Below are positions 1 through 64,000 of a stretch of DNA of 64,000 nucleotides, in pieces. The translations under genes and the position numbers were made by a program. A model generated the notes under the pieces. That model made no database searches and was not told the DNA's origin. It saw nothing but the letters and a program-made list of their open reading frames with translations. The stretch is from Flavobacteriales bacterium (GTDB lineage: Bacteria; Bacteroidota; Bacteroidia; NS11-12g; UBA9320). Where the stretch lies: contig JACJZU010000001.1 of assembly GCA_020635435.1 (NCBI GenBank), positions 361,450 to 425,449 on the forward strand. The letters are read 5' to 3'. Numbering within the stretch: position 1 is the first letter of the stretch; every line of letters begins with the position of its first letter.

Positions 1-9
1 GGTCTGTAA

Positions 10-585
10 ATGAAAACAAGGATCAAGGCCTTTTTCGATTCCCTACAGCCCCTGCCGGATACGGAATGGAAGGCATTTGAAAGTTGCTTTGAACGGATGA
101 CCTTTCAAAAAGAGGAGGAACTTTTAAGCGAAGGTCGAGCCTGCGATTTCATTGGTTTCATCGAATCAGGGGTCATCCGTTTCTTTCAGGTCAAAGATGG
201 AACAGAAAAGGTAACGGCATTCTGGTTCTCCGGAGATTTCCTCAGCAATTACAGAAGCTTTCTGTCGGGGCAGGCCTCCGATCATTACATTCAGGCACTC
301 ACGGATGGCTCCTATTACCGATTGAAACGCGAGGCACTCCTCAAATTATACGATCAATTCCCGCTGATCGATCGACTCGGTCGACTTATGGCTGAGCGCC
401 TGTACCTCATGGTCACCAACCGACTTGATAATCTGCTCAGTCAAACCCCTGAGGAACGTTACATGCAGCTGCAGTCTAAAAACTCCAAACTCCTTCAGGA
501 AATTCCGCAATACATGGTGGCCTCCTACTTGGGTATAAGCCCGGAGAGTTTGAGTCGCATCCGAAAAAGACTCAGCACTCGGTGA
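10..585 (+). CDS. Crp/Fnr family transcriptional regulator
   Basis: N-terminal cNMP-binding-like region (LLSEGRACDFIGFIESGVIR) and the typical Bacteroidota C-terminal HTH (IPQYMVASYLGISPESLSRIRK). Confidence 0.92.
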   Translation: MKTRIKAFFDSLQPLPDTEWKAFESCFERMTFQKEEELLSEGRACDFIGFIESGVIRFFQVKDGTEKVTAFWFSGDFLSNYRSFLSGQASDHYIQALTDGSYYRLKREALLKLYDQFPLIDRLGRLMAERLYLMVTNRLDNLLSQTPEERYMQLQSKNSKLLQEIPQYMVASYLGISPESLSRIRKRLSTR

Positions 586-589
586 TTTC

Positions 590-634
590 TTAACCAAAGT
601 CAATCACCCGAACACAGCGGTCATCGCACTTTTG
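590..634 (+). promoter_or_regulatory. Putative Crp/Fnr-type palindrome TTAAC-N4-GTCAA (590-603) plus a degenerate -7 element CACTTTTG (627-634)
   Basis: Imperfect palindrome directly after the regulator stop codon and upstream of the 663 gene; geometry resembles FNR/CRP boxes. Function is inferred. Confidence 0.4.
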
Positions 635-662
635 TCTCCTGAAAAGAACAAACTTTTAAGAG

Positions 663-1244
663 ATGAAAAAACTAAGCCTCATTATCATTCTACTTGGTTT
701 CTTAACGCAGGTTTCAGCCCAGAACTCTCCGGACGACACCTACTCACCCAAATGGGGTGTTGAACTCAACCTGCTATGGCCGATCTTCCCGGGGAACATT
801 TACAAAGGTCAGGTTACTTACGAAACCTGGCGGACGGATCAACTTGCGGGGGATGTCTATTTGGGATTTCACATTCGTCCGTTTGAATTCAGGGAAAGAG
901 AAGGCGATTTTTCCAATTATGCCTTAACCTTTGGCTACAGGCAATTCATCTGGGAAAGGCTACATCTGGAACTCTATCAGGCCTTTGGACCCGGTTTCAA
1001 CAGAAACAACGCGATCGATGGAAAAAACTACAACAGTTGGGATTATGAAGTGGGCTTCCTTGCGGGATACCGCTATGAATTCAAAACGATCGAAAAGAAA
1101 GATGGGAAGAAAATAACACCGTATCTCAGTTCACAACACGGTATGTTCTACCTGGCCGCCCAGAGCAATCCACACCCGATCGTGGACTTTGAAGGCGAAA
1201 GACCATTTTACGTGGGAACATTGAATTTAGGGGTCAGGTTCTGA
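663..1244 (+). CDS. Small outer-membrane beta-barrel protein (DUF3575-like)
   Basis: Signal peptide ending VSA|Q, alternating amphipathic strands, C-terminal GTLNLGVRF with terminal Phe. Confidence 0.65.
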   Translation: MKKLSLIIILLGFLTQVSAQNSPDDTYSPKWGVELNLLWPIFPGNIYKGQVTYETWRTDQLAGDVYLGFHIRPFEFREREGDFSNYALTFGYRQFIWERLHLELYQAFGPGFNRNNAIDGKNYNSWDYEVGFLAGYRYEFKTIEKKDGKKITPYLSSQHGMFYLAAQSNPHPIVDFEGERPFYVGTLNLGVRF

Positions 1245-1362
1245 TCGAGGCGATCAGAACCGATCAGCGAAATGTGGATACACTGCCAATAGTGCGGCTG
1301 GATAAATGTGTCAGATCCGGTCAATCCGGACCTTTTATCGACCAACTGTTTCAAAAATTAAC

Positions 1363-1383
1363 TTATAGTAATTTGTACTTTAA
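1363..1383. promoter_or_regulatory. 21-bp palindromic operator, copy 1 (TTATAGTAATTTGTACTTTAA), NrtR-type GT-N7-AC
   Basis: 19/21 identical to the reverse complement of 10777-10797; lies 41 nt upstream of the ATG at 1425. Confidence 0.75.
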
Positions 1384-1424
1384 GTTTTTTGTTGTTTATT
1401 TGATGAACTTTTAAAAGGAAAAGA

Positions 1425-2786
1425 ATGAAAAAGACAGTTACTCTATTCAGCCTGATGGCCCTTGCAAGTATGGGTTTTGCTCAGGCACCTACTACCGGAG
1501 CTCCGGATCCTATGGATGCGGACTCGAATGTGATCTCCCTGTTCAGCGGTGCATATACCAATGTTGGTGTAAACTCCTGGAGAACGGATTGGTCGTCCGG
1601 TAAGCTCACCGACACAACCATCGATGGCAACGCCATGAAGAAATACTATGATATGGGTGTTGTCGGCATTGAAACTACAGGTGCAAACCTGATCGATGCT
1701 TCTGAAATGACGCACATCAATTTCGACCTGTGGACCTCTGATGCGTCTGTTTTCAAGATCAAATTGGTTGATTTTGGTGCAGACGGGATCTACAGTCCTG
1801 CCAATATGGGTGGCGACGATTCGGAACATGAACTGGTTCTGGGAACGAACGACAACAAAAATGAGTGGATCAATTACCAAATTCCTTTGACCTTCTTCAC
1901 AGGTCTTACCGGTAAGGCGCACATGGCTCAGTATATCCTGGTTGCTGAACCATTTGGGACTGCCACCGTTTACATCGACAACATCTACTTCAGCAAACGT
2001 CCGGCTGATGCCATGCCAACAGCAGCTGCTGCAGACCCAACAGCCGATGCCGCCGATGTTATTTCGATGTTCTGCGACAAGTACACCGATGTTACTGTGG
2101 ACACCTGGAGAACCCCTTGGTCTACAGCTACTCTGGAAGATATACAGATCGATGGCAACAACGTGAAGAAATACTCAGCCGTTGGTGTTATCGGTGTTGA
2201 AGCAGTTGGTGCAAATCTGATCGATGCGAGCGAGATGGATTATTTCCACATCTCTGTATTCAGCCCAACTTTCAGTGCCTTCAAGGTCAAATTAGTTGAC
2301 TGGGGTGCCGATGGCGGTTATGCAGGTGGCGATGATACAGAACACGAACTCACTTTCGACGCGCCGGCTAAAGGCGAGTGGATCGATTACAAGATCGCGA
2401 TGTCGGATTTTACAGGACTTACCAACCGCAGCAAACTGGCACAATTCATCTTCGTTGCTGAAACCCGCGGAATTCCAACTGTTTACATCGACAACGTTTA
2501 CTTCAGCAAAGATGCCACCGGAAGCGTAAGCGATGCCGCTCAGAAGGGTATACGAGTTTATCCGAATCCGGCAACTTCAACGCTCAACATCGACCTCAAC
2601 TCGTTCAGCGCAGGTATCGCCAAGGTGGAGATCTGCGACATTCACGGAAGAACAGTACGCACCGAGGACTTGGGAGCGGATCAATTAACTCATTCCCTGG
2701 ATGTGAGCGAATTGAAATCTGGAATCTACTTCGTGAACATGAAGAGCGACGGTAATATCTTCACTCAGCGAATTGTGATCGAATAA
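1425..2786 (+). CDS. T9SS-secreted non-catalytic protein with two tandem carbohydrate-binding-like modules
   Basis: Signal peptide; two homologous repeats of about 175 aa (VISLFSGAYTNV..WRTDWS / VISMFCDKYTDV..WRTPWS; both contain GANLIDASEM, KLVD(F/W)GADG and VYIDN(I/V)YFSK); C-terminal VYPNPA...GIYFV CTD. Confidence 0.8.
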   Translation: MKKTVTLFSLMALASMGFAQAPTTGAPDPMDADSNVISLFSGAYTNVGVNSWRTDWSSGKLTDTTIDGNAMKKYYDMGVVGIETTGANLIDASEMTHINFDLWTSDASVFKIKLVDFGADGIYSPANMGGDDSEHELVLGTNDNKNEWINYQIPLTFFTGLTGKAHMAQYILVAEPFGTATVYIDNIYFSKRPADAMPTAAAADPTADAADVISMFCDKYTDVTVDTWRTPWSTATLEDIQIDGNNVKKYSAVGVIGVEAVGANLIDASEMDYFHISVFSPTFSAFKVKLVDWGADGGYAGGDDTEHELTFDAPAKGEWIDYKIAMSDFTGLTNRSKLAQFIFVAETRGIPTVYIDNVYFSKDATGSVSDAAQKGIRVYPNPATSTLNIDLNSFSAGIAKVEICDIHGRTVRTEDLGADQLTHSLDVSELKSGIYFVNMKSDGNIFTQRIVIE

Positions 2787-2807
2787 TTCACGTCGCTACA
2801 TAATACG

Positions 2808-2837
2808 AAAGGCCATCTTTTCAGGTGGCCTTTTTTT
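2808..2837. terminator. Intrinsic terminator, probably bidirectional
   Basis: AAAGGCCATC-TTTTCA-GGTGGCCTTT hairpin followed by a T run, between convergent genes. Confidence 0.85.
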
Positions 2838-2883
2838 GTGCCCGGATTTCCCAATCCAAAAGGCTATTCCTGTGCTCAGCTGC

Positions 2884-5800
2884 TTACAGATGCGGAGCGC
2901 AATGTACTTCCACCCATTCAATTTGCCCGTTTCGGAGGAATATGCTCCGGGAATCTGCCTCGTTCAACGCATTACCCTCTATACTCCGCTCCTCACCTCC
3001 CGGCTCATGCAACACAATATAGGATCGTTCAGACTGCTTGTAAACGATTGGCGTCTGACAAAACGTAAAGGCAAGACTTCCGGACTCCACAAGCATTGTT
3101 CTCCATTCAGAGCCTAATGAGTAATAGCTGAATTGCGACGGCGCCTCGAGAAATTCCTTCTTTCGAAGTATTCTGGGATCGAATTGCAGACAACCTTTTT
3201 CAATATGAATCCCCAATTCTGCCCAGCGATTGATCACGTCTTCTTTTACCTGTCCGGTCATACCGGGTTGTTGAGCACCCGCATGCATTGGCGTATGGGA
3301 ATAGGCATCTGTAGGGAATGCACCGTACAATTCCGGTGTTTTATTCACACCGATGCCTGCTCTAATTTCGTAGTAATGTTCTACCAAACGTCCGAATATT
3401 TCAGGGTTTATACCTTGTCGTTCGGCACGGTGAATGGTTTCCTGAACGGCCAGTAATAGTTTGGAGACCATATGCCAATAGATGGAACCCAGGCCTTCAT
3501 AACCGAAAAACGTACCCGATCTCCCGGTGAACGCGCTGTGATCGAACATCTGTTCGAAAAGCTCCACCACCTTCTCCCCATGGTCGAAAACCTGTCGTGT
3601 CCAACCCTCCTGTTCGAGCGTTTCCAACGTAAGACGTATATCATCCGCATTGTGGATGCCGGCACTGAAGTGGAATATCCCGTTCTCATCGCGCTCTACC
3701 AATCGTACATCTCCGGCTTCAGCCAGTTGTTCCAACAAAGGGCATGTTTCTGAAAACTCCATGGGTATGGTGTTTTTCTCGAGCATACCAGGAAGCCTAC
3801 GGTTCGGATACAACATGTAACTGTACTGATCCGGACGGTACATGGCACTTGATTTCAAGCTATCCAGTAAATAGAGCGACTCTTCAGCCGATAATAATCC
3901 CGAACTCAGAACAGCGACCTGACCTTCCAACATTTCATATAAATGCCTTACCGCGGCCTTTTCCCCCTGCAAACTGAGTAGGTTATAGGAATGATAGAGC
4001 CCGTCTTTGCGTTTATTGTGCTGTATCGTATCGTCGCAGAACCTCAAAACCAGTTCCAGAAGCGACAGTATTTTTTCGATGCGTATCTCATCTACCCTTC
4101 CAGTTAAACCGGCATAGGCCAGGGCGCGATATTGTTCTCCGACCGCCCCAAGATCATCCACCATAACCCGGCGTGCACGATCATCCATATGTTCTGCCAG
4201 CAGACCAATATGGCGCGCAAACACCTCTTCCAAAGCAACGATCATTTGCGCAACGGGTCGGTTGAATGCAATGGTTTCTGTACCGGAATCGCGCAGGAAC
4301 TGAAACAATTGTTTTACAAACCTGCGCAGGTAACAAAGCGTCACCACAGACACACCATTCCCAACCAGCGCATTGTTCGCATCGTTCCACTCCGGCCTTT
4401 GGGTATTCAGCCAGATTCCGGCCCTTGGAATGAAGTTGCTGAGCTTCGCACAGAGCATCACCATCAGTTTCTCCCCCAAATTGGCTCGCAAGGGTTCTCC
4501 ATCTTCATCCCAAACGAGTTTGCCATCGGCCCCCACTTGTTCCACCCGCGCACGGATCAGATGATCGAGATCCCGATCGAAGAGGATCGTATTCCGCGGA
4601 TCCTGAACAAGATCGTGATAGCTGCGTATGCGATAGGGCACATTAGCATACACGAAAAATGGCTTGTTCAACAAGTGCAGCAATCGATCTGGGTGAAATC
4701 GAGTGCTAAGCTCAAATAATTTGAGGAAGTAGATTATTTGATGATCCCCCCAATAACCAATGTAGGACCAGGGATCATCCTCCTCTTCCACTTCCCAGTC
4801 TATTCCATCTTTCGATATGCGATATGGATTGTATCCATCTAATGTGGACGCATTTAAGAAACGGACCACAAAGCTTTCCGTAAATTCCGGGAAACTGTAG
4901 GCAAGGGCTTCCCAATTCTGAAATATATCGCGCCAATTGCCTTCATAGTTTCTCAATTTGTTCCCCTGTGCATCGCGGGTCTCTATGGAAAAATAGTTCC
5001 ATGGCCTGCTGGGGTCTCCGTGTCGGCGGCTAAAGTAGAGCGGTAAATACTCGTAACACAAACGGATCACATCCGGATCGCCATTTTCACGAGCTTTGGC
5101 TAACAGAACTCCGAGTTCAGATTCGGGTTCCAATCCATCCCAAAAGGCCCTGTTTCGCAAGAAAACTGTATGATTAGCGTGCCGAACATGTTCCAGCAAT
5201 TCGGATCTATGAATGATGTACTCCTCGTCGAATAAGCCCCCGCGCATGATGTTGAACAGCACATTGGAATAATGCCGGGCAGTTGATAGAACATCCGACC
5301 CAAGCTGCATCCCATCACTCATCGCCACAAGTTCACGCAAGGCTCGGCCGCTGGTCTCAATATCAGCCAGAAGTCTGGCCTCCAGATCAGGCTCTTTCAG
5401 CAATTTCCTCAGGTTGTGAATGTCGCTGTGCGAGCAATTCACATCGAATACCTGGTGCCATTGACGACGTTCCCCTGGTTTAAGATCAAGGTTCAACAAA
5501 TTCAGGAATGCACCTTTTTCAGCCATTACATCAGTTTCTGTATGCACATGGGCTCCCTGTCTGAAGGCTTTCACTTGCTTCATGCTCACCAGGTATTCCT
5601 TTACATCCGCACCACACATCCACGCTGTTGTTGCAAGCAGAGCCTCACTCGGTTCAGCTTTATCTATGATCATGGAACTGAGCGCATACATGGCCAGTCC
5701 TGAATCTACATCCAATTCATTGCGCTTATAGGCGTCCACCAGCGTGCTGCGTTGCAACTGCAACTGGGAGGGTACACCCGAAGGCAGAATGTTGGAAACA

Positions 5801-6312
5801 CCGTCAAGCACTTCAACCTGCATGGCTTCATTACCGGTGGCGACGATACTTGAACTTTTTACAAAGCCGTAATGCTCGGAGAAGGTCCACATATAACTGA
5901 AAACCAGACCCAGATCGTGATTCTCTTCCTCGAAAAGTACTTTGTTGCCCGTCGCATTTTTAAGAATGTTCCGGGTGATCGTGAAATATTCATCTCCGAT
6001 AGTTGAAAAGGGCTCCCAGATCTTCAGTTTACCTGCTTCGTTGAAACGCACCAAAGTCCTGTTACCGGTTATCCCGGCCATTTCCAGGATCATATCGTCG
6101 GTATAATAAGGGAACAAGGCCGACTCGGCATTCTTTCTACCCGCAGTAAGCCCCCCATTGCTTCCAATGAACATCCAATGATCGCCTGAGCTCACCAGGG
6201 TCATCAAGAAAGGACGCATACCGGCACAGTCCGGTATCTTGTAGAATATTTCGCCATCTAACCGTACGATCTCCAGTTCACGGCTATTGATTTTTGCTTC
6301 GCTCATCTTCAA
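2884..6312 (-). CDS. Probable GH149 beta-1,3-glucan phosphorylase (cytoplasmic)
   Basis: 1142 aa, no signal peptide. Motifs HWMFIGSNGGLTAGRK, RRHGDPSRPWN, NYEGNWRDIFQNWEAL, DGYNPYRI, YEGLGSIYWHMVSKL and GAQQPGMTGQVKED match GH149 as I recall them; beta-glucanase neighbours support the call. Confidence 0.82.
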   Translation of the reverse strand: MKMSEAKINSRELEIVRLDGEIFYKIPDCAGMRPFLMTLVSSGDHWMFIGSNGGLTAGRKNAESALFPYYTDDMILEMAGITGNRTLVRFNEAGKLKIWEPFSTIGDEYFTITRNILKNATGNKVLFEEENHDLGLVFSYMWTFSEHYGFVKSSSIVATGNEAMQVEVLDGVSNILPSGVPSQLQLQRSTLVDAYKRNELDVDSGLAMYALSSMIIDKAEPSEALLATTAWMCGADVKEYLVSMKQVKAFRQGAHVHTETDVMAEKGAFLNLLNLDLKPGERRQWHQVFDVNCSHSDIHNLRKLLKEPDLEARLLADIETSGRALRELVAMSDGMQLGSDVLSTARHYSNVLFNIMRGGLFDEEYIIHRSELLEHVRHANHTVFLRNRAFWDGLEPESELGVLLAKARENGDPDVIRLCYEYLPLYFSRRHGDPSRPWNYFSIETRDAQGNKLRNYEGNWRDIFQNWEALAYSFPEFTESFVVRFLNASTLDGYNPYRISKDGIDWEVEEEDDPWSYIGYWGDHQIIYFLKLFELSTRFHPDRLLHLLNKPFFVYANVPYRIRSYHDLVQDPRNTILFDRDLDHLIRARVEQVGADGKLVWDEDGEPLRANLGEKLMVMLCAKLSNFIPRAGIWLNTQRPEWNDANNALVGNGVSVVTLCYLRRFVKQLFQFLRDSGTETIAFNRPVAQMIVALEEVFARHIGLLAEHMDDRARRVMVDDLGAVGEQYRALAYAGLTGRVDEIRIEKILSLLELVLRFCDDTIQHNKRKDGLYHSYNLLSLQGEKAAVRHLYEMLEGQVAVLSSGLLSAEESLYLLDSLKSSAMYRPDQYSYMLYPNRRLPGMLEKNTIPMEFSETCPLLEQLAEAGDVRLVERDENGIFHFSAGIHNADDIRLTLETLEQEGWTRQVFDHGEKVVELFEQMFDHSAFTGRSGTFFGYEGLGSIYWHMVSKLLLAVQETIHRAERQGINPEIFGRLVEHYYEIRAGIGVNKTPELYGAFPTDAYSHTPMHAGAQQPGMTGQVKEDVINRWAELGIHIEKGCLQFDPRILRKKEFLEAPSQFSYYSLGSEWRTMLVESGSLAFTFCQTPIVYKQSERSYIVLHEPGGEERSIEGNALNEADSRSIFLRNGQIEWVEVHCAPHL

Positions 6313-6318
6313 CTTTGA

Positions 6319-7848
6319 CTATTTAAATTGATCGTTCAGTACAATTGTTTGTATGCTTTGCGCATCCATACGGGAAGCGACAATTTTTCCATTGATCTCA
6401 ATTTCAATTTGTTCCGGTTTCTCGCTCATATTGAGCACGACCACGACAATTTCTCCACCCGGATTGCGCACCGCTGTGCTCATCAGCCGGTCTGAACTTT
6501 GTTCAATCCCAACCCTTTGCGCGCCCGGTTCAATGAATTTGCTGAAATGTGCCATGATGTAGTAAAGCGGGGTAAAATATGCCTCGTTCGAGGCAGTGTC
6601 TACAATGACCGGAGCCGTACACCAATTCTTAGCGTGATTTGGCCCCCCCTGCCGATCGAGTATCATATTCCAATCCACCCAACCCTCTACATGGCTATTC
6701 AAACAACCAATAATATCCCGTGCATAGCGATATACCGGCACATATTTCGGATGATCCTTTTTCAGGTGTTCCGGAGCCCAATCCCAACCCCAATCCGTGG
6801 CCTCTTTTTTCCAATACCAGGCATCGTCTTTCCATTTGGGGACCTCTGCATCTACACAGCCCTCCGTGTGCAGGATGTGCTTTTCGGGTCCAAGACTTTT
6901 CACATGATCCAGATTCTCAGGCATCCAGTTAGTAGTATTGCTGTACCAATGTACGGCCGTACCGTAGATCGCACTTCGTACCGCGCTGTCCTTGAGCAAA
7001 ATCTCCGACCATTTGATCAATTCTTCATCGCGGTTCTGGTCATAGACCAGGATCTTGGATGATACACCAGCCTGTTTCAGTTCCGGGGCCAGATACCGAA
7101 CCACAAAATCGGCAGTTTCTTCAGGTGTATAGTGCATGGACTCCCAATGCGAATCGTTGCCTAATGGTTCATTTTCTACCGTAAATGCCCAGATATCAAT
7201 GCCTTCTTGTTTCATTTCCAAGGCATAACGGGTAAAAAAACGAGCCCAGCTCGGATAATATTCCTTCAGAAGCTTCCCCCCAAACCATGCCTGGTTATCC
7301 TTCATCCAGGGAGGCGCTGTCCAGGGCGATGCGATCACCTTAAAACCTCGTTTGGAAACACCCTGGGCCATTTTTATCATAGGAATGATGTCGCCCCGGT
7401 CTTCATCCAGAGAAAATGAATTCAGCTGCGTGTCGCCCTCCAGCGGGACATAACTGTATGACCTCAATGAAAAATCACAACTGTTCATGTGCGTTCGGGT
7501 AAGGCTGTAGCGGGCACCATCATCTCCGAAATAGGCTTCAATGATCTCTTTCCGCAATTGCGGATCCAGGGCAAATAACAGATGTGCTGAGGATTCTGTA
7601 AAAGCACCTCCAAAACCGGTGATCTGCTGATAGACTTCAGTTGTATCCAAAATGATCCTCAACACCTCTTTTAGATCAGATGCCCGGCTTGTCGAAGTAA
7701 TTAACTTCAACTTATCGCCGGAAGCCGATGTTTGATAAATGCGGTATCCGGTTTCAGCACCATGCGGAGCGCGAACACATCCAAATCCCGCTAAAATGCT
7801 GAGAAACAGGATGATGGCAACAAGACCTGCATCCCTATTTCCGCTCAT
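6319..7848 (-). CDS. GH30 glycoside hydrolase lipoprotein (glucosylceramidase-like; probable beta-1,6-debranching glucosidase)
   Basis: GFGGAFTE, RTHMNSCDFS, SPWTAPPWMK, VENEP (acid/base), HTEGC (nucleophile), DWNMILD. Lipobox-like AGFGC. Start moved to the ATG at 7848 (ORF track starts at 7884). Confidence 0.9.
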   Translation of the reverse strand: MSGNRDAGLVAIILFLSILAGFGCVRAPHGAETGYRIYQTSASGDKLKLITSTSRASDLKEVLRIILDTTEVYQQITGFGGAFTESSAHLLFALDPQLRKEIIEAYFGDDGARYSLTRTHMNSCDFSLRSYSYVPLEGDTQLNSFSLDEDRGDIIPMIKMAQGVSKRGFKVIASPWTAPPWMKDNQAWFGGKLLKEYYPSWARFFTRYALEMKQEGIDIWAFTVENEPLGNDSHWESMHYTPEETADFVVRYLAPELKQAGVSSKILVYDQNRDEELIKWSEILLKDSAVRSAIYGTAVHWYSNTTNWMPENLDHVKSLGPEKHILHTEGCVDAEVPKWKDDAWYWKKEATDWGWDWAPEHLKKDHPKYVPVYRYARDIIGCLNSHVEGWVDWNMILDRQGGPNHAKNWCTAPVIVDTASNEAYFTPLYYIMAHFSKFIEPGAQRVGIEQSSDRLMSTAVRNPGGEIVVVVLNMSEKPEQIEIEINGKIVASRMDAQSIQTIVLNDQFK

Positions 7849-9091
7849 AAACACGCACGTGGTCCACGATAAATTCCTGCTCACTTATGTCTGGGTCTAT
7901 GCCTTTTGCACCACCCCAACCTCCTCCTACAGCCAGATTCAAGATAATATTCTGCGCTTTGTGGAATGGCCATTCCAGGGTATCCGCATTCTTATCATAG
8001 GTATAGTAACGCTTCCCATCAACCGATCCATAGATCACGTCCGGATACCATTCCACCGAATAGGTATGGAACGAATCGCGCATATGATGCACTACCGTAT
8101 CGGCACCGATCTGATTTCCCTGCTTAAAATAATAACTTCGGGTATGGCAAGTCGCATGATTGATCCCGTGTCCGGTCTCCGGATCCATCTCAAAACCGAC
8201 AGATTCCAATACATCGATCTCCCCACAATAGGGCCACGAGATCTCGTCGCGGTAAGAATCACCCAACAACCAACCGGCAGTCCAGGTACCACGTCCGCCC
8301 GGGATCTTAGCCCGGAATTCGATCTTGCCGTAGGTGAAAGAAACCTTACCCTGAGTCGTGAGCCGGGCCGAAGTCCAGGAACCGGTATTAGCGTCCTTTA
8401 CCGCCCCTATTCTCAATACACCGTTCTCAACCCGTACATTCTGTGTATCCGCAAGTGTATAATACTGAAGTTCGTTATTTCCCCAACCCCAGTTTCCTAC
8501 ATTATATGCCCACTTGTTACTATCCGGCAATCCGGAACCATCAAATTCGTCGCTCCATTTTAATTGCCATTCCGTGCCATCCATGTTCTGGATCTGATTG
8601 GTAGGTGTGGTCTTGTGCGCGTGCATCAGTTCAAGGTGTATGGATCTTAACAAGACCCGATCACGCTCGGCATGGATTCGAATGTTGTGTTTGCCTTTTT
8701 GAAGCGGAGAACCATCTATGTTTGATCCGTCCTCGTTGAAAAGCATATTACCGGTTATGTTGTACGTGCGCCCATCGGTATTATGAACGTAATCCTCTAG
8801 CCATATAAACCCCGAATCGGAACTTCCGGCAACACGCACTCGATACCTTCCGCTAACCGGAACATCCAATTCATATTCCGCCCAGGAACCGGGTGTCATT
8901 TCAAGAGCATCCTGTTCTACCCGGATGTCGCCTTCTATAGCCAAATGCTCAGAGAGTTTGAAAACCAGTCCTTGAACCGACCCTTCTCTATTGCTCTTGC
9001 ACGAAACAACCGAAAGCACCAAAAGGAGGGATGCAAACGGCATGATCGACCGGGTATATCTGCTGATGGATACCTGAAATTTCTGCATCAT
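7835..9091 (-). CDS. GH16 endo-beta-1,3-glucanase (laminarinase type) lipoprotein with N-terminal CBM-like module
   Basis: WSDEFDG, WGNNELQYYT, WPYCGEIDVLE (E-x-D-x-x-E), LNLAVGGGWGG; lipobox VVSC. Confidence 0.92.
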   Translation of the reverse strand: MMQKFQVSISRYTRSIMPFASLLLVLSVVSCKSNREGSVQGLVFKLSEHLAIEGDIRVEQDALEMTPGSWAEYELDVPVSGRYRVRVAGSSDSGFIWLEDYVHNTDGRTYNITGNMLFNEDGSNIDGSPLQKGKHNIRIHAERDRVLLRSIHLELMHAHKTTPTNQIQNMDGTEWQLKWSDEFDGSGLPDSNKWAYNVGNWGWGNNELQYYTLADTQNVRVENGVLRIGAVKDANTGSWTSARLTTQGKVSFTYGKIEFRAKIPGGRGTWTAGWLLGDSYRDEISWPYCGEIDVLESVGFEMDPETGHGINHATCHTRSYYFKQGNQIGADTVVHHMRDSFHTYSVEWYPDVIYGSVDGKRYYTYDKNADTLEWPFHKAQNIILNLAVGGGWGGAKGIDPDISEQEFIVDHVRVYERK

Positions 9092-9097
9092 CCGACC

Positions 9098-10660
9098 TTA
9101 GCTACCTACAAGGGTCTCTTCGAGTTCTTCCAGCGACTTACCCTTGGTCTCGGGTACAACGCGGATAATAAAGATCAACCCGATCGCTGCGAACAATGCA
9201 TATAGGGCAAATGTCCCGGCATTACCGAGTACCTGCAACTCATATGGGAACACCCATTGAACCACGAAACTCACCGCCGAGTTGATCAGCCCCACGAAGG
9301 AAATAGCAACCCCACGGATCGCATTCGGGAATAACTCCGAGAACAACACCCACATAACCGGACCGATCGATATGGCAAAACAGGCCACAAAACCCAGTAT
9401 ACCACTGAGGATCAGGATCGGGTTGGTGGAAATGGCAGCTGCTATGATCTCGGAAGAATGGGTAGACAACTCTTCGGCAGATAAAACCTTGGAGAGTGCC
9501 TCGTTGAATTGCAGGTCGCTTTCGAAAGTGCGATCTGCGATCGAGGCCAGTCGTTCCACCGGAACGGTGCCGGAGAGTGCCTCAAGAGATTCACTGCTGA
9601 GCGTGTAACTCGATGAATGGAAACCGTATGCGAGCAGAAATAGGCTCAGTGCCATACCGCCCACTCCAAATACGAGCAATGGCTTGCGCCCCAAACGATC
9701 GATGAATAATAAAGCAAGTATGGTAAATACCAGGTTCGTCAAGCCTACCATGATAGCCTGAATGAAAGAAGCATCCGTCCCAATTCCGGACTGTTCAAAG
9801 ATCATTGGAGCATAAAAGAACACAGAATTGATACCTGTGATCTGTTGGAGGATGGCAACCACAATACCAATGGATAATACCAAACGCATACGCTTCGTGA
9901 ATAGGTCGCGCACCCCGTGAGAAACTTCCTCAACCTTGGTTTCCATGCTCTCGCGGATCTCGTTTACGGCACGGTTCGCTTCGTTTATAGACGATAAGCG
10001 GGCAAGCACTTGTTTGGCTTCATCGAAACGCCCTTTTAGAATGAGCCACCTCGGACTGCGCGGAACGAAGAACAAACCGGCGTAATAGAGAACAGCGGGA
10101 ATGGTCTCTAAACCAAGCATCCAACGCCAGTTGTATTCGTTGAATTTCAGTTTCAACGCCCAGGGGGCATCACTTTTACCCAACTGCAGGATCAAATAGT
10201 TCGTAAAAAAGGCCAGTGAAATACCGATCACAATATTGAGTTGGTTGAAAGAAACCAGGCGACCCCGCATAGCAGGTGGTGCCAGCTCGGCAATGTACAT
10301 AGGCGCCAGTATCAGTGAAGCCCCTACCCCGAAGCCCCCGATCATTCGGGCAATTACCAAGGCAAGAAAAGTTGGAGCGAGTGCGGACGTGATCGCAGAA
10401 ACGGCATATAGGATCGCCGCATAGCGCAATACAGTACGCCTGCCAAACCGATCACTGATCGGACCGGCCACCATCATGGCCAAAGTGGAGGTGAGCGTGA
10501 GTGACGCCACCGACCAACCCAATTCAAGTTTCGTGAGTCCGAACTCGGGCTCGATGAATTTCACTACACCCGATATAACGGATGCATCAAATCCCATCAA
10601 TAAGCCCCCAAGTGCAACGATGAGAGCGATCAACATGACCACCGGATTACTGTTTTTCAT
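9098..10660 (-). CDS. MFS sugar porter
   Basis: GGLLMGFDASVISG, DRFGRR, PMYIAELAP, PRSPRWL, QQITGIN, DRLGRKPL, PETKGKSLEE. Confidence 0.95.
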   Translation of the reverse strand: MKNSNPVVMLIALIVALGGLLMGFDASVISGVVKFIEPEFGLTKLELGWSVASLTLTSTLAMMVAGPISDRFGRRTVLRYAAILYAVSAITSALAPTFLALVIARMIGGFGVGASLILAPMYIAELAPPAMRGRLVSFNQLNIVIGISLAFFTNYLILQLGKSDAPWALKLKFNEYNWRWMLGLETIPAVLYYAGLFFVPRSPRWLILKGRFDEAKQVLARLSSINEANRAVNEIRESMETKVEEVSHGVRDLFTKRMRLVLSIGIVVAILQQITGINSVFFYAPMIFEQSGIGTDASFIQAIMVGLTNLVFTILALLFIDRLGRKPLLVFGVGGMALSLFLLAYGFHSSSYTLSSESLEALSGTVPVERLASIADRTFESDLQFNEALSKVLSAEELSTHSSEIIAAAISTNPILILSGILGFVACFAISIGPVMWVLFSELFPNAIRGVAISFVGLINSAVSFVVQWVFPYELQVLGNAGTFALYALFAAIGLIFIIRVVPETKGKSLEELEETLVGS

Positions 10661-10776
10661 ATTATTCCATTCCTAATCAAAGGTGAAGAAATTTCTCCTC
10701 CCCGTCACAACTCGACCAATTCACTGAAAATCAACAACTTCACACAAATTGTTTTGTCGAATTAACTCTTTTTTTC

Positions 10777-10797
10777 TTAAAGTAAAAAGTACTATAA
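10777..10797. promoter_or_regulatory. 21-bp palindromic operator, copy 2 (TTAAAGTAAAAAGTACTATAA)
   Basis: AGTA-N5-TACT core in the divergent MFS/regulator intergenic region, just upstream of a TATGTTTG -7 element at 10809-10816. Confidence 0.78.
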
Positions 10798-10808
10798 CCA
10801 AATTTGGA

Positions 10809-10816
10809 TATGTTTG
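10809..10816 (+). promoter_or_regulatory. Bacteroidota -7 promoter element TATGTTTG for the rightward operon
   Basis: Exact TAnnTTTG match 9 nt before the ATG at 10826. Confidence 0.6.
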
Positions 10817-10825
10817 TGTAGCTCT

Positions 10826-11563
10826 ATGATCAACAATAAGTTCGGTTCTGTAGATCATTTCCTATCTGAAAACAACCTCCCTTTCGAGGATTTTTTCAGA
10901 TTCGGATTGTCGGTGGACTGCGTGATCTTTGGTTATCACCATGGTACGCTCAAGGTACTGCTCATTCAACGCGGGGCTGATCCGTTCAAATACCAATGGG
11001 CCATCCCCGGAGATCTGGTGAGCCCTGAAGAAGATCTCGATTCCTCTGCCGAACGTATTCTCCAACATCTAACCGGGTTGAAGGATATATATGTAGAGCA
11101 ATTTCACACCTTCGGACAACGGGATCGACACCCGGCCGGTCGAGTTGTAACAGTTGGTTATTTTGCTTTGGTGGAAAGTGAGAAATACCAACCGGTTGCC
11201 TCCCATTGGGCATCCGACATCGGTTGGTTCGATATTCGGAACATTCCGCCCCTGGCTTTTGACCACGACGATATTCTCGCCAAGGGAATCGAATTCCTGC
11301 GTAAAAAAGTCCGAACCGAACCGGTTGTGTTCAATTTGCTTCCGCCCAAATTCACCTTACTGGATATTCAGGGTCTGTACGAAGCACTATTGCTCGAAAA
11401 ATTCGACAAACCAAACTTCCGGAAGAAGATATTGAGCACCGGTGTACTTGTTCCCCTCGATGAGGTTCAAACCAATGTAGCCCACCGGCCCGCCAAACTC
11501 TTTCGCTTTGATCAGGAACGCTATGATACACTTAAAGGAAACACGATCAATTTTGAACTGTAA
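10826..11563 (+). CDS. NUDIX-wHTH transcriptional regulator (NrtR/AraR/XylR-like)
   Basis: SVDCVIFG..LKVLLIQR..WAIPG, degenerate NUDIX box, LAFDHDDIL, LLPPKFTL, NFRKKIL, HRPAKLFRF. ATG at 10826 preferred (ORF track starts at 10814). Confidence 0.92.
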   Translation: MINNKFGSVDHFLSENNLPFEDFFRFGLSVDCVIFGYHHGTLKVLLIQRGADPFKYQWAIPGDLVSPEEDLDSSAERILQHLTGLKDIYVEQFHTFGQRDRHPAGRVVTVGYFALVESEKYQPVASHWASDIGWFDIRNIPPLAFDHDDILAKGIEFLRKKVRTEPVVFNLLPPKFTLLDIQGLYEALLLEKFDKPNFRKKILSTGVLVPLDEVQTNVAHRPAKLFRFDQERYDTLKGNTINFEL

Positions 11564-12881
11564 CAGATACATAGGCAGCCTCATCATTGCTGTACTCAGC
11601 TTTTGCGCTTCGGCTCAACCTATAAAAGTGGAAGTCGTTCAGACCAATTCGGGGTATCAACTTCTTCGTGACGGGAAGCCCTATTATATTTTGGGAGCCG
11701 GAGGACAGGTGCATCTGGATGAACTCATCGAATGTGGTGGAAATTCCATCCGCACATGGAGTCTTGAAAACGCTCAGAAGTACCTGGATGAAGCACATAA
11801 ATACGGGCTAACCGTGACCATGGGACTCTGGGTTCAGCACGAAAGGCATGGATTCAATTACGACGATGAGATCGCCGTTAAGAAACAACTCGATTATTTC
11901 ACCCGTAAAGTAAAGGAATTCAAAGATCACCCGGCCTTACTCATGTGGGGGATCGGCAATGAGGTCGATCTGTTCTACAGCAATACCAAGGTTTGGAAAG
12001 CCATCCAGGACATAGCCAAAATGATCCACGAAGTTGACCCCAATCACCCGACCTGCACGGTGACTGCCGGTTTGGACCCCAAAGAGGTCGCTTTGGTGAT
12101 GCGCGATGCGCCGGATATTGATATCTATGGGATAAACACCTACGGTGAATTGAAACTCGCCGTAGACAGCATCGATCATTTCGGCTGGAAAGGGCCTTAC
12201 CTGATCGCCGAATGGGGTCCAGATGGTCACTGGGAGGTTCCCCTCACCAAATGGGGTGCTCCCATCGAGCAAAGTAGCAGTTCGAAAGCAAAGAGCTATG
12301 CCAAAAGATACCAATTGATACGCGCAGAGCCGAATTGTATCGGCTCCTACGTATTTCTTTGGGGGCACAAGCAGGAAACAACGGCAACCTGGTACGGCCT
12401 GTTCACGGCCGATGGCAGCAGTACCGCTCCGGTCGACGAATTGTACAAGGCCTGGAGGAATACAGCCCCGCCGAATTCATCCCCGGCCATCGAGAATTTC
12501 GGCATTCAACGGAACGGTCAACCCGTTCCCGATAACATCCTCACCTCCGGCGCCCGATTCTCCGCCTTTGCCAATTTTACCGATCCCGACAACGATGCGT
12601 TGAAATACTCCTGGGAGATCATCTCCGAAAGTACCGATACCAAGGCCGGTGGCGATGCAGAGAGCGCCCCTCCCGCCATTCCGGGGCTTATTAAGAAAAG
12701 GACTAAAGGGGCCATCGAATTCAAGGCACCTAAAAAAGAAGGAGCATACCGACTCTTCATATCCGCGAGCGACGGAAAAGGGAAAGTCGGTTACACCAAT
12801 ATACCTTTCTATGTGAGTCCCGACCTCAACAAACGCCAGGGAGTTAAACTAAAAGAACGTCAACTGGACTTCAGCTACTGA
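11508..12881 (+). CDS. Clan GH-A TIM-barrel glycoside hydrolase (GH2_C-like, possibly GH158 beta-1,3-glucanase) with C-terminal Ig-like domain
   Basis: GGNSIRTW, HPALLMWGIGNE (acid/base), GINTYG, YLIAEWG (nucleophile), YVFLWG; signal peptide ending ASA|Q. True start uncertain, possibly TTG at 11553. Confidence 0.72.
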   Translation: MIRNAMIHLKETRSILNCNRYIGSLIIAVLSFCASAQPIKVEVVQTNSGYQLLRDGKPYYILGAGGQVHLDELIECGGNSIRTWSLENAQKYLDEAHKYGLTVTMGLWVQHERHGFNYDDEIAVKKQLDYFTRKVKEFKDHPALLMWGIGNEVDLFYSNTKVWKAIQDIAKMIHEVDPNHPTCTVTAGLDPKEVALVMRDAPDIDIYGINTYGELKLAVDSIDHFGWKGPYLIAEWGPDGHWEVPLTKWGAPIEQSSSSKAKSYAKRYQLIRAEPNCIGSYVFLWGHKQETTATWYGLFTADGSSTAPVDELYKAWRNTAPPNSSPAIENFGIQRNGQPVPDNILTSGARFSAFANFTDPDNDALKYSWEIISESTDTKAGGDAESAPPAIPGLIKKRTKGAIEFKAPKKEGAYRLFISASDGKGKVGYTNIPFYVSPDLNKRQGVKLKERQLDFSY

Positions 12882-12883
12882 TC

Positions 12884-14521
12884 GTGTTCAACAAACTCCA
12901 CATAATCGATTTGAGCGTACTTGGACTGTACTTCCTCGCTGTGTTCGGAGTAGCCCTTTTCTTTTTCCTTCAGCGCAAGGATCGAAAGGAGGATAATGCC
13001 ACAGATGATTACTTCCTGGGTGGACGAGACCTGAGTTGGTGGGTCATTGGTGCATCCCTGTTTGCATCGAATATCGGATCCGAACATCTCATTGGTTTGG
13101 CAGGTGCCGGTGCGTCCGGAAATTTCGCCGCCGGTCAGATCGAAATTCTCGCCGCGTTCATGTTGTTACTGCTCGGCTGGTTCTTCGTTCCATTCTATCT
13201 GAAAAGCGGCGTTTACACGATGCCCGAATTCCTCGAACGCCGTTACGATCCATGGGCCAGAAATTACCTGAGCTGGGTATCCATAGCAGCATACGTACTC
13301 ACCAAAATTTCAGTGACCATAGCCGCCGGTGCCATTGTATTCAAAACCTTGCTGGGGATCGATTTTTGGTCCGGAGCACTCCTCATCGTTGCCCTGACAG
13401 GTCTCTACACAGTATTGGGTGGTTTGAAAGTGGTAGTCTACACAGACTTTGTCCAAATGCTCATCCTTGTTGTCGGATCTATCGCATTAACGTACTTCAG
13501 TTTGCACAAACTCGGTGGATGGGGTGAATTGGTTGCCCGAACTAAACCGAGCGACCTGAGCCTCTGGCGTGGCGCCTCGCACGCAGACTTTCCATGGACG
13601 GGCATAATTCTCGGGGCCCCGATCCTCGGCGTTTGGTATTGGTGTACCGATCAGTTCATCGTTCAGCGAGTTCTGGCAGGGAAGGATCTCAACCACGCCC
13701 GTGTCGGAACTATCTTCGGCGGTTTTTTAAAGCTATTACCTCTCTTCCTTTTCGTTCTTCCCGGAGTAATTGCTCTTGCTCTTTCTCAAGGCGACTCGGC
13801 ATCGATGCAATTCCCGAACAAAGCGGACGGATCTCCCAATTACGATGCCGCATTACCCCTGCTCACCATGTCGGTTCTGCCTATCGGATTCAAGGGACTC
13901 GTAATTGCAGGCCTGCTCGCAGCGCTTATGAGTTCTTTGTCGTCCGTGTTCAACTCGTGCAGTACACTGTTCACCATGGACATTTACAACAAGTGGGTTC
14001 CCGATGCATCTCAACGGCACTTGGTTCGGGTTGGTCAGGTTGCAACTGTAATTCTCGTGCTTCTGGGCGTTGCCTGGATCCCCTTCATGCAATTCATTAA
14101 AGGAGGTCTTTTCCAAAAATTGCAGAGTGTTCAGGCTTATATATCTCCCCCTATCGCCGCGGCATTTTTATTCGGGATATTGAGTAAGCGGGTAACTTCC
14201 AAAGCAGTTAAGATCGCCTTACTCACCGGAGCCTTTTTAGGAGTGGCGCGGCTCACCTTGGAAGTTGCGCAGATCGAACTTTCCGGGCCGCTATACGCCT
14301 TTGCTTCGATCAATTTCCTGCATTTTGCATTTCTGCTTTTTGTGTTCTGCAGCTTGATCCTCTTCTCATTTTCCAGAACCTCCGAAGAGAAACCACACCA
14401 TGAAATTGCCGATATTACCTGGAAGAAACGCAGACTTGCGTCGATTCCCCTAAATGGGAATACGATCTTATCTGCACTGTTATTTCTAGCCGTTCTAACA
14501 CTTTGGATAGCCTTTAAATGA
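12884..14521 (+). CDS. Sodium:solute symporter (SGLT-like sugar transporter)
   Basis: YFLGGR, SLFASNIGSEHLIGLAG, TMPEFLERRY, YWCTDQFIVQR, SSLSSVFNS; many TM helices; GTG start. Confidence 0.95.
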   Translation: MFNKLHIIDLSVLGLYFLAVFGVALFFFLQRKDRKEDNATDDYFLGGRDLSWWVIGASLFASNIGSEHLIGLAGAGASGNFAAGQIEILAAFMLLLLGWFFVPFYLKSGVYTMPEFLERRYDPWARNYLSWVSIAAYVLTKISVTIAAGAIVFKTLLGIDFWSGALLIVALTGLYTVLGGLKVVVYTDFVQMLILVVGSIALTYFSLHKLGGWGELVARTKPSDLSLWRGASHADFPWTGIILGAPILGVWYWCTDQFIVQRVLAGKDLNHARVGTIFGGFLKLLPLFLFVLPGVIALALSQGDSASMQFPNKADGSPNYDAALPLLTMSVLPIGFKGLVIAGLLAALMSSLSSVFNSCSTLFTMDIYNKWVPDASQRHLVRVGQVATVILVLLGVAWIPFMQFIKGGLFQKLQSVQAYISPPIAAAFLFGILSKRVTSKAVKIALLTGAFLGVARLTLEVAQIELSGPLYAFASINFLHFAFLLFVFCSLILFSFSRTSEEKPHHEIADITWKKRRLASIPLNGNTILSALLFLAVLTLWIAFK

Positions 14522-16491
14522 AAAGAACCGTACTATTTATAATCTGCATCTGCTGCCTCCTTTTATCCGCTTGGGCGCAACAGAAACCGTTCCCTCCGAC
14601 GGTCACCCCGATGCCCCAGTCCGAAGGTCAGGATTCGATCAATTACCCGGATCTTGGCTTATTCCCGAAAAAACCGGATCCGGTGCTCTATACTTTCAAA
14701 GTTGGAGGTACATACCGGTTCTTTGGAACCTATACCGTTCAAAAAGATCCATTCCTGATCAGCGAGGCCGGCAACGATACGGTGCTTCAGAAAAATGTGT
14801 TCATTGGCGACGATAGCCAGCTGCCAAACCTCACACTCAATTTCTCAGGTCGGCCCTCCGAACGAACATCCTGGGGATTCGATCTGTATGCATTTCAATT
14901 CCTCGACGGGCAGATCGGCCAAACCTATGGTAACGGCCAGGTTAAGCCGGCAAACCGTCCCAGCATTTATTCCCCGTTATCGGGAACCCGTATGGCCACT
15001 AATTTAGGACTCTTACTCGGGATCAATCTTTACGGGAATTTCCAAACAGATTTTGCATCAATAAGCGTGAAAACAGGAGGGATCCACTGGGTTTCCATTA
15101 GCGACCTTACCCTTCGGGCATTTACAGGCTATAACCGCTTCACTTTATTTGAACGAAATCCCTGGGATCCCGTTGTTAAAGATGTGGAATCCCGCTACAG
15201 CACATTTCAACAAGCCGGGGTGATCAATCAGGATATGCGCTGGGGCGAGCGGGCCTTTACCGGAACCATCGTGGAAATGTCGCAACTACCGGGCGATCTT
15301 ACACTAAAGGCCCTCTACGGTAAAACTGAATTGAACGGAGGTTTCCTTACCATACCTAATCTCTCGTTTGGAGGACAGCTCAAAAAAACGGTTCGATCCG
15401 GATTTGTGGCTATGAATACCTTCAACAACCAAACGTATACCGATAGTTTGAATACTGCCGGCATTGGGTTCAACATCGCCACGATCGAAGTGAGTCAACC
15501 CCTGGCCAAAGGCATCGAACTGCATTCGGAGATCGGAATGGGTCGGTACTTCAGTCCGGAGTTTGAAAACAATTGGGGAGAAGCCCTGAACCTGAAGCTG
15601 CATTTTACGGATGAGATCTCAAAGATCCCGGTGGAGCTGCACTATTTCAGAGTGAGTCCTCGCGTTCTGAACAACAACGCCCTATTCTGGAACACAGCCA
15701 TTGTAGAAACACGGAACAATACGATCCCGGCCGGCGTGGTTGGCAGCAGCGCACTGCTCTTCCCTTTTGCGAGCTCTTTAACCGCCATCGGGCAATTCAC
15801 CAATAACCGACACGGACTCAACATCAACGCCGAGATCGGTAAGAAGAACGCAAAACTTTCCATCGCAAACGGCATCTCCGAGGAACTGGAGGCACTGAGC
15901 GACCAGATCAGCTTCGGACACCCGGTCAACCAGCTCACCCGATCGCGATTCTGGAGATGGAATTTCCCAACCGGAGTTGGACCTTACAACCGTTACAACG
16001 TGATTTTCCGCGACATCTACGAGATCGCCCGCATATCCGGCGGCCCGGTCGCCAAACGCTTTAATGTGATGGAAATTCAAGGGAAGTATAAGTCCCTGAT
16101 CGACCTTAAGAACTTTTACGCATTCCTCCTGTGCAGGTACTCCTCTGTACAGGATTTCCTCTCACCTATCACCGTTTTCTCCGAAAGAGCCTACCTGCGC
16201 CACTACAGCAGCGAGCTCGAGACCTATTACGCATTACACAAGAACCTCGTGTTGGCAACTTATACCGGATACGAACGCATACTCGCCAATTACGATACCG
16301 ATATCGACGATCTGAGTAACCGCCCCAGAAATCAGGAGGGTTGGGGTTTCGGACTCGGACTGGATTACGACTTCGCAAAGAACACAGCGCTTTACCTCCG
16401 ACATCGATGGTTCTCTTTTGAAGACCGAAATTTCATCAAGGACCGTGCAAGCGGTACCGAAACCATTGTAGAGATCAAATTAGCATTTTAA
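14518..16491 (+). CDS. Hypothetical outer-membrane beta-barrel protein A (657 aa, no TonB plug)
   Basis: Signal peptide ending AWA|Q, amphipathic strands throughout, C-terminal ETIVEIKLAF; no plug or carboxypeptidase-like domain recognisable. Confidence 0.65.
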   Translation: MKRTVLFIICICCLLLSAWAQQKPFPPTVTPMPQSEGQDSINYPDLGLFPKKPDPVLYTFKVGGTYRFFGTYTVQKDPFLISEAGNDTVLQKNVFIGDDSQLPNLTLNFSGRPSERTSWGFDLYAFQFLDGQIGQTYGNGQVKPANRPSIYSPLSGTRMATNLGLLLGINLYGNFQTDFASISVKTGGIHWVSISDLTLRAFTGYNRFTLFERNPWDPVVKDVESRYSTFQQAGVINQDMRWGERAFTGTIVEMSQLPGDLTLKALYGKTELNGGFLTIPNLSFGGQLKKTVRSGFVAMNTFNNQTYTDSLNTAGIGFNIATIEVSQPLAKGIELHSEIGMGRYFSPEFENNWGEALNLKLHFTDEISKIPVELHYFRVSPRVLNNNALFWNTAIVETRNNTIPAGVVGSSALLFPFASSLTAIGQFTNNRHGLNINAEIGKKNAKLSIANGISEELEALSDQISFGHPVNQLTRSRFWRWNFPTGVGPYNRYNVIFRDIYEIARISGGPVAKRFNVMEIQGKYKSLIDLKNFYAFLLCRYSSVQDFLSPITVFSERAYLRHYSSELETYYALHKNLVLATYTGYERILANYDTDIDDLSNRPRNQEGWGFGLGLDYDFAKNTALYLRHRWFSFEDRNFIKDRASGTETIVEIKLAF

Positions 16492-16495
16492 CCCC

Positions 16496-18211
16496 ATGAG
16501 AAACAGAATAGTACAAATAAGCCTTTCCGCATTGCTGCTCCTTGGATCCGCTGCCCTTGAAGTGGTGAAGGCGCAAAAAGTTTGGGCATCAGGTGCAGCT
16601 CGGAGCATATTCCAACAGAATAATCTGGATGTTGAAAACGACACTGTATCCCCACGAAAACTAAATAGTGGGCATGCCCTGGTGGATCTGGCGATCAACG
16701 CCCGCCCGAACGACCAAACCTTCCTGCATGCCATGGTCCGTATCCGAAATGATTTCGGAGGCTTCTGGGGATCGGGAGTGACCTTCGACATGAGGCAGTT
16801 ATACCTCAAAGGCCTGATCAAGAACGCTGTCCGCTATCAATTGGGTGATATCGATTACAAATTGAGCAAGTATACCTTCTTCAACAATCAGGAAGAACTT
16901 AGTGCGCAAAGAGCAGAAGCGCTGGAGATCTACAGGGAGATCACACACTACGATCTTTTCTATACGGCCAATAACACCTGGAGGCAGCAAGGCGCTGCTG
17001 TGGATTTCAGCCTGCTTTTCCCCGCAGCATTCGAAGAACTGCAAATGAACCTGTTTGCCTTCCGGAACCGACCTACCGACTTCGGTCAACAAAATGAGCG
17101 CATCTATTTCGGTGGTAACGGCACGCTTATCCAAAGCAGATCCCTGCAATTGGGCGCTAATTTCGTCGACATGATGGATCTGACCGGCACATCGAGAAAC
17201 CCGCAAAGCTTTCATAATCCGGTACTCAGCGGTACAACACAGATCGATCACGAGTGGTCCGATCACAGCATTCAGTTCAATTCGGAATCCGGAATTTCTG
17301 AAATGTATACCCTCAACGACCCGAATTCTCAAACGCTGAGAGACTATTTTATCGATGCTGAGCTGCGTTATGCCTGGAAAAAGAATAGTAAGTTCACAGT
17401 GAACTATATCAACGTAGGTCCCGATTTCAGAAGCGTTGGCGCTCAGAATAAACGCGTGAACTTCGAGGCCCAGAACCTCCTCTATACCCGGATCGGCAAC
17501 GAACAGCAGGTCAGACCCCTAACCCAGTTGGATCTGATGCAGGATGCATCTCTTTATCGAATGAACCTCAATACAAGTCTTCAGGTGTACGCACCTCAAT
17601 ACGACAACATCACACCTTTCGGGGCCGCTACTCCGAATCGCAAGGGACTCACCCTCAACGCGGCTCACGAAACAACCAATAAACTTCTCAACGCAAAAGC
17701 CCAATACCGGATGTTGAGCGAAGTGATCGGACAGGGAACTGAAGAACTGCGCAGCTTTACTTCCCTCATTCTATCCGTTTCCTTCAAATTAGACACTTTG
17801 CTACCTGCTTTTAACAAACCTCTGGAGATCAGTTTCGGTTATACAGATCAAAACACCTCAAGATCCAATGCCATTCCGGAGGCAACGATCGATCTGGGAT
17901 CATCGATCCTAGATCTGGGTTTGAAGATCGGTTTATTAGAGGAAATGGAACTGGTGGCCAACTTCCGAAGTATGAATGCGAGTGGAAACGAGATCATATC
18001 GGTGTGGGATAACTACAGTGAACTGGTCGATTACCAGATATTCAATACTGAAATGAAACAACAACTGCTGATCATAGCCTTGCGTTACCATTTCGACGAA
18101 CGAAATACCCTCAATGCTGTATGGCAAAATCTGAATTATTCCGACAGCACACAGCAGGCACCTGATTTCAACATCAAACAGTTCGGGATCGTTTACAGCA
18201 TGTTCTTTTAA
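16496..18211 (+). CDS. Hypothetical outer-membrane beta-barrel protein B (571 aa), apparent paralogue of A
   Basis: Signal peptide ending VKA|Q, amphipathic strands, C-terminal QFGIVYSMFF; collinear motif blocks shared with 14518-16491. Confidence 0.65.
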   Translation: MRNRIVQISLSALLLLGSAALEVVKAQKVWASGAARSIFQQNNLDVENDTVSPRKLNSGHALVDLAINARPNDQTFLHAMVRIRNDFGGFWGSGVTFDMRQLYLKGLIKNAVRYQLGDIDYKLSKYTFFNNQEELSAQRAEALEIYREITHYDLFYTANNTWRQQGAAVDFSLLFPAAFEELQMNLFAFRNRPTDFGQQNERIYFGGNGTLIQSRSLQLGANFVDMMDLTGTSRNPQSFHNPVLSGTTQIDHEWSDHSIQFNSESGISEMYTLNDPNSQTLRDYFIDAELRYAWKKNSKFTVNYINVGPDFRSVGAQNKRVNFEAQNLLYTRIGNEQQVRPLTQLDLMQDASLYRMNLNTSLQVYAPQYDNITPFGAATPNRKGLTLNAAHETTNKLLNAKAQYRMLSEVIGQGTEELRSFTSLILSVSFKLDTLLPAFNKPLEISFGYTDQNTSRSNAIPEATIDLGSSILDLGLKIGLLEEMELVANFRSMNASGNEIISVWDNYSELVDYQIFNTEMKQQLLIIALRYHFDERNTLNAVWQNLNYSDSTQQAPDFNIKQFGIVYSMFF

Positions 18212-18223
18212 TTTCTGCAAGCC

Positions 18224-19270
18224 ATGAAACAAACAATGACAAATTCAAGATCAACTTATTCAAGAGCATCCATCCGATCCTTGATACTGCTCGGTATATT
18301 CATTTTGGCGTTCACACAATGTACCAGAACCGAAGATCCGTTTGAAGGACCAAGCATGGCCGAGATCTACGGCGAATTCGCCATCATGGAAGATTTTGCC
18401 GCCAGTACAGCGAGCATTGATTTCTCCACCGGACAGGAAATGTATTTCACGGCACGTTTCAGTCGTATGACCTCCTGGAAGATCGAGATAACCTCCTCGG
18501 GTTCCGGAAGCCGCAAAATAATTGAGGGAAGATCGCGGGTACTCGATGCTTCGAATGCCAGTTGGGACGGCAGTACCACCGTTTTCCCTGTTTTCAAACC
18601 GGGGCAATGCACAGCCGTACTCACAGTTGAAGCCGACAGCTCCACGCACCAGGCCAGCGTGAATGTCACGGGCGGACTCATTCCCGGAGGCAAAGTTGTT
18701 TCCGACTTCGAAACTCCGATCGACCCTAAATGGACACTGTTTGTTCAAACCGGCGCCAACATGAGTTTTAAACCTGAAAGTAAAATAGCTGCTCCGGTTG
18801 GTGCACAATATTTCGACATGGGCGGTGCTGTGGCCTGGGACTGGCTCATTGGGCTGTTCCATGTTCCGCAATCGGCAATGGGAGCAGATGGATTTGACCT
18901 TCCTGAGAATGCCGATCAGGTCTATTTCAACGTCGTGCTCTATCGGCCTGACACGCTGCGTAACGGTTTCCTACTGTTTCGGTTCAGTGAGGATGAGAAC
19001 GGCGATGGCACGTTCACCGAGGCGAGCGAGGATCAATACGCCGTTGAAGTGCACGACATGGATCCGGGATGGAATATCGTTTCGTTCAAATACGCCGACC
19101 TGCAATACCTCATCAACGGATCGCCCGCCACACCTAAAGGTAATGGTGTGAAAAATCCGGATAAACTGAACATGTTATCGTGCCTGTTGCTGGCCGATCC
19201 AAGCAGCGGTTACGCACAAGTGCTGATGGACTATATGGTATTCACGATCGGGGAACCTTTAAAACTGTAA
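18224..19270 (+). CDS. Lipoprotein, putative surface glycan-binding protein (Ig-like plus CBM-like domain)
   Basis: Lipobox-like FTQC; jelly-roll-like C-terminal half (VSDFE, Trp-rich AWDWLIG, acidic loop DENGDGTF, GWNIVSFKYADL). Confidence 0.55.
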   Translation: MKQTMTNSRSTYSRASIRSLILLGIFILAFTQCTRTEDPFEGPSMAEIYGEFAIMEDFAASTASIDFSTGQEMYFTARFSRMTSWKIEITSSGSGSRKIIEGRSRVLDASNASWDGSTTVFPVFKPGQCTAVLTVEADSSTHQASVNVTGGLIPGGKVVSDFETPIDPKWTLFVQTGANMSFKPESKIAAPVGAQYFDMGGAVAWDWLIGLFHVPQSAMGADGFDLPENADQVYFNVVLYRPDTLRNGFLLFRFSEDENGDGTFTEASEDQYAVEVHDMDPGWNIVSFKYADLQYLINGSPATPKGNGVKNPDKLNMLSCLLLADPSSGYAQVLMDYMVFTIGEPLKL

Positions 19271-19271
19271 C

Positions 19272-20483
19272 ATGAGGCGTTTCGGATATATAGCATTATG
19301 TGTTCTCCTGGCCTCCTGTGTTGAATTCAAGAAGGTAGATATTTTCGATTCAGGTTCTCAAGCCCCTGTACCACCGCATATCGAGAACTTCTATGCCCTC
19401 AATGTACTTTCGGATCACCTGAGTGGAGAAGTCTGGTTCACCGAAGATGCAAAATGCATAGAAGTAAGAAATGAATCCCAAACGGTGTACTCCGGCGAGG
19501 GATCCCTGTACCTCAAGTGGAACAAAACAGATGGAGGCTGCGATTGGATCGGACTTGGAATAGGCTGGAATGGCTGGGCTTCGAAAGATATGAGCGCTGT
19601 TCTCAATAAAGCTGCGATCCGCTTCAAGGCCAAATCCAACTCCGGAAAGATCAATTCCCTTCCACTAGCTGTATCCCTGGAAGACTATGGTGGAAATGCC
19701 GCATGGCTCGGATTATTCCCTGAATTCATCACATACATCGATGGAGAAGATTGGGCCACAATTACACTGCCCCTGGAGCGTTTCGGCTGGAACGAATTCG
19801 GCGCCGATGCGTCCAACATCAAGCAAATGATCATTCAATTCGAAGCATCCGGTGAGTGTTTCATCGATGCCGTGAGCGTGGTTCCTTACGAAGGTCTTCG
19901 AAATGCAACGTACCGTGCTACCATAGTTCCACTCGATCGAATTGTGGTTGATGGCGAGCTTACCGATTGGAACGGTCTACCCCAAATGGACCTTGGCGAA
20001 CATAAGGTATCGATCTGTTCCGATTCGAAAATGCTCTATGTGAGCGGCTCAATCACCGATCCCACACCAATGTTGAATAGCAGATCGGGTAAGGAAGCCT
20101 GGAATGGTGATGCCATTGAATTGGCCATCGGTGTGAATCACGAAGCCGCCGGAGGACGGACCAAACTCCTCCTGAGTGATCGGCACTTCATACTTCGGGC
20201 CTCCAACAACCCTGAATTGTACGATGTTTCCAGAGACGGGATCAAAGTTCCGGGAGCTCTCACGAAGCTCGTTCGAAGTGAAGCCGGCTATCGCTTCGAA
20301 TTCGCCATTCCACTCACCTATTTCGGGTTGACGGCCTGGTCGAAAAATGCGGCATACCCGGTCGAAATTGCCGTGGATCTTGGGGATGAATCGGGACGAA
20401 AAACACAAGTGCGTTGGAATAGCCCAAACCGTGAAGGTTTTCATAACAATCCGTCGCTTTGGGGAAATCTGGTTTTTAATTGA
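19272..20483 (+). CDS. Lipoprotein with CBM30/CIA30-like and CBM9/DOMON-like domains
   Basis: Lipobox LASC; GGCDWIGLGIGW..WATITLPLERF..IKQMIIQFE; C-terminal IVVDGELTDW..GDAIELAI..YRFEFAIP. Confidence 0.65.
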   Translation: MRRFGYIALCVLLASCVEFKKVDIFDSGSQAPVPPHIENFYALNVLSDHLSGEVWFTEDAKCIEVRNESQTVYSGEGSLYLKWNKTDGGCDWIGLGIGWNGWASKDMSAVLNKAAIRFKAKSNSGKINSLPLAVSLEDYGGNAAWLGLFPEFITYIDGEDWATITLPLERFGWNEFGADASNIKQMIIQFEASGECFIDAVSVVPYEGLRNATYRATIVPLDRIVVDGELTDWNGLPQMDLGEHKVSICSDSKMLYVSGSITDPTPMLNSRSGKEAWNGDAIELAIGVNHEAAGGRTKLLLSDRHFILRASNNPELYDVSRDGIKVPGALTKLVRSEAGYRFEFAIPLTYFGLTAWSKNAAYPVEIAVDLGDESGRKTQVRWNSPNREGFHNNPSLWGNLVFN

Positions 20484-20494
20484 AATTTTCGATC

Positions 20495-21364
20495 ATGCAA
20501 TCTTCGGTAACACTCCATCGAACAACAATCAATACCCTGGTCTTTCTGCTTTTTGCTTTAGTAGGCTGCTATCAATCCGACCCCAGGCCTGCAAGCTTCA
20601 ATACAGACACGTTCGGTCGAATTGGCGATAGCGTTCGCTTTTCAGGCTTGGATTGGACCGTTAAGATCTATGAAGACGTGATGCACGGACCTGGTCCCAA
20701 TTATTTTTCGGGAGATGAACGCGATGTGTTCCTGGATGAAAATGGTTATCTGCACATGCGCATCGCCCAACACCAGGGCAAATGGATGAGCTCGGAAGTA
20801 GTTGCCGATGAACCCACAGGATATGGAACATACAGGTTTACTATTGAAGGTATGTTAGATGCTATTCCGGATAATATCGTTCTGGGTCTGTTCACTTGGG
20901 ATAACACCACCTTCCAGGAACAGGCCAATTCGGAAGTAGATATCGAATTCAGTAAATGGGGTGATGCAAATGCCAAGCGCACACTGCAATATGGCGTACA
21001 ACCGATCAATTTTGGTCCATACTATCCGGAACGTGATTTTGTGCCGGAATACGTCCCCGGAACAATGAATGGGGTGAGCGTTCATGAATTCACCTGGACC
21101 GACAAACTGATCACCTGGAGATCCTACGCAGGAGATCGGGTAGATCCGACGCGCTTGATCGGAGAATGGAGTTTCGATCAGAGCAACCCGGGTCGCGTGA
21201 AGAACGAAGGCGGTCGATCATCCAAACCAATTGTTATTCCGGCTCCCGGCAATGAAACGTCGGCCCGGATCAACTTCTGGATCCTGACCGGAATCGCACC
21301 CGGCCCCAAGGACAATGCACGGCACGAGGTCATCATCCGCAAATTCGAATATCTGCCTCTCTAG
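20495..21364 (+). CDS. GH16 lipoprotein with an E-x-D-x-E motif (no beta-bulge)
   Basis: GPGPNYFS, GYLHMRI, GYGTYRF, LGLFTWD, SEVDIEFSKWG; lipobox LVGC. ATG at 20495 preferred. Confidence 0.75.
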   Translation: MQSSVTLHRTTINTLVFLLFALVGCYQSDPRPASFNTDTFGRIGDSVRFSGLDWTVKIYEDVMHGPGPNYFSGDERDVFLDENGYLHMRIAQHQGKWMSSEVVADEPTGYGTYRFTIEGMLDAIPDNIVLGLFTWDNTTFQEQANSEVDIEFSKWGDANAKRTLQYGVQPINFGPYYPERDFVPEYVPGTMNGVSVHEFTWTDKLITWRSYAGDRVDPTRLIGEWSFDQSNPGRVKNEGGRSSKPIVIPAPGNETSARINFWILTGIAPGPKDNARHEVIIRKFEYLPL

Positions 21365-21718
21365 AATCTACGGCATGATCTGTCAGGTTTGTCTCGTATC
21401 AGCGCAAACTACACCGATCAACTCCAAAACAACTATCTGGGCTGAAACTGAATATTAGATGGATACAGCGAACCATGCATTTTCTCCATGTCAGAGCTAA
21501 GTTCACCTGATCATTCAGACATCAGTTTAAAAAAAGGATTTTGGCATCGCTTATAAGTTGTAATAATCTTCATAAAGTAATTCCTTTGCAAAATTCCATT
21601 AATGAGACAGCTACATCGAATCATCGAAAATTAACACATTAGATCTATGACAAAAACACTTTACTCCGTAGAGAACTTACGGATATCGATTCCATCCCGG
21701 AATCAAAACCTCAAGAGC

Positions 21719-22975
21719 ATGAAACCATTTCTTTTAACAATGCTCTTGGGTATTCTATGGACCTCGGCATTTTCAGGACCTGCCACTCCAGGTAAGGCAT
21801 TGCACTTCGACGGATCAAACGATTGGGTTGATGTTGGCACCACGTTGCCCAATCTCCCGCAAGGCAATTCGCCCTGGACGGTTGAAGTTTGGGTTAAAAC
21901 GTCGCAAACCTCCATTGGAAACATTGTGAGCTGGGGCAATCGATCCACTAATAATCGCGTAGGTGTCGCCGTGAGAAGTAACGGTGCTGCCTTTATCGGT
22001 CAGTTTAACGACTTAACCCCGGGAAATACTGCCTTGATCAATAATGGTTCCTGGCATCACGTTGCTGTGGTGTGTCGGGGTACAACATCAAACAATATAC
22101 AGATCTATGTGGACGGATCACTTAAGTCGCAGGGACTTGGAGCTTTAAACGTTTCCGGTCAGGCTTTGCGACTTGGCCGAATCAGCAATCCGGATAATGA
22201 TGAATACTATGGTGGTACGATGGATGAAGTGCGCATTTGGAACTATGCGCGAACTTCAACAGAAATAAACGCCCAAAAAGATCAAGAGCTTCTCGGCTGT
22301 GAATCAGGTCTCATCGCCTATTACAACTTCAACCAGGGAGAAGCCGGGGGTAATAATTCAACGGAGGATGAGTTAAATGATGGTACCGGAAATAACAATA
22401 TCGGTACCCTGGTGAATTTTGCGTTGACAGGTAGTACGTCCAACTGGGTGGGTGATGCACCTACCCTCACGCCTGCAACTTCCACACCCATAACCTGCCA
22501 GATCGTGAATGCAACCACAACCTGCATAGGAGAGAGTAATGGCACGGCAACTGTGAATGTAATCGACGCAGCTAACGGATCGATCGATTACAGTTGGAGC
22601 GGTGGATCGAACAGTTCCAACAGTACCACTCAGTTGATCACAGGATTGGCTGTGGGAACTTATGTAGTAACGGTTACACAATGCAGCCAAACAACTACAT
22701 GTGCCGTAACCATCACCCAAGGCTTCGATTTAAAAGTTTTTGCCCGCCCCTCCTCATTTGGGCAGCACAATATTTCAACCGCCAACGGATCCGATGGTAG
22801 CCTCCGAACGTTGGTACAGGGAGGTGTTGAACCCTATTCCTATTCCTGGAGAGGACCATCTACGGCAAGCGGCTCATGGCCTACCGGTCTCAGCGCAGGC
22901 ACCTATTTTCTGGAAGTAACGGATGACAATGGGTGCAAGGGATTACTCGGTCCATGGTATTTATCGGCACCCTGA
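21719..22975 (+). CDS. Secreted LamG-like jelly-roll protein with SprB-type repeats
   Basis: ALHFDGSNDWV, WTVEVWVK, WHHVAVV, GTMDEVRIWNYART, LIAYYNFNQG; repeats YSYSW..TGL.AGTY..VTD.NGC. ATG at 21719 gives a signal peptide. Confidence 0.8.
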   Translation: MKPFLLTMLLGILWTSAFSGPATPGKALHFDGSNDWVDVGTTLPNLPQGNSPWTVEVWVKTSQTSIGNIVSWGNRSTNNRVGVAVRSNGAAFIGQFNDLTPGNTALINNGSWHHVAVVCRGTTSNNIQIYVDGSLKSQGLGALNVSGQALRLGRISNPDNDEYYGGTMDEVRIWNYARTSTEINAQKDQELLGCESGLIAYYNFNQGEAGGNNSTEDELNDGTGNNNIGTLVNFALTGSTSNWVGDAPTLTPATSTPITCQIVNATTTCIGESNGTATVNVIDAANGSIDYSWSGGSNSSNSTTQLITGLAVGTYVVTVTQCSQTTTCAVTITQGFDLKVFARPSSFGQHNISTANGSDGSLRTLVQGGVEPYSYSWRGPSTASGSWPTGLSAGTYFLEVTDDNGCKGLLGPWYLSAP

Positions 22976-22994
22976 TGAAAACCATGAAAGAATA

Positions 22995-23027
22995 AAAAAG
23001 GTCGATGCCGAAAGCATCGACCTTTTT
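22995..23027 (+). terminator. Intrinsic terminator
   Basis: Perfect 14-bp stem AAAAAGGTCGATGC-CGAAA-GCATCGACCTTTTT. Confidence 0.9.
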
Positions 23028-23155
23028 GTTTGTCGCGAATCTGAATTCACCGATCAACAAACACCCATCTATGCTTCAATCCAAACTTTTCATTAACCTG
23101 AATTTTATGATCTCCCGGAGCTTATCCTTGATATAACCTGAAAAGTCTCAATCTT

Positions 23156-24177
23156 ATGTACCTGAAAATGTTGCTGTGGACACTTGTATTCCTGTTGTCC
23201 CAGTCTGTAGATGCGCAAATCGGACAAGTTTTGGATCAGAAAAAACCCGATATCGCCGGAACCTGGATCTACAACAATTACGGATATGAAGTTCGCTTGA
23301 TCTTACTGAAGGACGGAAGTGGCGAAATGGCCGGATTGCCGTTCACGTACGTAACGGAAGGGAATGTCCTCAGCATTTCGGGTTCCTCGGGTACCACGAA
23401 ATATAAGTATGGACTTTCTGAAAATACATTGACCCTTTCGGAAGGTGATCTGGAAACACCCGTGAGCTTTCAGCGGAATGCGAATGACTTGATCAAAGCA
23501 GAACCTCAGGGGACATCGGAGAACAACGTTCAGGAAAGCAGATTTCAAACGATATTATTGGCACCTGGCAAGGTACAGGCGGAGTTTTATCCTTCGACGA
23601 AAAAGGTATCATGAATTTCAATTCCGTCGACTACCGGTACACTGCGAAGAATGGTTTGCTCACACTCACCGGGAGCGATGGCATACTCCATTTCAACTAT
23701 ACGCTGACCGGAAACACATTGACCCTCTCCATCGGCGGCCAGTCGGCTCTATATACCCGAACCGACACGAAACCCGCTCAGAACAACAACTTGGCTCAAC
23801 CGAACAGCAACACCACGATCGATGCAAGCATGGTTGGCAAGTGGTGTGTATCTTCCACATATACGAACTATCAACAAGGTGGAGGTTCCAGTCATTCGGA
23901 ATGCGTTGTCCTAAAACCCGACGGCACCTATGAGTACAGTTCCGAAGGAAGCATCTCCGGGTACTCTCATGATCAGTCGATCTACGGATTTGGAAATAGT
24001 GCGGGAAACGACAGAGGAACATGGAAAGTGCAAGGCAATACCTTGATCGCAACCTCGCAGATCACCAACCAAACAAAGCAATACCAGTTCTCCAAGAGAA
24101 ACAACAAGAACGGTGACCCGATGCTCGTTATCGACGGAAAAGAATTCGTGACGTACTATCAAAAATCCTCTTGGTGA
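23156..24177 (+). pseudogene. Frameshifted exported protein with three lipocalin-like beta repeats (ORFs 23156-23614 and 23611-24177)
   Basis: The second ORF's frame is open from 23488 and reads DIIGTWQGTGGVLSFDEKG before its ATG, paralleling DIAGTWIYNN in ORF1 and MVGKWCV later. One added base would join them. Confidence 0.65.
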
Positions 24178-24210
24178 AACGTGCTTGATGGTGCTCCGAT
24201 TCGACCTCTA

Positions 24211-24818
24211 TCATTCTAAGGTTAGAAGCAAGATGATGAATACCGCAACAGCCAAAGCCAGCAGTCCCCGGAGTATCTGTTTACTGCTGAGGTGCAGAAA
24301 CCAATGATTCAGTAACAGAAATATACCGCCGAATACAACGATCAGTAACAAAATAGCCACCGCAGTAAGCAGGGCATCCTCCATCACATCCCGGGGTACC
24401 TTTGACTGGCGTTTCTCCTCATTTTCAACCTCCGGGGAAGATTTTCGGAACACAATGACGGTTTGAAGGGGCGATCCGCGAAGCAATCTCCTTTTCGACT
24501 GTATTAAAACGGCTCGTGCCCGCTGAGTGGCTGTTTGGTCCGTAACCGAACCTTTGTTTGGGTTTGGGTTTGGGTCTGTCTCCCCCTCGAACTCATTTTC
24601 CAACGCCACAAGTGATCCCTGATCAGTTGACCGGTTGATCGGTGTACTCTTAAGAACGCCTTGCCGAACCTCTTTTTTGTTGGAGATAGTTACAAGCGTT
24701 TCATGTTTCCCCCCAATTCTGATCGTTCGGTTGGCGTAGCGTCGCTGCGTGCATGAACTCAGTACGATGCCACATAAGGCTAGAAGCAATAAAAACTGCC
24801 CTTGGTATGGATTCGCAT
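24211..24818 (-). CDS. Hypothetical lipoprotein-like membrane protein, possibly frameshifted in its signal peptide
   Basis: LLLLALCGIVLSSC lipobox, low-complexity middle, two C-terminal TM helices. The nearest ATG (24818) is one base out of frame across a T5 run; an in-frame TTG is an alternative start. Confidence 0.5.
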
Positions 24819-24862
24819 CCAACCAAGGTACAGTTTCAAAATTAAATACGGTTTGTAACAGG

Positions 24863-26041
24863 TTAACGAACAACCGATACCGGGTGCATGATCCTGTTTC
24901 CGCCTGATCGGATCAATAAATAATACAAACCGTTCGCAACGTCCGGAACGGTAAGGGTTACAGAATTGTCTTCGCTTTGAACGAACCAACTGTGCAGAAT
25001 ACGACCCTCCATGGAAATTAGTTCAACACTGCCGATCGAACCTGGCTGAGCTAACGTGATGTTCCACTCCGAAGTTGCAGGATTAGGATATACCTTGAAG
25101 TTTCCCGCCACCTCTTGTATACCTATGTTGAAACAATTGGTCAACTCCGCCCAGGTATCATCCATGCGCACATATTCAATGATCTGCCAATTACCGGAGG
25201 CACTACTGAGCGTATGCGAACAAAGAAAACTGGAAGTGTCCTTAAAAAATGCAGGTATGTAAAAGTATTCATTGGAAGTGGATTGGGTAACCCGTGTCCA
25301 ATCCGATCCGTCGGCATTCGCAATGATCACATCAGAACCCTCATTTCCAACTGCTTTGCGGTACTCGGTAGTGCTGAATATGATCTTCTGACCATCCTTG
25401 CTGAAACTCAATCCGAACTCTGCAAAACCGAACGAATTCGGTTTGGTGATCGTATCAAGGTCAGTTCCGTCCGGATTCATGCTCACATAGTAATTATCAG
25501 CATTGTAAGCCTTCTGAAAATAGATCCTGGAACCGGAAGGATTGAACTGGGGTGCGCTATTCCAAAAAGCTCCCGGATCATCGGTCAATTTCACTTCATT
25601 GCTCCCATCCGAATCCATGATGTAGATCTCGGGGTAATTATAATCGTCCCATCCCTCACAAACAATTTTAGATGCATCCGGCGACCAGTTCGGAAATCCG
25701 CGATGTCGGGAACCTGAAGATACTCGTGCAGGTTCAGTCCCATCTGCATTCATCACCCAAACCTGGGCGGAACCATAAGAACCAAGTTGATAGAGAACTT
25801 TACTGCCATCAGGACTCACTGCCGGATTGGACTCTTCAGCTGCCGTAGAGGTGAGCTGCTCAAGTCCGGAACCATCGGACAGACAACGGTAAATGTCGTA
25901 ATTACCGGCACGATTGGAAGAGAAATAGATGTACTTGCCATCCATGGAAACCTCCGCCTGTAGGTTTGCACAATTCGTTTGAGCAAAAAGCTGAAACGGG
26001 ATGGCCGCTATTGCGATGATCAATAAAAACCGACGTTTCAT
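24863..26041 (-). CDS. TolB/PD40-repeat beta-propeller protein with T9SS type-A CTD
   Basis: Repeated SPDGSKV / WSPDASKI / FSKDGQKI; C-terminal VYPNPA..NGLYYL. Confidence 0.88.
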   Translation of the reverse strand: MKRRFLLIIAIAAIPFQLFAQTNCANLQAEVSMDGKYIYFSSNRAGNYDIYRCLSDGSGLEQLTSTAAEESNPAVSPDGSKVLYQLGSYGSAQVWVMNADGTEPARVSSGSRHRGFPNWSPDASKIVCEGWDDYNYPEIYIMDSDGSNEVKLTDDPGAFWNSAPQFNPSGSRIYFQKAYNADNYYVSMNPDGTDLDTITKPNSFGFAEFGLSFSKDGQKIIFSTTEYRKAVGNEGSDVIIANADGSDWTRVTQSTSNEYFYIPAFFKDTSSFLCSHTLSSASGNWQIIEYVRMDDTWAELTNCFNIGIQEVAGNFKVYPNPATSEWNITLAQPGSIGSVELISMEGRILHSWFVQSEDNSVTLTVPDVANGLYYLLIRSGGNRIMHPVSVVR

Positions 26042-26184
26042 GATACTAGATATTTAGGGTGAAGTAACACATTCGAAGTACACTACCTCAAATCCTATTT
26101 CCAATGACAATCGACATATTAATCACTGATTTTCAGAAGGTTAAATTCGAAATGAAGGAAGAAGGGTCATTGGGATGAACGCAC

Positions 26185-26211
26185 AAAAAAACCCCGCCTG
26201 AGGCGGGGTTT
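26185..26211 (-). terminator. Intrinsic terminator of the fasciclin gene
   Basis: AAACCCCGCC-TGA-GGCGGGGTTT hairpin with an upstream A run (T run on the minus strand). Confidence 0.85.
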
Positions 26212-26240
26212 AGCAAAAGTAAAGCGCATGAAATTGCCTC

Positions 26241-27206
26241 CTATGGAAGCAATACGGTATTCACAACATGGATCACTCCATTTGTACCCTGAACATCAGT
26301 GATGATGATGTCAGCTCTCTGATCGCTGCTGGTGAGTAATTGTGCTCCTGTATCGAGATCAACTGTGAGCTTTCCACCCAATGTCGTGATCTCCTGGGCA
26401 TCGGTTAATTCTGCGGATTGTACGTTCGCCATGTTTACAACGTGGTAGCTTAAAACCGCTTCCAAAGTTGCCACAGGTATATCAGCCAATGTGTTCCAAT
26501 CCGGATTAGAGTCAAGTAATGCCTGAAAAGCTGCATTGGTAGGGGCAAATACCGTAAAAGGTCCATCCCCACTCAAAGTACCAACGAAGTCGGCGCTTAG
26601 GTCAGAACGCGTCAATGCGGCAACCAAACTGCTGAAATTTTCATTCCCCAGAGCAATATCTACCACACTCGGTGGCATCATAACCGCATCGATGATATGA
26701 ACCACACCATTGCTTGCAGCGACATCTACTTTTGAAGGAGATGCACTGTTATTAAATTTAACTCCACCTGATACTTGGATCTTCAGAGAGATGGCTTTGT
26801 CATTCGGCCCGGTGCTCAATGTAGAAACATAACCATCGGTGAGGTCGCCCGACTTCACATTACCGCTTACTACGTGAAACAACAGTACACTCTTCAGTAC
26901 GTCTACGTCGATATCGTCGATGCTGTTCCAATTCGGATTGGAATCCAATAGCTTCTGAAAAGCATCATTTGTTGGTGCAAAAACAGTGAAGGGACCGTCG
27001 CCTTGAAGTGCGCTCACAAGATCTGCCCGAACCAGCGCCGCCTCCAACATATTCAGATCGTCGGTACCTGTTGCCAGATCTACAATACTCGGTGTTGTCG
27101 TTACCGGATCATTTACCACCGGATCATCGTCATCGTCTGAACATGAGCTCACAAACAAGGAACCCGCCAGTAAAATACTGAATAAGAATAAGTTACTTTT
27201 TTTCAT
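26241..27206 (-). CDS. Fasciclin (FAS1) two-domain lipoprotein
   Basis: Lipobox VSSC; two copies of GDGPFTVFAPTN.AF and NGV(V/I)H(I/V)(I/V). Confidence 0.93.
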   Translation of the reverse strand: MKKSNLFLFSILLAGSLFVSSCSDDDDDPVVNDPVTTTPSIVDLATGTDDLNMLEAALVRADLVSALQGDGPFTVFAPTNDAFQKLLDSNPNWNSIDDIDVDVLKSVLLFHVVSGNVKSGDLTDGYVSTLSTGPNDKAISLKIQVSGGVKFNNSASPSKVDVAASNGVVHIIDAVMMPPSVVDIALGNENFSSLVAALTRSDLSADFVGTLSGDGPFTVFAPTNAAFQALLDSNPDWNTLADIPVATLEAVLSYHVVNMANVQSAELTDAQEITTLGGKLTVDLDTGAQLLTSSDQRADIIITDVQGTNGVIHVVNTVLLP

Positions 27207-27428
27207 AGTTGCTTAAATGTTTGATCGTTCAACCTGTCGATGACAGTTTTGTTTAACCTTTATGAGCAATAAGTTCAACAAATACATTGTGCTGACATAC
27301 TGCGGATCGAAATATGAGATTGCGGCCATCGTGAAGGAGCCATTCCCCTTTTAAACGGATCCACTGTGTTCCATGAAACAGGACAGGTTCCCTGATATTG
27401 GCTTGCTCCCCTTTCGAAAACCTTGACT

Positions 27429-27436
27429 TATCTTTG
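27429..27436 (+). promoter_or_regulatory. -7 element TATCTTTG, 4 nt before the ATG
   Basis: Exact TAnnTTTG match. Confidence 0.6.
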
Positions 27437-27440
27437 AAGT

Positions 27441-27890
27441 ATGAGTTTGATCGATCAGGTAGGGGAACACCTCAAAGATGCCATGCGTGCCAAAGACCAG
27501 GCAAAATTGCGTACGTTGAGGGCTATCAAAGCCGAATTGCTTCTGTTGAAAACCAAAGATGCCAATGCCGAGGTAAGTGCAGACGATGAAATGGCTGCAT
27601 TGGTAAAAATGGCCAAACAACGTCGCGAATCACTCAAGATCTATCAGGAACAAGGTCGCAACGATCTTTCCCAGATCGAAGAAGAAGAACTTAGGATCAT
27701 CGAAACCTTCCTTCCAAAACAACTCTCAACCGATGAACTCAAAGCTGAATTACAAAAGATCATCGAACAAACAGGGGCATCCGGGATCCAGGATATGGGC
27801 AAGGTGATGGGGATGGCCTCATCCAAACTGAAAGGACTGGCTGAAGGGAGTGCGATCGCCTCAGCAGTTAGGGAATTGCTGTCAGCTTAG
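27441..27890 (+). CDS. yqeY: GatB/YqeY domain protein
   Basis: LKDAMRAKD..LRTLRAIKAELL, KQRRESL.IY..GR.DL...EE.EL.IIE.FLPKQLS, DMGKVMG. Confidence 0.93.
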   Translation: MSLIDQVGEHLKDAMRAKDQAKLRTLRAIKAELLLLKTKDANAEVSADDEMAALVKMAKQRRESLKIYQEQGRNDLSQIEEEELRIIETFLPKQLSTDELKAELQKIIEQTGASGIQDMGKVMGMASSKLKGLAEGSAIASAVRELLSA

Positions 27891-28055
27891 ATCCGAACTG
27901 TCGAATGTGTTCAGCAAACTGAACATTAAACACTACAGATCGAATTTAGGCTCTAGGCTCCCTGAAAAGCCCATTTACAAAGGCTTCAGACGGACGAACT
28001 GCCGTTTCAGATATAAAAATGACAACATTTACCTGATCGAAATCAGGCGTATTGT

Positions 28056-28085
28056 TTTGTGGTACGATTTTTTTAGCTATTTTTG
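28056..28085 (+). promoter_or_regulatory. Bacteroidota promoter TTTG-N18-TATTTTTG
   Basis: Both -33 and -7 elements lie upstream of the ATG at 28099. Confidence 0.6.
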
Positions 28086-28098
28086 AAAGTAACTGATT

Positions 28099-28449
28099 AT
28101 GGCAAGAGCACTACACCTTATTTTGATTGTACTTTTCATAGCCGCCTGGACTCCGGGAGTAATGGCCGATGAAAAGGACAACCCGACTGTTGAACAAAGC
28201 AGTTCGCTGAAACTTGGTCAGAATTACCCAAACCCTGCAAGTGACAAAACGTATATAGATGTTCAGTTCAATTCTGCGGAAGCCACATTAACGATCTACA
28301 ACGTGGTTGGTGAATTGATCGAGCAACAGACCATAGTCGACAAACGCATCATCCTGGATGTGTCCAATTACACCGAAGGGGTTTACCTCTACACGTTAGA
28401 AGCCGATGGTCAGAAGATCACCAAAAGGCTCACGGTTAAAAAGCATTAA
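28099..28449 (+). CDS. Small protein consisting of a signal peptide and a T9SS type-A CTD only
   Basis: Signal peptide, about 12 residues, then LGQNYPNPA..TIYNVVGE..GVYLYTLEADGQKITKRLTVKK. Confidence 0.85.
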   Translation: MARALHLILIVLFIAAWTPGVMADEKDNPTVEQSSSLKLGQNYPNPASDKTYIDVQFNSAEATLTIYNVVGELIEQQTIVDKRIILDVSNYTEGVYLYTLEADGQKITKRLTVKKH

Positions 28450-28469
28450 ATGTAAGTTTTTTCATATTG

Positions 28470-28499
28470 AAAAGCCTCGGTAAATCCGGGGCTTTTTTT
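28470..28499. terminator. Intrinsic terminator between convergent genes
   Basis: AAAAGCCTCGG-TAAAT-CCGGGGCTTTT plus a T run. Confidence 0.85.
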
Positions 28500-28518
28500 A
28501 TGCCTCATTCCGGGAGTC

Positions 28519-31482
28519 CTAACGTTCAGGATTCATACGATCCAGAATTTCTGACGCGGCTCGGCTTAAAACTGTACCCGGGCCAAAGATGAAGTCAACA
28601 CCGGATCGGTACAACTTATCGTAATCCTGCTCCGGGATCACCCCGCCAACGACCACCAATACATCATCCAATCCGAGCTCCTCCAGAGCCTTGACCAATT
28701 CGGGAACCAGCGTTTTATGGCCACCTGCCAAACTGGACACACCCACAATGTGCACGTCATTTTCCAGAGCCTGACGTGCAGCCTCGGCAGGTGTCTGGAA
28801 CAAAGGACCCAGATCCACATCAAAACCAAGGTCGGCAAAGCCGGTCGCAATCACACGGGCCCCGCGGTCATGACCATCCTGACCCATCTTCACGACCAAC
28901 ATACGCGGACGTCTGCCTGTTCTGGCTGCAAAAGCATCTGATTTCTTACGAGCTTCCTCAAATTCAATATTCTCCTTCATGCGTTCGCTATAAACACCAC
29001 TAATACTTTGATTGGAAGCTTGATATCTTCCCCATCTTTCCACAAGCGCCTCAGATATCTCACCCAGCGTAGCCCGAACCCGGGCAGCCTCAACCGCCTT
29101 TTCCAGGAGGTTTCCGGAGCCATCAGCGGCATCCTGAAGGGATTTGAGTGCTTTTTGAACCGCAAATTCATCCCGTTTTGAGCGAATTTCCTCCAACCGC
29201 TTGACCTGAGCATCCCGAACCGCACTGTTGTCGATATCCAATATGTCGATCTCCGTTTTGGTCGAACTTCGAAATGCATTCAACCCGATGATCTTATCCT
29301 TTCCACTGTCGATCCCCGCCTGCTTTCGGGCTGCTGCCTCTTCGATACGCATCTTGGGAATACCTGCCTCTATGGCCCGTGCCATGCCTCCGGCTTCTTC
29401 GATCTCCTTCATCAATTCCGACGCCTGTACGATCAACTCTCCCGTGAGATATTCGATGAGGTAGCTCCCCCCCCAGGGATCCACAAAATCGCATATGCCG
29501 GTTTCCTTCTGCAAATAGATCTGCGTTTCGCGGGCGATCCGGGCACTAAAATCTGTAGGAAGGGCGATGGCCTCATCCAGCGAATTGGTGTGAAGGGATT
29601 GCGTTCCACCCATAACAGCAGCCAAGGCCTCAATACAGGTTCTTGCCACATTATTAAAGGGATCTTGCTCCGTTAAACTCCATCCACTGGTTTGGCAATG
29701 TGTGCGCAAAGCCATCGATTTCGGGTTCCGCGGATTGAAATCTCGGATGATCGACGCCCATAAAACCCGGGCGGCGCGCATTTTTGCTATTTCCAGGTAA
29801 TGGTTCATTCCAATTCCCCAGAAAAAGGACAGTCGTGGAGCAAAATCGTCGATGGCCAGACCCGATTCCAGTCCGGTCCGCACATACTCCAGTCCATCCG
29901 CCAGCGTATATGCCAATTCAATGGCAGTAGACGCACCCGCCTCTTGCATATGGTAACCGCTTATGCTGATCGAATTGAAACGCGGCATATGCGCAGAGGT
30001 ATATTTAAATATGTCACTGATGATACGCATGGAAGGTGCCGGAGGATAGATATAGGTGTTGCGCACCATGAATTCCTTGAGTATGTCGTTCTGTATGGTT
30101 CCGCTCAGCTGAGCCGGTGTAACACCCTGTTCTTCGGCAGCAACTATGTAAAAGGCCATAATGGGCAGCACTGCACCATTCATGGTCATGGAAACAGACA
30201 TTTTATCCAATGGAATGCCATCGAAGAGCATTTTCATGTCTTCTACAGAATCGATAGCAACCCCGGCCATTCCCACATCTCCTCGCACCCGCTCGTGATC
30301 ACTATCGTATCCCCGATGCGTGGCCAGATCGAAGGCCACTGAAAGTCCCTTTTGACCTGCGGCTAGATTTCGCCTGTAGAAGGCATTCGATTCTTCTGCA
30401 GTGCTGAATCCGGCATACTGTCGGATCGTCCACGGACGTACACTGTACATCGAAGCATACGGACCGCGTAAATAAGGTTCAATCCCCGCCGAATAATTGT
30501 AAAGTTCCTTTTGGGTTACGTCCTCATCAAGTGCTCTTTGGGGAAATGGAATGCCCTCCGGACTCGTATAAACCGGATTACGTTCATCTCGGAGACTACC
30601 ACCTGAAGCAGACCTGAGCTCCTCAGGAAGCAGTTGATCCATGAGATGACCGATCGCAAAGGATCCGGCCATCGCATCACGTACCGAATCCAAATGGCTC
30701 TCGCACCGGAGCAGATTCGAAATATTGCGCGACCATCGCAACGCGTTTTCGGAACGACTACCATCGTAGGTTTCAACGTAGATCGCATCGGCTCCACCGA
30801 GGATCGCCGAAACGAACTGAGTGGTAAGTCGCAAGAGATTGGTGTGATCTTCCGTATTGCCGGCAGGTACTTCAAGTTTGGCGGTTATAAATGGAACTGA
30901 GCCATTGCCGATATGCTCAAGGGTAATTCTTAAGCTGCGAAGCCGGGCAATACTTCCAAGGAGATCAGTGCTCAACAAAACCTCCATGTTGAGGTCATCA
31001 GGTCGGATCATTGCCCCATATCCCGCAAGCTCCTCCGACAATCCGGTCAGATATACCCGATCAATACCGATTGCTTCAAGCTTCAGACAAAATCGTCTGA
31101 AAGCCGAGACAGTAAGATCGGATGTCTTTGCCTCGTGCAGCGGAATATTCGCCAGAGAGCGCACATCCTTAAGTTCACGTGATCCCGAACCGTAAACCGG
31201 TATACCTGCCACATACACATCCGAAGCCACAAGATCCACTCCTTCCAAATTCTCCGGATCTGCAGCGAATGCAGCATCGAAGGGTACTATGAGTTTCCAA
31301 TCCCGAGGTGCGGTTGCAGGAATTGGGTGAAACGTTACATTCTCCGAATTGCAGATCGGTTCCCGAACCAATCCATCGATCTTTCGAATCAGATCTGTAT
31401 AACTCCCGGAACCCAGTTCTTCCTCAAGCCTGTGTATCCACTCCTTCCTAGATGTACTTTCAAATTCAAGAGCTGATTGCAT
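28519..31482 (-). CDS. scpA: Methylmalonyl-CoA mutase with a degenerate MutA-like N-terminal part fused to the complete catalytic B12-binding subunit
   Basis: [62 protein letters not shown] (DxHxxG), SSLAGGH. N-terminal [28 protein letters not shown] resemble MutA. ATG at 31482 preferred. Confidence 0.92.
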
Positions 31483-31596
31483 ACCGCACAAATTTATTCC
31501 AATTGACCTAACCCCCTTTATCCATTTGACGGGGACGATCGATTCCAAATTAATAGACCCTATGTCCTCCATAAGCAACACGTATGGTTACAGCCA

Positions 31597-31604
31597 TATA
31601 TTTG
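31597..31604 (+). promoter_or_regulatory. -7 element TATATTTG, 5 nt before the ATG at 31610
   Basis: Exact TAnnTTTG match. Confidence 0.55.
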
Positions 31605-31609
31605 CGGCC

Positions 31610-32389
31610 ATGATCAACGGACAATATAATTTTCTGGAGGTACGCTATGAAAGCGACATCTGCTACATCTGCATAAACCGGCCGGAAAAGATGAATGCAC
31701 TGAACATCACGCTCCTTCAGGAGATCCGTGAGGCCGCCTTAGATGCTCGCACAAAAGCACATGGGATCATATTATTTGGCAGCGGTACGAAGGCCTTTGC
31801 AGCCGGGGCCGACATCGCCGAATTTGCAGATTTCAATGCAGAACAAGGTAAAGCGATGAGTTCCGGAGGGCATGATGTGATGGACACGCTGGAACAGTCG
31901 CCCATCCCGGTGATCGCGGCTATCAATGGCTTTGCGCTTGGTGGGGGTTGCGAATTGGCCATGGCCTGCCATCTCCGCGTTGCAACTGCAAGTTCAAAAT
32001 TTGGTCAACCCGAGGTGAATCTCGGTTTGGTTCCGGGCTATGGGGGAACTCAAAGATTGCCCCTGCTCATTGGTCGATCCAAAGGCCTTGAACTTCTGTT
32101 AACCGGGGATATGATAGGTGCCGAAGAAGCTGAGCGACTTGGATTGATAAATGCGGTGGTGGATGAAGCAGATCTGTTACCGACCTGTGAGAAACTGATC
32201 CGCAAGATCGCCGCCAAATCGCCCAATGCCATCGCCAAAACGATCGCCTTGGTCAATGATCTGTACAAGGATGGTGTAAATGGGATGGAAAGCGAGCAGG
32301 AGGCTTTCGGGGACTGCTTCAATTCGGAGGAGTTCAGAGAGGGGACCGATGCATTCCTGAATAAGCGCAAAGCCGATTTTAGGAAATAA
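31610..32389 (+). CDS. Enoyl-CoA hydratase/isomerase (crotonase family)
   Basis: INRPEKMNALN, AFAAGADI, AINGFALGGGCELAMACH, GQPEVNLG..PGYGGTQRL. Confidence 0.95.
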   Translation: MINGQYNFLEVRYESDICYICINRPEKMNALNITLLQEIREAALDARTKAHGIILFGSGTKAFAAGADIAEFADFNAEQGKAMSSGGHDVMDTLEQSPIPVIAAINGFALGGGCELAMACHLRVATASSKFGQPEVNLGLVPGYGGTQRLPLLIGRSKGLELLLTGDMIGAEEAERLGLINAVVDEADLLPTCEKLIRKIAAKSPNAIAKTIALVNDLYKDGVNGMESEQEAFGDCFNSEEFREGTDAFLNKRKADFRK

Positions 32390-32417
32390 CCCTGACAACT
32401 CTTCTTTTGGCACAGGG

Positions 32418-32449
32418 TTTGTTTCTAACAGAACGAACAAGTAAATTTG
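32418..32449 (+). promoter_or_regulatory. Bacteroidota promoter TTTG-N20-TAAATTTG
   Basis: Full consensus spacing upstream of the ATG at 32469. Confidence 0.7.
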
Positions 32450-32468
32450 AAACTCAATAAAAAAAATT

Positions 32469-32924
32469 ATGAAACGTACATTTTTAACTCTTTTAGTCGC
32501 CATTGCATTTGCAGGTTCAGGTTTTGCTCAGGATGGAGAGAAAAAGACCATATCCCTTAACCAGGCTGATGGTGCTAAAATCCAGTTCGAAAAAACCCAA
32601 CACGATTTCGGAACGATCAAAGAAGGAACGCAGGCTACAGTGAGCTTCATGTTCACCAACACAGGTAGTACTCCGCTCGTGCTGAATTCAGTACAGGCTT
32701 CTTGTGGTTGTACTACTCCAAAATGGACCAAAGAACCGATCGCTCCAGGAGCAACTGGTGAAGTAACGGCCATCTACAATTCCAAAGGACGACCAGGTAA
32801 CTTCACAAAAACCATTACTGTTAAGCACAATGGTGAAGGTGCGGTTGAATACCTCACGATCCGTGGTTTTGTTGACAAAGCTGAAACTCCTCCGACTTCT
32901 CCGGTTATGACTCCGGAAAAATAA
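32469..32924 (+). CDS. DUF1573 domain protein
   Basis: HDFGTIKEG..FMFTNTGSTPLVL..VQASCGCT.P.W.KEPIAPG. Confidence 0.95.
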   Translation: MKRTFLTLLVAIAFAGSGFAQDGEKKTISLNQADGAKIQFEKTQHDFGTIKEGTQATVSFMFTNTGSTPLVLNSVQASCGCTTPKWTKEPIAPGATGEVTAIYNSKGRPGNFTKTITVKHNGEGAVEYLTIRGFVDKAETPPTSPVMTPEK

Positions 32925-32945
32925 TTCGGATACGATATTAGACAG

Positions 32946-32974
32946 AAAAGGCATCCCATTGTGGATGCCTTTTT
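32946..32974. terminator. Bidirectional intrinsic terminator
   Basis: AAAAGGCATCC-CATTGT-GGATGCCTTTT. Confidence 0.88.
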
Positions 32975-32983
32975 CATTTCCCT

Positions 32984-33862
32984 TCAAGCTTGCGTTCGAT
33001 CCGACAGCAGTCCGGTTAACCCACCACTATGCAGGGCGAGTACCCGGTCTCCGGCAAATAAACCGGACTCCCGCATTTGTGGAATGGCCATGATCATTTT
33101 TCCGGTGTATACGGGATCGAGCAGAATCCCGGTTGAACGGCTAAATCGTCTCATTTCTTCAAGCAGTTGCGGATCCGATTTCCCAAACCCTTTTCTGCAG
33201 AACGCTTCGTGAAGGATCCAGTTGTCCGGATCATCCGGACAATTTGCCCGAATGAAATCCTCCAAATACCCCGCACCTCGCATCACTGCAATCCCGTGAA
33301 CGCGGATCTTTGGTGCAAATGAGCGAATCAATCCGCAGAATGTGGTTGCGGTTCCAACTGCGCAAACTATGTCCGTAATACCGAGTTGCGCCGGCTCATC
33401 GTCGAATATCTCTTCACAACCAAGTATTCCTTCCCAGTTTGCGCCACCTTCAGGAACAACCAGGTATCCGGGGATATGGTCGGACTTGACGGCCTCCTTC
33501 TTCGCACGGTAATCCTCCCTTGTTAGAAACCGCAGTTCCATGCCGAATTCGTCGCATAGGCGCAAGACGAAATTGCTATCCTCCTTCAATTCGTCACCCC
33601 GGACAAAGCCTATGGACCTGAGGCCGGCGCAGGCACAGGCGCAGGCAACAGCGATGAGATGATTGGAATAGGCTCCTCCGAACGTGCATATCCCGGAGAA
33701 TCCTTGCTCCCTGGCTGCAAGTATGTTATATTTCAACTTCCGCCATTTGTTCCCGGATATGAACGGGTGAATAAGGTCGTCCCTTTTCAGGTATACCGGG
33801 AAGCCGAAATAATCGTGAAGCCCCTGTATGGGCGTGTTCAGGTCGAACACGGACTCATTCAT
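32984..33862 (-). CDS. ACC deaminase / D-cysteine desulfhydrase family PLP enzyme
   Basis: LKRDDLIHPFISGNKWRKLKYN, TFGGAYSNHL, VPEGGAN, LDPVYTGK, HSGGLTG. Confidence 0.92.
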   Translation of the reverse strand: MNESVFDLNTPIQGLHDYFGFPVYLKRDDLIHPFISGNKWRKLKYNILAAREQGFSGICTFGGAYSNHLIAVACACACAGLRSIGFVRGDELKEDSNFVLRLCDEFGMELRFLTREDYRAKKEAVKSDHIPGYLVVPEGGANWEGILGCEEIFDDEPAQLGITDIVCAVGTATTFCGLIRSFAPKIRVHGIAVMRGAGYLEDFIRANCPDDPDNWILHEAFCRKGFGKSDPQLLEEMRRFSRSTGILLDPVYTGKMIMAIPQMRESGLFAGDRVLALHSGGLTGLLSDRTQA

Positions 33863-34526
33863 AGAATACGGCGATATCGGCCAGCGCCTTACGGTGGATA
33901 TCGGGAACTACTGCACCCTCAGCCGGGTAGCCAACCGGCAGTAACAGGAATGCCTTTTCATTCTCTGGTCGTTGCAGCAATTCAGCCAGAAAATTCATAG
34001 GACTTGGGGTATGGGTCAAGGTCACCAAACCCGCCTGATGTATGGCTGCAATGAGAAATCCCGCTGCGATACCGACTGATTCCTGAACATAGTAGTTCTT
34101 CGTCCTCTCGCCATCGTTGACATCGTAGATCTTGCGAAAGATAACGATCAACCAGGGTGCGGTTTCGAGAAATGGCTTGTGCCAATCGGTTCCAAATGCC
34201 TCAAGATCCTTGAGCCATGCATCCCCCATTCTTCCGTGATAGTTATCGTACTCCTCCTTCTCTGCGGCTTCTCTGATCTTCTTTTTCAAAACGGGATCGG
34301 AGATCGCGCAGAAAGTCCAGGGCTGCTTGTTCGCACCGGAAGGCGCCGTACCTGCTGTACGGATCAATTGTTCGATCGTTCGTCGACTGACCGGCGCGTC
34401 GGAGAACTCCCGGATACTCCGTCTACGGAAATATTTCTGATAGATCCTGTACGCCGAGCGCTCCACACTTCGCGATGTGCGATACTGAAACAGGAGCGGA
34501 AGAAATTTCAAGAGTGCATTTCCCAC
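33855..34526 (-). CDS. Nitroreductase-superfamily flavoprotein, iodotyrosine deiodinase-like
   Basis: RRSIREFS, AGTAPSGANKQPWTF, EEYDNYHGRM..W..DL...GTDWHKPFLETAP, ESVGIAAG, LVTLTHTP. Confidence 0.85.
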   Translation of the reverse strand: MGNALLKFLPLLFQYRTSRSVERSAYRIYQKYFRRRSIREFSDAPVSRRTIEQLIRTAGTAPSGANKQPWTFCAISDPVLKKKIREAAEKEEYDNYHGRMGDAWLKDLEAFGTDWHKPFLETAPWLIVIFRKIYDVNDGERTKNYYVQESVGIAAGFLIAAIHQAGLVTLTHTPSPMNFLAELLQRPENEKAFLLLPVGYPAEGAVVPDIHRKALADIAVFYE

Positions 34527-34542
34527 GGATTAAATATCACAA

Positions 34543-34956
34543 TTATTTATCGATCCAAACGCGATCCTGGCCCTTGAATTCGGGAGCCTGCACGCTTACG
34601 ACCTTCAGGGCCTTCCCCGAAAGGGTGCGAACGGAATGCGGTGTATTCACCGGAATGAGGATCAGGTCGCCTTTGCTGATGGTTCTGGTCTCGTCCCCGA
34701 TCTGCATGATGGCTTTCCCTTCAAGTACCACAATGGTTTCGGTGTGGTATTCATGCTTATGTAGTTTAACCTCTTTCTTTACCCATATCAGGAAGGTGCT
34801 CGACCGCTCGTCGCTGTGTATGCGCTCCACGTGGATGTTGTCGTAATCTTGAGGAGCTGTGCGTTTGGCACCGTCCCATACATCGGTCTGCGCTTTCAAA
34901 CCCAAACCGGTGAAAGAAAGGCAAAGCAGAACGGTCAGTCGTACAAATGCGGACAT
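34543..34956 (-). CDS. Exported cupin-domain protein
   Basis: LHKHEYHTE..VLEG..GDLILIP.NTPH metal-binding motif; signal peptide from the ATG at 34956, which overlaps the upstream stop (TAATG). Confidence 0.85.
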   Translation of the reverse strand: MSAFVRLTVLLCLSFTGLGLKAQTDVWDGAKRTAPQDYDNIHVERIHSDERSSTFLIWVKKEVKLHKHEYHTETIVVLEGKAIMQIGDETRTISKGDLILIPVNTPHSVRTLSGKALKVVSVQAPEFKGQDRVWIDK

Positions 34957-37373
34957 TAAAAGTCGATCTTGTAGTAGAATACCGGAAGGAATCCCAACTG
35001 GCACTCTTCAGCAAATATCTTATTTCCGGGGTTTTCAGGGTCATCGAAATAACTTATGGTCAACACATTTTGAATGTTGAGCACGTTCACCAGATCGAGC
35101 GAGATCTCATGCGTGGCCTTTTTACCATTGATCTTATAACCGAACTTGAGATCCCAACGCATATAATCCTTGAACTGAAGGGTGTTGCGGAGTTCATTGC
35201 TGAATATCACATTCGCGCCGTCGGCAATAGTGGCTGCCGTGTCGATCGGCGAATACCTGCGACCACCTCCCCGGGTGAATTTCGTACCGAGGATCAAACT
35301 GTTCTTCCCACCCTCGCCTAAAGGCAATTCATACCCGAGGAGCGCGTTCACGATGTAATTCCCATTGAAATCCGTTTCGCGTTGTTCGCCATCGCTTCCG
35401 GTATACTCAGAGTCGAACAGCGATGCCGTGAACAGATAAAAGAATCGGTTGCTGAAGAACTTCTCTACAGTGATCTCTGTCCCGTAATTGATCCCTGTAC
35501 CCGTATTCTCGAGCACATCCGGGAAGAAACGCACAAAACCCGACCCTTGATTCAGGAGTGAAAAGGAAGTCCCTCTGGCTTCTACGGGCACATTGTAAAG
35601 ATTCTGGAAATACCATTCGGAACGGATACGCATATTCCGAGAATTGGTGCGCTCATACGAAAGCACAAAATGGTGACTTTTGGTGAGACCCATGTTCCGG
35701 TTATGCATACCGAATGTTTTGGAGATGGAATCGACGAACTGAGCGTAATAAACATAGGTGGGCTGCGCCTGGCTGTGATTTCCGTAGGCAAAGGCCCATC
35801 GTTCCATCGGGGTGCGTTTCCATGTGAAGCCGATGCGCGGTTCAAGACTGAATTCATCGCCGAATTGAGTGTAGATCGCATGGAGTCCGGACTGCATGGT
35901 AACCGTACTGCTCAATTTATATTTCCAGTTGATATATCCGCGGAGCATCGCCGGATGATCGGTGGCATTCACCTGTTCCACCCACTGAAAAGTGCGTTCG
36001 TTTCGCGTGCTGTCTAAAAAATTGATATTGTAGAGATCGGCCATAAGACCGGTTTTGATCGAAGACCTCCAATTGAATTTCTTGTTCAGAAAGGAATGCA
36101 CGGAAGTTTTACTTTGGGTGAAGTTCATTCTCAATACCGGCAAGAGCGACACATTGGTATATTCTTCCGGATCTCTGAATATTTTGTTGTGTTTGGACCG
36201 GACCTCTTGGGCATTGAATGCCACGGTGGTATACCAGGATGCATCTCCTTTTAAATGTCGGCGGTAGGTCGCACCGAGCAAACCCATACTCGTTCGGAAG
36301 TACTGATCCCTGTCCTTCAATCCATAGAGTTCTTCAGTTGGGGCTTCGTCGTCGCTGAAAACGATATCAATTGAACTCATACCTCCGAGGCCGAAGAGCG
36401 AGAAGCCACCTTTTTTGTTAGGGAAATTCAGCTTGAATGATGCATCCTGATAGATCGGATTCGCGTCTGTTCCCAGAGAAATGCCCAAGGCTTGGAAGAT
36501 GCCGAAAGTAGCGTATCGATAGTTAACCAAATAGGAAGATCTCTTCTCTTTATTGATGGGTCCTTCAGCTAACAATTCCGTTCCAAATAGTCCGAATTGT
36601 GCCGAGTATTCCGGCTTGTTGTAGTTACCGTTTCGCATACTCAGGTCAAAAACTCCCGCCACCCCATTTCCGTACTCCGCAGGAAAAGCGCCCGTCAGAA
36701 AATCGGAATTACCGATAACCTTGTTATTGATCATGCTGATCGGTCCTCCCGTTGTTCCGGCAATTGCAAAATGGTTCGGATTGAAGATATCGATGCCCTC
36801 GAAACGCCAAAGCAGACCGAGTGGAGAATTCCCTCTTACCACAATGTCGTTTCGCTGATCGTCCGTACCCTGAACACCTGCAAAGTTCTGAGCCATCCTT
36901 GCCGGATCCTGTCTGCTACCGGGATAGCGTTCGGCTTCCTCCGCATCAAAACTGCGGCTGCTCACCGTTACCAGATCGTTGTTCGACGAGGCCTTATCCT
37001 TTGCCCGCACCACCGCCTCCAGCAATACGTTCTCGGCTTCTGAAAGCACCACGCGCAAGGCGGATTGTTTCCCGCTTGTAACGATCACGTTGCTGATCGT
37101 ACTGGGTTGATACCCCACAAATTCGAACTTGACGTTATGACGGCCGATCGGGATATTGTTCAATTCGAAATAGCCCGACTCATCGGTGATGGTTCCTGTC
37201 ACATTTCCCGCCACCTCGATGGTGACGGTTACGCCTTCCAAAGGCTCTTTTGAATCGGCATCGAAAACCTGACCGATAACGGTTTGAACCGACTGCCCCA
37301 TTGTTTGTGAGAAAGAGGCGAACAGTGCCAATGTCAAAACCACTAAATTGAAAAGAGCGTATTTAGTTTTCAT
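34956..37373 (-). CDS. TonB-dependent receptor (not SusC type) with N-terminal carboxypeptidase-like domain
   Basis: VIGQVFDADSKEPLEGVTV, plug DPARMAQNFAGV..RNDIVVRGNSP, barrel ending FYYKIDF. ATG at 37373 preferred. Confidence 0.92.
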   Translation of the reverse strand: MKTKYALFNLVVLTLALFASFSQTMGQSVQTVIGQVFDADSKEPLEGVTVTIEVAGNVTGTITDESGYFELNNIPIGRHNVKFEFVGYQPSTISNVIVTSGKQSALRVVLSEAENVLLEAVVRAKDKASSNNDLVTVSSRSFDAEEAERYPGSRQDPARMAQNFAGVQGTDDQRNDIVVRGNSPLGLLWRFEGIDIFNPNHFAIAGTTGGPISMINNKVIGNSDFLTGAFPAEYGNGVAGVFDLSMRNGNYNKPEYSAQFGLFGTELLAEGPINKEKRSSYLVNYRYATFGIFQALGISLGTDANPIYQDASFKLNFPNKKGGFSLFGLGGMSSIDIVFSDDEAPTEELYGLKDRDQYFRTSMGLLGATYRRHLKGDASWYTTVAFNAQEVRSKHNKIFRDPEEYTNVSLLPVLRMNFTQSKTSVHSFLNKKFNWRSSIKTGLMADLYNINFLDSTRNERTFQWVEQVNATDHPAMLRGYINWKYKLSSTVTMQSGLHAIYTQFGDEFSLEPRIGFTWKRTPMERWAFAYGNHSQAQPTYVYYAQFVDSISKTFGMHNRNMGLTKSHHFVLSYERTNSRNMRIRSEWYFQNLYNVPVEARGTSFSLLNQGSGFVRFFPDVLENTGTGINYGTEITVEKFFSNRFFYLFTASLFDSEYTGSDGEQRETDFNGNYIVNALLGYELPLGEGGKNSLILGTKFTRGGGRRYSPIDTAATIADGANVIFSNELRNTLQFKDYMRWDLKFGYKINGKKATHEISLDLVNVLNIQNVLTISYFDDPENPGNKIFAEECQLGFLPVFYYKIDF

Positions 37374-37510
37374 AGGAATAAGTTCAATTGGTTTTCCAAA
37401 AGTATGAAGGACTTTATGAGATGTTGTATTTATCGGAATTGTTAAATTTATGGTTTCGTCAAACGTTCGTCCATTTGCTCGGGGAGCTATTGCTATTTTT
37501 GCAACTCCTG

Positions 37511-38527
37511 ATGCAAGCAGTGGCACATATCCGCATTTTGGTTTCCGTTTGTCTGATTTTGGCGGGATCTGCGGTAAACGCACAATTGCTTCCAAATTTC
37601 GGTGGACAACGTGCGGGACTTTCCACCCTGGGGTTCCTGAAGAATGACATGAATTCCCGATCGGCCGGAATGAGTGGAGCCGGAGTGGCTCTGGATGGCG
37701 ATTATCTCAGTGTTTCCTCGAATCCTGCTGCGCTCACCGCCATCAACGAATTTGGATTCGGCGCTGCACATTTGCTGTTAGGAGCCGGTATTCATCAATC
37801 ACTGCTCTCGGTTCAGGGTAAATTGAAAAGTGAAGCCACTTTGGGTTTATCCATGAATAGTCTGAATTCGGGAGCTATGCCCTATCGGACAGAGTTTCAA
37901 CCCGATGGTACAGGCAATTACTTCTATGTGGGCCAACATGCGCTCGGTGTGAATTATGCGCAGAAACTGAGTGAACAATTCAACCTGGGAGTTACGCTCA
38001 AGTACATTTTTGAACAAATGGCCGAATACCGCAACCATATGTTGGCATTTGATGTCGGCTTCCTATATGAAACGGACTTCAGAGACATGAAATTTGCCGT
38101 TTTGGTTCAAAATTTTGGAGGTAACAGTGCAGCACGCGGCGATTATTATGCTGTAGATTTCAACCGGGACCCAGAGGCCGCTTTGAGTAGATACACCATA
38201 CCTACCGTATTCAAGATGGGTCTGAGTTTTAAGGCCTGGGAACAAGGAAACCGACATCTCCTGGTGGCTGCTGAACTGAATAATCCAAACGACAATGCTG
38301 AGAACATACGTATCGGGACAGAATTTGCATACCGCGATCTGCTTCAGGTACAGGGTGGTGTTAAATTGAGCGTAAAAGGGCAAACCCTGCCAACCTTTGG
38401 TTTCCGATACAAGAGCCGGATCGGGGTACATCCCATTCATTTTGGCTATGCCATGAATCCGGCAAATTTTCTGGGTACGCAACATCTGTTCACACTTCAA
38501 TTCACCCGTAACCGGAGTACGCGATGA
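37511..38527 (+). CDS. PorV/PorQ family outer-membrane protein
   Basis: STLGFLK...SRSAGMSGA..A.....S...NPAAL, AFDVGFLY, AVLVQNFG, IPTVFKMG, ENIRIGTEF. ATG at 37511. Confidence 0.8.
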   Translation: MQAVAHIRILVSVCLILAGSAVNAQLLPNFGGQRAGLSTLGFLKNDMNSRSAGMSGAGVALDGDYLSVSSNPAALTAINEFGFGAAHLLLGAGIHQSLLSVQGKLKSEATLGLSMNSLNSGAMPYRTEFQPDGTGNYFYVGQHALGVNYAQKLSEQFNLGVTLKYIFEQMAEYRNHMLAFDVGFLYETDFRDMKFAVLVQNFGGNSAARGDYYAVDFNRDPEAALSRYTIPTVFKMGLSFKAWEQGNRHLLVAAELNNPNDNAENIRIGTEFAYRDLLQVQGGVKLSVKGQTLPTFGFRYKSRIGVHPIHFGYAMNPANFLGTQHLFTLQFTRNRSTR

Positions 38528-39696
38528 GGAAATGGCTTGGTATATTTTCCGTCATGCTGGTCCTCGCCGGTTGCGATGGCTATTTCGGCAAGAAAACGGA
38601 CCTCGACTTCATCGAGAAGCCGGAATTCCAATTGCGCGACATTGCATATGTTCCCGTTCAGCCTGCGATCGTTGGTTTGAGTAAGCCCGTGGACGTTCTG
38701 GCCGGATTCGATGAGCTGATCTATGCGGTTGATGCGGGCAGTGAAGAGATCGTATGTTTCGATGAATCGGGGCGTGAATTGGGACGTTTGTACGTGCAGG
38801 GGGTGCGAGCGGTTGCACAGGATCGGAAATTGGATCTGCTGGCCATCGGGACCCAAACCAGGAACATTTCGGGTGTTGATTTCGACCTGACCTGCATATA
38901 CAGGATCCGGCTTCAGCAACCGCAGGGCTACGGATTGCAGTTTGCCCGGGTGGTCAATACCATTGTTCATCCATTCTATTTCAAATCGACCTTTTCCTCC
39001 AGTGATGTTGATGTTGAATTCAACGACATTGCCGTGCTTCGGGACAACCGCTATTACGTTACACGCGAAGGAAATGTGAGTCAGCAATTCGGCGGCCCGG
39101 ATGATGCCGTGCTCCTTTTCAACGAAAACGACGTTTACGTAACACCGATCGCGATCAGTTCAAACGGCAGCCTCTACAACAACTATTTCAAAGATCCTTT
39201 TGGCATTTCATCTCTTATTCAACCACCACAGCTTCTGGCAAATGGGCCTGATGATTTTCTGTTCACATCGATCGACCCGAATGGGGTGATCAAATCGCAG
39301 TACATCGAAGTTGTGGAAACTGAATTCGGAGTGAGTTACGAACCGAGGGTGATGGAACAGGACACTTCAAAGGCCGATGGCTTCCTCACCTTGCCCTACA
39401 GATTCACCGAACCTATGGGAATTACCTTAACCGGGGACGGCAGTAATCATATCTTTATCACAGATCGCGGTAAAGACTCACTCTATCTTTTCTCATTGAA
39501 TGGATTCGAAGGGGTTCGTCCTCCCGCGGGGTACAGTAGTTCGCGCTATGTAAATGTTTCCTTCGGAGGCAGAGGGAATTCACTGATGCAATTCAATCAA
39601 CCGATGGGTGTGGCCTATAAGAACAATATTGTTTACGTAGCCGACTCCGGGAATGGGCGCATACTGCGTTTCAAGCTCACTTCTGATTTTGACTGA
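38524..39696 (+). CDS. Lipoprotein with NHL-type beta-propeller
   Basis: Lipobox LAGC; FTEPMGITL..IFITDRG, FNQPMGVA..VYVADSGNGRI. Confidence 0.75.
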   Translation: MRKWLGIFSVMLVLAGCDGYFGKKTDLDFIEKPEFQLRDIAYVPVQPAIVGLSKPVDVLAGFDELIYAVDAGSEEIVCFDESGRELGRLYVQGVRAVAQDRKLDLLAIGTQTRNISGVDFDLTCIYRIRLQQPQGYGLQFARVVNTIVHPFYFKSTFSSSDVDVEFNDIAVLRDNRYYVTREGNVSQQFGGPDDAVLLFNENDVYVTPIAISSNGSLYNNYFKDPFGISSLIQPPQLLANGPDDFLFTSIDPNGVIKSQYIEVVETEFGVSYEPRVMEQDTSKADGFLTLPYRFTEPMGITLTGDGSNHIFITDRGKDSLYLFSLNGFEGVRPPAGYSSSRYVNVSFGGRGNSLMQFNQPMGVAYKNNIVYVADSGNGRILRFKLTSDFD

Positions 39697-40744
39697 GCAC
39701 TTTCAAGTGCATGGCAATTCGATCCGGTTTTCCGCTTTCGGTGTAGATGGGTTCGTCGAGAAAATAGTACTTCTTCGGAATCAGATAGTGATCCACCCGC
39801 TCCCGCAGTTTTTCGTCGCTTGATGTAATGGGCATATTCGTGATGAGTATCAACCGCTCGCCCAATTCCCTGTCTTCCTCCTTCCACAGCGCTATGAACT
39901 CTTCGATACGCGGTTGAAGGATCTCCAGAAAAAAAACCTCTGTTTCTTCAATGGGGATCTTCAAACCCGCACTGTTCACTACGAATCTGTTCCGACCGAG
40001 AATCCGGAATTTACCTTCACCGAGCAGTTCAGCCCGGTCGCCCGTCCGAAAATGGAGATCGAGATGCGGGATATGGATGCCGAGATCCTGCTCCGCATCG
40101 ATATCGACAGACACTCCGTCAAATGGGGTGTAAAACGGTTCTCCAAGTTTACGCAAGGCAATGTGGCTTGCGGTTTCTGTCATCCCATAGGTATGATAGA
40201 TCCATGGCCCATCGTTTTGCACGGCACTCAGCAGGAACCTCTCCCGATCGGGGCGTATTGGCTCTCCGCCGATCAGTACCCGTTTGAAGCGCAACAATTT
40301 CTGAAGCGATTCACTGTGATCAAGGATCCGGTACAATTGGGCGGGAACGATACTGGTAATTGTGAATTCATGATCGGAGGAGATGGATCGCATAGGATCA
40401 CGAGAGGGCTCGACGACCTGAAGATCCCAATTGAGCACAAAGGATCGCAGTACGAGCATTGCGCCGCCGATGCGCGAGGCGGGAATAGCCAGCAGGGCAT
40501 TTTCTGCACCGGTATGGACGGCCTTGGCAGTATTACGAATACTCCAGAGTATAAGATCGCGACTTAGCAAGAATTCACGGGGGGGGCCACTGCTGCCACT
40601 GCTCTTAAATCGCATTTGGGAGCCGGATCGCCAATCCCGCAACAAATGAACAACGGCAGCATCATTGCCATCAAGATCTGCCATTCCCGCGTTGTACAGA
40701 TCCTCGGGGAACCGAAATTGTTTGTCTCCAAAAAAGCAGTTCAA
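39677..40744 (-). CDS. menE: O-succinylbenzoate-CoA ligase-like AMP-binding protein
   Basis: KSSGSSGPPR P-loop, IGGAMLVLRS, TSIVPAQL, YHTYGMTETASHIA, ILGR..VVNSAG.KI. Short Bacteroidota form; TTG start. Confidence 0.75.
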   Translation of the reverse strand: MNCFFGDKQFRFPEDLYNAGMADLDGNDAAVVHLLRDWRSGSQMRFKSSGSSGPPREFLLSRDLILWSIRNTAKAVHTGAENALLAIPASRIGGAMLVLRSFVLNWDLQVVEPSRDPMRSISSDHEFTITSIVPAQLYRILDHSESLQKLLRFKRVLIGGEPIRPDRERFLLSAVQNDGPWIYHTYGMTETASHIALRKLGEPFYTPFDGVSVDIDAEQDLGIHIPHLDLHFRTGDRAELLGEGKFRILGRNRFVVNSAGLKIPIEETEVFFLEILQPRIEEFIALWKEEDRELGERLILITNMPITSSDEKLRERVDHYLIPKKYYFLDEPIYTESGKPDRIAMHLKVLSQNQK

Positions 40745-40745
40745 T

Positions 40746-42023
40746 TCAAATATGTTCGGAGAGTGCCTTCAGGAAACCATCGAGCTCACTCATGGAATTG
40801 TAGATATGCGTAGAAACACGCAAACTATTCAAATTGCTTTCTGCCACAAATCGTATCTCGTAATCTTCATGCAATGCTGATTTGATCGCGTTATTGTCCT
40901 TGTTTCGAATCCGGAAGGCCACAACGCCTAAGCGGGATATCCGTTCTTCAGGCGTTAGGATCTCCACAGTTGTTCCTAAAGAACGAAGTCCCTGAAAAAG
41001 ATGCTCATTCAATTCGGCAATGCGATCGCGGATCCTTTCCTTTCCTACGGCTTCCTGAAACTCAACCGCCGCCTGGATCCCAAAATACTGCGCGGCAGAT
41101 TGTGTTCCGTAGTAATAGCGGTGAGCACCTACCGTATAGTTATCGTCAATAAATGGAACCGCCTCATGAACATGCCAGTCGAGTCCGGAGTAGCCCCCTA
41201 CAAATAAGGCCCGCAATTCGTCCTGATATTCCTTTCGGACATACAGATATCCCGTTCCCTTTGGTCCTAGAAGCCATTTGTGGCAACACGACGCATAAAC
41301 ATCACATCCCATATCGTGCAGATCGAGAGGCATCATACCCGTGCCATGGGCACCGTCTACAAAGGACAGGATGTTTCTTGCCCTTGCAAGGGCACATATC
41401 TCCCTGATGGGCAATACCTGTCCGTTCGTGCAGGGAATATGCGGAACAGCGATGACCCTCGTTTTTGGGGAAATGGCAGATCGAATGTTTTGCAATGTTT
41501 CATCGGCTGTTGCCCCCAGAGCGATTGTTCGCACAACAAGTCCATCGGCTTTTGCCCGGTGCAACCAGGGCAGTCCGTTTCCGACATGCTCCTCTTTGCT
41601 CAGGATGATCTCATCTCCGGGTTTCAGGTCCACACCCCAAGCGGCGATATTGATCCCTTCAGTAACGTTGTGCGTAATGGCGAGTTCTTCCTTATCACAA
41701 TTTAAAAAACGCGACAAGGCTTCGAGTGCTTCGGGTTTACCGCCTCCATACACTCCGCTCACGTTCGTGTGCTCAATGCTCTTCACGTACGCATCGATCA
41801 CGGGTTGCGGAGATGGCCCCATGGTTCCGTTGTTCAAATAGGCGCGCTCCCTGCTCAAAGGGAAGAGGTCACGCATCTCGTCCCAGCTCCTCGACGCTAG
41901 TGAATTGGGCTCGATCTTCCTGGACCGAGTTCCTGTTGATCCATTTCCGGCCAACAATTGCTCGGAGAATAAACCGAGCATTCCGGCCAAACCGTATTTA
42001 ACAAATTCCCGACGTTGGTACAT
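40746..42023 (-). CDS. Class V PLP aminotransferase (cysteine desulfurase / isopenicillin N epimerase-like) with a Tat-type signal
   Basis: QRREFVK twin-arginine motif, YLNNGTMGP, EEHVGN, VDGAHG, SCCHKWLLGPKGTG. Confidence 0.88.
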   Translation of the reverse strand: MYQRREFVKYGLAGMLGLFSEQLLAGNGSTGTRSRKIEPNSLASRSWDEMRDLFPLSRERAYLNNGTMGPSPQPVIDAYVKSIEHTNVSGVYGGGKPEALEALSRFLNCDKEELAITHNVTEGINIAAWGVDLKPGDEIILSKEEHVGNGLPWLHRAKADGLVVRTIALGATADETLQNIRSAISPKTRVIAVPHIPCTNGQVLPIREICALARARNILSFVDGAHGTGMMPLDLHDMGCDVYASCCHKWLLGPKGTGYLYVRKEYQDELRALFVGGYSGLDWHVHEAVPFIDDNYTVGAHRYYYGTQSAAQYFGIQAAVEFQEAVGKERIRDRIAELNEHLFQGLRSLGTTVEILTPEERISRLGVVAFRIRNKDNNAIKSALHEDYEIRFVAESNLNSLRVSTHIYNSMSELDGFLKALSEHI

Positions 42024-42172
42024 AGTTTGTGCTTGATTCAAAGCTAAAGGTTCGATGCGTATTTATACAAATCGGCATTAAAAAGTAATTCCTTGCTCAA
42101 AGCTGGGCCGAATGGCTGAAGAGGAATGGCATATTGGTTAAATTCGCAGCTCTTATAAAAACCTCCGGAAGG

Positions 42173-44128
42173 ATGAAGAAACTTAACCTGATTATTTTCA
42201 CTATTCTGATTTGTTTTCTGCAGGCCAATGCCCAAAAGGGTGGGCCCGTTGTATTCACTGTTGGTAGTGATACCGTTTGGGGGGCAGAATTTGAGCGCGT
42301 GTACAGCAAGAACAACCGAAGTGAAGAAAAACCTTCACTCGCAGATCTTGAAGCCTATCGCGAACTCTACATTAAATTCAAGCTGAAGGTCAAGGAAGCC
42401 TATGCCATGGGAATGGATACCAATGCAGCTTTTCAGAAGGAGCTGGCCGGCTACCGCAAGCAGTTGGCAAAACCGTATCTGACCGACAAGGAGGTGAACG
42501 ATCGTTTGATCAACGAAGCCTATGAACGCATGAAAACAGAAGTTGATGCGAGTAACCTGATGGTTTACGTTTCAGAATTGGCGTCACCGAAAGATACTGC
42601 CGAAGCGCTGGCGCGCATCGAGAAATGGTACCGGATGATCACCGAGGAGGGTATTGATTTCGCTCAATTGGCTGCGGATAGCAGTCAGGATGAGTACGGG
42701 CGTAAATACAAAGGACGCCTGGGCTATTTCACAGCTTTCAATATGATCTACCCCTTTGAGAATGTAGCCTATTCAACAGAGGTTGGAGCAGTGAGCCGAC
42801 CGTTCCGCACACAATACGGCTATCATATCCTGAAGGTAAATGCGAAACGTCCTGCCCGTGGGGAAGTGAAGGTCGCACATATTCTCATTCGTCGGAATAA
42901 CGATGCCGAGATCGCAGAAAAGAAGCTAAAGATCGATGCCATATACGAGCGGCTCAAAAAAGGAGAGAACTGGGACGATCTGGTTATGCAGTTCACTGAA
43001 GATTTTACATCGAGAACCCGTGGGGGTGAACTCGGATGGGTGAGCAGTATTGGTGGCAACTTCCCTGAGGCTATTCGCGAAGCGGCATTCAAACTGGAAA
43101 AAGATGGAGCGCTTTCAGAGCCTGTTCTATCTGAAATGGGATGGCATATACTCATGCGCCTTGAAAAAAGAGGTGTACGTCCTTTGAAGGACATGGAGGA
43201 GTTCCTGAAATTCAAGATCTCCAAGGACTCGAGAAGTCAGCTCAATCAAATTGCAGTGATCAAGCGCATCAAAGAGGAAAACAAATACACGGAGAATCGT
43301 GCGAATATTGATGGTTTCCTGAGGAGTCTCGACTCGAGCATTTTAAACAATACCTGGAAAGCCTCTTCCATGCATTCAACGGAAGATGAGCTTTTCCGGA
43401 TCGCGGGTAAAAAGTACACGTATTCCGACTTCAGTAAGTATATCTCCTCTTATAAAAATGCCGATCCGAAAGCCGACCTCAACAAAGTTCGAATGGACAT
43501 GTTCCGCAGTTATTCGGATAATGCGAATCTCGACTACGAGGAGTCCATACTTGAAGAGAAATACGATGATTTCAAATATTTGATGCAGGAGTACCGCGAT
43601 GGTATTCTCCTGTTCGAACTCACCAATAAACTCGTTTGGAACAAGGCCTCCGAGGACACGAGCGGTTTAGAGAATTTCTTTGAGGCGAACAGAGATAAAT
43701 ACCTTTGGAAAAAGCGCCTGGCCTACCGGGCTTACCACTGTTCCGACTCGAAAACTGCTAAAACCGTGAAGAAAATGCTGAAAAAGGGCAATACCGATGC
43801 CGAAATGCTGGCCGCAGTGAATGCGAATAACCCTTTGGCTTTGCGCATCGATCAGAAAGTTGTTGAGCAGGGAAGCGATGAAACCGTGGATCATTTAGAT
43901 TGGAACAAGAAGATCACGAAGATCAAAGATGGCAGTAAGAACAAGGTTTACATAGTAACAGACAGCATCTTACCGGCCGGCAGGAAGGAACTCAGAGAAA
44001 CTCTGGGACCGGTGACATCTGATTATCAGGACCACCTGGAGAACCAATGGATCGAATCCCTCAAATTGAAATATCCGGTAGTTTTGAATGAGAAAGCACT
44101 TCCACTTCTCTTCGATAAGAAAAAATAG
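42173..44128 (+). CDS. Parvulin-type peptidylprolyl isomerase, two rotamase domains
   Basis: GRLGYF..PFENVAY..PFRTQYGYHI; VAHILI..GGELGW..GWHIL. Confidence 0.9.
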   Translation: MKKLNLIIFTILICFLQANAQKGGPVVFTVGSDTVWGAEFERVYSKNNRSEEKPSLADLEAYRELYIKFKLKVKEAYAMGMDTNAAFQKELAGYRKQLAKPYLTDKEVNDRLINEAYERMKTEVDASNLMVYVSELASPKDTAEALARIEKWYRMITEEGIDFAQLAADSSQDEYGRKYKGRLGYFTAFNMIYPFENVAYSTEVGAVSRPFRTQYGYHILKVNAKRPARGEVKVAHILIRRNNDAEIAEKKLKIDAIYERLKKGENWDDLVMQFTEDFTSRTRGGELGWVSSIGGNFPEAIREAAFKLEKDGALSEPVLSEMGWHILMRLEKRGVRPLKDMEEFLKFKISKDSRSQLNQIAVIKRIKEENKYTENRANIDGFLRSLDSSILNNTWKASSMHSTEDELFRIAGKKYTYSDFSKYISSYKNADPKADLNKVRMDMFRSYSDNANLDYEESILEEKYDDFKYLMQEYRDGILLFELTNKLVWNKASEDTSGLENFFEANRDKYLWKKRLAYRAYHCSDSKTAKTVKKMLKKGNTDAEMLAAVNANNPLALRIDQKVVEQGSDETVDHLDWNKKITKIKDGSKNKVYIVTDSILPAGRKELRETLGPVTSDYQDHLENQWIESLKLKYPVVLNEKALPLLFDKKK

Positions 44129-44131
44129 TCC

Positions 44132-44980
44132 TTGAGCCGTCCGTTATTCCTCATATTGACCGCTTTAGTTTCCTTGTTCGCTTGTAAGAAGGACAAGCCG
44201 GAAGACAATTCGCGGGTTATTGCAGAAGTTTACGGTAACAAGCTCACCTACACGCACATGATGCAGGATCTGGAGGGTAAATTGAACGGTCCGGACAGCG
44301 CTGCCATTGCAGATGATTATGTGGCCAATTGGGTGCGAAATGAATTGATCTACCTCAAGGCTCAGGACGAACTTACGGCGGAAGAGAAGGATAAGACGGA
44401 ATTGTTGGATCAGTACTACCGCGACCTTCTGATCCACACTTTTCAGCAGAAACTATTGACCCGGAATCTGGATCTGAACGTGAGTGACGAGGAGATCGAG
44501 ACCTATTACAACGAACACAGTCAGAATTTTGAATTAAAGGAGAATATCGTGCGACTGATCTTCTTCAAGCTTTCGAATTCAACACCTAATCTCAATACAC
44601 TCTGGTACAAATTCAACACCGGTGGAAAAGCAAATCTGGATCAGATCACCTATGCATCTGTTAATGGTGGCGGAAACTTTCACCGCGACGAGGACACCTG
44701 GCTGGATTTCAACGATATTTTAAAAGAGATCCCAATAACGACCTACAATCAGGAGAGTTATTTGAATAATCATAAAGTAATCCGTGTATCGGACGATAAT
44801 TTCACCTATTTCGTGCAGATCATGGATTTCAGGATCAAGAACAGTATTTCACCTTTGCAGCGCGAACGCGATCGCATACGAAGGATCATTGTGAACAAAA
44901 GAAAAAGTGAGTTGCTGCAACAAATTGAAGAACAGATCGTAAATGATGCGTACGCATCGGATAAAGTACGCATTCCTTGA
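44132..44980 (+). CDS. Conserved lipoprotein of the PPIase operon (PPIase-like)
   Basis: Lipobox LFAC; VIAEVYGNKL, YY..HSQNFELKENIV; sits between two PPIase genes. Confidence 0.7.
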   Translation: MSRPLFLILTALVSLFACKKDKPEDNSRVIAEVYGNKLTYTHMMQDLEGKLNGPDSAAIADDYVANWVRNELIYLKAQDELTAEEKDKTELLDQYYRDLLIHTFQQKLLTRNLDLNVSDEEIETYYNEHSQNFELKENIVRLIFFKLSNSTPNLNTLWYKFNTGGKANLDQITYASVNGGGNFHRDEDTWLDFNDILKEIPITTYNQESYLNNHKVIRVSDDNFTYFVQIMDFRIKNSISPLQRERDRIRRIIVNKRKSELLQQIEEQIVNDAYASDKVRIP

Positions 44981-46323
44981 GACACCTATTCGTCATAGCT
45001 ATTGCCTTTATGGCATTGTGCCGGCCATTCATGTCTGCAGCTCAGCCTTCGGCGGTTATCGAAGAGGTGATCGCTGTAGTAGGCGATCATATTGTGCTGA
45101 AGTCTGATCTCGAAAAGGAGTATTTTCAGATGAGTCTGCAATATCCCGATTATCAGGGCGATCTGAAATGCGATCTCTTTCAGCAATTACTCACCCAGAA
45201 ATTGTTGTTGCACAAAGCTGAACTGGATAGCATAGTGATCGCGGATGAGCGACTGGAATATGAGATCACACGTCGGATCGAATTCTATGCGTCACAGGTA
45301 GGGGGCGTTGATCGGTTGGAGGATTATCTTGGGGTGTCGGTGATCGAATACAAGGATCAGATGCGTCAGAAAGTGAAGAATCAGATGTTGGTTCAGGAGG
45401 CTCAGGCGTCCTTGTTACGGGACCTCAAAGTTTCACCCACCGAGGTTCGGAAATTTTACAATGAGATCCCTGCGGACAGTATTCCCTATTTCAATGCGCA
45501 GGTTGAAGTAGGACAGATTGTGATCAAACCCAAACCCAGTACGGTTGCTGATGAGTATGCGCGCGATCTGGCCGAAAAACTGAGAGCTGATCTTATCTCC
45601 GGTAAAAGGAAATTCTGCATCACAGCCTCGCTCTATTCGGATGACCCCGGTTCAAAATCGCGTTGTGGTGAATTGGGTGAATTCAAGAGGGGAAGTATGG
45701 TGGCTGAATTCGAACGTGCCGCTTTCAAATTGAAGAAGGACTCCATCTCTCCCGTTGTTAAGAGTGAATTCGGCTATCACATCATTCAACTCATAGAGCG
45801 AAAAGGTAATATACTGAATGCACGGCACATCCTTATTAGGCCAAAGATCGTATCAAGCGATTATCAGGTAACGATCGATCAACTGAAGGACATAGTTCGA
45901 AAGATCAAGGCAGATTCCATGACTTTTTGCGATGCTGCTCAGAAGTACAGCGAAGATGAGATGACGCGAGTGAATTGCGGGATACTGTCGGATCCCAATT
46001 CGGGAACCAATTTGGTCGAGATCACTCAAATGGATCCGGACATTGCGCTTCGCCTCGAGAAATTAAAGCCAGGCGACTTTACAGAACCACATTCGGTTCC
46101 TCAACTGGATGGATCGGTTGAGTTCCGGGTCCTGTATTTGAAGCATGAAGTTCCACCGCATAAGGCAGATCTAACTGCCGACTATCAGATGATCGCAAAT
46201 TTTGCGTTGGAGAAGAAAAAACAGGATACGCTGGACAAGTGGGCGGAAAAATTCCGCAAGCAACTATACATCAAAATTGACGATAAATTCGCGGGCTGTC
46301 CGGAAGTAGCTCAATGGCAGTAA
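44977..46323 (+). CDS. SurA-like peptidylprolyl isomerase
   Basis: VIAVVGDHIVLKSD, YSDDPGS...GELG...GSMVAEFE, KSEFGYHIIQL, NARHILIRP. Confidence 0.88.
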   Translation: MRHLFVIAIAFMALCRPFMSAAQPSAVIEEVIAVVGDHIVLKSDLEKEYFQMSLQYPDYQGDLKCDLFQQLLTQKLLLHKAELDSIVIADERLEYEITRRIEFYASQVGGVDRLEDYLGVSVIEYKDQMRQKVKNQMLVQEAQASLLRDLKVSPTEVRKFYNEIPADSIPYFNAQVEVGQIVIKPKPSTVADEYARDLAEKLRADLISGKRKFCITASLYSDDPGSKSRCGELGEFKRGSMVAEFERAAFKLKKDSISPVVKSEFGYHIIQLIERKGNILNARHILIRPKIVSSDYQVTIDQLKDIVRKIKADSMTFCDAAQKYSEDEMTRVNCGILSDPNSGTNLVEITQMDPDIALRLEKLKPGDFTEPHSVPQLDGSVEFRVLYLKHEVPPHKADLTADYQMIANFALEKKKQDTLDKWAEKFRKQLYIKIDDKFAGCPEVAQWQ

Positions 46324-46341
46324 ACGGACGAAAAAACAAAT

Positions 46342-47307
46342 ATGAAAGTATACAAGGATAGTGTTGAAGCGGCAAATGCGCTGAATGAGGTGGCGGAACA
46401 ACTCCGTCAGGAGATCGGGAAAGTGATCGTGGGTCAGAGGGATGTTGTGGATGGAGTTTTACTCTCCATTTTCTGCAACGGCCATAGTTTATTGATCGGG
46501 GTACCCGGTTTGGCCAAAACCCTCCTGATCAAGACCATATCGGATGTATTGGATCTGAGTTTTCACCGGATACAGTTCACCCCGGACCTGATGCCGTCGG
46601 ACATCACGGGTTCGGAAGTACTTGACGACAACAGGAATTTCCGCTTCTCGCGTGGACCACTCTTCGCCAATATCATTCTGGCCGACGAGATCAACCGTAC
46701 TCCACCAAAAACGCAGGCAGCACTTCTGGAGGCCATGCAGGAAAAGAATGTTACCGTGAATGGTCAGGTTCACGAATTGCCGAAACCTTTCTTCGTTTTG
46801 GCCACTCAGAACCCAATTGAGCAGGAAGGTACTTATCCGCTGCCGGAAGCCCAGCTCGACCGTTTCATGTTCAACATCATTCTCGATTACCCGAGTGAAC
46901 GGGATGAGATCGAGATCGTGCGATCTACTACCGGTAATTCTACTCCCGACATTCACAAGATCATAGGTTCGGCTGAGATCCTCGCCTTTCAGAAATTGGT
47001 TCGTGAGGTTCCCATTGCAGACAATGTGCTCGAGTACGCGGTGAAGCTGGTTGGTAAGACGCGTCCGGGCGCAGAAGGAGCCAGCGAATTCGTGCAGAAA
47101 TACCTCAACTACGGAGCCGGACCGAGGGCCAGCCAATACCTGGTGTTAGGGGCAAAATGTCATTCCCTTTTGAGAGGTAAGTATTCGCCGGACATCGAAG
47201 ATGTTCAGGCCATTGCTACCAATGTATTGCGGCATCGTATCGTGAAAAACTACCGCGCAGAAGCTGAAGGGATCAGTGTGGAGGATATTATCCGGAAATT
47301 GATGTAG
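46342..47307 (+). CDS. MoxR family AAA+ ATPase
   Basis: GVPGLAKT Walker A, RIQFTPDLMPSDITG, LADEINR, ATQNPIEQEGTYPLPEAQLDRF. Confidence 0.95.
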   Translation: MKVYKDSVEAANALNEVAEQLRQEIGKVIVGQRDVVDGVLLSIFCNGHSLLIGVPGLAKTLLIKTISDVLDLSFHRIQFTPDLMPSDITGSEVLDDNRNFRFSRGPLFANIILADEINRTPPKTQAALLEAMQEKNVTVNGQVHELPKPFFVLATQNPIEQEGTYPLPEAQLDRFMFNIILDYPSERDEIEIVRSTTGNSTPDIHKIIGSAEILAFQKLVREVPIADNVLEYAVKLVGKTRPGAEGASEFVQKYLNYGAGPRASQYLVLGAKCHSLLRGKYSPDIEDVQAIATNVLRHRIVKNYRAEAEGISVEDIIRKLM

Positions 47308-47317
47308 ACCGCGATAT

Positions 47318-47692
47318 ATGCATAATCCGGAACTATTTCAAACGCTCAAGGACCTGCTCTCCCAAAAAGCCGGCCCGCTTAAAACCAGCGAAAAGCAGGA
47401 AGGCATTTTTGAAGCGTGCGGAACAAAACCGGTTATGCAGGGCAAACAGAAAGTGGATGGTCATTATTTCGCTACGTTGATGGACAAACCCACCGATGTG
47501 CGATTCTATTTCCTTCCCATTTACACACACGCTGCCGCATATACCGATCTATCTGAAAAGGTCCGCAAGATGCTGAAGGGTAAGAGTTGTTTTCACATAA
47601 AACCCAAACAATTCGATCTTGAGGCTGAAAAGGAGTTAGGGCGTATGATCGAACTGGGAATTGAACTTTATGAACGCGATGGTCTGATCTGA
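47318..47692 (+). CDS. Hypothetical protein (DUF1801-like)
   Basis: VRFYFLPIY..LSEKVRKMLKGKSCFHIK pattern. Confidence 0.55.
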   Translation: MHNPELFQTLKDLLSQKAGPLKTSEKQEGIFEACGTKPVMQGKQKVDGHYFATLMDKPTDVRFYFLPIYTHAAAYTDLSEKVRKMLKGKSCFHIKPKQFDLEAEKELGRMIELGIELYERDGLI

Positions 47693-47737
47693 GCGTTCAT
47701 TCCCATCAGAACAACTTTCAGGCTTTTCGAATTGAAC

Positions 47738-47745
47738 TATCTTTG
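47738..47745 (+). promoter_or_regulatory. -7 element TATCTTTG of sucA
   Basis: Exact TAnnTTTG match upstream of the ATG at 47776. Confidence 0.6.
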
Positions 47746-47775
47746 CCGCCAATTTCAAGGAGGGGCAGCACCATT

Positions 47776-50496
47776 ATGGTTACACATTCGTATTTGAGCA
47801 ATGCCGATGTAGAGGCGATCGATGCACTGTATAAGCAGTATCTGAGCGATAAGGATTCAGTCGATTTCGGCTGGCAGAAATTCTTCGAAGGGTTCGACCT
47901 GGCGTACAATCGGAACGGATTGGATAGCACTCCGGTTTCGGAGGATATGGTGAAGGAGATCAATGTTCTCCACCTGATCAATGAAGGATATCGGACGCGT
48001 GGACATTTATTCACCAAAACCAATCCGGTAAGGGAAAGGAGGAAATACAGTCCCACCCTGGCCATTGAGAACTTTGGATTGGAATCTGCCGATCTGGAGA
48101 AAACTTTCAATGCAGGCATTGAGATCGGGATCGGACCGGCCAAACTGAAGGATATTATTGCCCATTTGGAGAAGACCTACTGCGAAAGTATCGGGGTGGA
48201 GTTCATGTACATCCAGGATACGGAGCGGAAGGCCTGGTTGATGCAGAAAATGGAATCCTCTAAAAATCAGCCGCATTTGTCTTTGGAGCAGAAGCGACTT
48301 ACGCTGGAGAAATTGAATCAGGCTGTAGTATTTGAGAATTTCCTTCATACCAAATACATTGGACAAAAACGCTTTTCACTCGAGGGATTAGAGACATTGA
48401 TCCCTGCTTTGGATGCCGTGATCGAATTTGGCAGCGGACAAGGGGTTGAGGAATTTGTGATCGGTATGGCGCACCGCGGCCGCTTGAATGTTCTCGCCAA
48501 TATCATGCAGAAGAGCTATGAGGACATCTTCTCTGAATTTGAGGGCAAAGCGTTCCAGGATGCCATTTTTGAGGGGGATGTAAAATACCATCTCGGTTAT
48601 TCGAGTGATGTGACCACGAGCCTGGGCCATACAGTCCGACTCACACTATCTCCGAATCCGAGTCACCTTGAATCGGTAAATCCGGTGGTGTCCGGAATTG
48701 CACGGGCTAAACTGGATGGGCGGTATAACAACGACTTCAAACGCATCGCCCCAATACTCATTCACGGAGATGCCTCCATTGCGGGTCAGGGTATAGTTTA
48801 CGAAGTGATACAAATGGCCGGGCTGGATGCCTACAATGTGGGTGGTACGATTCACATTGTCACCAATAATCAGATCGGTTTCACCACGAATTATCTGGAA
48901 GGCCGTACATCGATATACTGTACCGATGTGGCTAAAACCACGAAATGTCCGGTGTTCCATGTGAATGGAGATGACGTGGAGGCGATCATTTACACGATAC
49001 GACTGGCAATGGAGTACCGACAGCGTTACAATGCAGATGTATTCATCGATCTTTTGGGCTACAGAAAGTACGGCCATAACGAGGGCGACGAGCCACGATT
49101 TACGCAACCCAAGTTGTACAAGGCCATTGCTAAGCACAATAACCCACGGGAGATCTATGAAGAGAAACTCATAGCTCAGGGTGGTTTGGATGCAAATCTT
49201 GCCGATAAGATGGAAACTGAGTTCAAGGCGCTTCTTCAGGAGAAATTGAACGATGTTCGGGGTGATTCCCATGTTCCTCAGGCTGCTGCGCCATCCAATA
49301 CCTGGGAACACATTCGCAAGGCAACGATCGACGATTTTCACGTTTCACCCAAAACCCGTCTTTCGAAGAAAGAACTGCTGAGTCTGGGTGAGCGCTTAAC
49401 CACCATTCCCAAAGACTTCAAGGCTTACCGGAAAGTGGAGAAACTGTTCGAGGATAGGCGCGAAATGCTGAAAAATGGTCGGTTCGACTGGGCCATGGGC
49501 GAACTTCTCGCTTATGCATCCCTGCTTTCAGAAGGGCATCCCGTACGTATGAGCGGACAGGATTGTGAGCGCGGTACTTTTTCGCATCGACATGCAGTGA
49601 TCGTTTCGGAAGATGCTGAGTTGGAATATGTTCCTCTGCAAAACATTTCAGATAAACAGGCCCGTTTCGAGATCTACAATTCCCTCTTATCCGAATTCGC
49701 AGTACTCGGATTTGAATATGGCTATGCACTTTCAAATCCCGACGGTCTCACGATATGGGAAGCTCAGTTCGGCGATTTTGCCAACGGTGCCCAGGTGATC
49801 ATGGATCAATACATAGCTGCAGGAGAAACGAAGTGGAAGCGCCACAACGGTTTGGTGATGCTTCTGCCTCACGGGCATGAGGGTCAGGGACCTGAGCACA
49901 GTTCAGCCCGGCCGGAGCGCTATCTGCAACTGTGTGCCAATGAGAATCTTCAGGTAGTGAATCCGACAACCCCTGCGAATTTCTTCCATGTTTTGAGGAG
50001 ACAGTTGAAACGCGATTTCCGAACGCCTCTGGTTGTACTTACACCCAAAAGCCTGCTGAGACATCCTGCATGCGTCAGCGATTTCAATGAATTCACATCG
50101 AACGATTTCCGTGAAGTGATCGATGATCTGGATGCCAAACCCTCAAAAGTTAAACGTGTTGTACTGTGCAGTGGCAAAGTTTATTACGATCTGCTTGCTG
50201 CCAAACAGGAAGCCGGCATTGAAAATGTAGCTCTTGTTCGTTTGGAACAACTCTATCCGCTTCCACAAAACCAGTTGAATGCCCTGGTGGAGAAATATGG
50301 AGATGCCGAATGGCTTTGGGTACAGGAAGAACCCAAGAATATGGGTGCCTGGACTTTTCTGTTGAGGTACGAATGGCCCAAGGGATTGCGCAATTTAAGC
50401 CGCAAGTCCAGTTCAACGCCCGCTACCGGATATGCCCATGTGCATAAACGCGAACAGGATGAACTTGTAACTAAAGCGCTGGATCTGGAATACTAA
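47776..50496 (+). CDS. sucA: 2-oxoglutarate dehydrogenase E1 component
   Basis: KRFSLEG, GMAHRGRLNVL, GDVKYHLG, NPSHLE, HGDASIAGQG, RGTFSHRH, WEAQFGDFANGAQ, QEEPKNMGAW. Confidence 0.97.
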   Translation: MVTHSYLSNADVEAIDALYKQYLSDKDSVDFGWQKFFEGFDLAYNRNGLDSTPVSEDMVKEINVLHLINEGYRTRGHLFTKTNPVRERRKYSPTLAIENFGLESADLEKTFNAGIEIGIGPAKLKDIIAHLEKTYCESIGVEFMYIQDTERKAWLMQKMESSKNQPHLSLEQKRLTLEKLNQAVVFENFLHTKYIGQKRFSLEGLETLIPALDAVIEFGSGQGVEEFVIGMAHRGRLNVLANIMQKSYEDIFSEFEGKAFQDAIFEGDVKYHLGYSSDVTTSLGHTVRLTLSPNPSHLESVNPVVSGIARAKLDGRYNNDFKRIAPILIHGDASIAGQGIVYEVIQMAGLDAYNVGGTIHIVTNNQIGFTTNYLEGRTSIYCTDVAKTTKCPVFHVNGDDVEAIIYTIRLAMEYRQRYNADVFIDLLGYRKYGHNEGDEPRFTQPKLYKAIAKHNNPREIYEEKLIAQGGLDANLADKMETEFKALLQEKLNDVRGDSHVPQAAAPSNTWEHIRKATIDDFHVSPKTRLSKKELLSLGERLTTIPKDFKAYRKVEKLFEDRREMLKNGRFDWAMGELLAYASLLSEGHPVRMSGQDCERGTFSHRHAVIVSEDAELEYVPLQNISDKQARFEIYNSLLSEFAVLGFEYGYALSNPDGLTIWEAQFGDFANGAQVIMDQYIAAGETKWKRHNGLVMLLPHGHEGQGPEHSSARPERYLQLCANENLQVVNPTTPANFFHVLRRQLKRDFRTPLVVLTPKSLLRHPACVSDFNEFTSNDFREVIDDLDAKPSKVKRVVLCSGKVYYDLLAAKQEAGIENVALVRLEQLYPLPQNQLNALVEKYGDAEWLWVQEEPKNMGAWTFLLRYEWPKGLRNLSRKSSSTPATGYAHVHKREQDELVTKALDLEY

Positions 50497-50599
50497 CAGT
50501 CTCGAACCCGCAAACATTCAAACGCTCTCCGGGTTCAAAAAGGCGAGCTGAGCTTATTCAGACATATTCAAAGCGACCTGCGAGGTGGATACGCTATGA

Positions 50600-51817
50600 T
50601 CACATGTTTGCGATGATCTCATCGCCGAATTCGGAGCACTTTAGGAGCGTGGCGTTCTCCATCAGTCGGTGAAAATCGTAGGTAACCCTTCCTGAAGATA
50701 TAGCACCTTCAACACCCTTGAGGATGAGATCGGCAACTTCGGACCAGCCCATATAGCGGAACATCATTTCACCGCTCAGAATAACTGAACTCGGGTTCAC
50801 TTTATCTAATCCTGCGTATTTTGGGGCGGTTCCATGGGTGGCCTCAAAAATGGCCTTGCCCGTAGTGTAGTTGATGTTCGCACCCGGTGCTATACCGATC
50901 CCCCCTACTATGGCAGCCAAGGCATCGGAAATATAATCCCCGTTGAGATTCAGGGTTGCTATAACGTCGTACTCAGCCGGACGCAACAGGATCTGTTGGA
51001 GGAACGCATCGGCGATCACATCCTTAACAACGATCTTCTTGCCATTCGGGTCGATGATCTGCCACGGACCACCTTCAAAATCTACTGCTCCGTATTCCGA
51101 TTTGGCGAGTTCATACCCCCAGGCTTTGAACATCCCCTCTGTAAATTTCATGATATTACCCTTGTGCACGAGCGTTACCGATCGGCGGTTATTGGCAATG
51201 GCGTAATCGATCGCTGCCCGAACCAGGCGTTGGGTCCCTTCCTTCGAAACAGGTTTCACGCCAATTGAAGATGACTCCGGAAAACGGATCTGGGTTACGC
51301 CCATTTCATCAACCAGAAATTTCTTGACCTTATCCGCTTCTGCAGTTCCGGCTACCCACTCGATACCTGCGTAAATATCCTCAGTATTCTCGCGGAATAT
51401 GATCATATCCACCTTTCCGGGTTCTTTAACCGGAGAAGGAACTCCTTTGAACCATTGAACAGGCCGGACACAGGCGTAGAGATCCAGTTTCTGTCTCAAG
51501 GCCACATTGAGTGAACGAATGCCCCCACCCACAGGTGTGGTCAACGGACCCTTGATCGCAACCAGATACGCATCTATGGCATCCAACGTGGCCTGTGGAA
51601 GCCATTCCCCGGTTTGATCGAATGCCTTTTCCCCCGCCAAAACCTCGAGCCACTCCACCTTTCGGGCACCTCCGTATGCCTTTTCAACCGCTGCATCGAA
51701 AACACGCTGTGAAGCCGCCCAAATATCCGGTCCGATCCCATCGCCTTCAATAAAGGGTATTACCGGATTCGCAGGTACCTGCAATTTGCCATTCTGTATC
51801 GTTATCTTGTTTCCCAT
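50600..51817 (-). CDS. icd: NADP-dependent isocitrate dehydrogenase (E. coli type)
   Basis: [69 protein letters not shown] at 51817. Confidence 0.97.
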
Positions 51818-51843
51818 TTGTTCTTGTACTGAAAAGTGAAGCG

Positions 51844-51851
51844 CAAAGATA
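51844..51851 (-). promoter_or_regulatory. -7 element TATCTTTG of icd
   Basis: CAAAGATA on the plus strand, upstream of the icd ATG. Confidence 0.6.
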
Positions 51852-51995
51852 CTTGTGATGACAGCGCTTATCTTGTGACAATTCTCAGTATTTGAGTGAA
51901 TTATCCGATCTGGGTTCGTGATCAAGAACCACGGATGGTCAGGTCATACCGATCAGCGGACTCATTACTCTATACACGGGACCCGATGATCTGCA

Positions 51996-52601
51996 TTACT
52001 CTTTGCGCAGCCAGCCCAGGATCCGCTTGTTCCGAATGTACCAGAGGGTATCGACTTGCTGAAGCTCAATTACAATCCGACTGGGAGCAGAAGGGCCGGG
52101 ATTCTGCTGTATGAGTTCAACCATTTCCGGATCAACCTGCGAAATGATCGCTACATGACCGTAACGATTCCAAATTGTACTCTGCATGACCACCAGATCA
52201 CCTTTTCGGGGTTTTTGTGCTGAAGGATTTCTGAATTGGATCAGGTCGCGTTGTTTATTCCATGCAGAATCCGGGAGTGTTGGATCAAAGAAATCCCTGG
52301 CATGACCATAGCTGTCGGGCATGCGATGTTGATAATATTCAAAATAATAGCGCTTAACGAATTCGACGCACTGGTACTTCAAACCGATATTGTAGCCATC
52401 TTGAATCGTACGTCCTTCTACATGGGCCACATCCCCATTGTAATATACTTTCACATGATCGAGGCTATCGATCGCCTGCCCAATGGAATAGTGCGTCGCT
52501 TTACCCCCTCTACACCCTGATGATACCAATTCGCAAAGCAGGAAAAAAGAGAAAACATAGCGAGAAAAATGATCCTGAAAAAAATGAGAAATACGCGCCA
52601 A
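51996..52601 (-). CDS. CHAP domain amidase (possible lipoprotein)
   Basis: GLKYQCVEFVKRYY (catalytic Cys), YGHVAII (His), IQQN. Start uncertain, TTG at 52601 preferred. Confidence 0.85.
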   Translation of the reverse strand: MARISHFFQDHFSRYVFSFFLLCELVSSGCRGGKATHYSIGQAIDSLDHVKVYYNGDVAHVEGRTIQDGYNIGLKYQCVEFVKRYYFEYYQHRMPDSYGHARDFFDPTLPDSAWNKQRDLIQFRNPSAQKPRKGDLVVMQSTIWNRYGHVAIISQVDPEMVELIQQNPGPSAPSRIVIELQQVDTLWYIRNKRILGWLRKE

Positions 52602-52651
52602 ACTATTCAACAGATCCGCATTCAAACCAAGCTTTTCAATATCCCAGATGG

Positions 52652-52939
52652 CTACTTGAAGAGAATGAGTGTGCTTTCCTCCACCGCATACAACCAATGC
52701 ACTACTTGAGGTTCAATTTGAACATACGATCCGGATCGAAGCTCAACCCGCAATCCCTGCTCATCTTCATATTCCACCAAACCCTCCACACAAACCAACA
52801 AGGCCGGAATTGGAGAACTATGCCGTTTCAACGCACCCTCCCTGCGAATGTGGATGGCCATTGCCTGAGCATGTTCCGTTTTGAACATGGAGGCGGTTGA
52901 CACTTCTTTGTCGCTCTTGGTCAATTCCCTGATATGCAT
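52652..52939 (-). CDS. Small cupin-domain protein
   Basis: LKRHSSPIPALLVCVEG..IEPQVVHWL. Confidence 0.75.
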   Translation of the reverse strand: MHIRELTKSDKEVSTASMFKTEHAQAMAIHIRREGALKRHSSPIPALLVCVEGLVEYEDEQGLRVELRSGSYVQIEPQVVHWLYAVEESTLILFK

Positions 52940-52999
52940 ACGCTGATCCTCAAATTACATATTGATCCGAGTATTTTTCAATTCCAATGAGCCCACAGA

Positions 53000-53533
53000 T
53001 CAAACATAAACAAAGCCCCGAAATCCTCGGGCAGCATAATAGGACGATGCTCCGTTATGGTACACGAAGACTGTCTTGTATCGGTAATCGGCAAAAAGGG
53101 CACCTCCCAGTTTTCGAATTCGTTCGGGTGTTTGTATCCAACTCGAGGTTTTCGTGTCGAATTCACCGAGCTCCTGGAGTTTTCGGTACATTTCCTCATC
53201 CAACATGCCAATCCCGATCTCTCGCGCCATTTCCATGACACTGTTATTTGGTTTATTTTCCTTTCGGGCATTCAGGGCGGCCATGTCGTAACACAGACTT
53301 CGTCTGCCGGAAGGGCTTTCCTTGGAGCAATCAACAAAAAGGAATCTCTCCGTCACATGGTCATATCCTATCACATCCGGCTCACCACCGCTTTCCTCCA
53401 TTCGGATCAGAATGGACAACTTCTCAGCATCCTGTGCTAATCTCCCCGCCACATCCTTCCAATTGATATCCGGATGCCTCTCCATATGCTCTTCAAACCG
53501 CTGCTTAAGCAGCTCGATCAAGTCTTTGCTCAT
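53000..53533 (-). CDS. DUF4256 family protein
   Basis: LKQRFEEHMERH, MEESGGEPDV, ESPSGRRSLCYD, FDTKTSSW, YHNGASSYYAARGFRG. Confidence 0.9.
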   Translation of the reverse strand: MSKDLIELLKQRFEEHMERHPDINWKDVAGRLAQDAEKLSILIRMEESGGEPDVIGYDHVTERFLFVDCSKESPSGRRSLCYDMAALNARKENKPNNSVMEMAREIGIGMLDEEMYRKLQELGEFDTKTSSWIQTPERIRKLGGALFADYRYKTVFVYHNGASSYYAARGFRGFVYV

Positions 53534-53787
53534 CTCATTCTAATTTAATGCCGTTGGTATAATGTCGTTATGAAAGTCTTTTGAATACATTCTGAATTGC
53601 CGCACCGAATTGTTCCTAACATTCATTTATACAAATCTTATTGAAATCAATGCAAAAAACCTGTTCTCTAGCTAAAAAGTCATCAGTGAAACAGCTTCAG
53701 GGTAATCGATCGACCTGATTTTGTGCTTATGCATTTTTTTCGACAATCACGTATTATTGCCAACTGAAAAATCATTATTATAAACTT

Positions 53788-54726
53788 ATGAGTCAACGAT
53801 CCTATTCACTTGGAATTTCCTTTCAACTTTTGTTGATAATTTGCGCCTTCTCCTTTATTAATTCCTCAGCTGTGGCTCAACCCGCGGGATGGCCGGCATG
53901 GGCTCCCTGGCCGGTGACTGCTACATATAACTTGAGCAATGCTGCTGCATCGGGCTGTCCAACTTCCATGCAATCGGTGACCTTCAGTTCGAATGTACAG
54001 ATCAACCAAAACAGTGGTACGATTCTGAACTTTTCAGAGACCATTAATGGATATTATTATGAAATCCAGGCCCTGAAAAATGGCTATGTGAATTTTCGGG
54101 TATACAAAGGGGCGAAGCCAAATACTTCATGCAATGTTTTCGGACTTGTTAACCTCGGCACCTTCCCGTCTCCTGTCAATTTTGGAGCTGTAAACACTTC
54201 CTCCAGCGGCTCCAACTGGAATTGTTCAACATGTGGAGTACCAACTGTCACAACCCCGATCACTTGCAGTGCGGCAGCAAGCAATCCGTCATGTTTTGGG
54301 GAATCAAGCGGATCTGCTACTGTTCAAGTGGCCGGTGGCAGCGGAAATTACACCTATTCCTGGTCGGGAGGTTCTCAAACCAGTGGCACGTCTTCAACTC
54401 TGAATGGACTCGCTCCCGGAAACTATACAGTTTCGGTTACGAATGGCTCGGAATCAACTACCTGTTCGGTAACGATAACAGGATCTGCTGAGATCAAAAT
54501 CTTCGTTCGCCCGACAGACAACTCGTCAATCAGCTCCCGTCCTTCGGGCAACGATGGCTTCATGTCGTTGATACTTGGCGCTACCCCTTCCGTTACGTAC
54601 AGTTGGACCGGTCCAAGCACATCCGCAGCGGCCGACCCAACGGGCATCAAACCCGGACGCTATATGTTGCAGGTACGCGATGGCAACGATTGTGAGGAAA
54701 CGGCAGGACCTTTCTTCTTGCGTTGA
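53788..54726 (+). CDS. Secreted protein with unknown N-terminal domain and SprB-type repeats
   Basis: Signal peptide ending AVA|Q; PSCFGESSGSATV..GG..YTYSW..GL.PG.YTV; tail similar to 21719-22975. Confidence 0.7.
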   Translation: MSQRSYSLGISFQLLLIICAFSFINSSAVAQPAGWPAWAPWPVTATYNLSNAAASGCPTSMQSVTFSSNVQINQNSGTILNFSETINGYYYEIQALKNGYVNFRVYKGAKPNTSCNVFGLVNLGTFPSPVNFGAVNTSSSGSNWNCSTCGVPTVTTPITCSAAASNPSCFGESSGSATVQVAGGSGNYTYSWSGGSQTSGTSSTLNGLAPGNYTVSVTNGSESTTCSVTITGSAEIKIFVRPTDNSSISSRPSGNDGFMSLILGATPSVTYSWTGPSTSAAADPTGIKPGRYMLQVRDGNDCEETAGPFFLR

Positions 54727-54772
54727 TTTAGGACAGAGCTCCTCACGGTCCGAAACTGATCGAGTGAATGAA

Positions 54773-54806
54773 CAGGAATGCGAAACACCGCCTTCCTGTT
54801 TTTTTT
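54773..54806 (+). terminator. Probable intrinsic terminator
   Basis: CAGGAATGCG-AAACAC-CGCCTTCCTG (one mismatch) followed by T8. Confidence 0.6.
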
Positions 54807-54881
54807 GCCTATTCATCACGAAGCCCATGAAATCTAATTGGTGGTAAATGGTGTTACACATTTGCAAAGAAGCCCATTAAA

Positions 54882-56831
54882 TTGCCACCTGATTTGAAAT
54901 CAATCCTCCGATATCTTTTCGCTGTCACGTCCATTTTAGCGAGCGTGTTCTCAGCAAAGTCGCAGTCGCCCGAGGAATGGTTGATGAAGGGCGAACGGAT
55001 GAACTTCGAGCGCAAGTTGGAACTGCAAAAAAAAGGAGGTACCGGTTTGGACTACGATCTTGTGTACCATCGCATTGAACTTAATCTGAACCCTTACAAA
55101 GATTCCATTTCAGGAAGTGTTCTCACCCAATTCCGTGCATTGGAGGAACAGTTGGAAGAGATCGCGTTTGACCTGCGTTCAAATATGAAGGTCGACAGTG
55201 TCCTGAAAGGGTCGCAACGTCTCAATTTCAGACGATCCGGAGATCTGCTGTACATCAGTTTATCGAAACCAATTTCAGCCGGTGCTTTGGATAGTGTGCA
55301 CGTATTTTATCAAGGCAATCCGGTGAACAACCCCTACAACAGTTATGAGCGCGAAAAACGCAGACCCAAAAATCCGCACCCGGCTATTTGGACACTTTCG
55401 CAACCCTACGGCGCACATGCCTGGTGGCCGTGTAAGGAAACGCTTACCGATAAGATCGATTCGCTGGATGTTTGGATAACCGTTCCTAAAGGGAATAAAG
55501 CAGCTTCGCTCGGCAAACTCCTCGACAGTTTACCGGTTGATGATTCTTCACTGCGCTTCCGTTGGCAACACCGCTACCCGGTTATAACATACCTCATTGC
55601 CGTAGCAGTGAGCAATTATGCGGAGTTCACCGATCAGGTATTTTGGGAAGATGGCGATTCCATGCCGATACTGAACTACGTGTATCCGGAATATGTTGCA
55701 TCGGGGAGGGAACCCGCCCGGGAAACTGTGCCGATGATGCATCTTTTCGACTCCCTATTCGGCCCTTATCCGTTCCGAACAGAAAAATACGGGCATGCCC
55801 AAATGCTCCGCAGCGGTGGCATGGAACATCAAACCATGAGTTTCATGTCGGGTTTGGAATATGGATTAGTTGCCCACGAATTGGCACACCAATGGTTTGG
55901 CGACAAAGTAACCTGTGCATCCTGGTCGGATCTTTGGCTCAACGAGGGTTTTGCGACCTACTTATCCTATGTGGCCTATGAATTTCTGCGTTCGGAGGAA
56001 GATGCCCGTGATGAACTTCAACGGATTCGCACATCGGCGATGAGTGAAAATAACGGATCTGTATTCGTTGCAGATACGCTCAACATATCGCGCCTCTTCA
56101 GCGGAAGATTGACCTACAGCAAAGGGGCCCTGGTACTGCATATGTTGAGGTGGACTGTTGGTGATGAGGCCTTTTTCCGTGGGCTTCGCAACTATTTGAG
56201 CGATCCGAGGCTTGCATTTGGCAGTGCCCGAACGGCAGATCTTCAGTGGCACCTGGAGCAGGCTTCCGGAAAGGATCTGAACGAATTCATGGCGGATTGG
56301 TTCTATGGGGAAGGCTACCCGACCTATATTATCCGATGGCGAATGGTAGGGAATGAGGCTGAATTGAAGATCAAGCAGATCGCAACTTCCACGGTGGATT
56401 TCTTCAACATTGAAATTCCGATTCAATTCCTGGGACCGGATCGAGACACCATCCTGATCATCTCCCCTCAGCAAGGAAAGGAACTCTATCGGCTGTATCC
56501 GGGATTCATTCCAGACAGCATCCGATTCGACCCCGATATGTGGATCATGGCCAAATCGCAGGTATTTTCCGAGAGTTCCATTGACCGGTCTATCTTCCTC
56601 TATCCGGTTCCGGCACAGGATGAATTGCGCATACGACATCAATTTGGCAAGATCGGTTCTGTTCAGATCTTCGATCTGCATGGTCGGGTCATTTCGGAAA
56701 GCACACAATTCGAAGAGAATGGGAAGATCATCCGAATTCCATTGGATGTCCTGCCCCCCGGGTGTTATCTCATCGAGATTCAGGGAGACAGCGGCATACT
56801 GCGCTCCTCATTTCTCAAAGCAGAATTTTAA
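54882..56831 (+). CDS. M1 family aminopeptidase with T9SS type-A CTD
   Basis: GGMEHQ, HELAHQWFG (HExxH), WLNEGFATY, YSKGALVLHMLR; LYPVPA..GCYLI CTD. Confidence 0.93.
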   Translation: MPPDLKSILRYLFAVTSILASVFSAKSQSPEEWLMKGERMNFERKLELQKKGGTGLDYDLVYHRIELNLNPYKDSISGSVLTQFRALEEQLEEIAFDLRSNMKVDSVLKGSQRLNFRRSGDLLYISLSKPISAGALDSVHVFYQGNPVNNPYNSYEREKRRPKNPHPAIWTLSQPYGAHAWWPCKETLTDKIDSLDVWITVPKGNKAASLGKLLDSLPVDDSSLRFRWQHRYPVITYLIAVAVSNYAEFTDQVFWEDGDSMPILNYVYPEYVASGREPARETVPMMHLFDSLFGPYPFRTEKYGHAQMLRSGGMEHQTMSFMSGLEYGLVAHELAHQWFGDKVTCASWSDLWLNEGFATYLSYVAYEFLRSEEDARDELQRIRTSAMSENNGSVFVADTLNISRLFSGRLTYSKGALVLHMLRWTVGDEAFFRGLRNYLSDPRLAFGSARTADLQWHLEQASGKDLNEFMADWFYGEGYPTYIIRWRMVGNEAELKIKQIATSTVDFFNIEIPIQFLGPDRDTILIISPQQGKELYRLYPGFIPDSIRFDPDMWIMAKSQVFSESSIDRSIFLYPVPAQDELRIRHQFGKIGSVQIFDLHGRVISESTQFEENGKIIRIPLDVLPPGCYLIEIQGDSGILRSSFLKAEF

Positions 56832-58228
56832 AACCGGCTCTCAAAGGCACCGGCATCCGGCTTAGCATCCCGGGTACGTTCAAGGAAATCTGTATTTACT
56901 ACCGGAGTGAGCACCCGACCAATATCCTTGGCGGCCGACAACGTGTCCAGATCAAAATTGTACGATCGGGGAGCAAGAAACCGGGGGTCTTCATTAACCA
57001 CATTGTCTGCACCCGGCACGTCCAAACCACTTAGCTCAGTGCGGATAAGATTGTTCTGAATTTCCAATGGTCCCACTTTGTTTTCATCGAGATCCAGGGC
57101 AAACTCATTGTCGAGCGATCCATAGATGATGTTGTTTCGGAATGATGCCGTAACCGGGTAGGTAGCGATCACATTGCCCAATTGGTCGCGTTCAATATTG
57201 TTCAGGGCGAAAGTGGGATCGCGCCTTGGAAATTCGAAGTTGAATGTGGCGAATGTGCAATTTCGCAAGAGATAATCCCCTCCGTACAGACCCAGAAACG
57301 TGAAGCGAGCACAATTGACAAAAACTGAATTCTCCGCCATGAGTGAACTTCCCCGTCCCGAAAGTCCGTCAAAACTCATATTCCGTACCTCTGTATTGTA
57401 TACCTCCACAACGTAATTCCCATCAACACTGCTGGAATCGCAGTAAATACCCACTGTTCCGTTTTTAATGCGGGCATGCCGGATCCTGTTTGCTTTCGAC
57501 GGATAACCAAACCAGATTCCGCCCCATTGCCCGGCAACTTCTTCGTAGTCGGGTTCGAGTCTGTCACCCTCAAAACGCACAGGTTCATCCACAGTTCCCT
57601 CGATCTTCAGGGTGCCTTCAACGAACAACCAGGAACGTGGTGCAAAGTGAAGTCGAACCCCGGGACCAATGGTGAGCTCGCAATTCTCGGGAACGTAAAG
57701 GTATCCATACACTACGTAGGGCTTCAATTTATCGTCCAAACGGGCATTGCAGAGGCTGTCGCGGAATATGTAATGCGCATCCTGCCCCCACGCAACAAGT
57801 TGTACCTTCTGATCATCTCCGTTCGTATGTATAAGTATGGAATCCCGAACTATGAGCGGCAAAGCCTGTGGATCGCGGTTCGGGTCAACTGATAGCTCTA
57901 CGAACACAAATACACTATCCTTACCCAGGATCTCAACATCGTCGATGCGGTTTCCACTTGTGCCATCCACATTTATTCGGAAAGTACTCCCGCTACCACC
58001 GGCCACCTGAAAACTGGCAAGTACCGGTTCCTTTCCGGGATTGACCACCACAAACTGCTTGTTCACCGACATGGGAACACCCGGAGATGGACTCGTGAAC
58101 ACGGTATCGAATACCATTGTGTCTGCTTTGATATCAAGCTTGAATCCCGGATCGGTATTGAATTCCGGTCCGTCCTTACACCCCCAGGCAAGGAGCATGG
58201 TGGCAACAACTAAAAAGATCAACCTCAT
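56828..58228 (-). CDS. Lipoprotein with Ig-like and right-handed beta-helix regions
   Basis: Lipobox AWGC; DTMVFDTVFT, LTIGPGVRLHF, GTVDEPVRFEGDRLE, GQWGGIW. Confidence 0.75.
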   Translation of the reverse strand: MRLIFLVVATMLLAWGCKDGPEFNTDPGFKLDIKADTMVFDTVFTSPSPGVPMSVNKQFVVVNPGKEPVLASFQVAGGSGSTFRINVDGTSGNRIDDVEILGKDSVFVFVELSVDPNRDPQALPLIVRDSILIHTNGDDQKVQLVAWGQDAHYIFRDSLCNARLDDKLKPYVVYGYLYVPENCELTIGPGVRLHFAPRSWLFVEGTLKIEGTVDEPVRFEGDRLEPDYEEVAGQWGGIWFGYPSKANRIRHARIKNGTVGIYCDSSSVDGNYVVEVYNTEVRNMSFDGLSGRGSSLMAENSVFVNCARFTFLGLYGGDYLLRNCTFATFNFEFPRRDPTFALNNIERDQLGNVIATYPVTASFRNNIIYGSLDNEFALDLDENKVGPLEIQNNLIRTELSGLDVPGADNVVNEDPRFLAPRSYNFDLDTLSAAKDIGRVLTPVVNTDFLERTRDAKPDAGAFESRF

Positions 58229-58236
58229 GGCCGGTT

Positions 58237-58244
58237 CAAAAGTA
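58237..58244 (-). promoter_or_regulatory. -7 element TACTTTTG
   Basis: CAAAAGTA on the plus strand, 8 nt before the ATG at 58228. Confidence 0.55.
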
Positions 58245-58405
58245 CGAATCCCCGGAACAGTAACGCGTTGTTTGGCTCAGTGTTGCCATTGTGAACCCGT
58301 ATGATGAAAACGTCCTGACACACCGGGATAATAATTCGAAACGGTTATGAATGAAAGGCCCCGTTCATTGCCCTTCTGTGCATATACGGATCGAATTTTT
58401 GCAAA

Positions 58406-59614
58406 ATGAGATGCCAAATTCTGCTTCCGGTTGTGCTTTTCGTCCTTTCCATGGTCAACCCCTTTCACACATGCGCACAACTGCGCAGTGTAATGGTAAA
58501 TGCCTGTGGTACCGAGGGGGAGAATGAATATGTCGTGTTGAAGAATACGGGAAGCCCCTTCAAATTTCAAACCGATCAGATCAGACTCTGGTATGGAACG
58601 AGTTTACCGGCGAATACGCCTGTTTGTGATTCCTTTTGCACGACACCGAATAGCGGTTACATTCAGGCCTTGAACTCCGGTTTGGACAGCTCGTGCAATT
58701 TCAGATTCAAGGCCTTGCAGGCAGGGGACACTATACGATCCGGAATGTATATTCTGATCGTTCATCCTACGCCATCCGATACACCCGATCTGAATTCCTG
58801 GTGTGGCGTGCCCTCCGATAGCGTGGCAGTGCTCTTCGCCTGTGGCAACAAGTGGCGAAGCGGTGGCAATTTCGCCAATTCTCCATCCACCTGGCGCTAC
58901 CTGCGCCTGAAATTCGGAACCGACACAAGCGATTATCGGTATCGTAACGGATGGACAGCGGCCAGGGATGGCAATTTTGTTTCATTTGACAGTTCCGGTA
59001 TGAGTCCGTCGTATGGTTACTATCCTTCTTGCGATGCAAACAGTGCGGATGCCCTTCCCGTGGAACTGATTGAATTCAGCGCATTCAGAGAGCATGGTGC
59101 CGTTAGGCTGAATTGGAAAACTGCATCCGAATCAGACAATCTCGGATTCATCGTGGACCGCAGTCTCGACGGTGGGCAATGGCAACGTTGCGCTTTCATA
59201 GCGGGAGCGGTGCATTCATGGAGCGTGCAGAGCTATTCCTTCACAGACAAAAACGCTATTCCCGTGGGTTGCTACTACCGATTGAGGGATGTTGACGGAA
59301 CTGGTGACACAAATGAGATCGGGTTGGTCCATGTAGCCCCGGAATCCCTGAACCGACTGGATATACATCCAAATCCATTTCACACGGAGCTCTTTATCTG
59401 CGGAACAGACGCCTCCGGCTTTGCAGAAAGGTATGAGGAAGGAGGTCAGCTTTTCATACAGGACATGCGCGGTACGATGCATAGGGCAACACCGGTCCGG
59501 TCCAATGGATGTTCAAAGTGGGAGATCCCTGATCTCCATGCAGGCTTGTATGTAGTTACCTATGTACATCGGAACCGGATCACCCATTGGTTGGCGCAAA
59601 AACACCCCAACTGA
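58406..59614 (+). CDS. T9SS-secreted hypothetical protein (Cys-rich, lamin-tail-like N-terminus)
   Basis: Signal peptide; LPVELIEFSA..LNWKTASE.DN.GF...RS.DG module; IHPNPF..GLYVV CTD. Confidence 0.75.
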   Translation: MRCQILLPVVLFVLSMVNPFHTCAQLRSVMVNACGTEGENEYVVLKNTGSPFKFQTDQIRLWYGTSLPANTPVCDSFCTTPNSGYIQALNSGLDSSCNFRFKALQAGDTIRSGMYILIVHPTPSDTPDLNSWCGVPSDSVAVLFACGNKWRSGGNFANSPSTWRYLRLKFGTDTSDYRYRNGWTAARDGNFVSFDSSGMSPSYGYYPSCDANSADALPVELIEFSAFREHGAVRLNWKTASESDNLGFIVDRSLDGGQWQRCAFIAGAVHSWSVQSYSFTDKNAIPVGCYYRLRDVDGTGDTNEIGLVHVAPESLNRLDIHPNPFHTELFICGTDASGFAERYEEGGQLFIQDMRGTMHRATPVRSNGCSKWEIPDLHAGLYVVTYVHRNRITHWLAQKHPN

Positions 59615-59630
59615 TTATTAGCGGTTCAAC

Positions 59631-59660
59631 TTTGGCGAATAAGTGAATAACGTATCTTTG
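59631..59660 (+). promoter_or_regulatory. Bacteroidota promoter TTTG-N18-TATCTTTG of ald
   Basis: Both elements are present, which also places the true start at the ATG at 59682. Confidence 0.65.
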
Positions 59661-59681
59661 CGCACTTTTAAAAATTTAGAG

Positions 59682-60797
59682 ATGATCATCGGTCTACCCA
59701 AAGAAATTAAGAACAACGAGAACCGGGTTGCTTTAACCCCGGCTGGCGTTTCTGAACTGATTAAGAATGGACATACTGTATACGTCCAAACGAATGCCGG
59801 AGCCGGAAGCGGTTTCCCGGATGAGGAATATCTGGTTGCTGGAGCTCAGATCCTCCCAACGATAGAGGATGTTTACGGCATTGCCGAAATGATCGTAAAA
59901 GTAAAAGAGCCGATCGACGCGGAATATCCGCTGATCCGAAAAGATCAACTCTTATTCACTTACTTCCATTTTGCCAGTCACGAACCTTTGACCAAGGCTA
60001 TGATGGAGAGCGGAGCGGTTTGTTTGGCCTATGAAACTGTTGAGAAGGCAGATCGCTCTCTTCCCTTGCTGATTCCCATGAGCGAAGTTGCCGGACGTAT
60101 GAGTGTGCAGGAAGGTGCGAAATACCTGGAGAAACCGATGGGTGGCCGTGGCGTATTGCTGGGAGGAGTTCCCGGTGTGCGTCCGGCTGAAGTATTGGTC
60201 CTCGGTGGAGGAATAGTTGGAACCCATGCCGCTAAGATGGCCGCCGGATTGGGTGCTCATGTTACCATGATGGACATTTCGCTCCCCCGTTTACGGGAAT
60301 TGGACGATATCATGTCCGATAACGTAGATACGGTTTATTCCAACGAATACAACATACGCGAAGCCATTCAGCACGCCGATCTGGTGATCGGAGCAGTATT
60401 GATACCGGGAGCCAAAGCCCCACACCTGATCACGCGCGACATGCTCTCGCTTATGAAGCCCGGCACAGTGCTGGTAGATGTGGCAGTGGATCAGGGAGGG
60501 TGTTTTGAGACTACACGTCCTACCACGCACCAGGATCCTGTTTACACCATTGATGGAGTTGTGCACTACTCAGTTGCCAATATGCCGGGAGCTGTACCAT
60601 ATACATCCACACTGGCACTCACGAACGCCACCCTTCCCTACGCCATACAATTGGCCAACAAAGGATGGAAACAAGCCTGTATCGATAGCGCAGAACTCCG
60701 ACTTGGCCTGAATGTGATTGAAGGCAAAGTTTGCTACAAAGGAGTTGCCGATGCCTTCAACCTTGACTATCATCCTGTAGAGCAATTCCTGGGGTAA
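59682..60797 (+). CDS. ald: Alanine dehydrogenase
   Basis: GLPKEIKNNENRVALTP, VKVKEP, TYFHFA, MSEVAGRM, GGGIVG, VDVAVDQGGC, VANMPGAVP. Confidence 0.97.
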   Translation: MIIGLPKEIKNNENRVALTPAGVSELIKNGHTVYVQTNAGAGSGFPDEEYLVAGAQILPTIEDVYGIAEMIVKVKEPIDAEYPLIRKDQLLFTYFHFASHEPLTKAMMESGAVCLAYETVEKADRSLPLLIPMSEVAGRMSVQEGAKYLEKPMGGRGVLLGGVPGVRPAEVLVLGGGIVGTHAAKMAAGLGAHVTMMDISLPRLRELDDIMSDNVDTVYSNEYNIREAIQHADLVIGAVLIPGAKAPHLITRDMLSLMKPGTVLVDVAVDQGGCFETTRPTTHQDPVYTIDGVVHYSVANMPGAVPYTSTLALTNATLPYAIQLANKGWKQACIDSAELRLGLNVIEGKVCYKGVADAFNLDYHPVEQFLG

Positions 60798-60798
60798 G

Positions 60799-61596
60799 AT
60801 GGGCGAATTGCAGATCCTTCACCATAAGATCTATGGAGGAAATGCACCCTATTCAACCGGGAAACCGGTTCTCTTCATCTTGCACGGTCTGTTCGGGACC
60901 CTGGATAACTGGCACAATATTGCCAGGCAACTATCAGGCGAATTCACGGTAATATCCGTGGATCAGCGCAATCATGGAAGGTCCTTCCATAGTCCTGATA
61001 TGGATCTGGAATTGATGGCGGATGACCTTAAAATTCTTGCAGACCACCTTGGAATTGCCGAATTCCACTTGCTTGGGCACTCCATGGGCGGGAAAGTGGC
61101 GCTCACCTTTGTACAGCGTCACCCGGGCCTGGTGGAAAAATTGGTGATTGCCGATATCGCTCCCAAAGCCTATGCGTCCGGGCACGACTCAATTTTCGAA
61201 GCTATGCTCAGGCTTCCGATCTCCGAACTCAATTCCCGGCAAGAGGCCGAGGAACATTTGGCCGAAGATATAGCTCAGGAAGGTGTGCGATTGTTTATCC
61301 TGAAGAATATAGAGCGCAGAGATGAGGGCGGATTTCGATGGAAACTGAATCTCGATGCGATCCACCTGAATTATGACAGGATCCTTGTAGCCGTTGAGCC
61401 GGATTGGCCCTATTCCGGTCCGGTTCTGTTCATGCGGGGTGCCTCATCGCATTACATCACCGACGAAGACATGCTCCATATTCCCGATCACTACCCCTAT
61501 GCACAGTTCGTGAGCATTCCGAATGCAGGTCACTGGCTTCATGCGGATAATCCCCCGGCATTTATACATCAACTGGAATATTTTCTGAATCACTAA
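60799..61596 (+). CDS. Alpha/beta hydrolase (YbfF-like esterase)
   Basis: LHGLFGTLDNW, DQRNHGRS, GHSMGGK nucleophile elbow, AGHWLHADNP. Confidence 0.92.
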   Translation: MGELQILHHKIYGGNAPYSTGKPVLFILHGLFGTLDNWHNIARQLSGEFTVISVDQRNHGRSFHSPDMDLELMADDLKILADHLGIAEFHLLGHSMGGKVALTFVQRHPGLVEKLVIADIAPKAYASGHDSIFEAMLRLPISELNSRQEAEEHLAEDIAQEGVRLFILKNIERRDEGGFRWKLNLDAIHLNYDRILVAVEPDWPYSGPVLFMRGASSHYITDEDMLHIPDHYPYAQFVSIPNAGHWLHADNPPAFIHQLEYFLNH

Positions 61597-61620
61597 CATT
61601 GAAACAGAATTTTCTCAACC

Positions 61621-64000
61621 TTGGCTGCTGAACGGTTAAATACTATTCCCATCGCGTTATTGTTCAAGGCGATCTTGCTCACCGCTCTGCTTCTGATCGG
61701 ATTGACACGCTCTTCAGCACAAATTCAACTGAGTGGCCGGGTTGTGGATGGAGAAAGCGGCGAAGCGCTGCCATTTGTGACCATCCTTCTGGTTGGCACC
61801 AACACCGGAACTACTTCCGATTTTGATGGCACCTTCTTTTTGGAAAGTGCTGTACCTGTAGACTCGGTTCGGTTTGAATACGTTGGGTACAAATCGCTCG
61901 TCAAGGCCCTCAAAAAGCAAGCCCGGCAGGAGATGGAAGTGAGTCTGTATCCGGACGCGGGTTTGTTGAGTGAAGCCGTAGTCCGACCGGGTATCAACCC
62001 GGCCATTCGCATCATCGAAGCGGCTCAAAAGAACCGCAAACTGTACAATATCGATAAGCTGGAATATTACGAATACGAATCGTACAACAAGATCCAACTT
62101 GCCGTTGACAATATCTCTGAACGCTTTAAGAAACGGAAGATATTCAGGGAAATGGCTCCATTGTTCGATACCATTGGCGTATTAACGCCCGACAGCACCG
62201 TACCGGTTCTGCCTGTCTTCATTTCCGAATCCATTTCCGATTACTATTATCGAAAACTCCCCCGGCGGACGAGGGAGGTGATCAAAGCTACCCGTGTGAA
62301 CGGTGTTGGAGTTGGCGAAGACAGCTATATTTCCCAGATACTGGGGTCTACTTTCCAGCAATACAACTTCTATGAGAATAACCTGTACATCCTCGACAAG
62401 GATTTCGTCTCACCCATCTCGGCACTGGCACAATCCTACTACGGGTATATGTTGGTCGATAGCATGTACATTGGAAAGGATTGGTGTTATCAGATCATGG
62501 TGTTCCCAAAGAACAAGAGGGATCTGGTTTTTCAGGGCATGATCTGGATCACCGATTCCACATTTGCCCTCAAACGTCTCAATTTGGAGATCACTTCCGA
62601 AGCCAACCTGAATTACATAGAAAAACTAAAAATACAACAGGAACTCAAAGAAGTGGAACCGGGATCCTGGGTTCCCGAGAAACTCCGGGTATTGATCGAT
62701 ATCGCCGAAATAACGGATAACACGATCGGTATGGTCGGATTGTACTACAACTCGAACAGGAATATCCGGATCAACAAAGCTCATGAACTGGAATTCTATG
62801 AAGAAAAGGTTCATGTTGATTCGAAGGCAAACGATTATAACGACATATTTTGGGACAGCTCCCGACACGAGAAGATCACGGCTGCAGACGTAAAGATCTA
62901 CAAATTGGTAGACTCCCTGAAAAACCAGCCTTTGATCAAGACCTATGTAGAGGCTGTTGAGTTGCTCGTGGAAGGGTTTTATCCAATGGGTAAGATCGAA
63001 TTGGGCCCTTACTACTATTTGATCGGCTACAACGGATTGGAGGGATTTCGGATACGCGCGGGATTCCGAACCACCGAACAACTCAGCAAAGACTATGTGC
63101 TGAAGTTGTATGGAGCCTATGGTTTTGGGGACCAGCGCTGGAAATACATCGCTTCATGGGAGCATATACTTTCTCAGCGCATTTGGACCAAAGTTGGTGT
63201 TTTCAGCAAGAGCGATGTGGAATTGATCGGTTTAACGGATCGCGACTATGGAACTACTGCGCTCTATGATGCATTTGCTTTGATCGGAACGGATCGGATC
63301 AACCGATCGGAGGAATACCGAGTTTGGGGAGAACGTGAGATCATGAAGGGCTATACACAGCGCATTTCACTCACAAAACGAGCTATAGAATTCGAACCCC
63401 TGGGGAATTTCAACTTCCATTTTTACAGTGATCCGGCATTGGGCACGGCTTCGCCGATTCGATCTACTTTCAACTTAACAACCCTGGCCCTGGAAGGCCG
63501 GTTGAGCCACAAAGAGCTGCTGATCGTTCGTAAGCATCAAAGGATCAGTTTGGGTAATTTGAAGGCTCCGGTCGTTAAGATCTCCTACCAGAAGGGTTTT
63601 GAGGGATGGCTCGATGGTGATTTCAATTACGACAAGCTCGATCTTCACATTTGGCAGTTCAACTCGCTTGCAAACCTCGGCACATTCGAATACAACATCA
63701 GGGTGGGTAAGACCTGGGGGACCATTCCATACCCTGTTCTGGAAGTGATGCGCGGGAATGAAGGCCTATTCGCCACCAAGGCCACCTATAACCTCATGAA
63801 TTTCTATGAGTTCGTAGCGGATCAATACCTGGCTCTTGCATACGAGCATCAGTTCAATGGATTGATCATGAACCGAATCCCACTGATGCGCCGGTTGAAA
63901 TGGCGATTGTGGGTGAGCGGTAAAGCCGTTTGGGGTAGCATGTCGGAAGCCAATTACAACCTCATACCGGCTTATGACGATGAAGGACTCTCCGTGACCC
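61621..64000 (+). CDS. DUF5686 plus carboxypeptidase-like regulatory domain outer-membrane protein (truncated by window edge)
   Basis: Not in the ORF track. From TTG at 61621 it reads MAAERLNTIPIALLFKAILL..LSGRVVDGESGEALPFVTI; in-frame YEYESYNKIQL at about 62070; frame spot-checked as still open at the last line (LIPAYDDEGLSVT). Confidence 0.85.
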   Translation, partial: MAAERLNTIPIALLFKAILLTALLLIGLTRSSAQIQLSGRVVDGESGEALPFVTILLVGTNTGTTSDFDGTFFLESAVPVDSVRFEYVGYKSLVKALKKQARQEMEVSLYPDAGLLSEAVVRPGINPAIRIIEAAQKNRKLYNIDKLEYYEYESYNKIQLAVDNISERFKKRKIFREMAPLFDTIGVLTPDSTVPVLPVFISESISDYYYRKLPRRTREVIKATRVNGVGVGEDSYISQILGSTFQQYNFYENNLYILDKDFVSPISALAQSYYGYMLVDSMYIGKDWCYQIMVFPKNKRDLVFQGMIWITDSTFALKRLNLEITSEANLNYIEKLKIQQELKEVEPGSWVPEKLRVLIDIAEITDNTIGMVGLYYNSNRNIRINKAHELEFYEEKVHVDSKANDYNDIFWDSSRHEKITAADVKIYKLVDSLKNQPLIKTYVEAVELLVEGFYPMGKIELGPYYYLIGYNGLEGFRIRAGFRTTEQLSKDYVLKLYGAYGFGDQRWKYIASWEHILSQRIWTKVGVFSKSDVELIGLTDRDYGTTALYDAFALIGTDRINRSEEYRVWGEREIMKGYTQRISLTKRAIEFEPLGNFNFHFYSDPALGTASPIRSTFNLTTLALEGRLSHKELLIVRKHQRISLGNLKAPVVKISYQKGFEGWLDGDFNYDKLDLHIWQFNSLANLGTFEYNIRVGKTWGTIPYPVLEVMRGNEGLFATKATYNLMNFYEFVADQYLALAYEHQFNGLIMNRIPLMRRLKWRLWVSGKAVWGSMSEANYNLIPAYDDEGLSVT

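Follow-up and report, generated by a model that had tools for sequence, protein, structure and literature searches.

Two near-identical 21-bp palindromes as predicted operators of an NrtR-family, AraR-like regulator at a beta-1,3-glucan locus of a Flavobacteriales bacterium

Laminarin, a beta-glucan of algae, accounts for one of the largest fluxes of organic carbon in the sea, and the way in which bacteria switch on its use is only now being worked out. The one type of laminarin regulator for which a description was found is BguR, a one-component regulator of the LuxR type that spans the membrane and acts on laminarin PULs of marine Flavobacteriia; it was presented in a preprint of 2026 on Flavobacteriia that carry SusC/SusD PULs (bioRxiv 10.64898/2026.01.10.698779). 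Classical NrtR proteins, e.g. that of Shewanella oneidensis, are ADP-ribose-responsive repressors of NAD metabolism (PMC2330246; PDB 3GZ5). In Bacteroides thetaiotaomicron, BtAraR (BT0354) is an L-arabinose repressor of the NrtR family (PMC4666351; PDB 5BS6, 5DDG, 5DEQ), and BtXylR (BT0791) was predicted to be an NrtR-family xylose regulator of Bacteroides (PMC3878776, PMC4666351). Within the searchable library, the literature search returned no paper linking Nudix or NrtR regulators to laminarin, GH149 or GH158.

Here, a locus for beta-1,3-glucan use was analysed in a 64-kb window, i.e. the whole stretch of DNA under study, which carries two near-identical palindromes of 21 bp. Both are read as operators of the NrtR-family sugar-responsive repressor encoded at 10826..11563 (+), and this model of the whole locus was given a probability of about 0.82. 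The analysis demonstrated that the sites exist and are unique and conserved, and it established to which family the protein belongs and what the genes encode. Regulators of the same type are conserved in several families of aquatic Bacteroidia.

The original prediction had placed the palindromes in a beta-glucan locus, and this was borne out by the identification of GH149 and GH158 enzymes beside GH16, GH30, an MFS transporter (Sugar_tr) and a sodium:solute symporter (SSS). The leftward operon (-) starts with the gene of the MFS sugar transporter (9098..10660; Pfam Sugar_tr, 366.5 bits), continues with those of a GH16 glucanase (7835..9091; Pfam Glyco_hydro_16, 68.6 bits) and a GH30 glycosidase (6319..7884; Pfam Glyco_hydro_30, 239 bits), and ends with that of a GH149 beta-1,3-glucan phosphorylase (2884..6312; NCBIfam NF058639, 1578.8 bits; cut-off 1150). 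On the forward strand, the regulator gene is followed by genes for a GH158 endo-beta-1,3-glucanase (11508..12881, start codon uncertain; PDB 9oro, 3.5e-99, and 6pal, 6.8e-70) and the SSS symporter (12884..14521; Pfam SSF, 284.6 bits), and by five close-packed genes (14518..21364, gaps of at most 13 nt) encoding products of 657, 571, 348, 403 and 294 aa. The 403-aa product is CBM9-like, the order of the five genes is kept in relatives, and they probably share a transcript with the regulator. A further forward gene, at 1425..2786, encodes a protein without a catalytic domain that is predicted to be exported by the T9SS (Pfam Por_Secre_tail) and to belong to the regulon. It consists of two tandem beta-sandwich CBM-like modules and a C-terminal sorting domain (AF2 pLDDT 74.7), and its model matched tandem CBM22 (2e-9) and SGBP-B (3e-8) in Foldseek. 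As judged from their sequences, the genes around the regulator make up a full set for beta-1,3-glucan, and the laminarin PULs of the BguR preprint carry the same families, GH16, GH30, GH149 and GH158 (bioRxiv 10.64898/2026.01.10.698779).

The product of 10826..11563 could be assigned to the NrtR family, as had been proposed, based on Pfam matches to NrtR_WHD (82.9 bits; cut-off 27), AraR_C (52.1 bits) and NUDIX (43.1 bits; cut-off 21.1). The NUDIX domain comprises residues 31-155 of the 249-aa ORF as scanned and is located N-terminal to the winged-helix domain. Over 210 residues, the regulator shows 38% identity to BtAraR (E = 3.4e-47 to PDB 5bs6/5ddg/5deq). Departure from the signature GX5EX7REUXEEXGU marks a Nudix domain as non-catalytic (PMC4666351). 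In the regulator this signature is degenerate (G62-DLVSP-E68-EDLDSSA-ERILQHLTGL): E-R replaces R-E, Q-H replaces E-E, and the catalytic Glu residues are absent from the Nudix box. The labels 'NUDIX hydrolase' and '8-oxo-dGTP diphosphatase' were found among 2903 related protein clusters, every one of which is named as a hydrolase.

Comparison of single residues, in BtAraR numbering, showed that the triad forming hydrogen bonds with the sugar, R34/R86/H131, is kept (residue roles from PMC4666351). The arabinose pocket of BtAraR is lined by Phe36, Gly47, Gly48, Phe49, Val92 and Phe129 (PMC4666351); the regulator has A, G, D, L, V and F at these positions, three of the six differing from AraR. The changes of G48 to D and F49 to L are invariant in about 50 orthologues, and F36 is replaced by a small residue, usually Ala. 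[quoted passage not shown] The corresponding residues are K, P, N, K, H and R, and the two that differ, Pro180 and His204, are present in all orthologues of the regulator's family, so that DNA contact cannot be the same in detail as in BtAraR. Orthology to AraR is ruled out by the DNA-contact residues, the pocket residues and the gene context, the neighbours encoding GH158, SSS, MFS, GH16, GH30 and GH149 products in place of the arabinose catabolic cluster araMPRDAB.

Operator 1 (TTATAGTAATTTGTACTTTAA) is situated at 1363..1383 and was supported by pattern and PWM scans and by sites in relatives. Operator 2 (TTAAAGTAAAAAGTACTATAA; reverse complement TTATAGTACTTTTTACTTTAA) lies between the divergent operons at 10777..10797, with support from the same scans and from conservation in eight genomes. 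The reported near-identity of the two was reproduced: operator 1 and the reverse complement of operator 2 agree at 19 of 21 positions, and both mismatches (positions 9 and 13) fall inside the non-conserved 5-nt centre. Each site is an imperfect palindrome of the form TTAWAGTA-N5-TACTWTAA, with arms self-complementary at 7 of 8 positions. Both contain the GT-N7-AC core claimed for them (GT at 6-7, AC at 15-16), and a 21-bp palindrome with this core is indeed described for the NrtR family (PMC2330246).

In the window, operators 1 and 2 were the sole matches to the pattern TTAWAGTANNNNNTACTWTAA with up to two mismatches, while shuffles predict 0.03. A scan of the 2.89-Mb assembly, as suggested with the prediction, also returned these two alone with up to one mismatch; it gave no one-mismatch sites and three two-mismatch sites, none of them palindromic. 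With a PWM built from orthologous sites, each operator scored 29.7 bits. No further regulon members were found in the source genome by this PWM scan, the best extra match reaching 17.5 bits and thus falling under every training site (weakest, 20.4 bits). The proposed use of the motif as a probe for regulon members was successful in relatives, where new members were obtained, but gave no extra member in the source genome; as this assembly is 79% complete, additional sites could exist.

A terminator-like hairpin with a T-run (1316..1339, +) closes the upstream gene at 663-1244 and thereby sets operator 1 in a promoter region of its own. The centre of operator 1 contains TTTG, a possible -33 element, and a -7-like box, TTTATTTG, could be read at 1395..1402 (+), 11 nt 3' of the operator; the ATG at 1425 follows after 22 nt. 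In the G001 orthologue of this gene, a perfect TATATTTG is found one nt past the operator. The regulator operon carries a -7 box of the TAnnTTTG type, TATGTTTG, at 10809..10816 (+), which is conserved in eight genomes. Operator 2 stops 11 nt before this box and therefore spans the -33 region, as originally claimed, and the arrangement is invariant in the eight genomes. Upstream of genes in the source genome, the sense strand has 230 copies of TAnnTTTG and the antisense strand 52. On the MFS side, a conserved box, TTAATTCGA (10758..10766, -; CGAA.TA invariant in eight genomes), sits 11 nt from operator 2, at a near-fixed distance from the operator in these genomes, and may be the -7 box of the leftward operon, though of atypical form; the MFS start codon in the window is 117 bp away from operator 2. 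As an ordinary -7 box, the form TTAyTTCG was not supported: in the source genome TTAnTTCG and TAnTTCG are unenriched upstream of genes, whereas TAnnTTTG and TAnnTTCG are enriched. The least secure step of the model is that operator 2 also controls the leftward operon, because the MFS-side box (TTAATTCG) has an atypical form that is unenriched.

The 22-nt operator block CTTAAAGTAAAAAGTACTATAA does not vary among eight genomes with regulators showing 67-75% identity to that of the source genome; the intergenic DNA around it is otherwise divergent, with TA..TTTG coming next after the block. Every close orthologue of the regulator has a predicted site 30-110 bp upstream, whatever the neighbouring genes. 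G001 and G004 have a counterpart of operator 1 at the corresponding position, and such sites also precede analogous T9SS genes in G007, G016, G027, G030 and G033. In many genomes the T9SS tandem-module gene and the regulator gene are immediate divergent neighbours, with one to three tandem sites at a spacing of 23 bp. The regulon as first outlined, i.e. regulator, divergent MFS-GH16-GH30-GH149 operon and 1425-type secreted-protein gene, was thus met again in relatives, where sites before all three are conserved. Within the same family of bacteria, the motif was present in 18 of the 19 genomes bearing an orthologue and in 6 of 18 without one (Fisher p = 1.1e-4), with 2.6 and 0.5 sites per genome, respectively; a reversed control pattern showed the opposite (1.2 versus 2.6). 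One zero-mismatch site in a genome without the regulator (G015) lies within an ORF and was taken as chance. The motif also covaries with the protein: a recognition helix with K179-P180 (BtAraR numbering) goes with TTAWAGTA, and V/T-R in a sister family with ATATTGTA. In relatives, the motif was also found before a BadF-type sugar kinase and zwf-pgl-edd, and in genus g2 upstream of gluconeogenic pckA, a poor fit to simple sugar-induced derepression. Assignment of the g2 pckA-type sites to a second NrtR paralogue was ruled out by the different AraR-like motif of that paralogue, AAAGTGTAAATTTTACACTAA.

From the sequence data we infer binding by the regulator, repression, an effector and a leftward promoter. 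The regulator would act as a homodimer, its ligand domain being Nudix-like and catalytically dead and its other domain a winged helix-turn-helix, and in the absence of sugar the dimer would occupy TTAWAGTA-N5-TACTWTAA. The predicted -7 boxes have the operator 6-12 nt upstream, promoter positions being taken from consensus boxes; since the operator covers the -33 region at this distance, the bound dimer is proposed to block RNA polymerase. Operator 2 would govern the operon of the regulator itself (regulator, GH158, SSS symporter, outer-membrane and CBM proteins) and probably also the back-to-back leftward operon (MFS, GH16, GH30, GH149), while operator 1 would govern the gene of the T9SS-exported tandem-CBM protein. 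Repression and the control of the leftward operon by operator 2 are suggested by position and by the behaviour of the family. A breakdown product of beta-1,3-glucan in the Nudix pocket would then move the wHTH domains apart, as in BtAraR, and lead to derepression. Among the candidate effectors D-glucose is the most likely and laminaribiose less likely; ADP-ribose is an unlikely one, as the regulator belongs to the sugar-binding AraR-like branch. Only tentatively can the orthologue group be described as D-glucose-sensing NrtR repressors which, in some genera, would reach to the sugar kinase, zwf-pgl-edd and pckA as a central-carbon switch.

That the palindromes play no part in DNA binding, and arose by chance, form RNA hairpins or terminators, or are left over from a repeat element, is highly improbable. 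The sequence is AT-rich and operator 1 can form a small hairpin (-6.8 kcal/mol), but two sites were observed against 0.03 expected in the shuffled window, the genome has no other such site, and operator 2 is invariant across eight genomes. The hairpin or terminator reading was ruled out, since the folding energies (-1.6 to -6.8 kcal/mol) are no better than those of shuffles (z = -1.95, +0.62 and +0.98). Two copies do not make a repeat family, and in view of uniqueness together with conservation both chance and a repeat element were rejected. The sites could instead be regulatory but bound by another factor, with the target of the Nudix regulator elsewhere. The Crp/Fnr-like cNMP-binding product of 10-585 would be an example, its gene lying 0.8 kb upstream of operator 1, and binding by the regulator is itself a prediction; the motif, however, has the form of an NrtR site, stands before the regulator gene at every orthologous locus, tracks the presence of the regulator and changes along with its recognition helix, which leaves this explanation very unlikely.

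Somewhat more weight, though still little, can be given to a Nudix regulator that is an activator or acts in both ways, or that controls the rightward operon and the T9SS gene only, with MFS-GH16-GH30-GH149 separately promoted and unregulated. The atypical -7-like box on the MFS side, the length of DNA between operator 2 and the MFS start codon, and the g2 pckA sites, which hint beyond plain derepression, would agree with this. On the other side, the characterised members of the family are ligand-released repressors (PMC4666351, PMC2330246), clear TAnnTTTG promoters have their -33 region within the reach of the operator, and the MFS-side box keeps its near-fixed distance to the operator in the eight genomes. 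A sugar-responsive repressor acting at both operators remains the preferred reading.

The locus points to a control of laminarin use that is simpler than and different from BguR, in which an AraR/XylR-type repressor in the cytoplasm would act at a defined 21-bp operator. If D-glucose is the effector, this would represent a second, cytoplasmic laminarin control alongside the membrane sensor BguR, in lineages that would take up laminarin without SusC/SusD. The finding supplies a probe sequence and a purifiable protein, and the regulator assignment corrects the hydrolase and diphosphatase labels in the databases. It can also allow beta-glucan regulons to be predicted in uncultured genomes, including outer-membrane and glycan-binding proteins that are unannotated.

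Compared with BguR, the locus shares GH16, GH30, GH149 and GH158, but the regulators are unrelated proteins: BguR is membrane-embedded and accompanies SusC/SusD PULs, whereas this locus has no SusC/SusD pair and a predicted cytoplasmic sugar-binding repressor. With classical NrtR it shares the family (E = 1.8e-24), the 21-bp GT-N7-AC palindromic operator and the repressor logic, which is predicted here. In contrast, the effector of NrtR is ADP-ribose and its regulon NAD synthesis, and in the AraR-like branch side chains fill the space of the ligand pocket that takes the nucleotide part. BtXylR, compared by its description, likewise belongs to the Bacteroidota branch of the NrtR family, is tied to a sugar and was predicted by comparative genomics, but its linkage is to xylose catabolic genes. 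The closest likeness is to BtAraR: a two-domain build with an inactive Nudix-like sugar pocket and a wHTH, Arg34/Arg86/His131 kept, a 21-bp semi-palindromic operator with GT at the same offset as in AAAGTGT...ACACTTT (PMC4666351), tandem sites 2-3 bp apart in some promoters, a regulator gene inside the operon it controls, and a regulon joining polysaccharide-degrading enzymes and transporters, with monosaccharide catabolism in relatives. It differs from BtAraR in the half-site (TTAWAGTA versus AAAGTGT), in Pro for Arg180 and His for Lys204, in the pocket (Ala for Phe36, Asp for Gly48, Leu for Phe49) and in a beta-1,3-glucan context (GH16, GH30, GH149, GH158) from which arabinose genes are absent. 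The AraR/XylR type of regulator is thus very probably extended to a new sugar, rather than a new kind of system being found; it leaves the understanding of the NrtR family unchanged and is a well-supported addition to its sugar-responsive branch.

The two 21-mers of the original prediction were recovered at exactly 1363-1383 (site 1, TTATAGTAATTTGTACTTTAA) and 10777-10797 (site 2, TTAAAGTAAAAAGTACTATAA; reverse complement TTATAGTACTTTTTACTTTAA), and both the match at 19 of 21 positions and the GT-N7-AC core were confirmed. Both mismatches fall inside the central 5 nt, and each site is an imperfect palindrome of the form TTAWAGTA-N5-TACTWTAA, in which GT occupies positions 6-7 and AC positions 15-16. 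The asymmetry of the palindrome is directional: facing the catabolic genes, namely the T9SS protein and the MFS operon, it reads TTATAGTA...TACTTTAA and facing the regulator gene TTAAAGTA...TACTATAA, with the same orientation in the relatives examined. No other site in the window lies within two mismatches of the pattern (0.03 expected from shuffled sequences). Across the 2.89-Mb, five-contig assembly (79% complete) the pair are the only sites with at most one mismatch, no site with one mismatch was found, and none of the three sites with two mismatches is palindromic. Scored with a position weight matrix trained on orthologous sites, the weakest of which reached 20.4 bits, both sites obtained 29.7 bits, and the runner-up in the genome, with 17.5 bits, fell below the weakest training site.

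The protein encoded at 10826-11563 (forward strand) proved to be a NrtR-family NUDIX regulator as predicted, with Pfam domains NrtR_WHD (82.9 bits), AraR_C (52.1) and NUDIX (43.1). Among solved structures it comes nearest to BtAraR, the L-arabinose repressor of Bacteroides thetaiotaomicron (E = 3.4e-47, 38% identity over 210 residues); NrtR of Shewanella, which responds to ADP-ribose, is a more remote match (1.8e-24). Most NrtR motifs have 21-bp palindromic symmetry with a GT-N7-AC core (PMC2330246), and in the operators of BtAraR, AAAGTGT...ACACTTT, the offset of the GT is that of sites 1 and 2. Of 37 genomes in the same family, 19 encode a close orthologue of the regulator, as do many others within the class, and nearly all of these orthologue genes are preceded by a high-scoring site at 30-110 bp. 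When the intergenic region between the MFS and regulator genes was aligned across eight genomes with regulators at 67-75% identity to that of the window, the block CTTAAAGTAAAAAGTACTATAA was invariant and the flanking DNA was divergent save for two short boxes.

These observations support the reading of the palindrome as the operator of this regulator, as far as comparative sequence data allow. A chance match or a repeat element is excluded by the uniqueness and conservation of the sites, and an RNA hairpin was rejected since the sites are not predicted to fold more stably than shuffled sequence. Binding of the palindromes by a different transcription factor is hard to reconcile with co-occurrence and covariation. 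Within the family, the motif is present in 18 of 19 genomes with an orthologue versus 6 of 18 without (Fisher p = 1.1e-4), or 2.6 versus 0.5 sites per genome, whereas a reversed control pattern followed the opposite trend (1.2 with, 2.6 without). At recognition-helix positions 179-180 (BtAraR numbering), Lys-Pro in the regulator's family goes with the half-site TTAWAGTA and Val/Thr-Arg in a sister family with ATATTGTA; other families carry Ser, Ala or Gly variants and a slightly shifted motif.

The -7 box in use in this organism is that of the Bacteroidota (consensus in PMC7366714). Upstream of its genes, TAnnTTTG occurs 230 times in sense versus 52 times in antisense orientation, with a peak at 20-40 nt from the ATG. 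Operator 2 ends 11 nt before TATGTTTG (10809-10816), an arrangement invariant in eight genomes, and operator 1, which has TTTG in its centre, ends 11 nt before TTTATTTG (1395-1402); in one relative (G001) a perfect TATATTTG abuts the operator. All promoters examined have the operator 6-12 nt upstream of a -7-like box, on the side facing the regulated gene, so that it covers the -33 region, as had been proposed for the regulator promoter. A repressor that acts by excluding RNA polymerase is expected in this position. The box on the MFS side, TTAATTCGA (10758-10766, minus strand), contains an invariant CGAA.TA and stands 10-12 nt from the operator in eight genomes, but it is TAnnTTyG minus one nucleotide, and no enrichment of this form was seen upstream of genes in the genome. 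For this reason, within the proposed co-regulation of both divergent operons, control of the leftward one from an operator shared by two back-to-back promoters is plausible and forms the least secure step. That the regulator is instead an activator or has a dual role, or that the leftward operon is separately promoted, is considered improbable. A box of the TTAyTTCG(A) type is also present in other loci from relatives (L039-L044 and L033), in one genus at 6-8 nt from the operator in T9SS-gene promoters, and may represent either an unusual promoter element or a binding site for a second factor.

The gene content of the locus bears out the assignment to beta-glucan use. Leftward from site 2 are encoded an MFS Sugar_tr transporter (9098-10660), a GH16 (7835-9091), a GH30 (6319-7884) and, as fourth gene, a GH149 beta-1,3-glucan phosphorylase of 1142 aa (2884-6312; NCBIfam 1578.8 bits, cut-off 1150). 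Rightward, the regulator gene shares an operon with a TIM-barrel enzyme identified as GH158 (solved GH158 structures 9oro, 3.5e-99, and 6pal, 6.8e-70), an SSS symporter and, downstream of the latter and probably on the same transcript, five tightly packed genes (14518-21364) in which no Pfam or NCBIfam family was found except one CBM9-like domain. GH16, GH30, GH149 and GH158 together are the enzyme set reported for laminarin loci; no SusC/SusD pair is present in the locus.

The gene at 1425-2786 (forward strand), whose ATG follows site 1 at 42 nt, encodes a protein of 453 aa that bears a T9SS sorting domain, and a terminator-like hairpin with a T-run (1316-1339) lies between site 1 and the gene upstream of it. 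The AlphaFold model of this protein (pLDDT 74.7) consists of two tandem beta-sandwich modules with tandem CBM22, the Bacteroides surface glycan-binding protein SGBP-B, CBM4 and CBM30 as top structural matches, and on this model it looks like a non-catalytic glycan-binding protein. The predicted link of the operator to this secreted protein agrees with the positions of sites in relatives: a site precedes the orthologous gene in G001 and G004, one or two sites precede a non-orthologous two-module T9SS protein beside GH149 in five others (G007, G016, G027, G030, G033), and many other genomes have the T9SS and regulator genes directly back to back, with one to three sites at 23-bp spacing, which recalls the tandem AraR sites. 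The slot behind the operator is kept, and its T9SS protein is replaced in some genera. Between the products of 1425-2786 and of its non-orthologous counterpart with the same position and operator (L043, 4549-5949) only the sorting domain aligns; both are built of two tandem beta-sandwich modules and a sorting domain.

Scanning with the motif gave a regulon of two sites in this genome and further sites upstream of other genes in relatives. There it precedes the gene of a BadF-type sugar kinase that diverges from the T9SS gene, those of a TonB-dependent receptor and of a CBM9/DUF5916 protein adjoining GH149 and, in G027, zwf-pgl-edd. The sites before the BadF/BcrA-type kinase and before the zwf-pgl-edd (Entner-Doudoroff) operon beside GH149 (L059, 2933-2953 and 4015-4035; L073, 3980-4022) would extend the regulon to glucose catabolism in relatives. 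In three genomes of one genus the palindrome was found about 110 nt upstream of pckA, encoding PEP carboxykinase (L063, 3980-4000; L067, 4036-4056; L071, 4008-4028); for a repressor presumed to be released by sugar, a gluconeogenic target is unexpected. This genus has a second NrtR paralogue, about 40% identical, with an AraR-like palindrome, AAAGTGTAAATTTTACACTAA (L104, 3752-3772), and with an MFS_1 transporter, a BadF-type kinase and a HAD hydrolase as neighbours, which would represent another sugar regulon of the same NrtR branch. Assignment of the pckA sites to this paralogue was ruled out, its motif being different.

The Nudix signature of the regulator is degenerate (E-R in place of R-E, Q-H in place of E-E), so that the domain would act as a ligand sensor and not as a hydrolase, as in AraR. 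Where descriptive names are given to the 2903 protein clusters of homologues (E <= 1e-40), these are 'NUDIX hydrolase', 'NUDIX domain-containing protein' or '8-oxo-dGTP diphosphatase'; the regulator studied here lacks the catalytic Nudix glutamates, and the clusters look systematically mis-annotated. When residues described for AraR (PMC4666351) were mapped onto the regulator and about 50 orthologues, the sugar hydrogen-bonding triad Arg34/Arg86/His131 was conserved, Phe36 was replaced by a small residue, usually Ala, and Gly48 and Phe49 were replaced without exception by Asp and Leu. Phe36 and Phe49 of AraR pack against C4 and C5 of arabinose (PMC4666351), and the smaller residues together with the new Asp would be as expected for a hexose in the pocket. 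A regulon joining glucan breakdown, sugar uptake, a sugar kinase and glucose-6-phosphate oxidation, parallel to the arabinan enzymes and arabinose catabolism controlled by AraR, points to a monosaccharide effector, most likely D-glucose (about 55%). GH149, for which no export signal was noted, is presumably cytoplasmic, which requires that beta-1,3-oligosaccharides enter the cell as well and makes laminaribiose possible; a laminari-oligosaccharide is the less favoured candidate, at about half that weight, and a sugar phosphate or any other effector is doubtful, each to the same degree. ADP-ribose would be an unlikely effector because side chains fill the nucleotide space in the AraR-like branch (PMC4666351).

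Among sugar-responsive NrtR regulators, AraR has been characterised and XylR predicted (PMC4666351, PMC3878776). The regulator could not be accepted as an AraR orthologue, since it differs at two of six DNA-contact residues absolutely conserved in AraR, at three of six pocket-lining residues and in gene context; it forms a separate orthologous group on the same NrtR branch. It is a known kind of regulator, the new element being a separate group with a well-defined operator. In the literature searched, no paper linking Nudix/NrtR regulators with laminarin, GH149 or GH158 was found. BguR, which has been published as the regulator of laminarin loci in marine Bacteroidota, is a membrane-spanning LuxR-type protein tied to SusC/SusD PULs and is unrelated to the regulator of this locus. 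The main value of the result lies in a proposed second control logic for laminarin use beside BguR, with an operator that can serve as a tool for regulon prediction in uncultured aquatic Bacteroidia.

Follow-up and report, generated by a model that had tools for sequence, protein, structure and literature searches.

A SusC/SusD-free, putative beta-1,3-glucan regulon encoding twin plug-less outer-membrane barrels in a Flavobacteriales bacterium

In Bacteroidota, a canonical PUL is recognized by two adjacent genes, one susC-like (TonB-dependent, with a plug and a barrel) and the other susD-like. In a TonB-dependent transporter, the 22-strand barrel is preceded by a TonB box and an N-terminal plug of ~150 aa. 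Sugar-specific porins, such as the maltoporin LamB, the chitoporin ChiP and OprB, are plug-less and TonB-independent, and are encoded in oligosaccharide catabolic operons. Few fluxes in the marine carbon cycle are as large as that of laminarin, and surveys of metagenomes and metaproteomes usually rely on SusC/SusD markers to follow its use by bacteria. In marine Flavobacteriia, canonical laminarin PULs combine SusC/SusD and an SGBP with GH16, GH17, GH30 and GH3, sometimes with GH149 (PMC6246565, PMC6794258). GH149 "CAZyme clusters" without susCD are also known in Bacteroidetes (Kuhaudomlarp et al. 2018, PMC5827456). Another arrangement is the "atypical PUL" chu_1276-1280 of Cytophaga hutchinsonii (PMC12016534), where normal use of cellulose depends on each of CHU_1276, 1277, 1279 and 1280, and CHU_1277 has been tied to cello-oligosaccharide assimilation (PMC12016534, PMC5553014).

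We describe herein, in the genome of an uncultured aquatic member of the Bacteroidota, a locus at positions 1363-21364 of the window (the whole 64,000-nt stretch of DNA that was analyzed), which by its gene content forms one regulon for a beta-1,3-glucan of the laminarin type (Table 1; gene positions are as read earlier). A first-pass annotation had proposed five CAZyme-like genes, two inner-membrane sugar transporters, a dedicated regulator, binding proteins and two unknown barrel proteins, with no TonB-dependent transporter or SusD. Domain matches bear out both transporters (MFS and SSS), the regulator (NrtR_WHD, AraR_C and NUDIX) and the binding proteins (CBM9, CBM30 and SGBP_B_XBD in lipoprotein 2), and AF2 models of ~22 strands, together with signal peptides and a terminal Phe, support the two barrels. 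No Plug, TonB_dep_Rec or SusD domain was found in window positions 1-23000, and the locus contains no adjacent susC/susD pair.

Table 1. Features of the locus, with positions in the window and the main evidence for each.
Feature	Position	Strand	Evidence
Operator 1, putative	1363..1383	.	TTATAGTAATTTGTACTTTAA, TTAWAGTA-N5-TACTWTAA; 42 nt upstream of T9SS gene
T9SS-secreted protein, 453 aa	1425..2786	+	Por_Secre_tail E 6.8e-18; two tandem ~150-aa CBM-like modules; operator 1 upstream
GH149 beta-1,3-glucan/oligosaccharide phosphorylase, cytoplasmic	2884..6312	-	NF058639 1579 bits; PDB 6hq6 E=0; no signal peptide
GH30 lipoprotein	6319..7884	-	Glyco_hydro_30 E 7e-71 and GH30C domain; …LAGFGC…
GH16 lipoprotein, endo-beta-1,3-glucanase type	7835..9091	-	Glyco_hydro_16 E 6e-19; …LSVVSC…
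MFS sugar transporter, inner membrane	9098..10660	-	Sugar_tr E 2.7e-109
Operator 2, putative	10777..10797	.	TTAAAGTAAAAAGTACTATAA; divergent MFS/regulator intergenic region
NUDIX-domain transcription regulator, NrtR/AraR type	10814..11563	+	Pfam NrtR_WHD E 1.8e-23, AraR_C E 8e-14, NUDIX E 5e-11
GH158 beta-1,3-glucanase	11508..12881	+	PDB 9oro E 3.5e-99, 6pal E 6.8e-70; signal peptide (ASA-QP)
Sodium:solute symporter (SSS), inner membrane	12884..14521	+	SSF E 1.6e-84; stop overlaps barA start (ATGA)
Barrel A (barA), outer-membrane beta-barrel, 657 aa	14518..16491	+	AF2 pLDDT 70, ~22-24 strands; no plug; terminal Phe
Barrel B (barB), outer-membrane beta-barrel, 571 aa	16496..18211	+	AF2 pLDDT 86.5, pTM 0.82, 22 strands; no plug
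Lipoprotein 1, 348 aa	18224..19270	+	Lipobox …AFTQC-TRTED…
Lipoprotein 2, bimodular CBM-like (SGBP-B-like), 403 aa	19272..20483	+	CBM9_1 E 4e-11, CBM30 E 1.2e-4, SGBP_B_XBD E 3.1e-4; lipobox LLASC
Lipoprotein 3, 294 aa	20480..21364	+	Conserved NSEVDIE motif, GH16 ExDxE type

By gene order and published description, the operon can be likened to chu_1276-1280. In both, an outer-membrane barrel, a second outer-membrane protein, a beta-sandwich SGBP-like protein, a bimodular CBM protein resembling SGBP-B (375 aa in C. hutchinsonii, 403 aa here) and a glycanase are encoded in one orientation under substrate co-regulation, and neither cluster has SusC/SusD. Two barrels and two CBM-like proteins without susCD are found here as barA-barB-lipo1-lipo2, followed by lipo3 with its ExDxE motif in the glycanase position and headed by GH158. 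By this analogy, the module would be the counterpart for beta-glucan of an "atypical PUL" with two barrels and two SGBPs, and the precedent of CHU_1276/1277 invoked by the first-pass annotation fits in architecture (PMC12016534). The two clusters differ in substrate (crystalline cellulose versus soluble beta-1,3-glucan) and in regulation (an ECF sigma factor versus a NUDIX/NrtR-type repressor), and only the present one has GH158, the SSS and a GH149/GH30/GH16/MFS arm attached. They also differ in spread, as the C. hutchinsonii cluster occurs in three cellulolytic species only according to its authors (Zhang et al. 2025, PMC12016534), whereas the version described here occurs in ~380 species.

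With canonical laminarin PULs, the locus shares the substrate, GH16/GH30/GH149, CBM-bearing surface proteins and MFS/SSS importers; however, it has neither a TonB-dependent transporter nor SusD, and its outer-membrane genes encode two plug-less paralogous barrels and lipoproteins. The GH149 "CAZyme clusters" are similar in joining GH149 with GH16/GH30 and sugar transporters in the absence of a susCD pair, but that study noted the lack of susCD only, and the barrel/lipoprotein module is undescribed there (PMC5827456). Plug-less barrels in a catabolic operon also recall the sugar-specific porins, and chitoporin and LamB are among the fold matches of barB. Nonetheless, LamB, ChiP and OprB are homotrimers of 16-18 strands without dedicated lipoproteins, while two different ~22-strand barrels are encoded here, with TM-scores of 0.3-0.45 against any porin.

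Four of the five proposed CAZymes (GH149, GH30, GH16 and GH158) are certain. The GH149 protein scores over its full length above the curated equivalog cut-off of the NCBIfam model NF058639 (1150 bits), and its match to 6hq6 spans residues 11-1137. The GH30 enzyme is, judging from its family, probably a beta-1,6-glucosidase that takes off branches. GH158, aligned with 9oro over residues 35-436, appears closest in sequence to GH158(Pro), an enzyme with a processive, disaccharide-releasing property (PMC13195107), and its product is probably periplasmic. In virtually all related loci, its gene lies directly 5' of barA or of SSS-barA. Each of the four enzymes is single-copy in the 2.89-Mb assembly, where no other beta-glucan enzyme gene was found outside the locus. 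The fifth, lipoprotein 3, had no family or PDB match and is a candidate through NSEVDIE only; within this motif, S151 and E152 are invariant and D154 and E156 nearly so (alignment A3), which suggests a possible GH16-like glycanase. As to the binding proteins, no catalytic domain was found in the T9SS-secreted protein, both repeats of which match residues 320-470 of an SGBP-like lipoprotein from a congener, G063 (CBM_11 there by Pfam). Lipoprotein 1, with no PDB or Pfam match, is always encoded 3' of barrel B, in all loci compared as well as in remote modules.

The putative operator, an imperfect palindrome of the form TTAWAGTA-N5-TACTWTAA, has exactly two exact matches in the 2.89-Mb genome, both at locus promoters, and no copy outside the locus at 0-1 mismatch. 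It appears to be kept in relatives, many of which have the operator 2 site upstream of their regulator or MFS genes. The regulator combines a NUDIX domain with a C-terminal winged helix, and the palindrome stands at its likely target promoters, as expected of the NrtR/AraR type; acting at this site, it would control all three transcription units. The genes from the SSS to lipoprotein 3 constitute a tight operon with overlaps of 4 nt or gaps of 1-12 nt. At the right edge, the locus is bounded by a 282-nt gap only, no terminator having been found there.

Each barrel begins with a signal peptide and ends in Phe. In the AF2 model of barB, strand 1 begins at residue 29, straight after the signal peptide; in barA, modeled with moderate confidence, the N-terminus is a ~35-residue, Pro-rich, non-conserved stretch without a conserved TonB box. 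Neither protein has a Plug match in Pfam, and the plug and TonB box that precede the barrel in a TonB-dependent transporter are absent from both. Fold searches with the two proteins returned generic porin, TonB-dependent transporter barrel, AlgE and usher matches only (TM ≤ 0.44). The barA family has no Pfam, NCBIfam or PDB match; its more than 500 homologs are all labeled "hypothetical", and its profile is matched by 318 50%-identity clusters. The broad profiles of barA and barB (A5 vs A6) align with each other over 488 columns (hhalign probability 97%, E 8.8e-11), and on this profile evidence the two appear to be ancient paralogs.

The first-pass annotation had also called for a listing of susCD pairs and a scan of their promoters for the operator. 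SusD proved absent from the 2.89-Mb assembly (PF07980, PF14322 and tblastn with relatives' SusD), and the operator was confined to the two locus promoters. The barrel/lipoprotein module is the sole outer-membrane component under the locus operator. On balance, we think it probable, if far from certain, that the locus is the single, self-contained beta-1,3-glucan regulon of this genome, in which the twin barrels are the only dedicated outer-membrane route left after the loss of SusCD.

The string GH158-barA-barB-lipo1-lipo2 is invariant in all 80 species loci compared. The predicted synteny of SSS, barrel A, barrel B and lipoprotein accordingly holds for the barrels and lipoproteins but not for the SSS, which is present in just 27 of the 80. 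The ~380 species with barA almost always lack SusCD within 10 kb of it. They are marine and freshwater organisms, most of them uncultured (Salibacteraceae, Schleiferiaceae, Cryomorphaceae-like lineages and others), and the module is found in another class of the phylum as well. Remote relatives of barA (23-28% identity) sit in the same four-gene module beside GH20, GH18 or GH2/GH27/CBM4_9 genes, and those in MAGs of Cytophagales and Cytophagaceae (26% identity) also have this module.

Some relatives carry both systems. In G063, which belongs to the same genus, a SusC (1026 aa), a SusD (494 aa) and a PKD/CBM11 lipoprotein are encoded directly upstream of the T9SS-gene homolog, adjoining the same locus, and an operator-like site lies 35 nt ahead of SusC. 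In G180 and G182, a single gene string reads SusC-SusD-...-GH16-GH158-barA-barB-lipoproteins, and G052 and G021 carry the orthologous SusCD triad at another genomic site; in G021, the same regulator and operator appear to drive a classical SusCD PUL. Relatives can thus possess both systems, and the barrels form a module of their own that is retained in the absence of SusCD, rather than a like-for-like swap. Strong SusD matches are rarer in genomes with barA (13 of 61, versus 66 of 130 barA-negative genomes; Fisher p 1.3e-4, with kinship ignored). Any SusD match, however, is found in 39 of 61 barA-positive and 80 of 130 barA-negative genomes, so there is no anticorrelation; together with the coexistence, this means that the barrels may do something other than the job of SusCD. 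The present lineage seems to have lost SusCD, loss being the simplest explanation for the absence here of the laminarin SusC-SusD-SGBP operon kept by relatives. The claim of an alternative outer-membrane uptake architecture accordingly gains from the SusD-free genome, the operator and the wide spread of the module, and is weakened by SusCD in relatives.

The demonstrated part comprises the enzyme, transporter and regulator identities, operator confinement, barrel fold and paralogy, SusD absence from the assembly and module conservation. Import through the twin barrels is what we infer. The T9SS tandem-CBM protein and surface lipoproteins 1 and 2 would capture the glucan, and the GH16 lipoprotein, perhaps with lipoprotein 3, would nick it. 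Oligosaccharides might then pass the outer membrane without TonB energy through the paralogous plug-less barrels, probably in a hetero-complex with the lipoproteins. In the periplasm, GH158 would cleave processively to laminaribiose while GH30 removes beta-1,6 branches; the SSS and MFS proteins would carry the products over the inner membrane for phosphorolysis to glucose-1-phosphate by the cytoplasmic GH149. A bolder proposal, which we offer tentatively and with more doubt than conviction, is that the twin-barrel and lipoprotein module is a second, general, TonB-independent glycan importer of Bacteroidota able to replace SusCD. Lineages losing SusCD would then be natural knock-outs proving its sufficiency, long beta-1,3-glucan chains would be threaded to the processive GH158, and relatives beside GH18, GH20, GH2/GH27 or cellulase genes would act likewise on other polymers.

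Alternatively, the barrels may serve as a scaffold in the outer membrane on which the surface lipoproteins and glucanases are anchored or presented, with small products entering via general porins. Such a role was proposed for the effects of CHU_1276/1277 on cell-associated beta-glucosidase, and it would suit both the coexistence with SusCD and the two lipoproteins always found 3' of the barrels. We nevertheless regard it as unlikely. Two 22-strand barrels far exceed the needs of anchoring; GH158, with its ordinary signal peptide, belongs to a chain-acting type, so that chains would have to enter the periplasm; and SusD-free genomes retain the module alongside periplasmic and cytoplasmic glucan enzymes.

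A lone TonB-dependent transporter elsewhere, without a SusD partner, might instead take up the glucan fragments, with the barrels as accessories. The genome holds 18 TonB-dependent transporter-like genes, and GH149 "type II" clusters with a lone transporter occur in Alteromonadales (PMC5827456). Yet none of the 18 reaches the SusC cut-off (TIGR04056) or has GH16, GH30, GH158 or GH149 nearby, and the operator has no copy beyond the locus at 0-1 mismatch, which leaves this explanation rather improbable. We give equally little credence to an assembly artefact. With a CheckM-type completeness of 78.9%, a laminarin SusCD pair in unassembled DNA stays conceivable, all the more as G063, G052 and G021 have orthologous triads; but the assembly consists of five contigs and, at 2.89 Mb, exceeds a 94%-complete congener of 2.4 Mb, the position of SusCD in G063 is contiguous here and occupied by other genes, and several other barA-positive genomes that are 96-100% complete (G054, G060, G087, G088 and G096) are likewise without SusD. 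Export of glucan or another polymer, suggested by fold matches to the exporter AlgE and usher pores, is very hard to credit, as those matches are generic and the operon is catabolic (glucanases, phosphorylase, uptake symporters and a sugar-type repressor), with no glycosyltransferase found in the locus by domain search.

As had been anticipated, PUL predictors anchored on SusCD would miss the locus. Since a SusCD-free glucan regulon is invisible to SusCD surveys and the module occurs in so many species, the number of glucan consumers would be underestimated. Through this locus, a little-known Cytophaga cluster for cellulose uptake is also tied to a far wider, substrate-swappable module. The SusCD-bearing congener and the present SusCD-free genome provide a natural comparison, and a culturable carrier of the module, Phaeocystidibacter luteus LMG 25704, offers an opening to study glycan passage over the Bacteroidota outer membrane without TonB.

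No TonB-dependent receptor or SusD domain was found in the locus, which comprises three transcription units spanning positions 1363-21364 of the window (see table). The 2.89-Mb, 5-contig assembly as a whole contained no match to PF07980 or PF14322, and a tblastn search of it with SusD proteins from two relatives returned nothing. The first-pass annotation, which had described a locus devoid of the SusC/SusD importer pair (SusCD), was thus borne out. The genes for GH149, GH30, GH16, and GH158 each occur as a single copy in the genome.

Gene content of the three transcription units (window coordinates)
Product	Position	Strand	Unit	Remarks
453-aa protein with T9SS C-terminal sorting domain	1425-2786	+	i	alone
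GH149 beta-1,3-glucan phosphorylase, 1142 aa, cytoplasmic	2884-6312	-	ii	NCBIfam NF058639, 1579 bits; PDB 6hq6, E=0
GH30	6319-7884	-	ii	
GH16	7835-9091	-	ii	
MFS sugar transporter	9098-10660	-	ii	first gene of leftward operon
NUDIX/NrtR-AraR-type regulator	10814-11563	+	iii	heads rightward operon
GH158 beta-1,3-glucanase, 457 aa, secreted TIM-barrel	11508-12881	+	iii	PDB 9oro, E 3.5e-99; 6pal, E 6.8e-70
SSS symporter	12884-14521	+	iii	
Barrel A (barA), 657 aa	14518-16491	+	iii	no family match
Barrel B (barB), 571 aa	16496-18211	+	iii	no family match
Lipoprotein 1	18224-19270	+	iii	
Lipoprotein 2	19272-20483	+	iii	CBM9, CBM30, and SGBP-B xyloglucan-binding domain matches
Lipoprotein 3	20480-21364	+	iii	last gene; conserved NSEVDIE motif

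Genes of the rightward operon overlap or lie no more than 12 nt apart. Its GH158 enzyme, matched weakly by GH2_C in Pfam, has as its nearest solved relative GH158(Pro), which is endo-processive and releases disaccharides (PMC13195107); from its sequence, the locus enzyme appears to be of this processive type. Lipoprotein 3 had no database match, and its conserved motif is of the GH16 ExDxE type; it is counted here solely as a candidate glycanase. A scan of the right edge of the locus for terminators and promoters found none. Immediately beyond that edge lies a gene for a LamG (Laminin_G_3) protein with SprB repeats (21647-22975, +), which is operator-free upstream and is not conserved beside related loci, apart from a LamG match in one of them (L050). 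On the left, a 193-aa protein (663-1244, +) encoded between a Crp-like gene and the locus has a signal peptide and a C-terminal ...GVRF, matches neither Pfam nor NCBIfam, and probably forms a small barrel in the outer membrane; its gene also lacks an upstream operator and is not kept at that position in the congener.

The operator, an imperfect palindrome (TTAWAGTA-N5-TACTWTAA), occurs in exactly two genomic copies, and allowing one mismatch yielded no more. The copy at 1363 precedes the T9SS gene by 42 nt, while that at 10777 occupies the divergent MFS/regulator intergenic region. In many related loci, the motif likewise precedes regulator, MFS, GH158, or T9SS genes. The distribution of this motif suggests that the units of the locus form one regulon. 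A search for the operator at genes elsewhere upheld the first reading: outside the locus, none in this assembly carries it.

The 657- and 571-aa proteins are predicted by modeling to be outer-membrane barrels. Each has a signal peptide and a terminal Phe; plug domains are absent from both, as is a conserved TonB box. With alignments of 24-25 sequences as input, AlphaFold2 modeled barrel B (pLDDT 86.5, pTM 0.82) as 22 long antiparallel strands, the first beginning at residue 29, directly after the signal peptide. The barrel A model, of moderate confidence (pLDDT 70), has about 22-24 strands preceded by a non-conserved, Pro-rich stretch of ~35 residues. Neither the barrels nor the lipoproteins matched Pfam or NCBIfam above threshold; sub-threshold matches at C-termini were to the generic OMP_b-brl, DUF3575, and Porin_4 families. 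Sequence and profile searches of the PDB with barA, barB, and lipoproteins 1 and 3 gave no match, and a fold search of the same database with both barrels retrieved porins, TBDT barrels, AlgE, usher pores, and MtrB at TM-scores of 0.44 or less. Because these fold matches are only generic, a specific structural relative cannot be named. Narrow profiles of barA and barB aligned with a probability of 7.6%, compared with 97% (E 8.8e-11, 488 columns) for broad profiles including remote members, an alignment that points to the two being paralogs from an ancient duplication. No paralogs of the barA-barB-lipo1-lipo2 module were found elsewhere in the genome.

Close homologues number more than 500 for barrel A and more than 280 for barrel B, all annotated 'hypothetical'; most come from MAGs of marine or freshwater origin that carry the labels Flavobacteriales, Salibacteraceae, Schleiferiaceae, or Cryomorphaceae. 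When one genome was scanned for each species, barrel A turned up in 380 species; among the best 80 of these carriers, Phaeocystidibacter luteus LMG 25704 is the sole cultured species. The string GH158-(SSS)-barA-barB-lipo1-lipo2-(GH3)-lipo3 is kept in all 80 of these loci, usually with the NUDIX regulator, and the GH149/GH30/GH16/MFS arm lies on either side of it. The synteny proposed earlier, SSS followed by the two barrels and lipoproteins, therefore held for the barrel-lipoprotein string; the SSS gene, present in just 27/80 loci, is not a defining partner. Among 400 further genomes sampled evenly across the phylum, three carry the locus, each time of the beta-glucan type, and one of the three belongs to another class. 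Searched with the profile, 1.84 billion representatives yielded 318 clusters. Remote members, at 23-28% identity, retain the same four-gene module (~680, ~565, ~340, and ~320-440 aa) beside GH20 and T9SS proteins in one setting, a GH2 mannosidase, GH27, and a CBM4_9 protein in another, and a GH18 chitinase in a Cytophagaceae MAG. These differing glycanase neighbours suggest that the module is substrate-swappable.

In the proposed mechanism, the T9SS-secreted protein, with its tandem CBM-like modules, would capture glucan at the surface together with lipoproteins 1 and 2, the GH16 lipoprotein, possibly also lipoprotein 3, would endo-cleave it, and oligosaccharide chains would pass through a barA/barB complex independently of TonB. 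Periplasmic GH158 would then cut processively to laminaribiose and GH30 would debranch, after which the SSS and MFS transporters would take up the products and GH149 would carry out phosphorolysis in the cytoplasm. The NUDIX-type regulator would mediate derepression. This scheme draws its strongest, if indirect, support from regulon position, synteny, and likeness to the chu_1276-1280 cluster. The module is the sole outer-membrane element of the regulon and always lies between a periplasmic chain-acting glucanase and lipoproteins resembling surface glycan-binding proteins (SGBPs). One rival reading gives the barrels a scaffold role. Alternatively, a SusD-less TBDT elsewhere in the genome could serve as importer. 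The assembly holds 18 TBDT-like genes; none of them reached the SusC (TIGR04056) cut-off, and none has a glucanase gene nearby. A SusCD pair might also reside in unassembled DNA, as the assembly is rated only 78.9% complete; in size, it nonetheless exceeds its 94%-complete congener. A last, improbable alternative is that the barrels are exporters. Elsewhere in the window are two TonB-dependent receptor-like genes (34956-37595, -, and 61621-63999, +); their similarity to the SusC model is confined to the model's N-terminal part, and neither has a SusD neighbour.

The closest known system is the chu_1276-1280 cluster of Cytophaga hutchinsonii, which is needed for cellulose use (PMC12016534; PMC5553014) and whose gene architecture is identical to that of the module. 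Its authors reported this 'atypical PUL' in three cellulolytic species only (PMC12016534). 'CAZyme clusters lacking susCD' were noted for GH149 in 2018, with barrels unmentioned (PMC5827456), and in the literature on laminarin, GH149, GH158, and SusCD-independent uptake, we found no paper describing this beta-glucan barrel module. We rate the locus as a previously undescribed variant of a known but little-understood system. New here are the genome-wide absence of SusD, the single-copy glucan enzymes, the locus-confined operator, the processive-type GH158, and, in close relatives, SusCD genes that adjoin this locus or lie within it.

The genus has only one other species (G063, contig VMDK01000016.1), whose locus is collinear with this one (57-80% identity). 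Ahead of the T9SS gene, that species encodes SusC (1026 aa; domains CarboxypepD_reg, Plug, and barrel), SusD (494 aa; matching both PF07980 and PF14322), and then a paralogous lipoprotein of the PKD/CBM11 kind. Operator-like sites precede SusC by 35 nt and the T9SS gene by 32 nt. Orthologues of this SusCD triad (61-70% identity) occur in two relatives: in the closed genome G052 they are 1 Mb away from the barrels, and in G021 they belong to a classical laminarin PUL that shares the regulator, SSS, and operator. Two further genomes (G180 and G182) carry the single string SusC-SusD-291aa-GH16-(T9SS protein)-GH158-barA-barB-lipo1-lipo2-lipo3. Thus, the two systems are not mutually exclusive, and the earlier view of barrels in place of SusCD stands for its absence here and is tempered as to replacement. 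Loss of the SusCD operon in the lineage of this genome is the most economical reading.

Among 191 genomes of the order, any SusD match showed no association with barA (39/61 barA-positive versus 80/130 others), and an anticorrelation at that level was rejected. It stands for strong matches only (13/61 versus 66/130; Fisher p 1.3e-4), with a threshold chosen after the fact and a test that ignores phylogeny. Several barA-positive genomes, 96-100% complete, have no SusD at all. In most f2-family genomes, a single, weakly SusD-like gene encodes about 465-500 aa (e.g., G137:C3:76146-76412 and G142:C1:179469-179735). Its match covers PF07980 positions 155-243 only (E 1e-9 to 1e-16), and wherever linkage is visible, the gene and the barrel locus are over 50 kb apart; it may represent a distinct SusD-like subfamily with another role.

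Large divergent upstream proteins in relatives' loci were considered as SusC and rejected, being T9SS/CBM-type (N-terminal VTFxVDMN...NGTFNxWC) or cytoplasmic 916-aa proteins. In L037, L044, L063, L068, and other related loci, 800-1400-aa and small 324-aa proteins divergent from the regulator start with (N/D)VTF.VDMN...NGTFN.WC. Such proteins lie upstream of many related loci, some with a weak CBM48/AMPK1_CBM call, and the module is probably a glucan-binding one on T9SS proteins. In L023, L024, and L028 (about 1700-6100), GH149 is missing and a ~916-aa cytoplasmic protein (N-terminus MQNTLDKVGIDWKF...), which may belong to another glycoside phosphorylase family, is encoded instead beside the MFS gene. 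Finally, an in-frame TGA interrupts barA in the SusCD-bearing G182 (L004, G182:C35 5664-7743, -), and in a further relative (G061:C9 23364-25359) the gene comes as five fragments with both TGA and TAA stops; these could be pseudogenes or assembly errors.

Follow-up and report, generated by a model that had tools for sequence, protein, structure and literature searches.

Gene content of the locus

In the window (the whole stretch of DNA analysed, 64,000 nucleotides), two consecutive genes encoding candidate outer-membrane barrels, hereafter A and B, lie within an operon together with a regulator, a glucanase, a symporter and several lipoproteins, next to a divergently transcribed catabolic arm (Table 1).

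Table 1 Features of the locus, with positions in the window
Feature	Position	Strand	Remarks
Divergent catabolic arm, whole	2884..10660	-	same arm in related loci
GH149 beta-1,3-oligosaccharide phosphorylase	2884-6312	-	divergent catabolic arm; PDB 6hq6, 1176 bits
GH30	6319-7884	-	divergent catabolic arm
GH16	7835-9091	-	divergent catabolic arm
MFS sugar transporter	9098-10660	-	divergent catabolic arm
NrtR/AraR-type NUDIX-winged-helix regulator	10814..11563	+	operon head
GH158 endo-beta-1,3-glucanase	11508..12881	+	signal or lipoprotein leader; PDB 9oro 'GH158' E 3.5e-99; 6pal E 6.8e-70
Sodium:solute symporter (SSS)	12884..14521	+	inner membrane; Pfam SSF 1.6e-84; optional operon member
Barrel A, CHU_1276-type, 657 aa	14518..16491	+	signal peptide, mature N-terminal Gln, C-terminal Phe
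Barrel B, CHU_1277-type, 571 aa	16496..18211	+	signal peptide, mature N-terminal Gln, C-terminal Phe
Lipoprotein P0005, CHU_1278-type, 348 aa	18224..19270	+	lipobox ...AFTQC; third invariant module member
Lipoprotein P0006, CBM30 / SGBP-B xyloglucan-binding-domain-like, then CBM9-like	19272..20483	+	Pfam CBM9_1 4e-11, CBM30 1e-4, SGBP_B_XBD 3e-4
Lipoprotein, 294 aa, GH16-like	20480..21364	+	EVDIEF motif; hhalign 88.7% to locus GH16 family, 53 columns

Both open reading frames were found exactly where the preliminary description had placed them, with the signal peptide, N-terminal glutamine and terminal phenylalanine it had listed. Protein A starts with MKRTVLFIICICCLLLSAWA, followed by QQKPF, and ends in KLAF, and B starts with MRNRIVQISLSALLLLGSAALEVVKA, followed by QKVWASG, and ends in YSMFF, the cleavage sites being predictions read from the sequence by eye. 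The gene junctions were read in the DNA and agree with those described before: the stop codon of the SSS gene overlaps the start of A (AAATGA), and the TAA stop codon of A is followed by CCCC and the ATG of B, i.e., a 4-nt gap. A further 12 nt separate the stop of B from the next ATG. The suggested translational coupling held as well, A and B being tightly coupled: of 79 related loci, 64 have the stop codon of A and the start codon of B overlapping by 1 nt.

No family match was obtained for A or B in Pfam (E ≤ 1) or NCBIfam, and profile searches against the PDB sequences returned no significant match for A and a single chance-level one for B (E 1.2). Pfam also gave nothing for P0005 or the 294-aa lipoprotein, and the P0005 family showed no relation to P0006 in hhalign. 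The 294-aa lipoprotein is probably a divergent GH16-like endo-glucanase, judging from its sequence; a canonical GH16 stands in its place in the related loci L017, L020-22, L026, and L036. The SusD families PF07980 and PF14322 had no match anywhere in the host assembly, which is 79% complete, and the Bacteroides thetaiotaomicron control was positive.

Predicted fold of the barrel proteins

AlphaFold2 modelled both proteins as all-beta barrels of approximately 22 strands (DSSP count), with a pLDDT of 75.4 and a pTM of 0.74 for A, and 86.9 and 0.82, respectively, for B. The barrel begins at residue 60 in A and at residue 28 in B, and in both models the periplasmic turns are short and the outer loops long. 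Four long conserved loops are present in A (L2, 126-167; L3, 194-243, with the motif FERNPWDP; L7, 380-430, with NNRHG; L8, 457-513), where the stretches 128-165, 205-216, and 405-415 have a pLDDT below 50, and only two in B (L3, 118-165; L7, 308-381, with the motif YDNxxPxGxATPNRKG).

All Foldseek matches with a probability of 1.0 in the PDB were outer-membrane barrels for both proteins, MtrB and usher barrels among them. The matches of A were generic (TMq ≤ 0.43), the best ones being the barrels of the TonB-dependent transporters (TBDTs) PfeA and PirA (TMq 0.41-0.43), and LamB, ScrY, and chitoporin reached TM-scores of 0.3-0.47, which unrelated barrels equalled. As only generic barrels with TM < 0.5 were retrieved, neither A nor B has a close solved relative. 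A genome-wide search with the plug family PF07715 matched 27 other proteins and neither A nor B, and no signal of a TonB box, TonB_dep_Rec, or CarboxypepD_reg was seen in either (Pfam E ≤ 1). On the models, the fold of A and B is a barrel without an N-terminal plug, and models, Foldseek, and the PF07715 search together bear out the earlier reading of the pair as plug-less outer-membrane barrels. The 27 plug-bearing TBDTs of the host genome could in principle carry sugars.

Paralogy of A and B

Pairwise BLASTP detected no similarity between A and B (best E 2.7), and hhalign of narrow A and B family alignments reached only 9.4%, with the central blocks already aligned. A diverse A alignment (77 diverse representatives) compared with the B family in the same program yielded, over 523 columns, a probability of 98.3% in local and of 99.6% in global mode, vs. 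1.1% against the column-reversed B alignment, and the diverse A profile scored up to 29 bits on B-family members and at most 5 bits on reversed or shuffled sequences. The five collinear blocks noticed previously were all paired in the independent profile-profile alignment, so that the homology proposed for A and B was recovered by profile comparison; the similarity is therefore real, and visible only with diverse homologues. By these sequence profiles, A and B are true, very old paralogues that were anciently duplicated. Their identity matrices correlate across loci (r = 0.79 overall) and also when only the eight paralogous loci within a single genome are compared (r = 0.82).

Relation to the cellulose cluster of Cytophaga hutchinsonii

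[quoted passage not shown] Of the titles cited there, one (reference 23) names chu_1276 as involved in glucose uptake, and the one for chu_1277 speaks of cellulose and cellooligosaccharide 'degradation', not of uptake (PMC12016534). CHU_1279 was still needed with its binding residues mutated, and stabilisation of CHU_1276/1277 was suggested by the authors (PMC12016534).

Homology to CHU_1276 and CHU_1277, previously put forward as a hypothesis, was confirmed: BLASTP aligned A with CHU_1276 (747 aa, locus L101) at 26.6% identity over 654 columns (E 1.2e-47) and B with CHU_1277 (606 aa) at 32.7% over 600 columns (E 2.4e-88), the diverse A-superfamily profile scored 682 bits on CHU_1276, and the B profile 417 bits on CHU_1277. 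Lipoprotein P0005 aligned with CHU_1278 (25.7% identity, 374 columns, E 1.3e-19), and P0006 occupies the position of CHU_1279 with no detectable sequence similarity to it. L101 was recognised as the C. hutchinsonii cluster by its fourth gene, whose 375-aa product has Y253, F256, and F343 exactly as in PMC12016534, and by a GH9 as the fifth gene. Because of this homology, the pair falls within an alternative, little-studied module for the uptake of sugar polymers and not a wholly new family; the 'new' glycan porin pair of the preliminary description belongs to a family already known from CHU_1276/1277 and genetically needed for cellulose use, a requirement for the cognate polysaccharide known from C. 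hutchinsonii only (PMC12016534). The laminarin-locus version is a variant of the CHU_1276/1277 type.

Both clusters encode, in the same orientation, a barrel, a second barrel, a beta-sandwich lipoprotein, a CBM-type protein, and an endo-glucanase, the first three being homologous over their full length, and share FERxPW and NNRxG in the A type and ATxNRKG in the B type. They differ in substrate (beta-1,3-glucan here, with GH158, GH16, GH30, and GH149, vs. cellulose, with GH9), in the fourth gene (CBM30/CBM9-like here, with no detectable kinship to CHU_1279), in regulation (an NrtR-type regulator here, whereas CHU_1276 is named as under the control of an ECF sigma factor; PMC12016534), and in the inner-membrane SSS/MFS carriers and the phosphorylase, which unlike in C. 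hutchinsonii belong to the locus here. Their ranges differ too, the reported one being limited to two close cellulolytic relatives (PMC12016534), while a scan of 185,579 species genomes confirmed an A relative at 346 candidate loci.

Distribution and conservation of the module

The order A-B-lipoprotein is invariant in 84 related beta-1,3-glucan loci, and the longer order GH158-[SSS]-A-B-Lipo-CBM-(GH16-like) was found in 84/84, shortened only by the end of a contig or locus. Wherever both positions are covered, A and B occur together and A comes first, and a P0005-type lipoprotein follows B wherever the contig goes on. Neither barrel was met alone where the sequence continued (84 + 4 + 8 + 3 loci), and the sole locus with A alone (L065) ends 48 bases past it. 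The invariant partners of A are B and the CHU_1278-like lipoprotein, and GH158 is the near-universal gene upstream of the pair. Directly upstream of A, GH158 was found in 49 of 76 loci, an SSS gene in 26, and an MFS gene in one; the coupling of the channel to the Na+ symporter that had been proposed was therefore not upheld. Conservation across the 84 loci extends neither to a TBDT gene nor to TonB/ExbBD genes.

The module was also found in a high-GC genome of another class, and the triad adjoins GH18+NagB, GH5, and GH20 genes, with GH9, GH10, GH3, and alpha-1,3-glucanase genes as further neighbours. One genome (G440) holds eight triads, with the lipoprotein in 8/8, and four of these lie beside GH3, GH16, GH10/CE2, or two alpha-1,3-glucanases. 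P0005 has homologues in loci for chitin as well as in GH5 and GH20 loci, with E values between 1e-8 and 1e-16. In every case examined, homologues of A and B lay in carbohydrate loci, as the earlier carbohydrate assignment implied. A CBM_4_9 domain (~130 aa, plug-sized) is fused to the N-terminus of some A-type barrels and links them directly to carbohydrates.

Comparison with other outer-membrane systems

SusC/SusD are the TonB-dependent transporter and lid lipoprotein of the canonical Bacteroidota PULs. A and B hold the same place and presumed role in a glycan locus, share the barrel of ~22 strands and the surface lipoproteins and glycan-binding proteins encoded alongside, and are likewise modular across substrates and present in multiple copies in some genomes. 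Unlike SusC, they have no plug, TonB box, TonB_dep_Rec, or CarboxypepD_reg, and two different paralogous barrels are found in place of one. SusD is absent from the A/B locus and from the 79%-complete assembly, and the partner lipoproteins have beta-sandwich CBM domains (P0006, Pfam) or a predicted beta-sandwich (CHU_1278, PMC12016534).

With LamB/ScrY and chitoporin, the pair would share the principle, as is proposed here, of a passive channel that is specific for its oligosaccharide and narrowed by loops folded into the lumen. Those proteins, however, are trimeric porins of 16-18 strands and ~350-430 residues, compared with a hetero-pair of ~22-strand barrels with lipoproteins, and have no sequence similarity to A/B and TM-scores of 0.3-0.47 only. 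LptD/LptE and MtrB/MtrA/MtrC also combine a large plug-less barrel with an obligatory lipoprotein partner able to occupy or cap the lumen, but serve lipopolysaccharide insertion and electron transfer, and their likeness to A/B is one of analogy only.

Proposed function and alternative explanations

On balance, we favour A and B as the outer-membrane core of a SusC/SusD-free beta-1,3-glucan (laminarin) operon, orthologous in kind to CHU_1276/CHU_1277, and the module most likely serves to take up laminarin oligosaccharides across the outer membrane. On the cell surface, laminarin would be bound and cleaved by GH158, the GH16-like protein, the CHU_1278-like lipoprotein, and the CBM lipoprotein, and the oligosaccharides would cross the outer membrane via the two paralogous ~22-strand barrels, which would act as the sugar conduit and form a heteromer with the lipoproteins. 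In place of a TonB-dependent plug, extracellular loops that are long and highly conserved (L3 and L7 in A and B, and also L2 and L8 in A) would narrow the lumen and may gate the pore, and transport would be TonB-independent. Periplasmic GH30 and GH16 would trim the oligosaccharides, the SSS and/or MFS carriers would move them across the inner membrane, and cytoplasmic GH149 would phosphorolyse them.

A and B could instead be a non-conducting scaffold or assembly platform that anchors or surface-exposes the glycan-binding lipoproteins and glucanases, comparable to LptD/LptE and MtrB/MtrA/MtrC, with the oligosaccharides entering by other porins or TBDTs. The invariant third partner is indeed a lipoprotein, MtrB and usher barrels are among the Foldseek matches, 27 TBDTs are present in the host assembly, and CHU_1279 is required physically and not for binding, as a suggested stabiliser of CHU_1276/1277 (PMC12016534); this requirement and the 'degradation' in the cited chu_1277 title make a scaffold role fit too. 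We nevertheless judge it unlikely, given that the title cited for chu_1276 says glucose uptake (reference 23 of PMC12016534), that the module sits exactly at the SusC/SusD position in loci and a genome without SusD, and that no TBDT gene is conserved across the 84 loci. The fixed succession of A and B, mostly with a 1-nt overlap, their co-divergence over the paralogous loci of one genome (r = 0.82), and the fact that neither stands alone except A at the truncated L065 argue against two independent specific porins, i.e., separate homo-oligomeric or monomeric channels adjacent only for co-expression and differing in size or linkage preferences (e.g., linear vs. branched oligosaccharides). Such an arrangement seems quite improbable, even though A and B have diverged beyond BLASTP detection, differ in loop architecture (four long loops vs. 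two), and have C. hutchinsonii homologues with a mutant phenotype each (PMC12016534).

It is very improbable that A and B are remote plug-less TBDT derivatives still dependent on TonB/ExbBD or another source of energy, with a plug provided in trans by the lipoprotein or in cis by the N-terminal CBM_4_9 of some A-type proteins. The ~22 strands are those of TBDTs, PfeA and PirA gave the best TM-scores of A, and the CBM_4_9 fusions are plug-sized; in A/B, however, no plug, TonB box, or TonB_dep_Rec signal is present, and TonB/ExbBD genes are not conserved in the loci. When a TBDT origin of the barrels was considered with hhalign against the alignment of the host genome's 27 TBDTs, it was unsupported for A (1.2%, equal to the reversed control) and ambiguous for B (47.7%; reversed control 0.6%).

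Implications for glycan uptake

Laminarin ranks with the most abundant glycans of the sea, and susC/susD pairs are the usual basis for predicting which glycans Bacteroidota can use. The window belongs to a genome without SusD (79%-complete assembly) that has a complete beta-1,3-glucan pathway built on the cellulose module of C. hutchinsonii. If the barrels are the conduit, oligosaccharides cross the outer membrane by an unexplored route that dispenses with a TonB-driven plug. The module adjoins enzymes for at least seven glycan classes, with up to eight copies per genome, and we tentatively raise the possibility, though with more doubt than confidence, that Bacteroidota have in the A-B-lipoprotein triad a second general glycan importer, TonB-free, adaptable to different substrates, and parallel to SusC/SusD, i.e., a hetero-pair of plug-less ~22-strand barrels with lumens gated by conserved in-folded loops, by the partner beta-sandwich lipoproteins or, in some members, by an N-terminal CBM_4_9 domain that serves as a carbohydrate-binding plug. 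If true, a second import machine would explain laminarin consumption by SusD-less aquatic Bacteroidota, and PUL surveys keyed on susC/susD would miss a whole class of loci; in a bloom study, co-localised CAZyme genes without susCD were classed only as 'CAZyme clusters' (PMC10108472).

T9SS cargo genes often lie next to the module. A PorP/SprF-type T9SS anchor role was considered for A and B on account of these neighbours and was set aside because no such Pfam family matches either protein. The full laminarin locus is also carried by a cultured strain, Phaeocystidibacter luteus LMG 25704.

Gene organization of the locus

Eight genes of the window form an operon, and together with a divergent arm their content identifies a laminarin locus (table below). 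The coordinates of the reading frames of both barrel proteins agree exactly with those of the preliminary description. In both proteins a hydrophobic leader precedes a cleavage site of the Ala-x-Ala/Gln pattern, read by eye from the sequence (AWA before QQ in A, VKA before QK in B), and the C-terminal residue is Phe. Reading the DNA directly, the stop codon of the sodium:solute symporter (SSS) gene overlaps the start of A (AAATGA), the TAA of A is followed by CCCC and the ATG of B, and 12 nt separate B from the next gene. Neither protein matched a Pfam or NCBIfam family above threshold; the C-terminus of A had sub-threshold touches to generic barrel families, and B had zero Pfam matches at E ≤ 1, sub-threshold ones included.

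Features of the laminarin locus and other genes of the window
Feature	Coordinates	Strand	Details
T9SS-sorted protein with tandem binding-like modules	1425–2786		adjoins the locus
NrtR-type regulator	10814–11563		operon gene 1
GH158 endo-beta-1,3-glucanase	11508–12881 (longest ORF)		operon gene 2; PDB 9oro, E 3.5e-99
SSS symporter			operon gene 3
Barrel A	14518–16491	+	operon gene 4; 657 aa ORF
Barrel B	16496–18211	+	operon gene 5; 571 aa ORF
Lipoprotein, 348 aa	18224–19270		operon gene 6
CBM30/CBM9-like lipoprotein			operon gene 7
Lipoprotein, 294 aa, probable divergent GH16	20480–21364		operon gene 8; EVDIEF; hhalign 88.7% to GH16
MFS transporter			divergent arm
GH16			divergent arm
GH30			divergent arm
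GH149 beta-1,3-oligosaccharide phosphorylase			divergent arm; PDB 6hq6, 1176 bits
Plug-bearing TonB-dependent transporter	34956–37595	−	

The regulator and the longest GH158 reading frame overlap by 56 nt; the true GH158 start is more likely an ATG a few codons inside the latter (MIHLKE...), and its leader terminates in a possible lipobox (LSFC). The 294-aa lipoprotein had zero Pfam matches and its profile match to GH16 is weak; it carries a GH16-type catalytic motif, and a canonical GH16 fills its exact position in related loci. It probably represents a divergent glucanase family of clan GH-B. The host assembly contains 27 plug-bearing TonB-dependent transporters (TBDTs), of which the one in the table is encoded in the window. 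Neither SusD Pfam family was matched in it, an absence that is not proven as the assembly (2.89 Mb) is 79% complete.

Homology of the two barrels and the Cytophaga hutchinsonii cluster

Pairwise BLASTP detected no relationship between A and B, and the narrow family profiles gave only 9.4%, yet already paired the three central of the five collinear blocks on which their paralogy had been proposed. A search of a 1.84-billion-protein library with the A profile returned 324 representatives at E ≤ 1e-3, and a diverse A alignment of 77 sequences was built from relatives found with this profile. Its HMM scored B-family members at up to 29 bits with long collinear alignments, against ≤ 5 bits for reversed or shuffled B sequences. 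In hhalign, the same alignment matched the B family end to end over 523 columns (98.3% local, 99.6% global) versus 1.1% for the column-reversed B alignment; all five blocks were aligned, and the paralogy is thus borne out.

A homology to CHU_1276 and CHU_1277, which had been raised as a hypothesis, is likewise confirmed. Searching the whole order with the B profile led to a region at 1.49 Mb of a genome that we take to be C. hutchinsonii ATCC 33406, a genetically tractable bacterium. It holds five co-oriented genes coding for 747, 606, 380, 375, and 598 aa. Since Y253, F256, and F343, which were mutated in CHU_1279 (PMC12016534), are all present in the 375-aa protein, and the 598-aa protein is a GH9, these genes were identified as chu_1276 to chu_1280. 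A aligned with CHU_1276 (26.6% identity, 654 columns, E 1.2e-47), B with CHU_1277 (32.7%, 600 columns, E 2.4e-88), and the 348-aa lipoprotein with CHU_1278 (25.7%, 374 columns, E 1.3e-19). According to PMC12016534 and the titles cited there, the outer-membrane proteins CHU_1276 and CHU_1277 both matter for cellulose use, and one such title gives CHU_1276 a role in glucose uptake. The authors termed the cluster an atypical PUL and, beyond C. hutchinsonii, found it in two close relatives only (PMC12016534). The pair is therefore not the new glycan porin pair that had been proposed, and belongs to a known, genetically validated module, of which it is the laminarin variant.

Predicted fold and absence of a plug

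AlphaFold2 models made with family alignments were all-beta for both A (pLDDT 75.4, pTM 0.74) and B (pLDDT 86.9, pTM 0.82). Strands were counted from DSSP strings, not from coordinates. The B model has 22 long strands running from residue 28, just past the signal peptide, to the C-terminal Phe; every other strand connection is short (2–12 residues), as periplasmic turns, and only two connections are long, L3 (118–165) and L7 (308–381). Once aligned to B, the A model shows an equal set of 22 strands; its barrel begins at residue 60 behind a disordered 38-residue extension, and its long loops are L2 (126–167), L3 (194–243), L7 (380–430), and L8 (457–513). Foldseek against the PDB retrieved exclusively outer-membrane barrels for both proteins (probability 1.0, TM ≤ 0.47), the top query-normalised scores of A being to 22-strand siderophore receptors. 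The proposed lack of a plug holds, as none was found in A or B by Pfam, and the genome-wide search with the Plug model recovered 27 other proteins. Invariant residues concentrate in L3 and L7 of both families (FERNPWDP and NNRxG in A, GDIxYKLxxYT and ATPNRKG in B).

Distribution and gene context

In a scan with one genome per species, A relatives were confirmed at 346 of the 361 candidate places. The order GH158-[SSS]-A-B-lipoprotein-CBM-(GH16-like or GH16) was kept in 84/84 parsed loci, being shorter only at contig or locus ends, and A and B overlapped by 1 nt at 64 of 79 junctions. Among cultured bacteria, Phaeocystidibacter luteus LMG 25704 carries the full locus (L059). The gene directly 5' of A encodes GH158 in 49 loci, MFS in 1, and SSS in only 26, so the symporter is not a fixed partner and the proposed coupling to it falls away. 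Of 401 genomes sampled evenly across the phylum, 4 carried the module; in the order of C. hutchinsonii, a B-profile search found it in 24 of 151. One high-GC genome from another class of the phylum has an A-B-lipoprotein-CBM30/SGBP-B-GH158-GH16-MFS cluster (L089, G344:C1:1268001-1288000), with a T9SS cargo gene in front of it. This implies either that the locus was inherited from ancient times or that it was transferred laterally as a whole.

Every distant A-type gene is immediately followed by a B-type gene and one for a homologue of the 348-aa lipoprotein. These distant modules adjoin a GH18 with two glucosamine-6-phosphate deaminases (chitin type), a GH5, or a GH20. A complete 4.5-Mb genome from the order of C. 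hutchinsonii (G440, loci L102–L109) has eight B-type genes, each within an A-B-lipoprotein triad; four of the triads include an extra lipoprotein paralogue. Among the six triads whose neighbours were scanned, four adjoin GH3, GH16, GH10/CE2/GH78-like, or two alpha-1,3-glucanases, and two adjoin T9SS cargo and sensor kinase genes. From locus to locus, the identity of A rises and falls with that of B (r = 0.79 overall, 0.82 among the eight paralogous loci), as expected if the two genes were duplicated together. A Cytophagaceae MAG of the same order (G401) also has eight B-type genes, and such numbers per genome amount to a PUL-like multiplicity. This breadth of the A-B-lipoprotein module across loci appears unrecognised in the literature searched, where CHU_1276 or CHU_1277 is named in only five papers.

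Several A-type proteins have an N-terminal CBM_4_9 domain (Pfam, E down to 3e-16), which ties this barrel directly to carbohydrate. In the library representatives P0285, P0295, and P0297 and in the protein at L104:6118-8463 it spans ~130 aa directly before strand 1 (E 3e-16 to 1e-8). Given a normal barrel topology the domain would be periplasmic or within the barrel, like a TBDT plug, and could thus be a carbohydrate-binding plug.

Possible mode of action

Going by established TBDT structures, a 22-strand barrel without a plug would be an open hole of TBDT size. The long invariant loops, ~120 residues in total in B and ~200 in A, come close to a TBDT plug in mass and probably fold into the lumen, leaving a sugar-selective passage that the beta-sandwich lipoproteins may feed or cap. 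Surface GH158 and GH16-like enzymes would release oligosaccharides that diffuse through the barrels and are trimmed in the periplasm, after which SSS/MFS would import them for phosphorolysis by GH149.

We somewhat favour the pair as an outer-membrane uptake unit, and hold its heteromeric state and its TonB independence to be less probable than that. The pair could instead be a scaffold for the lipoproteins, or A and B might be two independent porins. As a further rival, they may constitute a non-canonical energised transporter.

T9SS-sorted proteins of the type adjoining the window locus also adjoin the module in at least 14 of 84 related loci, and T9SS cargo genes flank the GH5- and GH20-linked modules and several of those in G440.
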